Source: Blastocladiella emersonii ATCC 22665
Taxonomy: Eukaryota; Fungi; Blastocladiomycota
Direction: 5' to 3'
NCBI GenBank assembly: GCA_025594325.1
Contig: JANHCV010000001.1
Span: 3,844,001 to 3,908,000, forward strand
DNA length: 64,000 nt
The translations under genes and the position numbers were made by a program. Shown one piece after another: positions 1 through 64,000 of this stretch. Each line of letters opens with the position of its first letter. The stretch's first letter is position 1. The notes under the pieces were generated by a model. That model was not told the DNA's origin, did not search any database, and was given only the letters and a program-made list of their open reading frames with translations.

Positions 1-2192
1 TGCGACTGCAGCGCGGCGCACTTGGCGGTGAGCGCGTCGAGCTCGGCCTGTCGCGCCGCGTGCTGCTGGTACGCGCCGCTGGCCCCGGTTTCGGCGGCCT
101 GCAGCTTGCTGCGCAGCGCCTCGACCTCGCTCGTGCGCGCCTGGCGCTCGCGTTCGGACTCGGCCTGCATCGCGGCGAGCTGCCCGCGGACCTGCTCGAC
201 GGCGGCCCGAGCCTCGGTGGTCTCGGCGTTGGCGCGCTGGACAAGCTGCGTCATATCCTTTTCGAGCCGCGCGCGGTAATCCTTGAACGACGCCACCTGC
301 TTGGAGAGCTCGGCGGCGCGCGACTCGGCGGCAGCCTTGGCATCCGCAACCGCGCGCATTTCGACCGTGTACGCGTGCATAGTCGCGTTATGCTCCTCAA
401 CGCTGCGTTCGAGGCTAGCACGCCGCGCCTCGGCGGCAGTCGCGGCGTCGGACGCGGCCTTGGCGCGGGCCTCGGCGGCCGCGAGCCGCGCCTCGGCGGC
501 CGCGAGCCGCGCCTCGAGGTCCTTGACCGTGACCTTGAGCGCCTCGTGCGCCTTGACGCTGGCGCGCGACTCGCCGCGCGTCTGGCGGAGCTCGGCCGAG
601 AACGACTCGGCGTGGCCCTTGTGCATGGCGATCTCGACCGTCGCCTGCTTGACCTCCTGCTCGAGCTCGGCCTTGGCCGCGACCGCCGCGTCGCGCGCGG
701 CCGTCGCCTGCTGCAGCTCGTCGCGGAGGACGCGCAGCTGCTCGCGCAGATCGCGCGCGGTGCCCTCGAGCGCCTGCACCTCCGCGGCGCGCGCGTGCTC
801 GGCGGCGCGCAGCTTCTCCTTAAGCCGGCCCACGTCCTCGAGGTGCGCCTGCTTCGCGGCGCGCACCTCGGCGTCGTTGGACCCCGAGTCGACGATCTTG
901 AGGTGCTCGTCGACAAGGATCTTGATCGCGGCGACGGCACGCTCGACAGCGATCGACTCGGGCGTCATGCCGACGCCCTTGGGCTGCGGCACCGGGTACA
1001 GCTGGCCGACCTGCTCGTCGATGGTGCGCAGGGCCTCGAGCAGCGCCGCCTTCTCCTCGCGCATCATGGAGTTGCGGAACGCCAGGTCCGTCTCGCGCGG
1101 CGTCATGGCACCCGCGGGCGGCCCGTGGTGGTGCTGCGGCGGCGTCTGCATGCCGGCCGGCGTCATGTTGCCCGAGACGGGGAACGCCGAGGACGGGCGC
1201 GACGGCGTCGAAACGCGCGACGCCGGCGCGTGCTGCTGCTGCGCGCGCTGCGTCTCGAGGTGCCGCTTCAGCGACCGGTTCTCGTCGTCGAGCTGCTTGC
1301 ACCGGTCCGCCGCCGGCTTGAGCCGCGATACGGTCTCGGCAAGACGCTTGTTCTCGGTCTCGAGGCGCGCTACATTTCACCATTGGTGAGTGATTTCATT
1401 GTAACACGGTAGATGAGGTTGGACTGTACCCTTTTCGCTCGACATGCGCTCCAGCTCAGCACGGACCCGCGCCAGCTCGTCGTTCGCCCGTGTATCCAAC
1501 ATCGACGTGGCTGGACTCTGCGGCAGCGAGTTACCGTCGCGGATCGGGTCGAACGGCTTGGCCCGCTGCGCGTCGCGCGCGTCCGGGCGGCCCGGCGTCC
1601 GCGACCCAGTCTGCGGCTGCGCTGGCGCCGCCGACGCGAGATCGCGGAGCACCTGGCCCATCTCGCGGGACGACGACGCGAGAGCGGCCGCGAAGGCCGA
1701 GTGGATACCCGTCAGCCGGTCCTGGACGTGACGGGGCAGCGGCACGTCGAACTGCGGGACCGGCGCGTGCACGCTCGGGTACCGTGCCGGCTGGCTCGCG
1801 AAAGCCGCCTGCTGCGTGTTGTCGGCGGTCGACTCGATCTCGGACAGCGTGACGGAGCCGCCCGAGTGGTGGCGCGCGCGCGACGTGAGCGGGCTCGCCC
1901 CGAACGACGTGTGCGTCGTGTCGCCTGGCAACTGCGGCGGCGGCTGTGATCCAGGCGGTGCCTGCGGTGCGCCGTTCGCGTACTGCTGCTGCTGCGGCGG
2001 GTAGCGCGATGACGGTGGCGGCTGCGAAAGGGACTGGTACGGCTGCATAGGCGCCTGAGGTTGCGGCGGCGGCTGCGAGTGGGGCGGCGGGTACGGCGCG
2101 GAGGTCGGCGGACAGTGGTGGTGGTTGTGCGACGCCGGCGCCCACTGGGCGGCTGGCGGATAGCCGCCGCGAGGATCCCCGCGCTGCGACAT
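1..2192 (-). CDS. Hypothetical Pro/Gln-rich N-terminus plus long coiled-coil protein; runs off the window start (3' end missing)
   Basis: ATG at 2192 (MSQRGDPRGG). Intron 1370-1429 (GTACAG..TAG) joins EK-A-RLETENKRL in frame. The frame then stays open to position 1 with heptad-rich sequence (EARLAAAEARLAAAEARAK). Confidence 0.75.
470..516. repeat. 21-bp direct tandem repeat (about 2.2 copies) encoding a duplicated heptad EARLAAA
   Basis: cctcggcggccgcgagccgcg at 470-490 and 491-511, followed by cctcg. Confidence 0.8.
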
Positions 2193-2471
2193 GGCGAATA
2201 ATTATGCAAGGTGCCCGTCTGGACTAGGGATGATTCATGGAAGGTTAGTGCGTAAAGTCTTGATGGTGCGCTAGTAGAGGAGAGGGAGTTGCATGAGGTT
2301 GGAGGAGCAGGCCTGATCCGTGAGAGGGCGCGCGTTTCTGAACGTTAAGAAAATCCACAGCGGATTTTTTTCTTACGCTTCAGAAACGAGCTCGCGCCAA
2401 ACACTCAACACACGCAACTCAGCGAAACATGGGGATAACGTCAAATAAAAAATGAAACATCAACCGCAGGC

Positions 2472-3795
2472 TCAAGATGCGGGACTGTTACCACCGAGTG
2501 CCTCCTGGATCAGTTTCTTCTGCTTGGGGCTCAGGTACGTCGGGAACTCGACCTGGAAGCGGATCAGCAGGTCGCCCTTGCGCCGCCGCGACGGGTCTTC
2601 GGCGAGGACCTCGGGCTTCTCGACGATGGGCATGCCCTCGCCCTCGACGCGCTTGACGTAGAACGGGCTACAGCGGATCAGAACAAGGAGTGTGAGTTCC
2701 GTGGCCGCGGCCATCAACGGTGGCCATGGACGACGACATACCTGACGACCTCGTAGATCGGAATATTGAGCTGCCGGCCGTCGAGCGCCTTGAGGATGAC
2801 GGCGGACCCGGTGAGCGCCTCCTGGAGCGTGACCTTGTGCGTGTAGACGAGGTTGTCGCTGCCGTCGCGCGTGTACGTCGGGTGCGGGTCGACGTGGACG
2901 ATAAAGACCACGTCCGCCGCGATCGTGTGCGGGGCCTGGTCGCCGTGCTCGGGGAACACGAGCCGCGTGCCGTGCTTGGTGCCCGGCGCGACAATCAGCG
3001 GCAGCGTGTCAGTCTTGGTCGCCTGGCGGTCCGACGCCTCGCCGCTCTCGAGCACGGTGCGCGCCCACGCCACCTTCTTGGTGATCCCGACGTACGCCTC
3101 CTCGAGTGTGATGTGCAGGGGCTTTTCAATCGGTGGCTGCTTGACGATCTCCGGCCGGATCGACCCGTAGCCAACTCGTTGCACGCCCGTCTGGATGTCG
3201 TACAGGTGCTCCTTGAACACCTCTACTTGGTTGAGCGCGTCAGCGTGGCGGGTTGGGGCCGTATACGGTGAGGCAATGGTACCGTGAAAGACGTTGTCAC
3301 CGCCAAAGTAATCGCGGAACGTCTTGTTCGAGTCGCCGTGGTACTTGTATCCGGGGAACCCGGGCTTATCTACATGGTTTGGTCGCGGTCAGAGGGAGAT
3401 AGGAGGTGCGCGTCAAACGGAGAGACATACCGGACTGAGCGGGGAACCCGTTCTCTAGGCCCTCGCGACCGAACAGGTCGTAGACAGCGCGCGTCTCCAC
3501 TACGCGAAGCAGACGCAAGTCAGTGTGGCCGCTCATACCCAGCAACTACCCGAGTCGTACATCGATGCAACACATCGAACGCCTCACAGATCCGCGCAAA
3601 CTCGGCCGGGTCGGTGCCCTTCTTGCGGTCGGGATGATGCTGCAGGGCGAGCCGGCGGAACGCGCTCTGGATGTCGTGAAGCTCGGCCGACCGCGGCAGC
3701 CCGAGAACCTGGTAGTAGTCCACGGCCGGCGGGCCCGTCTTCGGGATCGTGGGCGCGGTCCCCGGCTTCGACGTGCTCGTTTGCGCAGCTGGCAT
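2472..3795 (-). CDS. DNAJB13: Class II J-domain protein, radial-spoke HSP40 (RSP16/DNAJB13-like)
   Basis: J domain DYYQVLGL..LQHHPDRK; YKYHGDSNKTFRDYFGGDN resembles the DNAJB13 linker; C-terminal DnaJ domains (PPIEKPLHITLEE, GDLLIRFQVEFP); no zinc finger. Introns 3500-3560, 3370-3430 and 2668-2741 all join in frame. Confidence 0.85.
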
Positions 3796-3923
3796 GGTGT
3801 TGATGGCGTGGTTTCGTTTCACAAAGTGGTTCGGATCGGCGACCGATGCAGCGTTGTGGCGACAAGGGCGAGCGGCGCGACGACGCGACGCGTCGACCCG
3901 GCGATCACATGTTTGTCGGTCGC

Positions 3924-3945
3924 GTCTCGCACGCGTGTCTCGCAC
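3924..3945 (-). promoter_or_regulatory. Tandem GTGCGAGAC x2 (13-bp period) upstream of DNAJB13
   Basis: + strand GTCTCGCAC at 3924-3932 and 3937-3945, 129-150 nt upstream of the ATG at 3795. Function is inferred from recurrence only. Confidence 0.6.
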
Positions 3946-4057
3946 CCGCTCGGCGCAGCGGTTCTGCGGCTCCTGACCCTTGCACCATGTAAAAACTCCT
4001 GAAAGTGTATGTAGAGGCTATTATACAGGTTTAGGTATCACAAACTCTTCGCCTCGC

Positions 4058-5360
4058 CTAGGACGGCGAAGCAGCGGGCTTCTCGACGCGGCGCGCACGC
4101 AACGTCGCGGGCGAGATGGGCTCGACGGGGCTGCCGCCGAGCGCGAAAAAGGTCTGGATCGGGCTCACCTTGGGCGAGACGGCGAGCGAGCTCGAGAGCG
4201 ATCGGCGATGCAGCGCCATGGACGCAGACGTGGAGGCCGACATGGACGAGGAGGCGGAGAGCGAGGCGTGGAGCTTGGGCGGGACGCGGATGAAGGGGAT
4301 GAAACCCCACTTGGTCTGCAGCGTCACGCCGGGGACGCGGTGCACGTAACGCATCCGGATGTACATCATCGACGTAAGCCACATGGCGCCCGCGGTCGCG
4401 GTGCCGACGTGCCACACGGCGTGCAGGTGCAGCGGCTCGAGGTACTCGCAGAAGATCTGGTCGAGTTCCTACAGGTGCCTCGGTGTGAGATCGAGTTGCG
4501 ACCACGCGAGCTGCAACCGTACCCATGCGACAAACGACAGCGTCAGCGTGAGGAACCCGAGGAGGAACGAGCGGCGCAGCTTGGGCTCGTGCTTCGTAAA
4601 CGGATACGGCAGGATCAGGATGGGCGCGATGAGGACGCCGAACACGATGTGGAACGTCACGACGAGCCGCTGCGTGACGTGCAGGATCGAGTAGGCGATG
4701 CCAGAGATCCACATGGCGGCGGGCAGCCACGCGTAACGCTTCTTGGCCGTGTTCTCGATGGCGAGGTAGCTGAAGACGAGCTCTATACGTCAAATGTTGC
4801 GTGAGTGTGAGACCGCCGTGAGCCTGAGGCTAAACGACCGTACCCATGTAGATCATGGGCAGCTCGTCGAGGAGCTGCGCCTCGTACTGCAGCGTCGCGT
4901 GGAAGCAAAAGCTGCCGATGCCCACGAGCATGAGGAACAGCGCCGCGAGTCCATAACGCCGCTCCACTACGGACCGCACATGTCAGTATGGCCCGACAAC
5001 GGCGGGAGTAGAGCCCAGCGCACAGCCAAACTCGCGCGCCTTGATGAACATAGTCGCGGCGACCGCGATGGTCACGGCGTTGGACGTCGCGTTGAAGAAT
5101 TCCGCAATGTACGGCGTGACGACGTGGTCCAGCTCGCACCAGTCAACGGACGCGGTTGCCGGGCCCCAGATGCCTATCACGTTCGACACTGGAAGCGCGA
5201 GGGGTCCGCGTCAGCGTCCATCGCGGTCCGAGAGACACGGGTGGCTCAGCGCACCTGGCCCGAACCGCGTGATGGTGTGCGTGTGGGTGTGGCGGTGGCC
5301 GTGAGTCGCCGGGGCCGACTGGTTGGGTAGTTCATGGCCCAGAGGTGGTGGTTGATTCAT
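4058..5360 (-). CDS. Alkaline ceramidase (ACER3/YPC1/YDC1, CREST family)
   Basis: [49 protein letters not shown] and LHAVWH Zn-ligand motifs. Introns 5189-5254, 4967-5023, 4783-4843 and 4469-4522. The start at 5360 is the least certain part. Confidence 0.9.
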
Positions 5361-5661
5361 GGAGAGATGCGTGTAAGGGAGAAGCGGAAGCGGTGCGGCC
5401 GGAACGAGAAGGTCAGGCGGGAGCAGGCTCAAGTAGTGTGAGTGCCATTTCTTTGCAGCAACTGCCCGCTCGTGCTGACGTGGGTGAAAGTGTGGCTCGG
5501 GCGGGGCTCCCAAGACGGACTGACAGGTGCTGCGCCAACCGACGCGTCGGTCATTTTTGCTCGCTGTCTCACCCGTCCCGTCGGATGACTCGCCAACTGT
5601 CTCGCGCCTCTCGAGCGGGAGCAAGGACAAGATACAGGCACTTTTATTCATCACGCACACA

Positions 5662-8600
5662 TCAGTAGTTTTCCAACACGAGCTTGGGGACAATGTTCAT
5701 GGACTGCAGCTCCTGGAACAGCAGCTTGGCCGCGTACGGGATCTGCATCTGGGTCATGTCGGCCGACGACTTGCAGTGCTGGCACCACCCGGGGTACCCG
5801 AGGAGCCCGCACCGCTGGCACACGTTGGCCGTGAACGCGTCCGACGACAGCATGAGTCGCTCGAGGAGCAGCTGCGCCGCGCCGTGCCCGATGAGGCAGT
5901 CGCGCTCCATCTCGCCGAGACGCAGGCCACCGTCGCGCGAGCGACCCTCGGTCGGCTGCCGTGTGAGGACCGCGCGCGGACCACGCGCACGCGCGTGCAT
6001 CTTGTCCATGACCATGTGCTTGAGCTTCTGGTAGTAGACGGGCCCGAAGAAGATGTACGCCGACAGCGGCTCGCCCGTGATGCCCGACGTGACGTAGTCC
6101 TTGCCGGCGTAGTTGAACCCGTGCTCGACGAGGATGCGCGACATGTCCTCGACCTTGGACCCGCCGAAGGCGGTGCCGTACTGCAGCTCGCCCTTGAGCA
6201 CGCCGGCCTTGCCCGCGAGCAGCTCGATCATCTTGCCGACCGTCATGCGCGACGGGAACCCGTGCGGGTTCATGATGATGTCCGGGTAGATGCCGCGGTC
6301 CGTGAACGGCATGTCCTCCTGGTTGACGATGATGCCCGTGACGCCCTTCTGCCCGTGGCGCGACGAGAACTTGTCGCCGAGCTCGGGCCGCCGCGTCTGC
6401 CGCAGCAGCACCTTGATGAGCGTCGAGTCGTCGTGCGTCGTGGACAGCAGGATCTTGTCAATGTACGACGGCACGGGGAGCTTGTACGTGAGCGGCTCGT
6501 CGCGGAACGTAACCGCGTTCGGGCCGGCCCCCGACACGGTCGGCGCCTGCTTGTTGACGTACACCTGGCCCGCCGACACGAGCCCGCCGACGGCACCGAG
6601 GCCGTCACTGTCGAGCGCCGCGTGCTTGAACTGCCCCTCGATCGGGTCGCTCAACCGGTCGTAGGTGCCGTTCGAGTACCGCTTGATCAGCGTGGCCGAC
6701 TTCTTGAGCACGACACACCGCCCGAACCCGCGGTCGAGCGACGCCTTGTTGAGGACCAGCGCGTCCTCGATATCGTACCCTGAGTACGACATGACCGCGA
6801 GCATGGCGTTGTGGCCCGCCGGCACCTTGTCGTAGTTGATGAGCTCGATGGTCTTGGTCTTGACCATGGGCTGCTGCGTGTAGACGAGGAGGTACAGCAG
6901 CGTGTCCATGCGGTCGAGCTGGTTGTACGCGATGGCGCCCATGGCCTGCTTGCCCATGGCGCACTGGTACGTGTTGCGCGGCGACTGGTTGTGGTGCGGG
7001 TACGGGATGAGGCCGGCGACCGCGCCGAGCACCGTGAACGGCTCGATCTCGAGGTGCGTCGTCGACTGGGCGTCAATGTCCTTTTCGTACAGCGCAATGT
7101 GGATGTCGTTCTCCTCGTTCACGTCGAGGTACTCGACCAGCCCGCACTTGAGGAAGTCGTCGAACACCATGAGGCCGGCGTGCAGCTGCTGCATGTGGTG
7201 CGCCGTCACGCGCGGGCGGCCGTTCTCGACAATGATGAGGGGCCGGCACACACGGCCGGCGTCGCACGCGACCTGGATCGCCTGCATCGACGCCTGCGTG
7301 TAGATGGACACGAAGGGCGAGATGGCGCCGGCGCGGCGCATGCGGCGGAGCCCCGCGACGAACGGCTGCGGCTGGTGCGTGATGCCGACGAGCAGGCCGT
7401 TGAGGAACACGAGCCAGCCCGTGTGCAGCTCGTCGCCCGTGACGAGACCCGCGTCGCGCACGCCAAGCGACAGCATGAGGCGCACGATCGGGTCCTCGTC
7501 CGAGTTGGTGGTGATGTGCGTCATGAGCGCGAGGTTCTTGACGAGACCGCACGCCTCGCCCTCGGGCGTGTCCGAGGGGCACAGCATGCCCCACTGCGAC
7601 GGCTGCAGCGAGCGCGGGCCCGACACCTTGCGCGTCTTCTCGAACTGCGAGCTGATGCGCGTCATCATGCCGAGCGCCGACACGTACGACAGCCGCGTCA
7701 GGGCCTGGGTGATCCCGGCGCGGTCCATCTTGAACCGCTTGATGTTCCAGTTGCCCGACGAGATGGGCGCGGCGAGGCCGTTGGTGATGGTCATGGCGTG
7801 CGCCGCGACGTGCGTGATGGCGTCGAACGCGGCTGCGCGCGAGCGGAGCTTGAGGATCTTGTCGATGTTGGACTTGACGTCCTCGGTGAACTTCTTGAAC
7901 GAGTCGTCGAAGAGCAGGGCGAGGAGCTCGCCGGCCAGCTCGAGTCGCTTGTTGCCGAGGAAGTCGCGGTCGTCGACCTCCTTGCGCGACGACGAGAGCA
8001 GGACGCGGCGGCACATGAGGCCGAGGTAGATGCATTTGGGCTTGGTGAAGAGGCCGCGCGCGGGGACGTGGGCGAGCACGACGCGGGCGAGGATCTCGAG
8101 CACCTCCTCGGTCCGCGACAGCTGGCCGCGGTACCCGGCGCCGCCCTTGGTGGGCTTGTAGCGCGTGCTCAGGTACTCGAGCGCCTGGTCCTGGGTGAAG
8201 ATGCCGAGCGCGGACGCCTCCTCGAGCGAGGGCGCGAACAGCTCGACGAGCTCGGCGTTGCGGCCGACGACGAGCTGGACCACCTCCACGTCCGAGGTCA
8301 TGCCGAGACCGCGCATGATGACGACGATCGGGATCTCCTCGGTCAGCGTGTTGGTCTTGAGGTACAGCTTGCGGTGCTTGAGGATCAGGTTGGTTTTGGA
8401 CTTGACCTCGGTGGTGGACGAGGTGACCGAGGCGACGATGCCGCCCTTGGAGTCAATGTCGACGATGATGCGGTTCTTGGACAGCTGCTCCTGCACGAGG
8501 ATCACCTTCTCGGAGCCCTTGACGACAAAGTAGCCTCCGGGGTCGAGCGGGCACTCGTCGAGCGCGCACAGCTCGGCAAACGACTTTTCGTGGAGCACGC

Positions 8601-9139
8601 AGTTGCTGGAGCGCAGCATGATCGGGATGCGACCGATGACGACGCCCTTGGTCTTGACAATGTGCTTGTTGCGCACGTACTCGACGTCGACGTAGATGGG
8701 CGCGGCGTAGGTCATGTCGCGCAGGCGGCACTCGTGCGGCGTCAGCGGGCGGCTGATGCCGACCGGCTCGGTCACCTCGGGCCGCCCGACGCGCACCGCG
8801 GTGAACCGGAGGTAGAACTCGGGGTCGACGTCCGACTCGATGCGCGAGTTGGCCGCCACGATGGCGGGCATCCCGTGCTGCACGAACCAGTCGAACGAGT
8901 CGACGTGCTGCTTGACGAGGCCCTTGACCTTGAGGAAGGCAGGGAGCAGCTTCCACTTGTCCTAGACGCGATGGGTGGAAGACGATAAGCGACGGGGTGC
9001 GGGCGAGTGGTGGTCGTCGAAGCAAGTGCAAGCGCACCTCGACGGTCGGGACGGCGTCGTTTATGGCCTTGCCGCCGAAGCGGGCGTTGTCCTGCCAGTC
9101 GACGGCGGGCTCTACGACGTCCGGCTCGTTCTTGATCAT
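5662..9139 (-). CDS. RPC2: DNA-directed RNA polymerase III second-largest subunit
   Basis: [46 protein letters not shown] and C-terminal Zn ribbon CQRC..CQHC. One intron, 8962-9037. Confidence 0.97.
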
Positions 9140-9576
9140 GGCGTTGGTGGGGCGAGCGAATCGATGGTGGCCGGGCGATCACTTGCGGAGCGGGTGATGG
9201 GGATGCTCGTCAAGGCGAGAGCGCAGCGCATGCAGGAGGGCCAAGGAAGACGGCCGAGTCGAGGGTCCCGCGTGGTGCGCCGACGATGCACCGAGTGGTA
9301 TAGGGATGCAGGCTCTGCTACGTCGTCGCCGAGGGTTCGCGGATGACGCACGGCTGGTCAGAGCAGCGAGCGCCGCGAAGCGAGGCGGCCGTTTAAAAAA
9401 GTGTTGACTCGCACCACGCGCGACAATGTGACCCGTCGATCAGCGCTTCCTCTCTCTCCCTCCATCGCTCGTTGATGTTTCCCACGCGATGCTGCGAATG
9501 GAATGAATAGACTTGCGGCAATGATTTATCTTCTATGAAACAACTGCAATCACACGCCGAGACCGCGTCATGGCGA

Positions 9577-12500
9577 TCACAGCGAGATGGACATGAGCTC
9601 CTTGCGCAGCTTGTTGACTTCGCTACACGGACACGCATCGTCAGTCTCGTTCCCGACCCGTCCCAGCGACAAAAGCCAGCGTACCTCGTGAGCTGAACGT
9701 TCTCGTCAATCAGCTTCTGCGTCTCGTTCTCGCGCGCCGCGACCTGCTTGGTGAACTTGCGCTGCACCGTCGACAGCGTCTTCTCGAGGAGGTCGCGCTG
9801 CCGGAGCTCCTGGTCGCGCTCGTCGGTGAAGGCGCCCGGCTTGTTGCGCGACCGCGTCTGTTTCCGCCGCTGCGGCGTCGCAGCCGCTGAGCTCGAGCTC
9901 GCCCCGTCCTCGGTGTTGCTCCCGAGCCGCCCAGGTGCCGACGAGATGTGCGGCTTGGCCTTGGCCGGGCTCGCCGGCGGCGTGTCCTGCAGGTCGGCGA
10001 CCGACGACTCGGGCGGGTCGGGCTGCCCGCAGTACTTGTGGAACAGGGCGCGGACCGAACGCTTGAGGCTGTTGGGGTCGCGGACGTGCTGCGAGAGGGC
10101 AAGCACGTCGCGGTGCAGCGTGTCGACGACGAGCCGCGCGACCGCGGTGCGGCGCTGCTGGACCTCGAGCTCGCGCTCCGTGCCCGCGAGCTTCTGCAGC
10201 AGGTCGTCGCGGGTGAACCGCATCGCGCTGCGCGCCTTGAGGTACCCGGCGAGCTCCACGTCCATGTCGGCGAGCTGGCCCTGCAGCCGCACAATGTCCT
10301 GCTCGCGCGGCTCGATCTGCTTGCGCAGCTCGACGATCTTGTAGTCGAGGACGAACTTGAACTTTTCGAGCTCCTTGTTCTTCTTCTTGAGGTCCGAGAT
10401 GCGCTTCTCCTTGTCCTCGATCGTGTCCTCGCGCTCCTGCAGCTCGCGGCGCGCACCGGAAATGTCCTTTTCCAGGGTCTTGATGATGGCGGTCAGCTTG
10501 CGCTCCTCTTGCGACATCTTTTGGATCTCGACCTTGTTGCTCTCGATCTTTTTGAGCAGCGCGTCGTACTTTTTGTGCATCTCCTCGTTCTCCTGCTGAA
10601 TCTGCTTGAGGCTGATGCGCTCGTCCTTGAGCCGCTGCTCGTAGTAGTACTGCAGCTGCAGCACCTCCTGGTCCGTGGACGAGTCAATGTCGAGCGACTT
10701 GGACAGGAAGTCGGTGCGCCGCTGGCCCAGGTCGGCCTCGAGCTACATGTGCACTTCGTGAGTGGAGCGTCGCGAGCGACTATCAACCAAAACGTACCCC
10801 GCGCATCTCGATTTCCTTTTCCTCGATGCGCTTCGAGTAGAAATCGCGCAGCGCGTCGAGCTCCTCGTCGAGCGAGTTGCGGATCAGGTTCATGTGGCCG
10901 TGCCACTGGCCACGTTTGGCCTCGAGCGCCTCCTCGAGCGCGCGGTACCGCTCCTCCTCGGCCTTGAGCTTGAACTTGGTCCCTTCCTCGAGCTTCCTGC
11001 GCTCGGTCATGTGCTTGTCGCGGAGCTCGGCGAGCCGCTTGCCGTTGGCGATGACGCTCGTCTCGTACGCCTGGCGCAGCACCTCGTTCTCGGTGGCGAG
11101 CGCCTCGATGTCGTGCGCGAACCGCTCGGTCGTCTCGCGCGCCTTCTGCGAGTAGGTGAGCTCGCGCTGCTCGAGCACGCGCTCGTTCTCGAGGCGGATC
11201 TCCTCGACCTTCTGGCGCAGGTCGTTCATGACCTTGAGCTGGTCCTTGACGTCGGACCGCAGAGCGAGGATCTCGTCCGAGTAGGCCGTGTCGCCGACGC
11301 GGTCGCGCTTGGACCCGGCGCCGCCGCGCAGCTCCTTGTCGTGGATGCGCACGATGCACAGGCTGCCATCGCTCGACGTGGTGAAGAGGAACTGCTCGTC
11401 GAAGCTCATGCGGAGGCGCGTGATGGGCGCGTTGTGCGTGTGCAGGGAGATGACATCGGCGGCGGCGGGCGGCGGGTACCGGATCGCCTTGACGTGGCCC
11501 GTGGCCGTGGCCGCAACCACGAGCTTGCCGCTGCGCCCGACGCACAGCTGCGACACGCTCGCGTGCACGTTGATCTCGCGCGCGATCTGCGACTCGCGCA
11601 CCTCGATCACCTTGCCGTCGCCCGTCCCGACGTACATGGCCTTCTCGGCGCTGAAGATGGCCGTCTGGAACTGCGACGGGTGCGACTGCTCCGAGACGCG
11701 CCGCTGCGTCCGCAGGTCCCACTCGATGACCACGCCGTCGTGCGCGACCGTGAGCAGCCGGCAGTCGTCGTTGGACCACGCCACGGAACGGACCTTGCCC
11801 GCGTGGCCCTTGAGCGTCACGATCAGGTCGAAGCTCCACGTCGACCGCACCGTGACTATGTTCTCGTGCGCAACGACAAAGTACTGCCCGCCGTTCGAGA
11901 AGCGGCACTACACGGGCGAGGTCGGTGAGGTTGTATCGCGGGCGTACGGGTCAGGCGCGCGAACGTACCTCGCGACACCCGCGGGCATTGTACTCCCAGT
12001 ACGGCCGAATGTCGTCGAGCAAGATCTTGAGCAGCTTGATACCCTCGGCGAACCCGACGAGGAGGAACAGGCCGCTCGGGTGGAACGCGATGCTGTATGG
12101 CTCGGATTTGAAGAACTTGGCGATCTCCATGGTGTTCTCGAGAAAGTTCCAAACGCGGACCGACTGGTCGGCGCCGCAGGTCGCGAGGAGCGGCTTGCGG
12201 ATGCACACGTCGAGGCCGGTGATGGCCGAGTGGTGGGCCTGCGACAGCTTTTCGACCTTGATGTCGTCGCTCTGCAGCGAGGTGAGCGCGATCAGCTGGT
12301 TGTTCTCGAGCGAGCACACGGCGCTGTCCTCGTTGGACGAGATGGCGATGCCGCGGATCACAGCGTTCTCGACCTTGACCTCCTTGGCCGACCGGTACAG
12401 CGTGCTGTCGTCGGCGCGCTCCCACACCTGCACGAACCCGTTGTTGGACCCGGCAATGAAGCCGTTCTGGCCGGCGCGCAGGCACGTCAGGTAGTGCGGC

Positions 12501-13279
12501 CGCACGTGCACCTCGTTGGTTAGGCCTGCCATGAGCTCGAGCTTGAGCTCAGCGTTCTCGTAGATGAGCAGCTTGCCGTCGTCGGTCGACACGGCGATGC
12601 GCTCCGAGCTGAGCCACGCGTGCGCCATGTTGTTCTACACTCGGGCAGCGCGTCAGTCCCGGCGCATCGGCGGAATCTCGAGTAAACGTACGCGGTGATC
12701 CGTCTTCTGGAACGTCATGGGCTTGAGCGTGCCCTCGGTGTAGCGGTAGATGCGAAAGATGTTGTGGCCGACGACGCACAGCTGCGGCACGTTCTTGTCG
12801 AAGGGGTTGAAACTGACCTGGAGCACGCGCACGTTGGCGGCGTAGTTGAGCTTGAGCGATCCGTACACCTTGCCCTTTTCCCAGTTCCAGAGCTGGAGGT
12901 GCCAGTCGGGCTCGGCCGACTGCGTCAGGAGGAACTTGTTGTCGTTGGACAGGGCGACGCTGACAATCTCCTTGCAGTTCTGGGCCGCGTCGTCGTCGCG
13001 CAGGAGCTTCTTCTTTTTGAGCGTGTGCGCGTCGAAGATGGTGACGACGGCCTTCTTCTCGCCCTTTTCCGCGACGGCGATGAGGCGCGACGACGAGGTG
13101 AGCGCCGTGACGCTGCCGCCCTCGCTCAGCGAGATGAAGCGCTGCGACTTTTGCTCGACATTGTACACGATGATGCTCGAGCCCGCCGGGTACAGGATGT
13201 GCTGGTCGTCGAGGTAGTGCAGCGCGTTCGGGACGGACCCGACCAGGCCAAAGACGTGGCTCTGCGATAGCGTCGTCAT
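9577..13279 (-). CDS. CFAP57: WD40-repeat plus coiled-coil axonemal protein CFAP57/WDR65
   Basis: N-terminus SHVFGL..LHYLDDQHILYPAG..YNVEQKSQRFI, WD repeats (HHSAITGLDVCIRKPLLATCGADQSVRVWNF) and coiled-coil tail (LEKFKFVLDYKIVELRKQIEPRE). Introns 12635-12691, 11908-11968, 10743-10797 and 9623-9684. Confidence 0.92.
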
Positions 13280-13386
13280 GGTCGACGATGCATGGGGTTG
13301 CTCTGGCGCTTCATGGATGTGGGTGTGGCAGCCTTGGTGGTGGCCGGATGAGATTGGCGGCGAGCGAAAAACGCGTCACGCCCGCG

Positions 13387-13407
13387 GGTGGAGACGCGGT
13401 GCGAGAC
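13387..13407 (+). promoter_or_regulatory. Tandem GAGAC pair (GGTGGAGAC / GTGCGAGAC, 12-bp period) upstream of CFAP57
   Basis: Exact GTGCGAGAC at 13399-13407 and a variant at 13387-13395, about 110-130 nt upstream of the ATG at 13279. Confidence 0.55.
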
Positions 13408-13834
13408 GCGTCTGTAAAATCACGTCGGCTCGCGTGACACCTTTGCCGATGCTTTTCCAAGCGTCGAAATTGGTCAGGATTGGCCTGAATAGTTGGCATG
13501 AGTTTGGTGATGTCTCACGCACGGTCTCCGCGTATTAGCAAGTGTTTCCAGGGTGTTGACGCTGACAGGGGTTCCATTTTCACGCTGGCGGACCGCGCAA
13601 GGGACTGTGGCGTCGGCTTCGTCAAGGTTTCGATCGATGGCCGGCGACGTTGACCGGCGACGTTCAAGTCTTGTCCGGTCGTCTCCGTGGTTGCTGACGA
13701 GAAAGGCGGCCACTCGCGCCCTCAGAACAGGTCCCACACCGCGCGCGTCGTTCTCACTCTCCCGCCATCATTCGCACATGAATCGCACCCAACGAGGGAC
13801 ATCCAACTCTCGATCCGACTTGCAAGCAACAACC

Positions 13835-15598
13835 ATGGCCGTTGGCGACACCAAGACGGCCACGGCCACGACCCGCTCGGCGTCGCCGGTCTCCGTGGCC
13901 TCGATCAAGTCCGTCGCTGCCGCTCCCGCACAGCACCAGCAGCAGCAGCCGCTGCCCAACTGCCTTCTGGTCGGCACCACGACGCACGCGCGCGTGCACC
14001 CGCGGCGTCGCGCCTTCACGTACCCGGTCGTGTACGTGGCCGTGGACGTGGACGATCTGGCGGCGGGCCGCGCGCTGCCGGCGCACCCGCGGCTGTTCGG
14101 GTACAACCAGCACGCGCTGTACGCGCTGTGGGACCGCGACTACCTGACGGCGGGCGAGGCGCCGATCCGGGCCAAGGCGGTGGGCGTGCTGCGCGACCAG
14201 ATCGGCGCGGCGGCGGCGGCGTCCGTCGGGCGCATCGTGATGGTGACGACGCCGCGGTGCGTCGGGTACGCCTTCAACCCGCTGACCGTGTACTACTGCT
14301 ACCTGGCATCGGACCCGGCCGCGCTGCGCGCCGTGATCCTCGAGGTCAACAATACGTTCGGCGAGCGGCACGTGTACGTGTGCGACCCGGCGCACAACGC
14401 GGTGGGCGTGCCGAGCGCGGCGGCCGGCGCCGGGTACACGCACGCGTTCCAGGTGGCGCGCGCGTTCCACGTGTCGCCGTTCAACACACGCAAGGGCGTG
14501 TACGACGTGCTGACGCTGAGCCCCGACGCCGCGGGCCGGCTCGCCGTCAAGCTCACGATGCACGTCCCCGACGAGCGCGACCCGGCCGCGCCGCTGCGGA
14601 CTGTCCTGACGGCGGACCTCCGCGCGCGCACCGTGCGCCCGCTCACGTCAGCCAACGTGCTGCAGACGTTCGCCGAGTACCCGGTCACCGTGTTCCTGAC
14701 AATCCCGCGCGTGCTGCGCCAGGCGTGGGGCCTCGCCTTCGACCAGAAGCTGTGGGTGTACGCGCGCCCGCCGATCCTCGCGCCCGGGTCGCCCGCGCTG
14801 TTCCAGGGCCGCGCGCGCACCATCCGCGCGCTGCCGGCGTCCCCGCTCGCCAAGTGGGTCGAGGCGCGGCTCGTCGCCGGCGCGTGGCGCGCCGCCGCGC
14901 AGGAGCTCGGGATCCGCCTCGTGGTCGTGCCCGCCGACCCGCTCGCCGACCCCGTGGTCCTGTCGGAGAGCGGCGCCGCAGGCGAGGTCGTGGTGCGCGT
15001 GCGCGAGGCCGAGGCGTGGGAGCAGCTCGCGCTGTACGCCGACCCCGTGCAGGGCCTGCTGCACGCGTACGTCGCGGGTGACCTCGAGGTGCACGGCGTG
15101 TCGACGACAACGGGCCCGAGCGCCGACCCGCTCGTCCTCCTGCTCCGCATCGCGCTCGCCGCCGCCGCCGCGCGCACGTCCAACGCCGGCCGGCTCGTCG
15201 GGCTCGTCCGCCGCGTGCTCCCGGGCTCCGCCGCGCGCGCCGCCGTGCTCCCCACGAAGCAGCAGCAGTGGCACGTGGCCGTCGGCGCCGAAGCGCAGGT
15301 CGCGGGCCTGACGTGGCGCGACCAGGTGCACCTCCTGCGGCTGATCGTGGTGGCGCTCGTGGTCGGCGCCGTTGCGCGCGCCTACTTTGCGCGCATGGCC
15401 AAGTTCGCGTGGTCGCCGCTCGGGTTCCCTGACCGCCTCGCGGCGTACGCGGCGGGACGCGACGTGGCCGTGCCCGCGGACAACGATCCGGACCGGCTCG
15501 GCGATGACCAGGCCGAGGCGCATGGGACCGAGGCCCGCAAGGCCGAGCAGGCGCGGTGGAACGCGTTTGCCGCGGCGTGGCGCGAGGTGACGGCGTGA
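13835..15598 (+). CDS. DUF1365 family protein with C-terminal extension
   Basis: GTTTHAR..FTYPVVY, PRCVGYAFNPLTVYYC, VILEVNNTFGERHVY and FHVSPFN are DUF1365 hallmarks. Intronless. ATG at 13835 preferred over the TTG start in the ORF track. Confidence 0.85.
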   Translation: MAVGDTKTATATTRSASPVSVASIKSVAAAPAQHQQQQPLPNCLLVGTTTHARVHPRRRAFTYPVVYVAVDVDDLAAGRALPAHPRLFGYNQHALYALWDRDYLTAGEAPIRAKAVGVLRDQIGAAAAASVGRIVMVTTPRCVGYAFNPLTVYYCYLASDPAALRAVILEVNNTFGERHVYVCDPAHNAVGVPSAAAGAGYTHAFQVARAFHVSPFNTRKGVYDVLTLSPDAAGRLAVKLTMHVPDERDPAAPLRTVLTADLRARTVRPLTSANVLQTFAEYPVTVFLTIPRVLRQAWGLAFDQKLWVYARPPILAPGSPALFQGRARTIRALPASPLAKWVEARLVAGAWRAAAQELGIRLVVVPADPLADPVVLSESGAAGEVVVRVREAEAWEQLALYADPVQGLLHAYVAGDLEVHGVSTTTGPSADPLVLLLRIALAAAAARTSNAGRLVGLVRRVLPGSAARAAVLPTKQQQWHVAVGAEAQVAGLTWRDQVHLLRLIVVALVVGAVARAYFARMAKFAWSPLGFPDRLAAYAAGRDVAVPADNDPDRLGDDQAEAHGTEARKAEQARWNAFAAAWREVTA

Positions 15599-15652
15599 AC
15601 AACGGGACTATATTGAGCACATAAAAAAGGACTAATTGCGTATCATCAAAGC

Positions 15653-16654
15653 TTACTGGGACGCGGCAGCCGCGGCGAGACGGGCCTCGACGTCGGCCAG
15701 GTGCGGGATCGACGACATGGCACCAGCGCCCTCGCAGGCCATGGACCCAGCACCAGCCGCGACCTTGGCGGCGGCCTGGACGGCGGCCCACACGGTGTCG
15801 TCGGTGGCGACGCGGTCGCGGACGGCGACCTGGTTGCGGGCGAGGGTGCCGACGAGGAACCCGACAAACGTGTCGCCGGCGCCCGTGGTGTCGACGGGGG
15901 AGATCTTGAGCGAGGGCACGACGACGGGGTCGCGGCCGCGCGCCACGACCGCGGCGCCGGCAGCGCCCAGCGTCACGACGGCGACCGAGAGGCCCGGGAA
16001 GGCAGCGAACACGCGCGGCAGGGTGGCGGACCACGCGTGGGCGTCAGCGAGGTCCGGGATCGCCGCGGCGGCGAGGGTGGCGAGCTCGCCCTCGTTGACG
16101 ACGAGCACGTCGACCAGGTTCAGGTCGAACTCGCGCACCGTGTCGGGCGTGCACGGGGCCGGGTTGAAGACGACGGTGCCGGCGTGCTCGCGGGCGAGGC
16201 GCAGCAGGGCGGGCCCGTGGCTGACCTCGTTCTGCAGCAGGGCAATGTCGCGGTTCGTGATGCGGTCGCGCGGGAAGTGGACGGCCGGGTCGACGAGCCC
16301 GTTGGCGGCGGCGTCGAGGATGATGGCGTTCTCGGCGGCGCCGTCGGTGGCGAGCTGGATGATGGCGCGGCCCGTGTGCGCCTCCGGGTGCACGACGAGC
16401 AGCGACGTGTCGACGTTGGCCGTGGCCATGAGGTCGGCGATCCACTGGCCGTCGCGGCCGATGACGCCGACGTGCAGGGCGTGGTGCGGGTGCACGCGCG
16501 CCACGGCCACCGACTGGTTGGCGCCCTTGCCGCCGGGGAAGATGGCGCGGCCCAGCGACGGGATCGTCTCGCCCGGCTGCGCGATGGCGCGCACGCGGAA
16601 CACGTCGTCAATGTTGATCGACCCGATGACGAAGACGTTGGTGGCGGCGGCCAT
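15653..16654 (-). CDS. RBK1: Ribokinase (PfkB family)
   Basis: VIGSINID..PGETI..PGGKGANQSVAVAR, LLQNE, VVNEGE and anion-hole motif VDTTGAGDTFVG. Intronless. Confidence 0.92.
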   Translation of the reverse strand: MAAATNVFVIGSINIDDVFRVRAIAQPGETIPSLGRAIFPGGKGANQSVAVARVHPHHALHVGVIGRDGQWIADLMATANVDTSLLVVHPEAHTGRAIIQLATDGAAENAIILDAAANGLVDPAVHFPRDRITNRDIALLQNEVSHGPALLRLAREHAGTVVFNPAPCTPDTVREFDLNLVDVLVVNEGELATLAAAAIPDLADAHAWSATLPRVFAAFPGLSVAVVTLGAAGAAVVARGRDPVVVPSLKISPVDTTGAGDTFVGFLVGTLARNQVAVRDRVATDDTVWAAVQAAAKVAAGAGSMACEGAGAMSSIPHLADVEARLAAAAASQ

Positions 16655-17242
16655 GGTATGATTGTGGTATGATTACGTTGCCGTGTGCGGGAGCGGAGCG
16701 GGAGCGCGGACCAGATCCCTTGCAGCAACCGCCCGATTGGTCGCCGCGGCGCGGGGAGTCATCCGGCCCATCACGACCATCCGCTTCTCCATCCGGATAG
16801 CGAACGACAACGACAACGCGCGCACCGCGTCCGTCTCTGAAACGCGCCACACCGGAGAGTATCACGGCGTAAATAATTAATCAGAGCATCACGCGGATTG
16901 GGGCGTCGCCGCCGCCCCGGTGGTCGCCGCCACCGCCCACCGTCCGCGGGCCAGGGGGAGCCGACTCGGCCTGCGCGGGTCGACCTCGCCCCTCTCGCGC
17001 TCTCGCCACCGTGGACATCGAGACACCACCGCTCGCTGCAACGTAATCGACTGAACCTAACTTGGCGCAACCGCTCGCTCCGCCACGCCCGACAACTCTA
17101 CGCTGCACCGCCACGCCCTCGCGCTGTCCATCTCGCGGCACCCTTCGTATGTTGTCGATGGGCGCTGCGCCACTCGAGCTTCCCGCCAACTGATCGCCAT
17201 CCCTCCTCCAGAAACCCTACTCTCGCCACTGAGCCGACCCCC

Positions 17243-20200
17243 ATGTCCGCCAGCGCCGCTGGCACCCCGTTCGCGGACGCGGTCGCTGCGGGCTCCACGG
17301 CCGCCGCCGCCGACCTGGTCCCTGCGACGCCCGCGTCCGAGATCTCGGTCGACGCCGAGTTCCACGACGCCCTGCCCTCGCCCGCCGCGAGCGTCTCGGG
17401 CGTCCCCGCCCCCGCGTCGTCGTCCGCCCATGTGCGCCGCGTCCAGTTCCCGAGCCTGCCCGACGTCGACGTCGATGCCGACGCCGCCGGCGCCTCGTCG
17501 TCCAGCGGCACCGACTCGGACGAGTACGACGACGACGCCGACGATTCCGACTCGGACTCGGAGGAGGACGAGGACACGCACCTGCTCGTCGAGGCCATGA
17601 TGCACGCCCTCGAGTCGTCGGCGTTCGAGGACGACTACCTGACCTCGGACGACGATGATGAGGACGACGACGACGACGATCTCGATGACGACGATGACGA
17701 TGACGATGACCTCCTCGACTACTCGGGCGTGCATATCGAGTCGGACGACTCGGACTCGGACGACGCCCTGTACGACGACGGCCGGCCCAGCCATGACGGC
17801 GAGTCGGATGCCGAGTCCGTCTCGAGCGGCAGCAGCGGGAGCAGCTCCAGCGGCAGCGACGACGACGCCGGCTCCAGCGACTCGGACTCGGACTCGGACA
17901 CGGACTCGGTTCCGCCACCACTACCACCTCGCGACCCCGTCCCGCCCTCGCCCTTCTCCGAGGTCCTCTCCGACGTCGCCGCGTCGCCGCCCCTCAGCCC
18001 CGCCGCCCGCGACCTCCATGAGGCCGACGACCCCGCCGCCCTCTCGCCCGCGTCGCCCTCGTCCATCCTCGGCGACCTTCCGCCGACCGTGGGCGCTGCC
18101 ACCTCGCTGTTCCGCCGCGGAATCCGGCCCGTCTCCCTGCCACTCGGCCTCCCCACCTCGGCCTCGGCGCCCGCCCACCTCTCGGCCGCCTCGCTCGGTC
18201 TCGGCGTGCTCGCCGAGGAGCCCGCGGCGACCGCGACCACCTACGGCTTCACCCCGTTCGCGCCGTACCCGGCCACCTCGGCCGACGCCATTGTCCCCGC
18301 GGGCCGCGTCGGCCCAAAGCTCCCCATTGACCTTACGGCCGCTGTCATTGCACTCGGCCACACGTCGTCATCGGCGTCGCCACAACCGCAGCCGCCCGCG
18401 ACGGCCGGCGATGGCGAGTCGGTTTCCGCCAGCAGCGTGACGACCGACGCGCCGCAGCAGCACCAGCAGCCGCAAAAGCTGCAGTCGTCGCCGACGTCGT
18501 CGACGTTGCTCAGCCCGCCCGTGGCCCCTGTGCGCCCGCGCACGCCGTCCATGCCGACGCCCATGACCACGTCGACGCAGCTGCTCCCGCCGCCGCCCGC
18601 GCGGCACGCCGAGATCCTGGGCTACGAGATCCGCGAGGACCGCAACAAAAAGTACACGGCGTACCGCGTCACCATGACCTTGCCGCGCGCGCCGCGCACC
18701 ACGGCGTCGTGGGTCGTGTGGAAGCGGTACAGCGAGTTCTTCGCGCTCGACCACAAGCTCGCCAAACACTTTCCGGGCGTCCGGTTCCCGTCGTTCCCGC
18801 CCAAGCGCCTGTTCGGCAGCTCCATTGCCGAGCCCCTCATCCTCACCCGCACCGCCAAGATCAACCGGTACCTCGCCTTCGTCTTCGATGACCCCAAGAT
18901 CCGCGAGTCGCCGTACGTTACCGAGTTCTTCGAGTTTGGCCTGCACGAGATCCCGGACACGCCCGCCGCTTCTGCCGTATCGACGCCAACGACCGCCGTC
19001 AGCGGCGCCGGGCACCTCCCGACGCCCGCACTCACGCCCGCGACCGCGTCTGCGATCCCGCGCGCCGTCCCCGGCGGCTCCGTGTCGGTGCCCGCGTCCC
19101 CGCGGTTCGCCGCCGACCACGTGTCGCCGCTCGACCCCGACCACGCCACGCCGCGCGCCCGGTCCGAGACCAGCGTCACCGTGACGCCCGCCAATGCCGT
19201 GGTCGCGCTCGAGCTCACGCGCGAGGCGTCCGAGAACACCATCACTGAGGCGAGTCTCGCCGCGCTCGGCAGCCCGAAGCGCAGCGCTGCCGACAAGGCC
19301 GCTAAGAAGAAGAAAAAAAAGAAGAAAAAGTCGTCCAAGGAGCGCCCCGACTCGCCGCAGTCCTCGTCGGCGTCCGCGTCCGCCTCGCCCGCGCGCGCAT
19401 CGGGGGCTGCCGACTCGCCCGTTCCTGACGGCGGCGACGCGGTGGGCTCGGGCAAGAAGAAGAAGGGCGGGCTGTCGCAGGTCAAGCACCAGACGTCCAA
19501 GATCATCCGGCGCGTCGGCCGCGCGTACTCGAACGTCGAGACGGCCGTCGTCGCGGGCATCTCGAGTGTCGGCGACCGCGTTGGCGGCGCCTCGCCGTCC
19601 TCGCCCTCGGACGAGTCGTCGGTCGAGGCCGCCATGAGCGCTGCTCACAATCACGACGACGGCACCGAAACCGACGCGCACGAGCCCTCGTCCGCGTCCA
19701 CGGCCACGGTCGCCGACAAGCGCGGGCGCAACCTGCGCAACTCGTTCAAGCGCACCGACAAGAAAAAGTCAGCCGCGGCCTCAGCCCCCACGTCGGCGAC
19801 CACCGCCGGGTACCTCTCGGACACGGCCGTCGACAGCATGGCCAAGGACGCGCCCGCATCCGGCAGCAAGGCCGCGCGCACGCAGTCGGTGACCGAGGCC
19901 GGCACCCCCGCGAGCCCGCTGACGTCGCCGAGTCTCGGGCCCACGGCCAAGCTCGTCCACGCCATCTCGACCATCCCGTTCCTCCCGCTCCCGCTGCGCG
20001 GCAACAACTCGGGCGGCGCGCCGCTGACGCCCGGCCACCACCACACGCTGCCGACAACCGCCCACACTGGCGGTGGCGGCGGCAAGTCGTCCCCGCACTC
20101 GCCCGCCGTTGACGCCTTGACGCCTCTCCCGCCCGCCGCTGCGGGCACCGGGCACGGGTCGCTCGACATTGGCGACGACGAGGAGGGCGTGCACGTGACG

Positions 20201-22667
20201 GTCGGCCTGCCGCCCATGACGCTCGCCGAGGCGCTCGCCGCGCGCCGCGAAAAGCAGCAGCGCAAGCGCGAGGCCAAGGCCGAAAAGGCGGCCGCGAAAC
20301 GCGAGGCCAAGGCCGTCGAGGAGCTCGCGCGCAAGCAGGAGAAGGCCGCCCGCAAGGCCGCGCGCCGCGCGCTCCTCGCCGAAATGGAGCAGGCCGAGGC
20401 CGAGCGCAAGGCCATCAAGCGGCTCAAGGCTGAGCGTAAGCGGCAGGCCAAGATCGAGGCCGCCGCCGCCGCGGCTGTCGTCGTGGTCTCGCCCGACGAC
20501 GCTGCGGTGACGACCGATGCCGAGGCTACGCCCACGGCTGCGTCGGCCGCCGCCGGGTCGCCCGCGGTGCCCGGTGCCGTCTCGCCCGTGCTCCCCGGCG
20601 GGCGCGGGTACGCCGCCGAGTCGGGACTCGGTGCCGGCGCCGCCGCGGCGCACGAGGAGGAGGGCGCGTTCGCTGCTCTCGCGTCGATTGCGCGCAAGCG
20701 CCGCCGCCACTTCAACCTCCCGCTGCTCAAGCTGCGCGACGTGATCCTCAACAACAGTAACAACAGCTCCAACAACACGCCCGACGAGCACTCGGCGACG
20801 CCCGTGGCCGAGCAGCTGTCGTCCTCGTCGTCGTCGTCGGGTCCCGGCGCAGCCATGAAGCGCGGATTCAACAACCTCGGCGCGCTGTTGTCGCCCGCGT
20901 CCAAGCACGTCGACCAGATCCAGCTGCCGGGCCCACCGCCCATCTCGCCGGGCCGCATGTCGTCGCTGACGGTCGAGCAGGAGCAGGAGGCGGCAGCGGC
21001 CGAGGCCGAGGATGTCGCGGGCGGCGACGCGGGGTCGTCGAGCGGGGTCAGCGTGCCGGGCGTCGAGGAGGTGTCCATGACGCACGCCAAAATCTGCCTC
21101 GACGACTTCCAGCTGCTCAAGCTGATCGGCAAGGGCACGTTCGGCAAGGTGCTGCTGGCCAAGCACAAGCGGACGGGCAACCCGTGCGCCATCAAGGTGA
21201 TCACCAAGGCGGTGCTCAAGAACCACCCGAACGAGATCCGCCACGTCATGAGCGAGCGCAACGTGCTCATGCGCAACATGAAGCACCCGTTCCTGGTCGG
21301 GCTCCAGTACGCGTTCCAGACCCCCGTCAAGCTGTACCTCGTCCTCGACTACGTCAACGGCGGCGAGCTCTTCTTCCACCTCCAGCGCGAGCGCCGGTTC
21401 CCCGAGGACCGCGTCCGGTTCTACGCCGCCGAGATTACGTCCGCGCTCGAGTACCTCCACTCGCTCGGGATCATGTACCGCGACCTCAAGCCGGGTACGC
21501 TTTTCTTTCGGGTCGCGGGTCTGATGGGACGGTACTAAGCGCTCGCGTGCACCGTGTGTAGAGAACATTCTGCTCGACCGCGACGGGCACATTGCGCTGA
21601 CCGATTTCGGGCTGGCCAAGGAGAACATTGAGCCGGCGGTGGGCCGCACGTCGACGTTCTGCGGGACGCCCGAGTACCTGGCGCCCGAGATCGTCAAGCG
21701 GCAGTCGTACTCGCTGGCGGTCGACTGGTGGTGCCTCGGGTCGGTCGTGTACGAGATGCTGGTCGGGCTCCCACCCTTCTACTCGGCCAACACGCAGGAG
21801 CTGTTCCAGCGGATCCTGCACGACAAGCTGCGGTGGCCGGCGCACATTGCCGTGAGCAGCGCGGCGCGCGGGTTCGTGTCGGCGCTCCTGGTGCGGCAGC
21901 CCGAAGCGCGGCTCGGGTGGCACGGCGCCCGCGAGGTCAAGTACCACCCGTTCTTCACGGGCGTCGACTGGAACAAGCTCGTCAACAAGCTGTACCGGCC
22001 GCCGTTCGTCCCCGACCTCGAGTCCACGCTCGACCTCCGGTACATTGACCCCTCGTTCAAGGACGAGGATATCCACACCGCGTCCATGTCGGCCGAGAAG
22101 TCGGCCCAGCTCGCGTCGGCGACGGCATCTGCCCAGCAGCAGCAGCAGCAGCAGGGCAGCGAGCAGTGGGTCAAGGGCCCGTCAGGCGGCGGCAGCGCGT
22201 CGCCCGGGCCCAAGCCCGCCAAGTCGAGCAAGAAGTCGGCGGCGGGTGCCGTCGGCGGGACCGGCGCGACCAGCAAGGCCAAGGCCAAGATGCCGTGGGG
22301 CAAGTCGGCGGCCAAGCGGTCCAAGGAACGGGAAGCATCATCGACCGCCGCCTCAACGACGAGCGCCGACGCCGCCGCGGATCAAGGTGCCGCCGCCCCC
22401 GCGGCCGCGCGGTCGGGCACGGCGGGGTCGGACGGGCGGCTGAGTCTGATCCGCGAGACGCTGCTCGAGGACTCGGACGACGACGCGTTCGCCGGGTTCA
22501 CGTACTACGGGGCCGGCGCCGACGACGACGTGCTCCGCGACCTGTACGGGTCCGACGACGGCGACGACGAGGCGGACGAGGAGGACGGCGAGGGCAGCGC
22601 GGGCGCGGCCGAGCACGACGGTGACGCGGACGACGAGGCGGACCCGGCGTCTGCAGCAGCGCGGTGA
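17243..22667 (+). CDS. PX-domain AGC Ser/Thr kinase, SGK3/CISK-like
   Basis: PX domain ([28 protein letters not shown]); kinase [56 protein letters not shown]; hydrophobic motif FAGFTY. Intron 21495-21561. Confidence 0.88.
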
Positions 22668-23660
22668 TCGGTACGTTCTCGCACGTGGCAACGATCGTGG
22701 GATGGTGCGAGACTGACGACGACGCGCGGCCCTCTGTCTAGTGACATCCCATTCTTGTTCCGCGAACGCGCGCGCACCCGCGAGACGGGGTCGACTCGTC
22801 TCCACTTGCCCTCGCCGGCCGTGACCACGGCCACGGCGGCCATCGGCAGTTTTGCTTCTTTGCGCTCGCTCGCCTCGCTCATTGACATGTACAACCAACC
22901 ACACACACACACATTTTTACAGACGGCCTCCCTCCTTACCCACCCGCACATTCCAATAGACACACTCGGATTTCGTTTAGACCCTGATCTTGAAGTGTGA
23001 GACGAGCGACGCGAACGCTCCGTGATCGGGCGAGTGATGATCATTCCCACGGCGCGGACACGGCCCCCGAAACGCGAGCCCGACCCGCACGGCCGCGTGT
23101 CTCCCATCGTGCAACGAGCACGTCATGCCTCGCGACCGCTGCGACGGCTGCGTTCCCGCGCGGGCGGGCCAGGCGTCGCGGTCGCGTTGCCCCGAGCGAC
23201 CACGCCGCGGGAGGCGCGACGGCTCCGGGCGCGCAAGCAGCGCGGTCCAGGCGGCGCGGCGACGCCGGGCGCGGCGGGCGAGGCATCGGCTGGACCTCAA
23301 GGCGGCAAGGCCGGTGCGCGCGCACGAGTGCCGGCGGATGCAGAGCAGCAGGCATCGCGGCTCGTGGGTGTAACAACCCGGGAGCGGTGGCGCCACGGCC
23401 AAGGCCGCGTGAGAGGGGGTGCGCGGGGAGACGAGCAAGCGGGGAGCTTGGGGCGAGCTTAGACGGGGGCGCGAGCGGGGGACGGACGCGCGCGGCGACG
23501 AGGAGGACGAGCGGGGAGTGTGGCGCGGCGCGTGAGCGCGTGGTCGATGGGTGCCCGCAAAGGCAGGCACGGGGAACCCGATGGACGGCGCCGGGCGACC
23601 CGCGCGGCGAAGCGGCCACGGCAGCAGCAGCGGCGGTGAGCGACGCGGGAGGAGCGGGGC

Positions 23661-23668
23661 TATATAAG
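23661..23668 (+). promoter_or_regulatory. TATA box
   Basis: TATATAAG isolated in very GC-rich DNA, about 130 nt upstream of the ATG at 23796. Confidence 0.55.
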
Positions 23669-23795
23669 ACGCGTCGCCGCCCGCTCCCCCTCTCCTCTCC
23701 ATCATCACCGCCGCCATCAACGAGCACCGCGCTCTCTCTCCCCCTCGATACACCGACTGGTCTCCCTCCCCGATACACCACCCTACACCACCACC

Positions 23796-24791
23796 ATGCT
23801 CTCGTCCCACCACCCCGCCGACGACCTGCCGCCGACCGCGACGGTGCTCGGCGCGACCGACACCAGCATCGCGTTCGAGGTGCCGCTCGCGTCGCCCGCG
23901 TCGCCGTCCAAGGCCCCGCCCGCGCACCTCGCCGGCCGCCTGGCGGGCAAGCCCCCGGCGTCGCCGCTGCACCAGATCCTCGAGTACGTTGCTCTCTCGT
24001 CGTGTGCCCCGCCGCGGTCCCCCAAGTCCACTTACCGACCACCCTCCCTCCCTCCCCGACCGGCGCGCGAACAGCTTTGCTCACTTGCTCTTCCTTGACC
24101 CAACACTCCTCAGTGACTTCCAGCACGCCGTGGACCGGCACCACGAGTTTGTCGAGCGCGAGCGCGAGCGCGTCGCGCAGCACGACCGCAAGGTGCTCGC
24201 CGTGCAGGACCGCCAGCGCCTGGCCACCGAGCAGAAGGGTACTACGACCTTGCCTTACTCGGCGTGATGTTGGCGATGAACACGACACTGACGCACTCCA
24301 ACCTCGCCCACCCTCGCGTAGCCCAAGAACTCGAGGCCAGCCTGACGGCGGCGGCCGACCGCGCGCGCGAGTACCTGGCGCAGCGCGTCGGGCGGCTGCA
24401 CGCGCACAACGTGGCCATCGACGAGACGCGCGCGCACAAACGCGACCTCGACGCGGCGCACGACGAGCACTCGCGCGCCGAGCACCAGGCGCACCTCGGG
24501 CGCGTCGCGGCCGCCGAGCAGCGCCACCGCGAGCTCGAGACGCGCCGCCTGCTCCAGCTCTCGCAGTACACGCACGTGCGCCAGGACCTCGCTACGCAGC
24601 GCCGCGCCCGACGCACCTCGGCCGAGATCGCGGCCGCCGGCTCGCGCACCCCGTCGCCCACGGCCCAGCCGCCGCAGCAGCAGCAGGCGCAGGTGCAGTC
24701 GGAGCAGCAGCAGCAGCCGGCGGCGCCCATCGCCAAGTCGGCCGAGGCGGGCGACCGCCCGGGCCGCCGCACGTCCGTCGCCGAGGAGTGA
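23796..24791 (+). CDS. Small helical/coiled-coil protein, putative stathmin-like
   Basis: Three exons; introns 23984-24113 and 24239-24321 join in frame. SIAFEVPL..SPASP..PPAHL N-terminus and RL..H...IDETRAHK helix resemble stathmin. The gene model is more secure than the family call. Confidence 0.7.
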
Positions 24792-25107
24792 TCCGCGCGC
24801 CATGACCGTGCGCGCGATGCCGCCGCTGCCCCTGCACCAGAGCTATCCAATATTCTATGAACCCATCCCATCCTACCCAAATGTCTCAGTTGTCCAAAAT
24901 TCATAAACCCACGGTTTCCTAATCATCACCGTCTCGCGCCCTGTCCCGCGAGCTGGAACGCGTCGCTTAGAAACGCGTCTTGTCATGTGATGTAGAGAAC
25001 CTTGGCCTTCCCGCCCAGCGTTGCGCCACGTCGCCGCCGCCATCACTCCGCCTCCGCCGCGACTCAACGCACCACCGCACACGCAGCCAGCCAATGTAAC
25101 CAGCACC

Positions 25108-27652
25108 ATGGGCAACACGGACTCGAAGCTGGCGTTCCGCCAGAACCTGTTCCGGCTGGTCCGCGAGGACGTGCCGCGATCCGATCCGGCCAACGCCGCC
25201 TTCTACGCGCAGTTCTGGACCCTGCCGACGTCGCCCGACGACGTGTTCACGCTGCTGCAGCCCATGGACGTGCGCCGCCTGCGCGAGGACCGCCCCACGG
25301 GCTTCGCCGCCCTGTGGCTCGCCGTCGTCGACCGCCTCCTCGAGCTCGTTGCCGACCCCTCGTGGACTGCCCCCGCGCAGTCGCTCGTCTCCGCCATCAC
25401 CACCCGCGGTGGCAGCGCTCGTGCCGCTCCTGCGAGTGGACCCGCCAACGACCCCGCCAAGTGCCTCGCCGCCCTCAACTGCGTGCGCCTGCTCACTCGC
25501 CTGCTGCCGTACCTGTACGAGGCCGAGGCGCCCGACGACGGGTCTGGCGCCGTCGGCAGCCCGCTCGAGATGGCGCTCCTGTACCGCCCCGTCCAGACCA
25601 CCGCCGACGCCGCCGCGCGCGCCGAGGGCAGTGTTGAGGGCGGCGACCCCGCGGCCGTCCCGCTCGCGCACGTCCTGCTCGTCGCTACCGTCAAGCTGCT
25701 GTTCCGCCCCGGTTTCACCACGCCGCTGCGCCCGCCAGCTGACGCCGCGGCTGCGGGACTCCCGCCTGCTGCGGTCGCGGCCGACTCGCTCGCCGAGCAG
25801 GTGTGGGACGCGTCGACGGGCGGCGACGGCGGCGCCGAGTCGGCGGCCAAGGTCGTCACCCCCACCAACATGAACGCGAACCGGACCGAGGTCCTGCGCC
25901 TGCTCCTCGTGCTGCTGTCCAAGGCCATGTTCGTCGCGGGCCCCGCCTCCACCGAACCCGCCGCGGCCTTGACCGCGTCGCTGCCCGCCTCGCCCATGTC
26001 CCCCGCCAGCACGACGACCGCGGGCTCGATGCCGTCGACCCCGATCCCAACCCCGACTACGACCACCTCGACCCCGTCCTCGCTCTCGTTCGGCCAGCGC
26101 AGCCCGCTCACCGCGTACATGACGGGCGCCGACTTCCCTCCGTCCCTCGCGCGCGCGCTCGTGTGCTCGCTGCTCAACACGCTGGTCGCGTGGTCGCCCG
26201 CCGGCTGGATGCCGTACGACTACCTGGTGCTGGCCAGCAGCGGCGACGCGACGCTCGCCACCCTGTGCATCCACGTCCTGTGCGTGCTCCTGACCGCGCC
26301 CGCCGGGGACGAGTCGGCGCCGGGGGCGTGGGGCGCCGCGTCGCCCAACCAGTTTCATCGGCTCATTGCGCAGATGTCGCCCGACAGCGCGATTGCGACG
26401 GCGCCCGCGTTGGTGCGGTTGCTCGCCGGGCGGAGAAGGGGGAACTCGCTACTGCCGGCCGCAACGCCCGCGGTCGTGTTCTTCCACGAGCTCCTGGCTC
26501 TGCTGCTCGTGCTCATGCACTCGAGCGAGGTATGCTGGCCCCGTTTGTCGCTGGAGACGTGATACTGATACGTGCGGGAGTAGGCATTTTACTCGGTCAT
26601 CGACGGGACCGACTTGTGCGATACGCTCGTCGACGAGCTGCTCGACCTGCTCACGCAGTACCAGAACCCGCAGGGTGCGCCCCCCTCCCCGATCACTCTT
26701 GCCACCATCGCTAACCCGCGAGCACCGAGCGAGTGTAGAAGTCAACCTGATCCGCATCGCGCTACAGGTCCTCCTCTCGCTGTCGCTGCGCGAGTGCACG
26801 CGCACCGAGGAGATCATCGCGACGGTCCACGGTCTCATGACGCAGCCCCTCGCACACCTGGCGCCCTTCTACGAGCAGTTCCTGTCTCTCCTCCGCCGGT
26901 GCGCGTACTTCCACCCAATCACCGCGCAGTCCGCCACCCGCCTAGTGCAGCTCGCGAGCGTACTGGGCCAGCCGCGGTACCTGACGCGCGGCGAGCACAA
27001 CCACCGGCTCGCGACGGCGGTCTTCGAGATCCTCGAGTACGCGCTCGCGCTCGAGTCGCGCGAGGTCCTCGACGCCGTCATGTCGCACCCGCGCGAGCTC
27101 GGCGCGTTCCTGTACGTGCAGCTCGCGGACGTCGAGCCGCGCGTCGTCGGCAAGGGCAAGACGCGCCGCCGCGCCGACGCCGCGTGGACGCCCAACGCGG
27201 CGTGGTTCGACGCGTGGCGCGCTGAGCTACACCTGCCGCAGCTCGTCCACGCTGTGGCCTCGATCATCGACGCGCCCGTCGCCACCTCGCTCGAGGATCT
27301 CGGCGCCGTCCTGTCGACGCTCCCCAAGACCCCGCCGAAATCGGTCCTCGCCGTCGGCGCCGCGGGCACGCCCCGCACCCCACCGTCGGCACCGCTCCCG
27401 CCCGCGGTCCGCGCGTGGCTCCCCGGGTTCGTCTGGGGCGCCGCGTTCCTCAGGCATAAGCCGGGGGAGAAGACGCTCGCGCTGTGGCAGGGCACCGCCC
27501 CGCGGCTGTTCAAGGTGCGCGTCGTCACAGCCGCGCAGCAGGCCGCGGCGGCGGGCGCTGTGTCGGCGCCAGCATCGCCCGCGCCGTCGTCGGCTTCCTC
27601 AACTGGGCTAGCACCAGCGACGGTCGGGGAAGGGACAGTGCAGGAAATTTGA
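25108..27652 (+). CDS. HID1: HID1/Ecm30 (Dymeclin-like) Golgi-associated protein
   Basis: MGNTDSKLAF..AFYAQFW..SPDDVFTLL..VRRLRE matches the HID1 N-terminus, with a myristoylation-type MG start. NRTEVLRLLLVLLS and C-terminal WQGTAPRLFKV also match. Introns 26530-26583 and 26675-26738. Confidence 0.88.
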
Positions 27653-27695
27653 TGTCAAACGTAAGATATATCACACACACTACCACACGCCATCA

Positions 27696-30600
27696 TCATT
27701 CCACCGCCGGCTTCGTGGTCGGCAGCAAGAGCTTCGGCGCGCGCAAATCACAATCCGTGATCCCGCGCCGCTTGAGCCGCTTCGCGAGGGCGTCGCGCCA
27801 CTCGTCGTCGTGCGCAGCACACGCGGTCTCTATCGCTGCGCGCACGCGCGCATGGACCGCGGGCGTGCGCCAGAGGGCGGCGACAAAGTTGGTACACGCG
27901 TCGGCGCGGTGTCCGCGGCCGTCGGCGACGGCGGGGACGAGTTCGTCGGCGAGCCAGGGCAGGACCGCGGCGAGGGCCGCGTCGTCGGCGCGGACTGTCA
28001 GCATGCGGTGGGTGACGTGCAGGACGACGGTGGGCGCGTCGAGGAAGTGCGCGCGGAGGACGGCGACGGCGCGCGCGGGTGGGAGGAGGCACGCGAGGAG
28101 GACCTGGATCTCGCCGCGCAGCGTCACGGAGATGAACCCGAGCTCGGCGCGCGAGGGGAGCGGCGCGGCGAGCGCCGAGCCGAGCAGGAACTCGGCCATG
28201 GCATCCGCGATCTGCGCCGCGCTCGACTGCTTGAGCAGCTGCTGCAGGAGCATGAGCGCGCGGAGCGAGCGCATCCCGCCGTCGTCGCTGGTGCCATCGT
28301 CATTCGCGGTATCGCGGTCGGGCTCCGATGAGAGGTGGTGGTGCGCCTCGGCCATCTCAGCGTCCTCGCCGTCCCTACCACCCGCCGCCGCCGCCGCACC
28401 CCGCGTCGGGTCGGCCGCGACCTCGGCCTGCAGCGTGAGCAGCATCGGGTCGACGAGCGTGGTCAGGTCGCCGTGCTCGAGGAACACGAGCATGTCGGTC
28501 ATGGGCGACCGGCGCAGGAGCAGCGCGTCGTACTCGGTGTCGTCGAGCGCGCGCGCGAGCGCCGCCGCGGGACCGTCCACGTCGATCTGCGCGGCGACCT
28601 CGGCCACGATCTGCTCGTACTCGGCGAGGTCCTCCTCCACGTCCTTGATGGGGGCGGGCGACGTGAGCGAGCGCATCGGCGCCGACGGTGGCGGCCTTGG
28701 CGTCGCCTCGACGTCAATCTCGGGATCGACGTTCATCTCCTCGGCGGACGACGACGAGGACGACTTGACCTCAGCAATCGGCTCACCACCCCGCTTCGTC
28801 GCCGCGGGCGCGGGCGACTCGAGCACGGGGTCGGCCGTCCGCGCGCGCTTGCGCAGTGGCGACGGCTCCACACCACCCTCACCCGCCTCCCCCGCCGCCG
28901 CCGCTGCAGATACCTCGGCGAGCATCCGCTTCCGCGCCGAACTCGCCTGGGTCTCGTGGCCGGGCATGGGCGACGCGAAGATAGCGAGCGGGGTGGAGAT
29001 GAGCGAGGGCGACTCGAGGAGCGGGAGGCCCGTCGAGGTGCCCGCGGTACCCGTCGAGGTAGCGGACCGCGGCGTGGCGATCGCCGTCAGCGGGATCGCG
29101 GGCGCCGTGGACCGGCGCGACGCGGGTTCGCGGAACCCGGCGTTGGGCGTCGCGGCGGCCCATGTCGATTGCGGGTGCGGGCGCGGGACGGTGCTCGGGA
29201 GCGCGGCCGAGGCGGAGCGGTTGGCGGCGGTGGTGGTGGAGGAAGCGGGGAGCGGGGTCATGGCGACGGGCGCCGCGGGTTTCGCGGGGGTCGCGGGGAC
29301 GGCGGCGGCTGGTGCGGATACGGGCTCCGGTGCTGGTTCGTGCGCGGGCGCAGGAGCGGGGAGCACGTCAGCGAGGAACGCGAGGAGCTGGTCGCGGTTC
29401 TGGATGTGGTGGAGCGCGCTGGCGACTTCAGGCAGCGCCGGGTCGGCGGCAGAGGCCAGGTGCATTATCTCGGCCACGGCAGGGTGGCACGCCGCGTTCG
29501 CGACGCAGACGTCAAGGGAAACGAGCAGCTCGTCGGTCGCGATCGCGCGCGGGGTGGTCCGGGCCCAGTCTCCGCGGACCATGACGTCGCGGAGGATATC
29601 CAGCAGCAGGGCGCGCGGTGGCCCGTTGACGTCGATGCGGGCGACGGCAGCGACGAGCCCGGCAAGGCTCTCGGGCCGCTCGATCGAGCGCGCAAAGACG
29701 GTGCGTACGGCAGCGATGATCGGGGTACTGACGGCGTACTGCGGGTTGTGCTCAAGCCGCGCGCACTGGGCGAACAGCTGCTCGTACGAGTCGTCGGGGA
29801 TGGCGCCGAGCGCCGCGAGCACCTCGAGGTTCTGCAGCGCCGACGTCAGGGGCTTCGGGTGGGTCGAGGTGAGCCCGTACGCAATGTGCACGTCGAACAT
29901 GGACCGCTCGATCGACGTCACGGGCTTAGTCGACGGCAGCAGCGACGCCATGGCGTCGAAGGCGCGCGACCGCAGCATGAAGTCGGCGGACCGCGCGTCG
30001 CGCAGCAGGTCGTTGACGCCGGGCGCGGCGGCGGCGGCGGCGGCGGCGGTCGAGTCGCGCGAGCTCGTCGACAGGGCCGGGCTGACGACGGCAACGCCGC
30101 CAGACTCGGTGCGGTGCCGCCCGGGAGCAGCGGCGGCGGGCTGGAGGTGCTGGCGCGCAGAGGCGAGATGGGCGGGGCGCGAGGACGCTGCCGGAGCAGC
30201 GGGGGTGGCGGGGACGGTGCGGGTCGCGGGACCGGCGCGGGCCGAGGAGGCCGAGGGCGCAGAGCGCGGTGGGGGCAGGGCAATGGTGATCTCGGGCTCA
30301 GCGGTGCCGGTGCTCGTGTTGCTGTTGGAGCGGCTAAAGGCGGGGCGGATCGGGCGACGCGGAGCGGCCGAGGAGGCACGCGACGAGCCAGCAGCCGACG
30401 AGCTCGAGTTGATGCCGAGTGCCTTGCGGACCTGGGGCGCGAGGGTGTTGGCGAAGAGCTGGCTGCGGTGCGGGAAGGCGGCCATGTAGGCGGAGACGGC
30501 GGCGCGGGCGAGGTCGCGGACCTCCTTGTTGGCGTCCTCGGAGGTGGCCTTGAGGCAGACCTCGAGCGAGTTGACGAGGGCGTCGAGGCGGCTCGAGTCG

Positions 30601-31160
30601 TGGGCGTCGAGCAGGGCGCGGATGCACTCAATGGCGGCGAGCTTGGTGGTTTTGGAGGGGGAGCGGGCGGCCTCGCACACCTTGGGGACGAGGGCCTCGG
30701 GGGCGGCGGTGGGCACGATGGCGAGCAGGGCCGACTTGGCGCGGGCGACGAACACGGACTTGGTGCGGGCGGTGAGCTTGAGCAGCGGGGCGAGGAAGAT
30801 CTCGTCGACGGAGCCCGGGTTGGCGCCGTAGGCACGGGCGAGGGCCTCGACGAGCAGGCACGCCGTGGACATGAGCTTGGTGCGCTCGGTGAGGATGCAG
30901 CGCGAGATGGCGGGCTTGTGCGAGCGCACAAAGGCCTGCAGCGAGTGCGGCGAGTGGGTACCGGCGGCGACGAGGTCGGTGAGGCGGGCGAGCGCCGTGT
31001 CCATCTTGCCCCACGAGTCCTCGGACTCCTTGAGCGCGAGCACGGCGGCGAAGCCCTGCAGCTCGCGCTGGAGCGCCGGGTCCCTCGGGTACTACACTCG
31101 GGCGCGTCAGCGGGTGGGCGCGATGCATGGCACAGTGCGGGTACTTGCGTCGTCTTCCAT
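27696..31160 (-). CDS. STU1: CLASP/Stu1 microtubule-associated HEAT/TOG protein
   Basis: ESEDSWGKMDTAL..ILTERTKLMSTA..LLKLTARTKSVFVARA is a CLASP_N domain, followed by a low-complexity linker and helical C-terminus. The first micro-exon (MEDD) is best joined through a GC-AG intron, 31092-31148. Confidence 0.82.
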
Positions 31161-31498
31161 GGGCGGGTGTGGTGGGGATCAGCGATGGATAGGGCGGTGA
31201 GACGGGCGGCACGGCCAAGTCGGCACGGAACGCGTGGGACTGCCACGTCAAGTTTTCGGCCCACGTGAGCCGTCGCGCTGGCGCGTCGCCGCGCTTCGCC
31301 GGGGTCGGCGTGGCCACCGTGGCCGCCCGCCCCTCCCTTCTCCGCCCCTCCCTTCTCCGCCCCTCCCTTCTCTCTCTCTCCCTTGCTCGCTCACACCATC
31401 GCAACCTGCGAACCCTCCATGGAACTTGCTGGGCCACCCGCTGCCCTCTGACCACGCATCGACCCACCCCAGCAACCCGATCGATCGACTGCGCCACC

Positions 31499-32308
31499 AT
31501 GGTGTGCCGCCTGTTCCTGGTCCTGCCGCTCTTCACGGCCGCGTGCATCGCGCTGCGCCTCTACTCGCTGGCCACGGCCGCTGCGCGCGCCCACACGCCA
31601 TCCTCGCCGTCGGGCTCGTCGCACCCGCAGCGACTCATGCTCGCGCTGTTCGGCCAGCCGCTCTTCTCGTGGGCCGTGGCCGGCGCCGCGAGCCCCGACG
31701 CCGACGACACCACGGGGTCCTACTCGTACGTGTCGTCCAAGGCCAAGGCGCGCCTGCAGCGCCAGAAGATGGAGCGCGAGCAGCAGCAGCAGCAGCAGCA
31801 GCACGAGCAGCAGCAACAGCAGCAGCACTTTTTCCAGCAGCAGCAGCGGAGGCAGCAGCAACAGCAGCACCAGCAGCGCCACTACCAGCAGCACCATCAC
31901 CACGCCGAGGAGCACCACCACCACTCGCAGCAGCAGGGCGGGTTCCATGGCGGCGGCGGCGGCGGGTTCGAGCACCTGTTCGAGGCGCTGTTCGGCGGGG
32001 CCAACGGCGGGTTCCAGTTCTCATTCAACGGCGGCGGCATGCCGTTCGGGGCGGGCGGGTTCGGCGGCGGCGGGCACCGGCCACCGCAGAGCAGCGCCGA
32101 GGAGGACTCGTCGCCGCGCTTCATCCAGAAGGCGCTCAACGCCTTCAAGCTGCCGCAGGACGCGACCCCGGCCGACCTCAAGAAGGTGTACCGCAAGCTC
32201 GCCATCAAGTACCACCCGGACAAGTGCAAGGAGGAAAAGTGCGAGACCAAGATGATCAAGGTCAACCGCTACAAGGAGGCCCTCGAGAAGTGGATGAAGA
32301 ACCGCTGA
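31499..32308 (+). CDS. Class III J-domain protein: hydrophobic N-terminus, polyQ/H tract, G/F-rich segment, C-terminal J domain
   Basis: ATG at 31499; DLKKVYRKLAIKYHPDKC at the extreme C-terminus; intronless. Confidence 0.8.
   Translation: MVCRLFLVLPLFTAACIALRLYSLATAAARAHTPSSPSGSSHPQRLMLALFGQPLFSWAVAGAASPDADDTTGSYSYVSSKAKARLQRQKMEREQQQQQQQHEQQQQQQHFFQQQQRRQQQQQHQQRHYQQHHHHAEEHHHHSQQQGGFHGGGGGGFEHLFEALFGGANGGFQFSFNGGGMPFGAGGFGGGGHRPPQSSAEEDSSPRFIQKALNAFKLPQDATPADLKKVYRKLAIKYHPDKCKEEKCETKMIKVNRYKEALEKWMKNR
31780..31935 (+). repeat. Imperfect CAG/CAC trinucleotide repeat encoding polyGln/His
   Basis: Runs such as cagcagcagcagcagcagcagcacgagcagcagcaacagcagcagcac. Confidence 0.85.
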
Positions 32309-32676
32309 TGATCGCGCTAAACAATACAGACATACACTTTTCTCGTCACTCTCTGATTCTGGCCCAGCACTCGGCGCGTATCGGCTTGTAACGGATGCAT
32401 CACGCGGAGGTGGCCGGCGCGTCGCTGTCGCAGGTTTGACTTTTGCTGCAGCAAGCTCGCCGCCCTCGTCCTCTCCAACGATCCACCCCCCACGCTCGCA
32501 ACGCTGAGCGGACCCACGCTCCCGTCTCTTGCTGCAACGGACGCTCTCGCCCACGGCCCTGCCTTTTCGCCTTTGACTCGCGCGTGCCGTGCGAAAAGGC
32601 AAGCGCCACTCGTGGCCCTCCTCGAAGCGTCGCCTCGCTCGCCTCGCATCGGCATCGCGCCCCGACGCAACCCACC

Positions 32677-34940
32677 ATGTCGGACACCAACCTTGCTGCC
32701 GCGCCGGCCAACGGCAGCCCACGCTCGTCCGTGTCCGCGTCCGACGCCAACGGCAGCACCGCCGACATGTTCGCCGCCGCCTCGGCCTCGTCCATGGCCG
32801 CCGCCGTCAACGTCAACCCGGGACACAACCCGTGGTCGTCGCAGATTGAGGACGACCCGGAACCGCCGCGGACCTCGGCCAAGGGCAAGCAGTGTACGCT
32901 GACCTGCGTTGCCCCGCCCCTCCTCGCCGCCGCCTACTCACTGCGAGCGACCCCTCCGCGTGTAGCGCCCATGGAGGCCTCGGTCGTGTTCCCGTCGCGC
33001 CCGCTCGCCTTCCAGATCGGCCTGCCGCCGTCGCCCGAGCTGCCCGCCACGCGCGCGTTCGCCCGCGACCATCATCTGGGGTCGGGCAGCGGCGCGGGGA
33101 GCGCGCTCGGGTCCTCGGCCAACCTGATGCCGACCTCGCCCGACTCGTCGCTCATGGACGACCCGTGGCAGACCGTGCCCTCGGCCAAGTCGCACCACCA
33201 CATCTCTTCCTCCTCCTCGTCGCGCCCCGCGGCCGCTGCGGCGATTCTGCCCGTCGACGAGTGGACGTCGCACGCCAGCGTGCCCGCCGCGAGCAGTAGT
33301 ACAGGCCAAATCTCGCCGTCGTCCATGGTCGCGCCCATTTGCGACCCGCACTTTCCGCCCGAGCCCGCGCCCTCTATCATGTCCGACGCGACGCTCGTCA
33401 ACCGGCCCGCGCAGTCGCACACTACCCCTGCTGCCGCCGCTGCACCACCACAGCCGCGTCAGCCGCAGCCCGACTCGCACCTGCAGCGGTCTGTGCCGTC
33501 ATCGTCGTCGGGCGCCGCCGAAGACTCGACGATCGGCGCCGACGACGACCTGTCGTGGCTCGCGACCGTCGAGTCGGTTACCGTGACCATTGCGCCCGAG
33601 AAGGGCGGGTCCATCTTCAAGCACGTCAACTACTTTGTCAGCCAGTCGACCTCGGACACGACCGTGACGCGCCGGTACAGCGACTTCCTGTGGCTGCACG
33701 AGTACCTCGGCAAAAAGTACCCGTTCCGCCTCGTCCTGACGCTGCCGCCCAAGAAGGTCAATGGTGCGCTCCTCCTGCCTGCCTCCCTCCCCCGCCATCC
33801 TCCGGCCGTGCTCACTCACCCATACCGCGTCAGCAGCCGACCAGACCTTCCTCGAGCGCCGCCGCCGCGCGCTGCAGCGGTACCTGACGCACCTGGTGCG
33901 CCACCCGGTGTTGGCGGTGGACCCCGTCGTCCGCGCCTTCTTCACGCGGCCCGACGAGCTCGCCGTGTACCGCAAGACCCACACGGTCGACACCACGCCC
34001 GAGGCGCCGCGGCCCAACGGCGGCGAGCGGCTCATCCCGCAGGTCCAGGACTACCTCAACCATCTCGAGGCCCAGCTCGAGCCCACGTTCGCCCGGTACC
34101 AGCGCATCGTCGACCGCATCGAGGCCATCTGCCAGCGCGAGCTCGATATGGCGGCGGACCTCGAGAGTATCGCGGCGACTGTCCAGTACGCTGTCTTTGT
34201 TTCGACGGGAGTGGGCGACGTCTAACCCGCGCTCCTGTAGCGAGATCGGTAACCAGCGCCCGCACTGCTTCAGCAACGGGTGCACGAGCTGCGTGCGGAT
34301 CGCCGACGGGTCGGCGCACGTCGCGTCGCACATGGAGGCGCTGGCCGCGGCGCACAGCTCCTTTGCGAAATCCGCATCCCTCGGATCCGTCGAGGCCATC
34401 AAGGCGTTGCGCGACCAGGCCGCGGCCCTCGAACTGCTGCTCCAGCGCGCCGTGAAATCGGCCATCGCGCACCAGGCGCAGTGCGTCGCGCTCGCCCGCC
34501 GCATCGCCACGACGCAGGACCGCCTCGACACGGGCGCCCCGGCGTTCCGGTCGGCCGCGGACCGCGACCGCGCGCAGGCCCAGGTGGACGCGGACCGCGC
34601 CGCACGCGACGCCGCTGAGCAGGCTATCTGGTTCACGTACCGGTGCCTCGCCGAAGAGCTCCGCGCGTGGCACCGCCAGGGGACCTGGTACGCGCTCGCG
34701 CTGCACCAGGTCGCCGGCGAGCAGAACGGGCTCGCCGGCGCGCTGCGGGCCGTCGCGCAGGCGATGGTCGCGGCGCCGCTGATCCCGGACGCGGCGCTCC
34801 GGCAGCACCAGCAGGTCGCGGCCGCAGCGGCGGCGGCGGGAGCTGCGTCGGCGGCATCGGCTGCATCGGCGGCTGCATCGGCGGCCGCGGCGGCGGGGTC
34901 TAGGAAGGGCAGCACGGCGAGTCTCCTGCGGGGCGGATGA
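32677..34940 (+). CDS. MVP1: Sorting nexin (PX-BAR), Mvp1/SNX8 type
   Basis: APEKGGSIFKHVNY..RRYSDFLWLHEYLGKKYPFRLVLTLPPKK..FLERRRRAL is typical of the Mvp1/SNX8 PX domain, followed by helical BAR-like sequence. Introns 32894-32965 (probable), 33764-33836 and 34186-34240. Confidence 0.88.
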
Positions 34941-34986
34941 TGGGACGAGTTTTGGTTCTAGGAAATACACGCGAGGATGTATTCAC

Positions 34987-36298
34987 TTACTCGCACGCGA
35001 GCTTGGCGTCGAACGAGGACAGACAGATACCGAGGGCCTGCAGCGGGGTCAGCGGGTACTGTGCGTCCATGGAAAAGGTCTCCTCGGCGCGGCCGAACTG
35101 CATGACTATGTAGTCAATGTCGTTGTCGTGCACGACCTGGAAGTTTTTCACCGAGGCCACGGTCACGCGGCCGTTGAAGTTGAGGACGTACGAGTGGGTT
35201 TCTACGCAAGGGGGTTAGTGGGATGCTGGGTGAGGGAAGGGAGGGTCGGCGTACCCTCGTTCCACTGCGGCGTCTTGTTGTGCAGGACGAGCAGGCGCGG
35301 GTCGTTGCCGGCCTTCATGCGGCCGAGCAGGGTCTCGCTCTCCTACAGGGACGGATCGAAAGTGTGAGCGAGACCGGTCGCGGTGAGGAGAGCAAAAGGA
35401 GGGTACCGATGTTGGAATGATGGGGACGCGCTCGCCCTGCATGGTCATGGTCGGGAGCAGGATGGTCATCTTGCGCGGGCCCTTGAACCCGAGGATGTTG
35501 GGTTCCTACAGCAACGGGCGCGCGTCAGCGCAAGCCGGCAGCAGGACACGAAAGAAAACGCACGTAGAGAACAGCGGCGAGCTCCTCGTACCACTTGCGC
35601 TCCTTGGACGACGCGGACCCGGACTTGTCCTTTTTCTGCTTGCCCTGGAGCCAGGACCCGACGCGCACGCCGCTGCCGCCGTCGTTGCGGTGCTCTGCGG
35701 CCTCGGCGGAGAGGAAGGTGGGCAGGTCCTGCTGGACCGCGTCCGACGCCGCCGTCGCAGTGGCAGAAGGCGACGCGACGGGCGCCGTGACGGTAAAGGC
35801 GGTGCCCAAAAAGTTGGACCGGACCTTGCACAGCAGATTGTCAGGCCCCGCGATCTGCAGGCGCTCCGAGTAGACGGCGTAGCACGAGCCCTGGCCCTTG
35901 TTGGCCGTCTTCTTGCGCGCGCTCATGAGGAAGATCTGCTGGTGGCCGTGCTCGAGAAACACCTCGTAGCCCGGCAAGAACTTGCCGACACCGTCGCGGT
36001 GGCGGAAGATGCGGCACTGGATGCGCTCAAACTGCGGGATCGGCGACGTGATGAACTCGACCATCTGGCTGCGGTCCGCCGGGAGGTGCGTCGTGCCCTC
36101 GCCCAGAGCGTGGTCGAACGCCTCCGGGTCATCGCTCGGCAGTGTGACGACGGCCGAGTCCGAGTCGGGCGACGCGGGCGTGTCGCGGCGCGCTCGCGGC
36201 GGTGGCGCAGCAGCGGCGGCGGCAGCGGCAGGCGCGGGCGGCCACGGGCCGACGGGCGGGCCGTCGAGCTGCAGGTCCTCGGCGGGGTCGTTGTTCAT
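34987..36298 (-). CDS. Tubby-family (TULP) protein
   Basis: [66 protein letters not shown] and [10 protein letters not shown]. Introns 35506-35563, 35343-35406 and 35202-35254. Confidence 0.95.
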
Positions 36299-36550
36299 GC
36301 GAGCGGCGGGTCAGTGCACAGAGTGGGTGCGGTGCATTCGACTTTCATTTGGCGGAGAAGGGAGCGCTGAGGCCGAGGCGCGTCGGTCAAGTCTCGGAGG
36401 CGGCGATGCGCGTGGCAGGCCGCTCACCCGACGCTCGCCCGTCGCGCGGAGCTCTCTCTCCGGTCTCCGCTCGCTGCCCGCCGGCCCGCTGCACTTCCCG
36501 GCCGCCCTCCCCCTCCCCCCTCAACCAACGCCCATGCACCACCACCCGCA

Positions 36551-39352
36551 ATGGCAAAGCTGAAGAACGCGCGCCAGTCGCGGTCGACGCCCGGTTCGTC
36601 TCCGCCCCCCGCCGCGCGCTGCCGATCCCCGGCGTTCCCACCGGTCCCCGATCCTGACCCGCGTCCGCACTTGACGCATCGCGTAGGGACGGCGTACAGC
36701 GCCGCGTCGAGCGCGGCCTCGTCGTCGCAAGCGTCGCCGCACTCGAACCTCGTGCACCTCGACTCGCACCACGCGCACGCCCACCACTCGCACGCGCCCG
36801 CGGCCGCTGCCCCGGCCCCCGCGCCGCCCGCGCCGACCAAGCGCGGCGGGACCAAGTCGGGCGGGCGCGCCGCGTCGCGCACCAAGGCAGCGGCTGCTGC
36901 GGCTGCTGCTGCTGCCGCGGCGGCGGCGGCGGGTGGGGCCGGCACGGGCGCGGCCAAGTTCGCGTACGACCCGGCGTCGCTGACGTGGAACGAGATGCAC
37001 ACGCTCAACGGCGAGGGCACCTACTGCTACTGCGGGCAGGACCGGTACCTCGATATCTTCATGCTGCAGTGCCACGGGTGCAAGAACTGGTTCCACGAGG
37101 GCTGCGTCACGGTCGACCTCGGCGCCACCATCCCCTTCTACACCAACTACCAGTTCTCGTGCACCGCGTGCTCGCCGACCGGCCTCGAGGCCTACAAGCG
37201 CACGCCCTGCGCCTGGAAGGACGTGACCACCACCGCCATGGCCAACCTCATGATGCTCGAGATCCGCAAGGTCCACGCCGACATGTCGGCCAAGGCCCTC
37301 ATCAAGGAGACCATCGAGCCCTACTATTTCGTCCGCGACGAGGCCGTCGAGTTTGTCAACGCCAACTGGCTCGCCCTGTGGGGGCAGAACAAGGCCCGCA
37401 CCGACAACGTGTGGAAGGGCACCCTGTCCACCACGCTGTACCAGTACCGCGACGTGTTCATCACCCACGGCGACAACCGCATCACCCTCTCGCCCTTCAC
37501 TCTCTTCGACCAGAACCTGTTCAACGTGCGCCCCGGCCACATTGACAAGTTCTCCAAGACGGGGCTCACCTCGCGCATCCAGCCGCGCGTCGCGCCACCA
37601 CCGCGCAACGAGGACGCGGCCCAGCGCGCCACCCGCACCGCCGCCGCCGCCGCGGCCGCCACCGCCGGGTCCACGTCGCTCGGCGCCGGCCCGGGCAGCA
37701 ACACCAACAACACGTACGAGGGCGGCGTCATTGCCACGTCCAACTCAACCATCTTCCTCGGCGGCACCTCCTTCTCGCTCCTCAAGTCGCGCTACAACCA
37801 GCAGCGGCGCGAGCGCGGCGCCGCCCTGCCCAACGCCGTGGTCCCGCCCGGCGTCGAGGTGCCCTTCAACCGCGACGGCCACAAGTACAACCTCGCCGAG
37901 ATCAACCCGCGCCTCAAGTACGCCGCGTACCGCGAGTGCAACCTGCTCCCCTGGCGCGGCGCCGGCGCCTACCTCGCCCGCGAGGACCGCAGCCCCGCCG
38001 TCGTGCTCGGCCAGGACGGCCTCACGTGCTCCGCGCCCGCCGGGTTCCGCTCCGCGCGCGCCATGTTCGGCGTCCAGCAGGGCACCTGGTACTTTGAGGT
38101 GTTCGTCAACAAGGCTTCGGGCACCACGCTCAACCCCGCGACTGCGCCGCCCGGCCCCGGCGAGCAGCCGCACGTGCGCATCGGCGTGTGCAAGCGCGAG
38201 GCGACGCTCATGGGCCCCGTCGGGTACGACGGCGCCGGGTTCGCGTACCGCGACTCGACGGGCGAGGCCGTGTCCAACTCGCGCCGCGCGGCCTACGGCC
38301 AGGCGTACGGGCCGGGCGACGTGATCGGCGTCCTGCTCGTGCTCCCACCGTGGACCGCCGTCGACCACTCGGCGGCTGCGGTCGCGGCCATGGCGGCAAA
38401 CGGCGGCAACACCGGGCTCGCCCCACAGACGCGGCTCGCGCACATGCGGCACCGGTCGGCGATGCGGTTCAAGACGTCCGTGTACCTCGAGTCCAAGGAC
38501 TACGTGGCGCACGCGAGCATCCCGCTGCCGCCCACGCCGCTCGCCGAGTTCCCCGCGGTCCCGCAGATCCCCGGGTCCAAGCTCGTCTTCTTCAAGAACG
38601 GCGTGTCGCAGGGGATCGCGTTCCACGACCTCCCCGCGCCCGTCCGCCACGTGTGCGCGCGCATCGACGAAGATGTCGCCGTGTACGACGACGGGTCGCT
38701 CGGGTTCTACCCCGCCGCATCGTGCTTCCGCGGCGGCGAGGTCACGTTCAACTTCGGGCCCAAGTTCATGTACCAGCCGCCCGCCGACCTCGATCCCGCG
38801 GATGTCGTTGACTGGAACGCGGTCACGCTCGAGCGCGCGCCGCCCGCCGTGCCCAAGTCCGTGGCTGCTCCAGTACCCGCGCCGCCAACAGCAGGTGGCG
38901 ACGGTGACGCCATGGACGTGGACGGAGCCACGCCGACAACCGCCGCCGCGCAGCAGCCGCTCGAGTCCCCCGCTACTGCCTCGCCACCGCTCGCGCTCCG
39001 CCCGGCCGCGGGCGCGCCGTGGCGGCCGTACGCCGAGTCGTTCCTGGACCACGAGGTGGACGAGTGTCTGTGGGACATGGTCGACGAGGTGGACTACTGG
39101 CACGCGTTCGAGCAGGTCGGCGACCGCACCGCCGTCGCGCACCCGCCGGTCCTCTTTGACCGCGACGACGAGCCCGGGCTGCGGCCCATCCAGGGTCTCG
39201 TGTTCCCCGCACGCACCGAGTCGTACGAGGACCACGTCGCGGCCGAGGCCCAGCGGATCGCGTCGGGCGACGCGATGCGCGACCTCGCTCCGCCCATGGC
39301 CGCGCCGGTGCGGCGGGCCCGGGTTAAGTGGGCGTTGACGGAGGAGCCGTAG
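36551..39352 (+). CDS. ASH2: COMPASS/Set1 complex subunit Ash2 (PHD-winged helix plus SPRY)
   Basis: YCYCG..MLQCHGCKNWFH..C, YQFSCTAC, REDRSP, GTWYFEV, PVGYDGAGFAYRD, SKLVFFKNG and VTFNFGPKF. Intronless. Confidence 0.92.
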   Translation: MAKLKNARQSRSTPGSSPPPAARCRSPAFPPVPDPDPRPHLTHRVGTAYSAASSAASSSQASPHSNLVHLDSHHAHAHHSHAPAAAAPAPAPPAPTKRGGTKSGGRAASRTKAAAAAAAAAAAAAAAGGAGTGAAKFAYDPASLTWNEMHTLNGEGTYCYCGQDRYLDIFMLQCHGCKNWFHEGCVTVDLGATIPFYTNYQFSCTACSPTGLEAYKRTPCAWKDVTTTAMANLMMLEIRKVHADMSAKALIKETIEPYYFVRDEAVEFVNANWLALWGQNKARTDNVWKGTLSTTLYQYRDVFITHGDNRITLSPFTLFDQNLFNVRPGHIDKFSKTGLTSRIQPRVAPPPRNEDAAQRATRTAAAAAAATAGSTSLGAGPGSNTNNTYEGGVIATSNSTIFLGGTSFSLLKSRYNQQRRERGAALPNAVVPPGVEVPFNRDGHKYNLAEINPRLKYAAYRECNLLPWRGAGAYLAREDRSPAVVLGQDGLTCSAPAGFRSARAMFGVQQGTWYFEVFVNKASGTTLNPATAPPGPGEQPHVRIGVCKREATLMGPVGYDGAGFAYRDSTGEAVSNSRRAAYGQAYGPGDVIGVLLVLPPWTAVDHSAAAVAAMAANGGNTGLAPQTRLAHMRHRSAMRFKTSVYLESKDYVAHASIPLPPTPLAEFPAVPQIPGSKLVFFKNGVSQGIAFHDLPAPVRHVCARIDEDVAVYDDGSLGFYPAASCFRGGEVTFNFGPKFMYQPPADLDPADVVDWNAVTLERAPPAVPKSVAAPVPAPPTAGGDGDAMDVDGATPTTAAAQQPLESPATASPPLALRPAAGAPWRPYAESFLDHEVDECLWDMVDEVDYWHAFEQVGDRTAVAHPPVLFDRDDEPGLRPIQGLVFPARTESYEDHVAAEAQRIASGDAMRDLAPPMAAPVRRARVKWALTEEP

Positions 39353-39424
39353 TGTGATTTGGGTTGGGAGGGGCAATTGATGGATGATATTTTTTTTTGT
39401 ATTCGAGTGTCGGAGAGACGTGGG

Positions 39425-40302
39425 TTACGCGAACATCTTGCGCAGAATGTCCATGGCCTTGGGCTCGGCGATCATGTCGCTACACATGCACACATCGCTC
39501 GTTAGTCCCTCGTTCCTTGCAATCGAACCGCCGAGCACAGCGTACCCGTCCATGGTCAGCTCGGCCAGCGCCAGCGCCAGCTTGTCCTGGCCGACGGACC
39601 CCTCGACCTTGGCGAGGTACTTGGCGGCCTGCGCCAGCGTCGCGCTCGGCAGCGTCCCGTTGTTGGTCAGGATCTCGACGATCAGGTGCAGCGTCGCTTC
39701 GACCGTCTATGTCGCGAACAGTGAGCGGTGGTATAGGTGGAGGGGGTGCAAGCGCGCGTACCCCGGCGGCCACGGTGCAGCACAGCGCCCAGAACTCGGT
39801 CCACGCGATCGAGCCCTCGTTGGGCCACGAGCCGACCCTAGGTGTGCGGCGAGGCGGGTTAGGCGAGATCGGGGAGGGAGAGAAGGCGGCGCCGCGTACT
39901 TGAACACCTCGTCAATGGCCTGCAGCGGGATGATGGCGTCGTCGGCGATCTTGCAGATGGCCTCGCGCGACAGGTTGGCCGACTTGGCGCTCATCTATAC
40001 CGCGCGGCACGGGTTGTGAGCCATACCGATCATACCGTATCAATCACAGAACGACGTACCTTGAGGTACAGCGTCTCAAGCTGCTCGCGCGAGATGCTGG
40101 AGACGTGGACCTGGCGGCCGAGGTCCTGCTGGCGCGCGAGGTTGTTGAAGTAGTCGGCCGACGCGGCCACGATATCGTCGGGCTGGTTCTTGATGATGAA
40201 CTTGGAGTAGTTCTTGAGAATGTCCGGGAACGCCGGCGGAATCTTGATCTGCTCGCGGCAGTATATTGGGTCCGCGGCGGCGAGGGACTCGGGCGGGGCC
40301 AT
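39425..40302 (-). CDS. ROPN1L: Radial spoke protein 11 / ropporin-1-like (RIIa D/D domain)
   Basis: IYCREQIKIPPAFPDILKNYSKFIIKNQPDDIVAASADYF is a RIIa domain; GSIAWTEFWALCC also fits. Introns 39995-40059, 39838-39899, 39707-39761 and 39480-39545 all join in frame. Confidence 0.85.
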
Positions 40303-40460
40303 GGTGACGGGGTTGATGCGTTGCAGGGTATTACGTCGCGCGCGCGCTCGAATATGAGCTGCGGGTTCAGGGGAAGACGGGAGGGGAGAGGGGAGAGCAC
40401 GATGGTCGCGGTTGGCGGCGATGACGCGACGCGACGCGACGCGCGCAGCGGTTTGCGGGA

Positions 40461-40480
40461 GTGGGAGACAGGTGCGAGAC
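40461..40480 (+). promoter_or_regulatory. Tandem GTGGGAGAC / GTGCGAGAC (11-bp period) upstream of RSP11
   Basis: Sites at 40461-40469 and 40472-40480, 160-178 nt upstream of the ATG at 40302, in a promoter shared with the divergent acyltransferase. Confidence 0.58.
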
Positions 40481-40609
40481 ATCACGTGTGGGCCCGGAAT
40501 TCGAATTAAACCTTGCTTCGCCCGCACGCCGATCTCTCTTCCTCTCTTGCTCGGCGACAGACCGGCATCCCATGTATCTCGAGCGGGCAGACTCGGCGCA
40601 ACCGTAACA

Positions 40610-41783
40610 ATGCCCCGCCAGCAGTCGGCCCTCGTGCGGCTCGGCCGCCGCGTCCTGCACATTGTCCTCTTCGGCGGCGCGCTCGGCGGGTGAGTACCGC
40701 TACTACACGGAGGCAGACAGCTGCTCACAGAATCGCCTCGTCCAGGATCGCCGTGACGAGCAACGTGATCCAGCTCGTGACGCTGCTGCTGTACCCGGTG
40801 CACCGCCGGTTCGTCGCGCGCATCAACGCCAAGATCTGCGAGGTGGTGTGGCGGACGATCCGGTTCGCCATGGAGCGGCACAACGGCGCCGTCGTGACGT
40901 TTTCGGGGGACGCGGCCGCGATTCCCATCAACCGGCAACCGGTGCTGCTGGGCTCGCGCAGCGACGCGAATCCGCCCGAGAGCGCCATTGTCGTGTCGAA
41001 CCACGTCTGCGCCATCGACTGGGCGCTCATCAACTCGCTGGCGGCGCGCCGCGGGATGCTCGCGCACTGCAAGTACTTTATCAAGTCCAGCATGCAGTTT
41101 GTGCCGCTGTTCGGGCCGGTGCGTAGTTGCGCGCGCGTGGTTTTGAGGGTCGAGCTGACGCGCGAGGGTGTAGGGGATGCGCCTGGCCGGCTTCCCGTTC
41201 CTGAACCGCAACTGGGCCGCGGTACACTCGTCTCGCCTGTTCCCCGCACCCGACTTCAAACTGATCCGCGTGCGAGTAGGACAAGGACAAGATCGACCGC
41301 GTGTTCCGCACCCTCAAATCCGACCGGCTGCCGTGCTGGCTGATCTCGTTCCTCGAGGGCACACGGATCACACCCGCCAAACTCGCCGAGTCGCAGTCCT
41401 TCTGCACCTCACGCAGCCTCCCCGTGTTCGAGCACGTCATGTACCCGCGCAAGAAGGGGTTCCAGGCGACGCTCGCGGCGCTGCGCGGGACCCACGTGCG
41501 GTTCGTGTACGACGTGACGCTCGGGTACCGGCACCGCGCGTCGGGCGAGATCAACACACGTGCGCCGTCGATTCTCGCGATTCACACAGACCGGCTCGAT
41601 GACGAGTGGGAGTTCCACGTGCACGTCGACCGGATCGCGATCGACGAGATCCCCGAGGACGACGAGGGCGTGGGCAGGTGGGTCGAGGCGCGGTGGGCGG
41701 CCAAGGATGAGCGGATCGCGGGATGGCATAAGGCGTGGCCGCGCGTTGGTGTTGATGGTGTCGTGGTGATGCCCATGCCGTGA
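40610..41783 (+). CDS. Lysophospholipid acyltransferase (LCLAT1/AGPAT3-5/Cst26-like)
   Basis: SNHVCAID (NHx4D), YFIKSS..VPLFG, FPFLNRNW, FLEGTR and HVMYPRKKGF. Introns 40690-40745, 41119-41173 and 41222-41279. Confidence 0.9.
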
Positions 41784-41811
41784 TTGACAGTTATGGGGAT
41801 ACATTTTTGTG

Positions 41812-42434
41812 CTAGACAGCTGCAGTCCCGCTGGACACGTCGGAGGCGGCAACGGCCTGCGCGGCACGCTCGAGCTTGGCCTGCTCGATGCCGTTGAGGA
41901 TCCACTTTGGTTCGGGCCACAGCTGAGGGTACACAACATGAGTTGTAGGGACATGGCGGAAGCAAACGATACAAAGCGTACCCTCGCGACGACCTTGCCG
42001 CGGACCAGGGCGAGCGGGACGGGCCCGTAGTTGCGCGAGTCGGTCGAGTTGGACATGTTGTCGCCCGACAACCAGACGTGGCCGCGCGGGACGCGAAAGT
42101 ACTCTCGCTCAGCGAGCGGCAGGGCCGGGTCGACGCACACAAGGTCGCCGGGCTGGCCCGTGATGCGCTTGCAGACGATGCGGTCGGGGCTGGTCAGCGA
42201 GGTGGCGACGACCACGTCGCCGAGCTCGGGCGGGGCCACGCGCATCGAGACCTTGTCGATGAGGACAAAGTCGCCCAGCATGTTGAAGGTCGGCAGCATC
42301 GACGGCCCCATGCACATGGTGACCTCGGCCACGTACGAGTTGAAGACGTGCACGAAGGTGCCGACCTTGAGGAAGAAGAGCGCGTGGTCGCCGAGCTGCG
42401 CCAGGCGCGGGAACCGGGAGGCGAAGGCGGCCAT
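41812..42434 (-). CDS. IMP1: Mitochondrial inner membrane peptidase subunit 1 (S26)
   Basis: GPSMLPTFN (catalytic Ser), VCKRI (catalytic Lys), VPRGHVWLSGDN and STDSRNYGPVP. Intron 41923-41981. Confidence 0.92.
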
Positions 42435-42706
42435 GTCAGGTGCGATGCACGGAGTCCGGGGACTGGTTTAAATACATGGGCATTGCTGGGTTGCGAGGAG
42501 AGAGGGGAGAGGGCGGCAAACTCTGAGCGGCGCGTCGTCCTCCGCTGCGCCACGTGAGGGCGCCGATCGGCGCGTTCGCCCGCGGGTGACGTCAGCCGCG
42601 AAGCCGGCAGCGCCATTCAGGTCGCTCGGGTCGGCGGCATCGGTTTCCGCTCCCTCAGCACGCTGCTACTACCGCCGAGTAGTAGTGCATGTAACTGCCG
42701 AGTACC

Positions 42707-43814
42707 ATGAGCGACATCGATGCATCCAAGCCCGCGGCTGCCGCTGCGCCCGCCCCCGCCGCTGCAGCGGCCATCCGCGAGGACCTGGTCGGCCCGGCCG
42801 TGCGCTTCCTGACCGACGACAAGGTCAAGTCGGCGCCCATGGCCAAGAAGGTCGCCTTCCTCGAGTCCAAGGGCCTGACCTCGGACGAGATCAACGTCGC
42901 CGTGCAGCGCGCCGGCGCCGGGAGCGTCGCTGCCGCTGCTGCGGTTGCCGCGCCGCCACCGGTCCCCGCCGTCACCTACGTCGCCGCCCCGCAGCCCGTG
43001 GTCCCGCCGCCCGCGCCGTGGACCGCCAAGGATATTGTGCTCACCACCGCCGCCGTCGCGGGGATCGGGTACACGGCGTACAACGTCGTCACCGTACGTT
43101 TTCTGCGCGACCCTGCACCCGCTGAGCCCTCCCTAACCGCCTCTGTGCATCCAGAACTACGTGATCCCGCGCCTCCCGATCCCGTCGTTCCGGGACCTGG
43201 CCGACGCGCAGACCGAGTTCCGCAAGGCGCTCGAGGCGACCTCCGAGACGGTGGCCGCGGTGCAGGCCGACGCCGCCAAGTCGCTCGGCTCGCTGCAGGC
43301 CGACACCGCCGCGCTGTCGACGGCCGCCGCCGAGGCGCGCGCCGCCCTGACCGCCGCCACCTCCATGGTCGCCGACCGCGACGCCCAGCTCGCCGCCGTC
43401 GCCCGCGACATGGCCGAGCTGCGCGAGCAGGTCCCCGGCATGGTCCAGCAGGCCCGCGATGCGCAGCTCGCGGCGCTTGCCGACCTCCAGACCGAGATCC
43501 GCGGGCTCCGGTCCGCTGTCGCCTCGGCCGCGACGAACGTTGAGCCCGCCGTCGTCGCGCCCTACATTCAGTCCACGTCCGCCGCTGCCGCTGCCGCGGC
43601 GCCCCGCACGATCAGCCCCGCGCCCGCGTCCATCGCCGTCGGCGCGCCCAAGGTGCCCGAGTGGCAGCTCAAGGCCGCTGCCGCCGCCAAGGCCAAGGCC
43701 GCGGCTGCCGCTGCTGCCAAGGAGACCGAGTCGGCCGCTACCGCCGCCGCTGTCGAGGACGCCGCCAAGCAGCCCGCCGCCGCGGCGCCCGAGGAGGTCA
43801 ACGGGTCGGCCTGA
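42707..43814 (+). CDS. PEX14: Peroxin 14
   Basis: IREDLVGPAVRFLTD..KKVAFLESKGLTSDEI is Pex14_N, followed by a W..TM segment and a coiled coil. Intron 43094-43154. Confidence 0.92.
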
Positions 43815-43907
43815 TCTATGTAAACAAACCACGCGCTTCGTATATTATCACACACACAAGAGTTGATTCGATTCACACCAGTCAAAAAAGGAAGAAAGTC
43901 TCGGACA

Positions 43908-46793
43908 TCACTCGACGCCGTACGCCTCGATCGTCAGCACGCGGATCCACGCGTCGCCCATGGGCGCCGGGTCGCACCGCCCGACCACCACGGCCACCTC
44001 GACGGGCGCCGCGGGCTGCAGCGTGAACCGCCACCGCGTCGGCCTTGGCGCTGGCCCGGTCCCCCTCGCCGCGCGTGACCCCGCCACGGCGCGGCGGACC
44101 GTCGCCGCTAGCTGGACGGCGACCGCGTGCTGCGTCAGCACGCCCACGCCGTCGACGGAAGTGGCGGCGGGAGCCGCGGCGGCCTTGGGCGACGCGTTCC
44201 GGCTCGGCGGCGGCGTCGGCGCGAGCGCCGCGTAGTCGCTGAGAAAGTAGTCGAACAGGCGCAGCCGCGCGACGCGCGCCGCGATCCCCGGGCCCGCCGC
44301 GGGCATCTCGAGCCCCGAGTCGGTCCGCGCGCGTCTCGGCGCACCGCTGCTGTCGCGCGGACGGTGGCCGGTGCCCATGGACACGGCCGAGACGTGCTCG
44401 GCCCACGCGACGAGGTACTGGACGGCCCACGCCGGGTCGAAGAACCGCGCGAGGTCGATGTCGGCGAGCCGTGGCGCGGCCTCGATCAGCGCCATGGACC
44501 GCGCGAGGAGCAGCTTCCCCGCGGAGCTCCCCGACAGGCTCTGGGTGCCCGACGAAAAGTACCACGGGTCAACGTCGATCGACAGGTGTGTCAGGCGCGT
44601 GCGCCAGTCGTGCGCCGGCACCGACGCGGCGGCAGCGGGCGGCGCGCCGGGCGTGTCGATGGACGCGAGGTACTTGAGCCCCTCGAGCGCGAGCGGCCAC
44701 CCGCCGTTGCCCGCGAGCCCCGTCGCGACGGCCGATGCGGACGCCGACGCCGACGCGTCGCGCGGCATCGTCAACCGCGTCGTGAGCCGCTCGATACACT
44801 TGGCGTGCGCGAGCGCCTCAAACGACCAGAGGCCAGGCAAAAAGTCGACGAACGCGCACGCGCGCGCCGTGTGCACGAGCGCCGCCGCGCCGCCCGCGCC
44901 CGTGCCCTCGAGCACCAGCGACCCGATCCGGACCCCCGCGAGCGCCGCGGGCCAGTCGACGAGGTGTCCCGCGCCGCGCACGATGCGGAGCGTAGAGAGA
45001 CTCCGCGTGCGCGCCGTCGGCGTGCCGCCCGCGGGTTCCGTGGGCACGTCGGTGTCGCCCGCCGCGACGCTCAGGTGCGCGAGACCCGGCAGCGCGAGGA
45101 CGGCGTGCACGTCGCGCGGCGCGAGGGCCACGCGGTCGAGCGTCACGGCGGCGAGCGCGGGGACCGTGCCGTCGGTCGGGACGTGCAGGAACGCCGGGAG
45201 CGAAAAGTCAAACCCGCCGCCCGGCGCCGTCGCGGTCGCTGGGCCTGCCGCCGGCCCACCGCGCGGGGCAGCGGGCGAATGCAGCTCGAGCACGCCGAGA
45301 TCCGCGACCGGGCGCGCCTCGGCGAGGTGCGTGAACAGCGAGTGCAGGGCGGCGGGCGGCGCGAGGACGGCGACGGCGTGCAGGCCCGGGAGCGCGGCGA
45401 GGACGGGGACGCACGCGGCGAGCACGCGGTCGAGCGCCGCCGGCGGCACGCGTGCGTCGATGGACACGACGAGCCGGCGCAGGCCCGTCATCCCGGCGAA
45501 AAACGCCGGGCTCGACGGCCGACTCGCGACGAGCGGGCGCGTGTGCGAGTCCTGCTCGGCGTGTGCGGCGAGAAGATCGTGCAGCGCCGCGCGCGCGGCC
45601 GCATCCCGCGCGCCGCCGAGCGTTGGCGAGGCTACCGTCGACCGCGGGATCACCAGGCGAAGCTCGAGCGTGTGCGTCGCGGCCCACGCGGCCTGCGTGA
45701 AGGGCGTCACGGGGAGCGGCGGCGGTGGGCCCGCGGGCGGGGGTGCGGGAGGGAGCTGGTGGTGCACCGGCGGCGGCGGCCACGCGTGGAAGGAAGGCGG
45801 GCGAGGGAGCGAGGGGTAGCCGAGCGGTGGGCCTGGCGGCTGCGGGATCGCATGGCGAGCGTGGCGAGGAGATCGCGGGTCCGGTGGAGGTGGGAGTGTT
45901 GGTGGCGAGGGCGGCGGAGGGGGAGGAGGCAGCGGCGACGCGGGGTGTGGTCCGGCAAACGATGGCGGGACGGGCCGCGGCGGCGGGCGCGAGGCGGCGA
46001 GCAGGCGGAGCAGCGAGAGCGGGAGACCGTCGACGTGCTGCTGATCAACGCCGGGAGGATGACTGATCAGGGGCACGGGCGCGGTGGACGACGAGGAGGC
46101 GGAGGCAGGCCCGGGCGCGTGGATGCCAAGGTTGGCCGAAGCCGATGTTGAATTTGGCACTGCTGCTGCTGCTGCTGCTGCTGCTGGCGGCGCCACGGGC
46201 GTCGGGAACGGGGGCAACATGAGAGATCCCCCGCCAGAAGCAGCAGGCATGGCGGCGGCGGCGGCCGGCCACGTCACCGTCGATGCCGGACTTGCCCGCG
46301 ATGACCCACTCGTGGCGTCAAGCCCGATGGCCGCCGGCGTCGGCGACGCGCTCTGCGCAGCAGCGAGGTGCGAGCCGGGCCACGTCACAGGGCGCGATGG
46401 CATGCGTGGCGGCGGCGGCGGCGGGCGCGCAGCGCGGACGAGCTCTTCGACGCGGCCGTTGGGCCCGATGCGCAGCGTCACGGTGCGCGTGCGCCACACG
46501 GTGGCGAGCAGGACGTCGCGCACGCGGCGACACGTAGCGGCGAGGGCGAGCAGCTGGGCGTGCCGCGACGACGGGCCACCGCTGGTGGATCGCGGCGATG
46601 CGTCGTGGTCGCGGCCGTCGTCGCAGTCGGAGTCGGTGAGGGCGGCGGCGATGGCCTCGAGGATCTCGGCGGGCAGCTCGTCGAGCGCTGGCGCGACGGC
46701 AGCGGATGGTGCGAGTGGTGGCGTGGTTGGTACAGTATCGGCGGCGGCGGCGGCGGCGGCAGCGTAGGCCGTGGCGGTATCATTGGAGTGCAT
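43908..46793 (-). CDS. F-box protein with Pro-rich insert and degenerate LRR-like C-terminus
   Basis: LDELPAEILEAIAAAL..LLALAATCRRVRDV..VW resembles an F-box; 961-aa open frame with leucine-spaced repeats. Confidence 0.65.
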   Translation of the reverse strand: MHSNDTATAYAAAAAAAADTVPTTPPLAPSAAVAPALDELPAEILEAIAAALTDSDCDDGRDHDASPRSTSGGPSSRHAQLLALAATCRRVRDVLLATVWRTRTVTLRIGPNGRVEELVRAARPPPPPPRMPSRPVTWPGSHLAAAQSASPTPAAIGLDATSGSSRASPASTVTWPAAAAAMPAASGGGSLMLPPFPTPVAPPAAAAAAAAVPNSTSASANLGIHAPGPASASSSSTAPVPLISHPPGVDQQHVDGLPLSLLRLLAASRPPPRPVPPSFAGPHPASPLPPPPPPPSPPTLPPPPDPRSPRHARHAIPQPPGPPLGYPSLPRPPSFHAWPPPPVHHQLPPAPPPAGPPPPLPVTPFTQAAWAATHTLELRLVIPRSTVASPTLGGARDAAARAALHDLLAAHAEQDSHTRPLVASRPSSPAFFAGMTGLRRLVVSIDARVPPAALDRVLAACVPVLAALPGLHAVAVLAPPAALHSLFTHLAEARPVADLGVLELHSPAAPRGGPAAGPATATAPGGGFDFSLPAFLHVPTDGTVPALAAVTLDRVALAPRDVHAVLALPGLAHLSVAAGDTDVPTEPAGGTPTARTRSLSTLRIVRGAGHLVDWPAALAGVRIGSLVLEGTGAGGAAALVHTARACAFVDFLPGLWSFEALAHAKCIERLTTRLTMPRDASASASASAVATGLAGNGGWPLALEGLKYLASIDTPGAPPAAAASVPAHDWRTRLTHLSIDVDPWYFSSGTQSLSGSSAGKLLLARSMALIEAAPRLADIDLARFFDPAWAVQYLVAWAEHVSAVSMGTGHRPRDSSGAPRRARTDSGLEMPAAGPGIAARVARLRLFDYFLSDYAALAPTPPPSRNASPKAAAAPAATSVDGVGVLTQHAVAVQLAATVRRAVAGSRAARGTGPAPRPTRWRFTLQPAAPVEVAVVVGRCDPAPMGDAWIRVLTIEAYGVE

Positions 46794-49618
46794 GTTGTTG
46801 CGGGGTATGAGTGCGATGAGTGAGCGGGGAGGGAGAACGGCGAGGAGCGCCGCGAGATGGGAAGGTCGTTGCGGCTACTGAGCGCAGCCTCGAGCGGGGA
46901 TGAGGATGGGGATGAGGATAGGATTGGGCTCGGACGGAAGTGGGAGCCAAGGCGGGAGCCACGGGAGCGGGAGCTCGGCGGGCCGGGAGGCGCAGCGCGC
47001 GCGGGCGAGCGGCCAGGAGGTGGCGCCACGCGTGCGGGACTCGGAGCCGGGGGAGCCGGGGAGCCTGGACCGGAGTCTAGGGGGGCGCGAGGCATGTGTG
47101 GTTAGTCTCGGCTCCAGCGCGTGTTATGTAAGCCGCGCTCGGGCGCCATCCGACTCGGGCGGGCAGCCACCAGCGACGACGGGAAGAACGGGCCAGACAC
47201 GGCAGAAGCCGTGGAAGGAGGCGCACCGTGATGGTCGCCGGGCGGGAGCGGCGGCGTCGGCTGCGGCGGGCGGCGTGCTTGTTGTTGATGTTGGACGGCT
47301 GGTCGGAGAAGGTCGCCGGCGCCACATGCACTACGCGGTGCGGTGCAAGCGATGGTCAGTTGCAGGAACGGAAGGAGGGTGGGGATGCCCGAGTTGGTGG
47401 TGGCCGCCGCCATGGCCAACGGCGGCGCCGTCCCGCGTGGCGTAGCGTCGCGTAGCGAGCACGGAACACGGGCGGGGGCGTAGGAGCAAGAAAAATGCCG
47501 CCATTTCATGAAGGGTATGAAACGTCATGAAGCCGACCGACTGACCGACCGTCGTGCGCCGCGCCACCGCCCGGTCGCGCCCGGTGGCCGTGACCGTGGC
47601 CGCGGCCACGAGTCGGTCGGTCGGTCGCGGCCGACCACGAGAGGTCTCTGCGACGGAGGCTTCGGCGGAGAGGATGACGGACGAGAAGATGCTAGAACAG
47701 AACGCACCGTGGGGAGGCGGACGCGATCACGGCCAGCGCCGGCGCGCGGTGCTTCGATCGACGCGAACACGCGGTGTGTGGGCAGGGAGGCGATCGGAGC
47801 GCGCGGACCCGTTGATCGTGATCGTGGGCGGGTATCTGCGATTGGCGACTGCCGTGGGAGGCGGCCGTGACAGCGGGGCACGAGGGGGGCGGCGGGCACG
47901 ATCGCGCGCGGGAAGCGCCGCCAGGAGAGGCGTCGCCGTGGCACGCGGGCGCGCCGGCTGCGCACGCGAGACGCTTGCCCGGGACGGGGGCGGCGATGCT
48001 TGGCGCCGCTTGTGTCAAGGGAACTGCTTGTGTTGCGCGCGAGGGCGTGGGAGCCGCGCCGTGCTCGCGTGAGCTAGGCCACGGGGACGGCCTTCAGGGG
48101 TCGGCGCTGGGTCGGCGCCGCGGCCGGCTTGCGCGTGGCGGGCTCGAGGTCGCGCGGATCGACGCGCGTCTGCTGGCTGCTGCCGCTGGCGGGGGCGGGC
48201 GGCGAGTGCGGAGAGTCGCGGCAACTGCTTGGCCGACGCGGCGGCGTGGTCGTGGGTGGCGTAACCGTGTTGGTCGCGAAGCGAGCCGCGGAGAGGAGCG
48301 AGAGAGGAGGAATCGGAGCACGGCGGGGCAGAACAGCCGGCGGCAAGCAGCGCTTTCTGCCTCGTCGTAATGCGTCTTGTGTGGACAAGGCTCTTTGCTC
48401 GAGCGCCCGCCGCGCCTCGAGGCCCGCGTCTCGCTCGGCAGACTTTTTCCCCTCTCTTCTCTCCCCACCCGACCGCTCGGTGGCGCTGACTTCACGCTCG
48501 CCTTGTTGACACGCTTGCGCTCTCTCCATCCCTCACGTACAGCCGACCGCTGCCGCCGCCGTGATCCGCACTGATCCCGCCGACGTGTTGGCCAGCCGGC
48601 CGGCCGGCTCGCGCGTGGCCACGGCCGTGTTCTCCCGGCCTCGCTCTCTATCTCACTTTCACCCTTCGCTCTCCCGATATGGGAACGTGGTGGCAACACA
48701 ACGCGCCTTGTTCTCTCCATCGGCTGCCGCGCTGGGCGGCGGCCGTGGCGGCAACAAGGGTCGCCAACGATGCTCGTGGCCGCGCGGGATCAAACGCCGT
48801 AATCGTCGCCCACGCGGCCGCGCGCGAAGCTGATTGATGTCTGGCCGACGAGGCACCCCGCCGAGAGATTTTTGCGCCGATTGGCTCGACGGCCGCGGCA
48901 GCGATTGGCCCATGCACGTCGTCGCGGGCGGGCGGGCCGCTGCCGGCCCGGTGGCACCCGCTCGCTTCGCCGGTCCACGGCCGCGCCGCGCGAGCAGGCC
49001 GAACGAACCGATCCGCCGGGCGTGGTCGTGCAGGACCGCACGCGACGGCCGGTGTTCAGCGCGTCTGGGGACGTGGCCGAGCTGCTGGCCACCGCGCGCG
49101 TGGCCGCCGCGGCTGCCGGTCGTCGTGATGGGCAGCGAGCGTCTTGTCGATGGAATCGGTGCGAGGCAAAGGCTACTCGGTGAGGGTGGCGCGTGTGCAG
49201 GATTGCTAGCGGGCACCGTTGTTGAGAGGGCAGGGTCACAGGTCGTGGCTACTGAGCCACCCACCCGAGCCAGATGCAAACCATCTTGCCCGCTCGCCAC
49301 CGCGCAGGCGGCAACCAACCCGTCGGCTACGATGGTCCATCGCCTCTGTCTGTTCGGGCAAACCTTGATGGAACCGGCGATGGGTTTCACAGCCGACGTG
49401 TCGAGTCAGACGATCTCTTGAGGCGTGCGTCAGTTAAAGCTCCCCGCCCTGTAGGGTGCGTTGATGGCGCGACCGCGACGCGCGCGCCTGCAGCCTTGTT
49501 CTCCATGTTACTTGCGGCGTGGCGCAGTTGCAGGGTCGGGGGCCACGCGTCGTTCAAGCGCGCTACGCCACGGCGGGCTTGCTGCCCCTGCTGCGACTCC
49601 CCCCGCCCACCACTGACC

Positions 49619-50053
49619 ATGAGCGTGACTCCCCGCAACGAGCCGGCTGCTGCCGCGTCGCAGCAGCGCATCAAGACATACGCCGCGTTCTACAAGTTCT
49701 ATCTCGCCGAGCACGCGCATGTCGTGAACCGCCGCCTGCACCTGCTGGGCACGACCAACGCCGCGGGCTTGATCGTCGCCGCGATCCTCAAGCGCCAGCC
49801 CAAGCTGCTCGCCCTCGCGATTGTTCAGGGCTATGCAATGGCGTGGATCGGCCACTTCTTCTTTGGTACGAGGGCTCCCAGCAAGCGGGATCACGCAGGA
49901 TCACGGTTTTCTAACCAGCAACCCCCGCTCACGTCGCTCTCGTCGCGCCGCGTAGAGAAGAACAAGCCCGCGACCTTCAAGTATCCGCTGTGGTCTTTCA
50001 TCTCCGACTGGAAGATGTGGTACGAGACGGTGACGCTGCAGCGCAAGTTCTAA
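49619..50053 (+). CDS. DUF962 / Mpo1-like small membrane protein
   Basis: FYKFYLAEH..NRRLHLLGT, GYAMAWIGHFFFEKNKPATFKYPLWSFISDWKM after removing intron 49866-49955. Confidence 0.88.
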   Translation: MSVTPRNEPAAAASQQRIKTYAAFYKFYLAEHAHVVNRRLHLLGTTNAAGLIVAAILKRQPKLLALAIVQGYAMAWIGHFFFGTRAPSKRDHAGSRFSNQQPPLTSLSSRRVEKNKPATFKYPLWSFISDWKMWYETVTLQRKF

Positions 50054-50095
50054 GGTCAGGGCTGATCGAGAACGAGAGCAATACATTGACCGTCA

Positions 50096-51130
50096 TTAGC
50101 GGAGATACGACTGCTCCTCCTCAAACTCGAGCCGGCGCAGACACTTCTCGGCGGCGAGCGCCACGTCCTTGGCGAGCAGCGTGTACCCAGTCGAGTTGAA
50201 GTGCACGCGGTCAAAGAAGTAGTTCTTGCTGAGGCGGTACTCGGTGTTGGCGCGGTCGGGCTCAGCGCCGAGATGGATGCGCGACGTCTTGGCGTCGAGC
50301 CCCTTGAGCCACGCGCGCAGCACCGCGTTGCACACCTGCGTCTGCTCGAGCGCCTTGACCATGGCGCCGGGCTCGCCGTCGTCGGTGCGTGGCCCGTCGA
50401 GCGCCCAGTTGGGCACCGTGCACACGATGACCATGCCGTAGTGCTCGGCGAGGTGCTCGGCGATATCGCGCACGTTCTGCGCCGTCTCGCGCCCGTTGAC
50501 GCCGCGCAGCGCGTCGTTGAACCCGAGCATCAGCACCACCGCATCTTTGCCGCGCTGCTCCTCGGTCCCGCGCGTCAAGAACGCGCGCGTGTACAGCGCG
50601 CCCTTGGCCGTCGACTTGTCGATGCTGGGTGGGAGCCAGTCCGCCGACACGGTGCCGTGCCGGCCGCAGTTGATGGTGCGCCACTGGTGGCGCAGGACCT
50701 TGAGCTTGGGCAGCTGGTTGACGATGCGCTGCGCGACGCCCGCCTTGGACCCCGGGATCACCCAGTCGCCGTAGCCCAGGGCAAAGTCGTCGCCCGCCAC
50801 GACGATGTGGTGGAAGAACTTTTTCTCCGTGTAGTTCCACGGGTTGGCCAGCGACTACGAGAGCTGTATGAGCGTTGGACGGGACGTGAACGAGTCGGGA
50901 CCGCGTACGCTCAGGAAGTTGATCCAGTGAACGTGCAGGAGCAGACGCAGCCGGTTGACAAAGCCGATGACGACCGCGACCACGAGCCGGAAGCCGCGCG
51001 TGTTGGCCGGGTCGTCGGCCGCGGCAATCGAGTCGGTCTCGGCCTTGGCAACGGCGGCTGCGTGCTGCAGGTCCTGGAGGAGGACCGTAGTCTCTTCCTC
51101 TTCGCTTTGCACCGACTTCTCGGGTTCCAT
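50096..51130 (-). CDS. SGNH/GDSL-hydrolase-fold protein; block I serine replaced by Asp
   Basis: Block I VVAGDDFALG, block II NCGRHG, block III LMLGFNDA, block V DRVHFNSTGY; hydrophobic segment before the domain. Intron 50855-50908. The start may instead be 51229. Confidence 0.75.
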
Positions 51131-51378
51131 GAGATCCGTGTGCGCTGCTTTCGTGACGGGTACGAGGGAGAGCGAGCCCAAGCAAGTCGACAGATCCGGC
51201 AGCGGCGCGAGACGCGTCAGACTTGGCATGTTGATCTGGTCAGGTGCGCCTGAGACTCGCCGCCCACCTTCGCGTCTCGGGTCGGTCAGCTCTCCCGTCT
51301 CTACCACCACCCTACCCATGCCATCGAAGGAAAGAAGCCGCTACTTGATGCAACACTAGATCAATCTTGCTCTCTATC

Positions 51379-54336
51379 ATGGCCGACCCCTTCTTCGACG
51401 CACCACGGCCTGCGCGCGTCGCGTGGTCCCGTTCCAATGTCCTGGTCTTCCCCTCGTCAGGCAACACTTGTACCGTGGTGTACCCCTCGCTCGAGATCTC
51501 TGCGAACGAGCGCATGGTGCTCGAGTCGGCCAAGGTGCAGGCGGCGGCCCTCGGCCCAAACTCGCATGTCCCGCTTGATATCGCGCTCCGTGGGCCTTCC
51601 ACGCGGTTGAAACCTCCCGCACCGTGTGAAGCTTCAGTGGGAGACTGCGGACTCGAGATCAACAGCGACGGTACGCGGATCGCTGCGGCCGACGCGTCTA
51701 ATCGGCTCGTCATGTGGAAGCGAGTGGCAAGTAAACTTTCTGAAGCTCTGTACGGCTCGAGCTAACGATCAAGCGCTTCTGTAGGGCTGCCTAAACGAGT
51801 GGTCCGAGCCAGAGACTTTTCCGCTCGCTGGTCGGCCAGTTTCCATGATGTGGATCGACAATATCCCTCGCGTACGCCTGCCCTCCCCATATCTCTTGCA
51901 CCTCCGACCCCGCTCACACACGTTCCCGCATAGTATGTTGACCCTCGCGAAGAGCCCGTGGAACCTACTTTTCCCGGCACCCTGATCGGCCCCGAACTTC
52001 TCGCCGTGATCACGGACACGGCGCACGTCCACCTGTTTGTTCCATCGCTCCGCCGCTACCACACCATGGACTTTCCGCTCGCCATCTCCGACGAGCTGAA
52101 TCGCCACGTTCTCAGCGCCTCGCTTGCCGGCACCCGCAGCGGCCACATCCTCGCGCTCGCCGCCGTCACCCGCAAGGACGACCCGGCCGCCCGCGTGATT
52201 CTGACCTGGCGCATGTACTGGGACCGCCGCACTTCGGCGTGGCGTGTCCAGCTTCCGACGACGCTGAACCTACCCGCCGTCATGGCAGGAAATCCGTCGG
52301 GTCCGCTTTCTGTCGCAGTGCTCGGGCTCAATGATCGGACGTGGGCGGTGGTCGCCGACCCGGGCTCGCCGGCGTACCTCCTCGATCTGCGCAACGAGGT
52401 TGATCCAGCCGCCGCCACGAGCGGGACCGAGGCCGACGCGACGTGGGCTACGCTCGGCCGCCTTCCCGAACTTGCTGGGGTGGTCGTGGGACTCGTGCCG
52501 TCGCCCGCGCACGCCGCATTCGCCGTCACCACCGCGGACGGCGCCGTGGGCCTCCTCAAGGTCCCGCAGTCGTTGCGCGGCCGTAATACGGCGGAAACCG
52601 CGGTGCCGCAGTGGTTCCCCATTACTGCGCCAGGTGGCAGCAGCTCTCTCACGGCGCGCGCGGCCCTGTCGCCCAATGGCTGCTGGATCGCTGCAGCGAG
52701 TCGCGACCCCGCGCGTGGCGGGCTCGGTCATCTCGTACTTTTAACGGTCCCCGGCACTGCGTGCGCGTTCCCCATGTCGACCCTCGCAGCCACCGCCGCA
52801 TCATCGGGCGGGCACCTCCCGACCGTCCGCGAATCGCTCGCCGCGACCGATCTGCCCTCGCCCGCGGGCGACTCGATCCTCGCCTCGCCGACCGACGCCA
52901 TCGACGACGTGTACGCGTACCACCTCGCCGTGGCGCTCCTCGAGTCGCGCGACGTGTCGGACCTCGCGCACCACATGCTCACGACGGGTCCGCCACTGCA
53001 CGACGCCGACCACGACCGCGCGTGGCGGTGCGAGCGCGTGTTCCGCACGGTGCTGACGTGGCTCAACGTGCGGCTCAAGCGCGACGACGGTGGCGGATAC
53101 GGGCTCCGCGCGCGCATCTGGGACCGCGCCGAGACCCTGCTCGAGTCGCCGCTGTTCGCGCGCGCGTTCCACGCCATGGTCGTCGTCGCGCGCGCGTGGG
53201 AGCTCCCCGAGATGTTCGCCGGCGCGATCGCCGCTATGCACCTCTCCGTCGCGCTCGGCGTGCTCAAGAAGTCGCTTGCTGAATCCAACGCAGCGGCTAT
53301 GCCGGGGAGCCCGAATGGCTCGAAACCCAACACGCCGTCGACCGACGAGCCACGGATCAAGCGCGAGTCCGTGATCCCGATGCTCGCCGTGATGCTCTGG
53401 GTCCTCGACTGGCTGTCGCGCACGGTGCGGCAGCTCGGCACCGCGCTGCAGCACACAACCGAGACCAGCGGCAGCGGCGACTGTGCCCCGTTGCGCAACC
53501 CGGCCGCTCTCCTCACGCACCCGTTCGTCACCCACATCATCCGCACGCTCATGGCCAAGCTCGTGCCGCTGCAGCACGCGCTGAGCAACCCCGCCGACGA
53601 GCCCATGAAGATCAGCCTGCGGCTCCTGCTCACACGCACCAAGCTGCACACGGAGCACCTCGCGCGCATGCTGCAGGCCATGGAGAAGGCGACGGCCGGC
53701 GCCGCCGGGTCCGAGGCGGGCGACCTCGCCGCGGACGAGCTCGCAGTCCTCGTCGGCATGCGGATCCCGCCCGCCGTCGCCGCCACGCTGCACCCGGTCG
53801 TGGCCTCGGAGCTCCACAACGTGTTCCGCCCCGCCAACGCGATGACCAACGACGGCCGCTGGGTCGCGCTCGACGTCCCTGCGCCCCCGTCGTCGCCCAG
53901 CGCGTGGATCGTCCGCGGCACGCTGGTCGCGGACCGCGTCTCGGGCACGATCGACCCTGCCCGCGCCGCGTCTGCGCTCGCGCACCTTCGGCGCGGGATC
54001 GACGTGGTGCGCAAGGTCGAGCTCGCGAGCTGCACTGGCCCGCTGATGCAGTGCACGACGTGCTTCGGCGTGACCATGGCTCCCGCGGGCGGATCGGCGG
54101 CGTGTCCCATCGATTTCCAGCGGCTCGAGCCGCCGCCCGCCGTCTGGGCGCCGTGGAACGATGCGTTCGCGCTCGGGTGTCTCTGCGGCGGGCGGTGGTG
54201 GCATCTTGCCGAGTACGAGGCGGCGGCCGCCGCTGTTCCTGCCTGGCAGCATCGTGGGTCAGCGACGAGTGGGCTCCTTGACGAGGGTGTGGGCGACTGG
54301 GATTCGCTGTTGACAACGGGTGCGAAGTTCTATTAA
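51379..54336 (+). CDS. MED16: Mediator subunit 16 (Sin4)
   Basis: VAWSRSN N-terminal propeller start; C-terminal DVVRKVEL..MQCTTC..W..W...CLCGGRWW zinc-finger motif typical of MED16. Introns 51727-51784 (probably GC-AG) and 51872-51933. Confidence 0.75.
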
Positions 54337-55748
54337 ACGCCGCGAATTTATAGTGCGATATCCACACAAAGAACGGTCCCGTGCGCGTTTGCATCACGCT
54401 GTGGCGCAACGCGTCCCTCATGGGGCGCTGATGGCCGAGTTGATGTCTGAGTCTATCGTAACTGCGGCACCGCATACAAGGTAGGAGCGACGGTACAAGT
54501 CGGACGGCGAGATTGAGCCGAATTATTCACGCTGGCTAGAACGGCGACAGGGGGTACAAGTAGGTAAGGAGCTTGATGGGGGTGTTGGCACATCCGCCAG
54601 CACTTTAAGGAAACGGAGGCTCATATATCTTCTTAATTAGAGACGGTAATCTTCAGCAGCGCGGAAGCAGACGAACGCGTTCTGAACAGGCTGAGTTTGT
54701 CCATAGCAACGTGTCCCGTGACGTGAGATCAGCCCGCAACAACGCGTCGCCCCTCCGCCGCCGCGTGCTGGGCGCCGCCGCGCGCTGGGCGCCGCCGCTC
54801 CGCGATCAATAAAACCAGTTGGCGGGCCCCGCCCACCCACGTCTTGTTTCATTAACACTTATTATCCAGCACAACTTCAAAAGCACCTTTCTCGAGGCGA
54901 CTCTCGCGAGTTGTCGAAGACGGTCCTGGGTCGTCCAGTTGATGCAGGAGCGATGCCGCTACGTCGGACACGCAGACAGATTGGGTGCGAGATTGCTGCG
55001 GTCAAAGACCGGGTGGGCTTTCTCGCAATTCTGCTGTGACAATCGCGATCCCTTTGCCGGGGATGTTTTGCTACTTTGGCCTTGAGCCCGAGCTAGTGCT
55101 CTCGTGAAATTCCTCTCAGTTTAGGGTATATGACTGCCGTGATCGTCCGCTTGCGTACGCGGTGCGCCAGTGGAGACGACAAAATCTGGACGAGCGCCAG
55201 TCAAGCGTTGACGTCCATCCGCCCCAAGTTCACGACGCACAACCGTTCCGTCAACTGCTTCACGACCGTGTCGATCGTTCTCCATGTGGAGAAGAATCAC
55301 GAGCACGAGGGAGGATAAAGCGCGTGGGCCCGCCCCGGGTCTTAGCCCGGGCATCGCTTGATCGGCGTGCGGCGTGAACGATTTGTCGACGTCCGTGAGT
55401 GGCGAGCCTTGAGGATCGCGTTGTGCGGACAATGGGTTCTGGTCGAGGGTGGCGTGTGGGCGAGAGCGATCACCGCGCTTGGATCACGTTGTGGCGCAGC
55501 GCGTCCATCACCGCACGGGCGACTTGGGCAGCGTGTTCGCGCAACCGATCGCGAGAGCACGGGTTACATAGGTGGTAGTGGTGTTCGGCGTACCGTGATT
55601 GACGGTCGGTTCATTCCAGGTCGCTGCCCTCGCTCGCGGGAAGCGTGGAGAGGGTTAAGCTGTCGCAAGACGAATGCGCAATATCCGTTCAAGCACGCAC
55701 ACGTTATGTATTTTTCGAGCTTCGAGGGTCCACAAGGATGTAATACTA

Positions 55749-56109
55749 CTAGACATAATCGGCACCGCGCCCCCTTTGACGGCGTGTAGAGATTGAGCGT
55801 GGAGACGGCACGCTTGATGGGACATTAGCATCAAACGCCGCGAACGACGCGGCCAGGTCCGCCTTGTTGACGAGCGGTGCCTTCTTCTGCGATGCGGTAC
55901 TGCCATGCACAGCGCGGGGTGAGCGGGCGTTACTGCCGCTGCTGGTGCTTGCAACTGGGGTAGTGTTGGGAGCGGCGGGACCCGTTGGATAGAGGGGGCT
56001 CGGCTTCGTCTCCGCCTCAGCAATGCCTTTTTTCAGTAATGTCGCCCAGAGTTGATGGCGAGCGAATAGAAACGAAATCGACGACGGGCTTAATCTGGAG
56101 CTGCCCCAT
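55749..56109 (-). pseudogene. Possible small orphan gene broken by a 1-nt frameshift in an A6 run (or a sequencing error)
   Basis: TATAAA at 56219-56214 and ATG at 56109 (MGQLQIKPVVDF). Removing one A at 56028-56033 gives a 119-aa frame ending in TAG TAG. No homology recognised. Confidence 0.25.
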
Positions 56110-57072
56110 CTTGATTGTTGTTATTTAGTTTAGCTTGAATGCGGGTTTGGTCCGAAGATACAAGTCAGCAATGAGAGGTGAGAGTGGAGGTCTGCATGGG
56201 GAGGCCCGCGGCCTTTATAGTGACTGAGGCTCGGCACCAGCAGCATGAACGAGTGTACGTTGGACAACGAATGCGCATATTCGTTCGAGTGAATAGCTGA
56301 GCATCTACTTAAGACACGTGCCGTGTGGATACCTCACCAGCGCCTCGCGATCGCAACACTCATTTTGAGTCCAGCGTGGCTGGAAATCAGCCGTGCCAGC
56401 CATCGAGTATTCGCTCGAAAGCTTCTTTACGGAGAACCTTGATCATGTCCGCCACAAAATCGTCTGCGGGTACGCCGGCGAGCGAAGCACCGCATTTGAT
56501 CGCTCCGTCCAGCTTCCGGCTCGCCGATCGCTGGGCAACCAGCCAGTCCGCGAACGGCGACGGAACGGACCTCACACGCCTCTGCATTGATCGAGCTCAA
56601 GTCCGCGACCACCGTTCATGGACAAGGCGATGAGCCAATCCACCGCTCCTGACGCGCGGATGCTGCTGCCAACGACCCGCTCTCGCCCGCGGCCGACGCA
56701 GTCAAGCTTGACATCGCCAACCTCGAGAGGAGCGCGCTCCCCGCGTCCAGGTCGCACACATGCACGGGGTCACTGAGAGCAACAATCCCACCGCGGCGGA
56801 CAAGAAGCAGCGCGAGAAATCTCAGCGCGTTCAGTTCACAACGAACCAGGATCTTTGTTTATACGCCGCAGTGAGATCGACGCTCTAACGGGTGGTTGTC
56901 TCGCAGCGTGTCTCACAGGTTCGCGTCGCGTCGCGATATCACGTCTTGATCACGCGCGGGTGGCACTCGGGCTGCCCCCATCCCGAGCACCCGCGACTTC
57001 GCGCCTCGGCCTCTACGCCTCGCCGATCCGTTGTCCTGGATCACGTCCCAAGTATATGCAAACGAATGAATC

Positions 57073-60000
57073 ATGGCGCCAAAGGCCGGTCGCTGCGTCA
57101 ACGACCACATGGTCGGGATCCTTCAGGTGTGTGTGGAACGAGACCGCCACAGCGCGCTTCCGTGGTTGACGATGACAGGCTCCTCTCCACAGGACAAGCT
57201 AGCGAATCTCCTCAAGGAGCGTCCGGACTCGAGGATGCGCTTTGTCTACGAGAAGGCTATCAAATCGATAAAGGAGCATCCGACCCGCCTCGCGAACGGG
57301 ACCGAGGCCAAGAAGCTCAAACACGTTGGCGACTTTGTTGCGAGAGTCATCGATGAGGAGCTCGGCAATCTTGGGGCGGACGGCGACGGCGTCGGTGCCT
57401 CGAGCTCGCAGCGCGGATCGGCCTCAGGTACGCCTTCCTGGGACACGCAATGCTCGATGCGATCTTGACCGCTTCGGACCGCTTATAGCCTCAACCTCGC
57501 CGCAACGCGCACCTGCGAAGCGGACCTCCTCGAAACGGCCGCCGCTCGAGATCCCGCCACTGCCGGACTTGACGTCTTCGCGCAGCAGCGCGGCTGCACC
57601 TCGCACGAATCTCTCCGCGGCTGCACACGCGCAGAAGGCGGCGTCTGAAATCTTTGCTCATCTCGGCAACCCACCTCGGCCCGAGTCCGAGTCCGAGTTC
57701 GACGACGATGACGAGATTGTTGCCGTCCAGCCGGTCCCGCGACCTCCCGCTGCTACTTCTTCTTCGTCCTCGTCGCCGGCTGCTGCCTCCTCAAACGGGC
57801 GCAAACGCTCGAATGCTGCTTCGACCGACTCGGCCGCCGCCGCCGAACCCGCCCCGAAACGCAGCCGCGGCGGCATCTCGCGGGCGAACCCGCCGATGCA
57901 GGGCTCGGTCCCCTACGCGCTCCTTATGGCCTTTCTCGAGTGGTCGGTCGAGACGCCTCCGCGCGCCATGGTCACGCGCGCCGATCTCATTCTGCGCGCG
58001 CGCCGCTTCTGTACCGCCAAGGTCGATAACCAGGCGACGGCCGTTATCAAGCGGCTGCGGGAACACGAGATGATCTCGTCAGACGAGAGCGGCAAACTGC
58101 ACTCGCTCACGGCGGCCGGCACCGACCTCGCCCGATCCATTTACCACGAGCTGCGCCGGCTCAACCGCGAGGTGCAGTCGATCCCCGCCCTCGACGGCGT
58201 GCCGCCACCCGCTCCGACTGTCGTTCGCCCCAGCACCTCGTCGTCGGCTTCGACGGGCGCAAGTTCATCAGCCCAACGTCCACCCCGTCCCGCTCCCGTT
58301 ATCGGTCCGTCGCCGCTCGACCGCTGGGACAAGGAGATGGAGGCGCAGTGGGAGGTGCCGTACGAGCTCGAGTCGCAGCCCCGCCCGCCGCCGTCAGCCC
58401 GCTCGCAGGAGGTTTCGGGTTCGCAGTCGAGCCAGCACCGCACGGGCACGCGCGGGCGCGACCTCCCCGCGAGCCAGTCCTCGGTCAAGTCGACGTCGAG
58501 CCAGGTCGTTGTCCTCGACGACAGCGACGACGACAGCATCGCGGGCGGCCGATCTACTCGGCGTCCGCCCGCGGCGCAGTCGTCCAGCGACTCGGACGAC
58601 AACCTCGAGATTCTCGAGCCGCGTCTCGCCACGGCTCGGCCGATCCTCGAGCAGAACCGGAACCGCTGCGGCCCGTCGCCCATGATCGATTCGCTCGGCA
58701 GGGCTGACGGTTGGCGCGATTCGTTGTTCATCAGCGAGCACCTGCAGCTCGGTTCCGCCGCCGCTCCGTCACCTCGATCTTCGCCGCCTCGGCCGCAGCC
58801 CGCGTCGCAGAAAAAGGCCAACGGCACGCAGGCGGCCTCGTCCAAACTCGCTGCCGCCGCATCGGCCGCAGCAGCAACTGCAGCTTCGCGTCGGCACGCG
58901 ACCGCGAGTCCGATGCCTCGCGCTTCCGCCTCGTCCCAGTCGCAGTCCAAGTCGCAGTCGCAGTCACACTCCCAGTCGCACTCCCAACCAGCACCCTCGT
59001 CACGTCCATCCTCGGCATCCTCTTCCCTCTCCCGCTCGTCATCGACCTCGTCGCCGCCGTCCTCGTCGCAGCCGTCCTCGAGCCAGCCGTCGAGCCAGAT
59101 CGCGCAGGCCCGCCTGATCTCGACGCCACCGCCGCCCGCGCCGCCCGCTGTCCCGACGTGGACCCCGTTCCGCATCAACGTGCTACCGCCCAACTCGTAC
59201 GACGTCGTCCTGCTCGTCGACCACCGCGAGTTTGCGTCCAAGGGCCACTCCGAGTCCATGGCGCGGTACCGCAACGAGTTCGGCGTCCATGTCGAGCAGC
59301 AGGCGCTCGCGATCGGCGACATGCTGTGGGTCGCGCGGCCGCGTCCCGGGACCGCCGCCGCCGCTGCCCGGTGCGGGTACGTTGTGCTCGACTACATTGC
59401 CGAGCGCAAGCGGCTCGACGACCTGTACAGCAGCATCAACGACAAGCGGTGGTACGAGCAAAAGGCGCGCATGCAGGCGACGGCGCTGCCGCAGATCACG
59501 TACCTGGTCGAGGCCGAGCCCAAGAACCACCAGGTCAAGGACAACGACGAGTCGAAGCGCAAGGCCGCGGTCACGGCCACGACCAAGGTCGTGGCGTGGC
59601 ACAGCATGAACCTGCAGACGACGCGGTCCGCCGACGAGACGGTCGCGCTGATCGCGCAGATGACCAAGTCGATTGCGCGGCTGTGGGCGGGCCGCCCCGT
59701 GTACTACCTGTCGTCGAACCAGTTTCGCTCGGCCGACGAGTGGGCCCAGTTCAAGTCGTACGGGTGCGTCGACCCCGCCGACGGCACGCTGCGGCCCGTC
59801 TCAGCCGACGCCGCGGACGAGTTCTGCAACACGGCGGCGAGCATCGACCGGTGCGTGCACTCGCCGCACCTGCTGTACGAGGACTTCCAGGCGCTGTTCG
59901 TCAAGCAGCCCCAGATCACGGTCCACACCTACCTTGTCAAGCAGCTCATGATGGTGAACGGCGTGACGGCGGAGAAGGCCACCTTCATCGCCAACTACTT

Positions 60001-60181
60001 CAAGACGCCGCGGGCGCTGCGCGACAACTACCAGGCGCTGGCCGAGGACGAGCGGGGCCTGTTCCTCAGCAACTGGAGCGAAGACTACGAGAAGGAGAAG
60101 CAGGTTCGCCTCACCACACAGCAAAAGATTGGGCAAGCGGTCAGCATCAAGATCGCCGAGCTCTTCTGTAAGCAGCGTTGA
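57073..60181 (+). CDS. MUS81: Structure-specific endonuclease catalytic subunit Mus81
   Basis: N-terminal HhH (YEKAIKSIKEHP..EAKKLKHVGD), winged-helix segment, ERCC4 domain VLLVDHRE..LAIGDMLW..IAERKRLDDLYSSINDKRWYEQK and C-terminal HhH. Introns 57127-57192 and 57428-57488. Confidence 0.93.
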
Positions 60182-60201
60182 TATACCAAACAATTGCATG
60201 T

Positions 60202-62723
60202 CTATAGCTCGTCTCCATTAGGCGGAGCAACAATCACAACTGGTGGCCCATCGCCGTCGCCGTCATCTCTCGCGAGCGACTCTGACGATGGCGTGCTGGT
60301 GATCACGAACACGGGCGGCGGCGCGTCCGTCTCGACGGGGCTGAGCGGCGGCGCGTCGTCGGGCAGCTGCAGGATTGGGATCGAGGGGACAGGGAGGCTG
60401 CCGGTGGCCGCGGGCGGCGGCGAGGGCGCCGTCAACGGCAGCGAGCCTTGCCGCCCATCGGCAAGTTCGGGCCGCGAGTCGCCTGCTGCTGCTCCTGGCC
60501 GTGATGCAGAATCGATGTCGCCGAGGCCGCCCTTGGGGAACGCGTCGAACCCGGACATGCCGATCGACTCGGACCGGCCGTCGTTGGACAGCGGGTACAT
60601 GCCGAGACCGCCGTCGCCGCCGCCCCCGTCTGCCGTGTCGAAGCCCGTGTCCGGGTCGCCGAACCGATCGCGGCCACCGCGGCCCCATCCGCCACGTCCG
60701 AACCCGCCGCCTTCGCCGCCGTCGTCGCGGAACCCGTTAGACGACGACGACCCAAACTCCTTGCGCAGGGACTCCTCGCGCTGCTGCTTGGCGGTGGCGG
60801 TGGGATCGTCGTCCTTGATGAGCCCGTTCATGCGCGCAAACAGGACGCGCAGGATACGCTCCTTGTCGGTCCACGCGAGGTCGGCAATGTCGATCTTGGC
60901 CGCGTCGGCCACGGACGGGAGCGGGTCGTCGGACTTGGCGGGGGCGGGGCTGGGGCTCGCGGAATCGGCTCGGCTCTCGCCGCCACCGTGCTCGGAGACG
61001 GTGGTCGCGGATATGGGTTCGGGCGACGCGGCGCCGGGTGCTGGACTCACGCCGTCGAGGTGCACGGCGTGCGAGGTGCGAGGCGTCGGCGTCCGCGGGA
61101 CCGGCTGGTTGCCGAGCGAGGCAGCGCGGCGAGCGAGGCGGGTGTAGTGGTCGATGCGTCGCTTGCGCTCGCCGGCGTGCTCGCGGGCGATCTCGCGGCG
61201 GACGTGGTCGAGGGCGTCCATGAAGAATCGCTCGACGTCGGTGCGCTGTTTGAGGATGTGGGCGGCGAGTCGCTTGATGTGGCGCATCTCCTGAGCCTTG
61301 CGGTCGAGGTTGAGCTTGAGCTGAGCGGCGACGCGCTTGATGTCGTCGAGTTCCTGGTGCGCCTTCTTGCGGAGGATCTCGCGCTCGACCTCGAACTCGC
61401 GGACGACGTGGCTGAGCGTCTGCTCGAGGGTGACGACCTTGGCCTCCATCTCGCGGATGATCTGGTTCTGGTTCTTGGCCGCGATGATCTTGTCGCGGAC
61501 GATCAGGTCGTTCATCTCCTTTTCCTGGACGAGCTGGGTGTTGTGGGTGGCGAGCTTGGCGTTCTGCTTGGTCAGGTCCTCGGTGGCGGCCATGTGCGAC
61601 TTGAGCGCCTCGACGAGCCGCACGTTCTCGCGGTACATGTCCTTGGTCGTCTCGTCGAGAGTGGCCACGGCCTCCTGGTGCGCCTTGGCCGCGAGCTCCG
61701 AGATGCGCCGGTTCGTCTCCTTCTGCATCCGCACCTTCTCCTCGAAGAACTTGCGCTCCATGCGCACCATGCTCTCCTTGAACCGGCGCTCCATCTCGGC
61801 CATCTGCGTCTTCTGCGACTCGATCTCCTTGAGCAGCTCGGCGCGTTTTTTCTACACAGGAAGCTGCGGGTCAGTATGCTGGCCACGGAGGGCGCAAAGG
61901 TGGGCGTACCTTGAAGTCCTTGACGGCCGCGACCTCCTGCTCCATGAGCCGGATCGCCGACTCCTTGTCGAGGATGATCCCGTTGAGTTCTACACAATAC
62001 CGCGTCAGCCAGGCCAAAGACGTCGCGGCGCGAGCGAGAATGCGTACCGTCAAGCTTGCGCGCGTAGCTGTTGTGGATCTCCTGCTTCTCGCGCTCGGTC
62101 TGGAGCTGGTTCTGGTCAATGGACGACCGCAGCGCGATGATCTCGCGGTCCTTGCGCTCCATCTGGTCGCGGAGCGCGCCCATGACTTCGATCTGTGCAC
62201 AGGTGCGGTCAGCAGTGAGTTTGGAGATGTCCGTGAAGAGCACACGCGTACCGCGTCCTTTTCTTGCTCGGTGCACTGCTGCTGCAGATCGGCGTTGGTT
62301 TGAATCCTATGCACCACCCCAATTCGTCATTACCCATGCCCATGTCACGACCCCACGCTCGACGCACAGGTTACTCAGCCGCTCCTTGTACAGCGCGAGC
62401 GCCTTGGACGTCGACTCGAGCGTGGTCGCGAGCGCGCGCTCGCCAACGGTCCCGTTCGCGAGTGCGTTGCGAGACCCGGCGATCCCGCGCATCGAGCCCG
62501 AGTTGGGCGCGTTGCGGACGGGCGACAGCATGGATTTACGGCGCGCGCCGAGCCGGGCGCTCCCACCGCCACCGTTCCGTGATGCATCCGCAGCAAGCGC
62601 GGCGGCGGTGGCGGCGGCCATGCCGGCCGAGGGCGCAGCTGGTGGACCGGTGCCCCCGCCCCCGTTACCGCTCGAGTTGAGCGCGCCGCCGGCTTTGGAC
62701 GCGCGTTTGACCGTGGAGGCCAT
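60202..62723 (-). CDS. BBOF1: Basal body orientation factor 1 (CCDC176)
   Basis: MERKFFEEKVRMQKE, LDETTKDMYRENVRL, KRLAAHILKQRTDVERFFMDAL and IDIADLAWTDKERILRVLFARMNG. Introns 62307-62367, 62193-62251, 61990-62047 and 61852-61909. Confidence 0.9.
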
Positions 62724-62836
62724 GGCGGGGAGATTGCATTTAGTGGTGGATTCGTGATCTGACTCAAGGGTCCTTAATTCACGGGATGGACTGACGTTGG
62801 AGGTGAAATGAAACGCGTCGCGACACGTCGCACGTG

Positions 62837-62857
62837 GTGCGAGACAGAGTGCGAGAC
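62837..62857 (+). promoter_or_regulatory. Tandem GTGCGAGAC x2 (12-bp period) upstream of BBOF1
   Basis: Exact copies at 62837-62845 and 62849-62857, 114-134 nt upstream of the ATG at 62723, within a spacer of only about 190 bp. Confidence 0.62.
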
Positions 62858-62914
62858 ATCCAGCGAGCTCTATCAAAAACGGCGAAAGTGTATATCCTAC
62901 TACTAAAAAACGAA

Positions 62915-64000
62915 TCAAGACGAAGACGAGGCCTCGAGCAGCTCCTCGTTGGTCGCGTCGACCGGGATCCCGTCGACGGCGGCAGCGACGCGCTTGAGGA
63001 GCGCGAAGAGGGCGCCCTTGTCCTCGGTAAAGTCGTTGTGGACGATGTTGATGAGGAACCATTCGCCGGCGAGCGCCTTGAGCAGAGCGTGCTCCTGGGT
63101 GTCGTTCTCGTAGAGGTTGGTCCACTGGTCCCACAGGGCAAACGCCTCGTCCTTCCAGGCCATGAACGAGGCGAGGTCGACGATCGTCGGCTGCACAATC
63201 TCCTTGCCGGGGAACACGCCCCAGGTGACGGCGTTGGGCGAGTCGCCGGCGTGGTTGGTGCGCACGTCGTCGCCGGCGCGGTTGACGGCGTGGTACGTGA
63301 TGAGCGAGTCCGGGTCGGTGTCGCGCAGCAGGGCGACGAGCGCGTCGAGCTTGGCGGGGCTGACAAAGAACTCGAGGTACGCCTTTTGGTACACGTAGCC
63401 GCCCTTGGGACCCCACCCGACGGTCGGGTCCGACGACTTGGCGCCGTTGACGGGCGGCTGCGAGTTGATGGTGAGGAACCCGCGCAGGTTGGCGGCGCCG
63501 AGCGCGTCGCAGATGAGCTTGGACTCGCCGGCGAGCGGCTGGTCGCACCACGGCAGGGCCTTGATCTTGCCGCGGCAGTAGTCGGCAAAGACGCGGTAGA
63601 CGTGGCGCAGCGTGGTCGGGCGGCCCCACGTCTTGAGCGACTCGGCGCGCGACAGCTTGAGCGACACGCCGTACCCGTCGAGCTCGCCAAAGGCCGGCGA
63701 CCGCGCGTCGCCCCACCGGCCGTTCGGGAAGTCGTCCCACGTCTCGGTGCGGTTCACGTACGAAAGCGTCCGGTGCCGCCAGAACACGGGGCGCACGTTC
63801 TCGCCGAGGCGCTTGGCGGACAGGGACTGATCCGGAGCAACGGGTTCCTAGGGCGCCGGTCAGTTGACGGTAACGACACGGAGATTCGAGCGAAAAACGT
63901 ACCGGATTCCACGGGAGCGGGCGTGCGGTCTCGAGCGCGGGCACGAAATCGAGGCCCTCGAGGATGAGGCGGACGGAGCGCTCGAGGTTCATGGTGTAGA
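62915..64000 (-). CDS. MTHFR: Methylenetetrahydrofolate reductase, C-terminal regulatory domain (5' part outside the window)
   Basis: ENVRPVFW..WDDFPNGRWGDARSPAFGEL, TINSQP, GWGPKGGYVYQKAYLEFF and NAVTWGVFPGKEIVQPTIVD. Intron 63848-63902. Confidence 0.95.

Follow-up and report, generated by a model that had tools for sequence, protein, structure and literature searches.

Four flagellar genes of the water mould Blastocladiella emersonii ATCC 22665 carry, upstream of their start codons, a direct repeat built on the 9-mer GTGCGAGAC, and we regard it as an even call that this tandem is a genuine promoter element, namely the two-site form of a widely used (T/C)GCGAGAC word within a composite module serving flagellar and other genes. 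The window analysed here is the whole 64,000-nt stretch at positions 3844001-3908000 of contig JANHCV010000001.1. All eight exact copies of the 9-mer listed by the first-pass annotation are present in it, against 1.72 expected, a count that 0 of 100 dinucleotide shuffles reached. The pattern GAGAC-N6-8-GAGAC, read on one strand, gives 6 matches where 0.79 are expected (0/100 shuffles). Of 19 same-strand GAGAC spacings no longer than 80 nt, 6 measure 11-13 nt, a sharp peak at 12 nt that bears out the pair geometry of 11-13 bp that had been proposed. Each of the six pairs falls in 5' intergenic DNA at a distance of 108-249 nt from an ATG, either orientation being used; five belong to the promoters of DNAJB13/RSP16, CFAP57, RSP11/ROPN1L and BBOF1, and the sixth precedes MUS81. 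Neither the occurrence of the word nor its spacing and promoter position is random.

The first pairs of the four flagellar genes are found about 108-178 nt from the ATG, close to the 110-180 nt given at first pass, and the claim that either orientation is used holds as well, the pair being sense to DNAJB13 and antisense to CFAP57 and BBOF1. The coordinates and sequences reported there were correct throughout, and the two further pairs that were noted separately, one at CFAP57 (13512-13528) and one at MUS81 (56898-56914), are real. The features are as follows, with positions counted within the window.

Exact GTGCGAGAC copies from the window scan: 3924 (minus), 3937 (minus), 13399 (plus), 22705 (plus), 32239 (plus), 40472 (plus), 62837 (plus), 62849 (plus).
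3884-3893, no strand assigned: CGCGTCGCG / ACGCGT on the side of the DNAJB13 pair that faces the gene; near edge of ACGCGT 93 nt from the ATG.
3924-3945, minus strand: GTGCGAGAC twice in tandem, the starts 13 nt apart; 129-150 nt before the start codon of DNAJB13/RSP16 (3795, minus strand) and sense to the gene.
13371-13376, no strand assigned: ACGCGT within GTGACGCGTTT; its near edge lies 92 nt from the start codon of CFAP57.
13387-13407, plus strand: GGTGGAGAC paired with GTGCGAGAC at 12 nt; 108-128 nt before the start codon of CFAP57 (13279, minus strand) and antisense to that gene.
13512-13528, minus strand: a further pair of degenerate form, cGGAGAC ... GCGTGAGAC, spacing 12 nt; 233-249 nt from the start codon of CFAP57, in the promoter that this gene shares with DUF1365.
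22676-22713, no strand assigned: inverted TTCTCGCAC ... GTGCGAGAC with CACGTG (22682) between them, 10-46 nt past the PX-kinase stop codon.
32239-32247, plus strand: exact GTGCGAGAC in a J-domain coding region; considered a chance copy.
40423-40445, no strand assigned: CGCGTCGCG in three overlapping copies (GACGCG repeats), placed between the RSP11 start codon and its pair.
40461-40480, plus strand: GTGGGAGAC and GTGCGAGAC as a pair, 11 nt, 159-178 nt from the RSP11 ATG; CACGTG follows next at 40483.
56898-56935, minus strand: variant pair tGTGAGAC ... CTGCGAGAC, 12 nt, with two CGCGTCGCG words (56922-56935); pair 159-175 nt upstream of the MUS81 ATG (57073, plus strand).
62813-62836, no strand assigned: ACGCGT/CGCGTCGCG (62813-62822) and CACGTG (62831-62836); near edge of ACGCGT 90 nt from the BBOF1 ATG; directly abuts the pair.
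62837-62857, plus strand: GTGCGAGAC twice in tandem at a 12-nt spacing; 114-134 nt before the start codon of BBOF1 (62723, minus strand) and antisense to BBOF1.

Two of these promoters face a second gene: the CFAP57 pair lies in DNA that doubles as the promoter of DUF1365 (ATG 13835, plus strand), and the RSP11 pair sits in a bidirectional promoter between RSP11/ROPN1L (ATG 40302, minus strand) and an acyltransferase (ATG 40610, plus strand). The second CFAP57 pair is followed by ATCAC, as is likewise seen at RSP11. Outside 5' intergenic DNA the exact 9-mer occurs once in coding sequence and once in a 3' flank. Both had been described as solitary, but the one at 22705, 38 nt beyond the PX-kinase stop codon, is accompanied by the inverted near-copy TTCTCGCAC at 22676, and no gene was found there for such an element to serve. 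No RNA family of Rfam was recognised in the window.

The identities assigned to the four flagellar genes at first pass are confirmed by structure matches, Pfam, orthologs and NCBI naming. DNAJB13 finds its best solved-structure matches in DNAJB13 (1e-69) and RSP16 (2e-47), compared with 1e-30 for DNAJB1, while Chlamydomonas RSP11 (6e-12) and ROPN1L are the best matches of RSP11. BBOF1 reaches 46.6 bits for PF14988 against a cut-off of 24.5, its orthologs carrying the name BBOF1, and CFAP57 is NCBI's own name for the B. emersonii gene, with vertebrate CFAP57 orthologs at E<1e-160. Start codons were checked against the deposited proteins P0001 and P0172; the ATG of BBOF1 is at 62723 and that of RSP11 at 40302. 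Outside 5.6-26.6 kb the gene map is our own build from codon-position GC and Pfam. Three sequencing runs contain the sequence, all from the genome project, whose deposits are PacBio and Illumina DNA reads, and the listing of runs showed none of RNA.

Within the window, the tandem form is enriched at flagellar genes. The pair is present in 4/4 flagellar promoters versus 1 of about 13-14 others (Fisher p about 0.002; permutation test on the flagellar association, 0.1-0.5%), a comparison that covers four genes in one window and a motif picked after the genes were known. The 10-mer GGTGCGAGAC is common to the four flagellar promoters, whereas 2 of 2379 other sets of four share any 10-mer, and GTGCGAGA is found in 4/4 flagellar promoters versus 0/13 others. 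The SGNH/MED16 "promoter" of the comparison set contains the first exon of MED16; dropping it removes one match from the negative set and leaves the conclusion unchanged.

The pair is part of a larger arrangement. CGCGTCGCG has seven non-coding copies in the window, every one of them next to a pair. In the promoters of DNAJB13, CFAP57 and BBOF1, three of the flagellar four, ACGCGT has its near edge at -90 to -93. CACGTG often adjoins a pair. The full module is present at all four flagellar genes and at MUS81, which is not a ciliary gene. The 2.6-kb gap upstream of MUS81 might have hidden a divergent ciliary gene, but no Pfam domain was found in its open frames and the idea is not supported. 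ACGCGT is also found in several non-ciliary promoters of the window (u260, Dymeclin and a ceramidase-like gene), and GACGCG-type words alone were rejected as a discriminator, occurring in 12/13 other promoters. Flank alignment shows that similarity between the pair-bearing promoters ends at the motif, and because the flanks share no similarity, the pairs are not a repeat family or a transposon-borne repeat.

At the sequence level, conservation across related species is patchy. In B. britannica, CFAP57 has a GAGAT pair 92-108 nt upstream of its ATG, at the place seen in B. emersonii, this being the sole GAGAY-N6-8-GAGAY in 10 kb, with 0.18 expected for the whole locus. The Allomyces DNAJB13 promoter holds the sole TGCGAGAC within 21 kb, at -78, and Allomyces CFAP57 has GTGTGAGAC at -116. 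The BBOF1 promoters of B. britannica, Catenaria and Sorochytrium yielded no pair, and neither did that of Sorochytrium CFAP57. Allomyces also carries single words upstream of non-ciliary genes, namely those for a SNARE (two copies), ribosomal protein L35 and a methyltransferase, and the same is true of non-ciliary genes in Catenaria. In B. britannica, a dynein heavy chain gene adjoins BBOF1, its longest open stretch measuring 2201 aa. A metagenome scan for CFAP57 relatives returned one distant 4-kb contig of no use for promoter comparison.

Among the competing explanations, the one that fares best, possible though doubtful in our judgement, takes GCGAGAC, ACGCGT and CACGTG as general promoter or start-site-positioning words of a GC-rich genome and the flagellar link as a small-sample accident. 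It draws on the density of GAGAC, about twice as high in non-coding as in coding DNA, on the constrained distance to the ATG and on the single copies of the word. Single GCGAGAC/GAGAC words stand at similar distances upstream of Dymeclin, PfkB, PX-kinase, ASH2 and DUF1365 in the window, and single sites precede unrelated genes by 85-225 nt in the window and the relatives, the Allomyces ribosomal protein gene among them. However, the flagellar sites share a 5' GTGC/GTGG whereas the flanks of generic sites vary, and the tandem 12-bp form, with its 4/4 against 1/13-14 distribution, also argues against a mere accident.

A more specific proposal, that the module of tandem GTGCGAGAC at a distance of one helical turn, position-locked ACGCGT and often CACGTG acts as a flagellar, perhaps zoospore sensory, switch thrown at zoosporogenesis by a non-RFX/FOXJ1 factor, strikes us as unlikely. 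Less likely still is the strict form of the idea put forward by the first-pass annotation, in which the pair would be a dedicated, RFX-independent ciliary code of zoosporic fungi, carried by the majority of axoneme and basal-body genes and by essentially no others. Much of what led to that idea stands: the element is non-random, promoter-restricted, orientation-independent and present at 4/4 flagellar genes. The related pair in the CFAP57 promoter of B. britannica also speaks for it. A regular-expression scan for the RFX X-box (GTNRCC-N0-3-RGYAAC) found 3 exact sites in the window (1920, 23186 and 56769) and none in the four flagellar promoters, which lack one-mismatch versions as well. Copies of the RFX half-site GTTGCY number 59 in the window where 61 are expected, which is no enrichment, and the DNAJB13, RSP11 and BBOF1 promoters have none; the earlier statement that the element does not match the X-box agrees with these scans. 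In the ciliome promoters of Spizellomyces punctatus, HOMER detected neither an RFX motif nor any other enriched one (Coyle et al. 2023, PMC10530576). What does not stand is the exclusivity, given the module on MUS81, the single words at non-ciliary genes and the BBOF1 orthologs of three species without the pair. A flagellum-only code is improbable because single copies are common in other promoters, and the motif is probably not one. Finally, it is highly improbable that the pairs lack function and either arose when a 12-bp unit was duplicated by local slippage or are remnants of mobile elements such as Helitrons, for although the copies within each pair are nearly identical, the flanks share no similarity, a related pair occupies the same place at B. 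britannica CFAP57, and spacers vary between pairs, so that six independent events would all have had to arrive at one spacing and one placement relative to the start codon.

Returning to our preferred reading, the pair would be the two-site form, on one helix face, of (T/C)GCGAGAC, a word in wide use across promoters of Blastocladiomycota, Blastocladiella included. Most likely, a putative sequence-specific DNA-binding protein reads the element as double-stranded DNA, because the element works in either orientation, and two molecules or a dimer may bind the pair 12 bp apart, possibly with cooperativity. A three-finger C2H2 protein would fit a 9-bp site, although this is a guess. The MCB/StuA-type ACGCGT/CGCGTCGCG word would act as a companion nearer the gene, some 90-93 nt from the ATG in three cases, often with CACGTG adjoining. 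The likeliest function would be strong, coordinated and probably stage-specific transcription at zoosporogenesis, of a gene set that includes the flagellar genes and is wider than those.

These considerations bear on how ciliated eukaryotes outside animals and choanoflagellates coordinate several hundred ciliary genes. A 9-bp word with fixed geometry would offer a handle, both as bait for factor purification and as a pattern for scanning the 34-Mb genome, and it could be used to test whether the ancestral ciliary programme of opisthokonts was retained, lost or replaced in fungi. Should the non-RFX/FOXJ1 switch prove true, the ciliogenesis programme would be under another factor in a still-flagellated fungus. 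If the words are instead generic vocabulary, they would still help start-site annotation and the design of expression constructs in an emerging optogenetics model, while saying little on cilia.

Our literature search found no known flagellar promoter motif for Blastocladiella or chytrids. Compared with the sites of T-box, CSL, SMAD, CP2, WT1/EGR, AhR and BANP factors, GTGCGAGAC presumably shows partial resemblance only. MCB (ACGCGT, bound by MBF) and the StuA-type response elements are sites of fungal APSES/KilA-N factors, which drive cell-cycle and sporulation programmes in other fungi. They resemble the companion word ACGCGT/GACGCGT of our module, fixed at its distance in 3/4 flagellar promoters, but not GTGCGAGAC itself, and ACGCGT is present at non-ciliary promoters too. 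In Chlamydomonas, where XAP5 is a flagellar transcription factor, tubulin and flagellar genes are preceded by repeats of the tub box, a GC-rich 10-bp word linked to induction after deflagellation. The likeness lies in several GC-rich words of ~10 bp near the starts of flagellar genes in an organism not using RFX there; the sequence and lineage differ, however, and induction by deflagellation is a feature of the tub box. Closest in its question is the S. punctatus study (PMC10530576), the sole published promoter analysis of a zoosporic fungus that our search found, which likewise asked for promoter words coordinating ciliary genes; no motif was reported there, whereas B. emersonii, from another phylum, offers a candidate at four genes only. 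With the RFX/X-box regulon of animals and choanoflagellates, finally, the B. emersonii element has in common that a short sequence lies ~100-200 nt from the start codons of axonemal genes in either orientation. The X-box is read by two DNA-binding domains, and a two-site reading is so far only proposed for the GTGCGAGAC pair. The architecture sets the two apart, the X-box being an inverted repeat whereas the B. emersonii element is a direct repeat of GTGCGAGAC with its copies 11-13 bp apart.

The window (assembly GCA_025594325.1, contig JANHCV010000001.1, positions 3844001-3908000, Blastocladiella emersonii ATCC 22665; PMC9730499) carries deposited gene calls only between 5.6 and 26.6 kb, and the remainder was mapped by codon-position GC and Pfam. 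Apart from the flagellar genes mapped here, its gene content is as follows.

Deposited, 5.6-26.6 kb: Rpb2-type polymerase subunit, CFAP57, DUF1365, PfkB, PX-kinase, a 260-aa protein, Dymeclin/Hid1
Mapped here: ceramidase-like, CLASP, J-domain protein, PX protein, Tubby, ASH2
Also mapped here: acyltransferase, signal peptidase S26, Mpo1, SGNH hydrolase, MED16, MUS81, MTHFR

The four flagellar genes proposed in the first-pass annotation proved correctly named. DNAJB13/RSP16 has DNAJB13 (1e-69) and RSP16 (2e-47) as its top solved-structure matches, with DNAJB1 at 1e-30, while RSP11/ROPN1L is matched best by Chlamydomonas RSP11 (6e-12) and ROPN1L. BBOF1 scores above the cut-off for PF14988 and its orthologs carry that name, and NCBI gives CFAP57 its name, which animal orthologs at E<1e-160 bear out. 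The Tubby family is linked to ciliary trafficking in animals; the Tubby-domain gene found here (PF01167, 34990-36310) shares with ASH2 a promoter that lacks the pair of GAGAC-cored words, and an inverted GAGCGAGAC pair (35332 and 35366, 34 nt apart) lies within an apparent intron of the Tubby gene.

Re-reading the window, we found every previously listed site in place. The exact 9-mer occurs eight times against 1.72 expected, and same-strand GAGAC-N6-8-GAGAC six times against 0.79 expected, a count that none of the shuffles reached. Of the 19 same-strand GAGAC spacings not exceeding 80 nt, six measure 11-13 nt and 13 are spread over 23-77 nt. Each of the six pairs is 5' intergenic, at a distance of 108-249 nt from a start codon, the ATGs having been verified against deposited proteins. 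Relative to the gene, the pair is sense at DNAJB13 and in the second CFAP57 pair, and antisense at CFAP57, RSP11, BBOF1 and MUS81; such variable orientation speaks for a site in double-stranded DNA and against an RNA signal. Alignment of seven regions showed similarity limited to the consensus GTGCGAGAC-A-nn-GTGCGAGAC-ATC, so that membership in a longer repeat or mobile element was ruled out. Very probably, the element functions as a protein-binding site, preferentially in a geometry of two copies at 12 bp, and forms part of a module with ACGCGT and CACGTG words. The possibility that these words are non-functional sequence is remote.

An inverted arrangement, TTCTCGCAC ... GTGCGAGAC with CACGTG and GGCAAC between its two copies (22676-22713), begins 10 nt past the PX-kinase stop codon. 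No gene was found for >1 kb downstream, and the next one (ATG 23796) carries a TATA box of its own at 23662.

Among 17 promoter regions of the window (4 flagellar and 13 others), GTGCGAGA was present in 4/4 flagellar promoters and 0/13 others, and TGCGAGAC in the same four plus that of MUS81. A 10-mer, GGTGCGAGAC, is common to all four flagellar promoters; of 2379 alternative four-promoter sets, 2 have a common 10-mer and 13 a common 9-mer or longer. The tandem form is clearly associated with flagellar genes in the window.

We consider it unlikely, though deserving of weight, that the element belongs to a generic promoter vocabulary. The density of GAGAC in non-coding DNA (50 in 14.4 kb) is roughly double that in coding DNA (82 in 49.6 kb), and single copies with varied flanks precede DUF1365, PfkB, PX-kinase, Dymeclin (two copies) and ASH2 at distances of 88-225 nt. 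The Dymeclin/Hid1 promoter (24792-25107) holds a looser module, with GCGCGAGAC at -177, GAGACAT at -225 and ACGCGT at -150 and -135. In Allomyces macrogynus, GCGAGAC-type words precede a SNARE gene (two, 23 nt apart), ribosomal protein L35, a methyltransferase and an IQ-domain gene, and in Catenaria one precedes an unnamed gene. The underlying single word is therefore common, also on non-ciliary genes. Against the generic reading, the pair occurs at 4/4 flagellar genes and 1/14 others (Fisher p ~0.002, post hoc and on four genes), a distribution in the window that a purely generic word would not give, with the same post hoc caveat.

A CG-rich word is located gene-proximal to the pairs. The seven copies of CGCGTCGCG that lie in non-coding DNA of the window all adjoin pairs (DNAJB13; RSP11, three; MUS81, two; BBOF1); overall, CGCGTCGCG is not over-represented (20 observed, 17 expected, mainly in coding DNA). 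ACGCGT, within GACGCGT, is placed as follows.

3888-3893: ACGCGT of DNAJB13, near edge 93 nt from the ATG
13371-13376: ACGCGT of CFAP57, near edge 92 nt from the ATG
62813-62818: ACGCGT of BBOF1, near edge 90 nt from the ATG

These distances are more tightly locked than those of the GAGAC pairs, which suggests a fixed relation of ACGCGT to the transcription start. At RSP11 as at BBOF1, CACGTG adjoins the pair, and it also occurs within the inverted pair at 22676-22713.

That the element is a strict ciliary code appears improbable, more so than the generic reading. The dedicated ciliary regulon put forward earlier stands as far as the tandem form is tied to flagellar genes in the window; it is weakened by the commonness of the word, by patchy conservation and by the DNA-repair gene MUS81, whose promoter shows the whole module arrangement. 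The MED16-MUS81 gap (54400-57000), unusually long for this compact genome, comprises about 2.6 kb of non-coding DNA of lower GC (~0.60) without codon periodicity, Pfam match in any open frame or Rfam family. As no hidden gene was found in this gap to its left, MUS81 is a real exception.

Conservation is partial and patchy; it is most marked within Blastocladiella, and more so for the single word than for the pair. In Allomyces, the DNAJB13 promoter has TGCGAGAC 78 nt upstream of the ATG, the only copy in the 21-kb locus, and that of CFAP57 carries GTGTGAGAC (-116) and GGAGAC (-181). B. britannica CFAP57 is preceded by a GAGAY-N6-8-GAGAY pair, 12 nt apart and 92-108 nt upstream of the ATG, the sole one in the 10-kb contig (0.18 expected, with C widened to Y post hoc). 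The B. britannica loci (L003, L007) have much lower GC (~0.57, their intergenic DNA being AT-rich) than B. emersonii (0.60-0.77), so a drift of promoter words from GAGAC to GAGAT with base composition is possible. No pair was found upstream of Sorochytrium CFAP57, nor upstream of BBOF1 in Catenaria, Sorochytrium or B. britannica; in the last of these, an axonemal-type dynein heavy-chain gene ends 118 nt before BBOF1. Ahead of Allomyces BBOF1, at 565 nt, one GCGAGAC stands beside CACGTG; this site is 166-170 nt from a divergent IQ gene. In B. emersonii (57073-62723), Catenaria (L004, 10001-14115) and Allomyces (L005, 10001-16161), BBOF1 and MUS81 are arranged tail to tail, showing a neighbourhood conserved across Blastocladiomycota, whereas B. 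britannica BBOF1 follows the dynein gene.

With moderate confidence, we favour a promoter module placed preferentially on flagellar or zoospore-stage genes and not exclusive to them. Our literature search found no flagellar promoter motif described for Blastocladiomycota or chytrids, and for S. punctatus Coyle et al. report no such promoter motif (PMC10530576). Upstream of Catenaria BBOF1 (L004, 9760-9790), GTTCGCAAC ... GGCAAC carries two RGYAAC-like half-sites ~220 nt from the gene that resemble the X-box, the RFX-bound ciliary promoter element of animals, only loosely. Since motif scans of the window found the X-box absent from the four flagellar promoters and the RFX half-site unenriched, the earlier statement that the element is distinct from RFX sites holds for these four genes.
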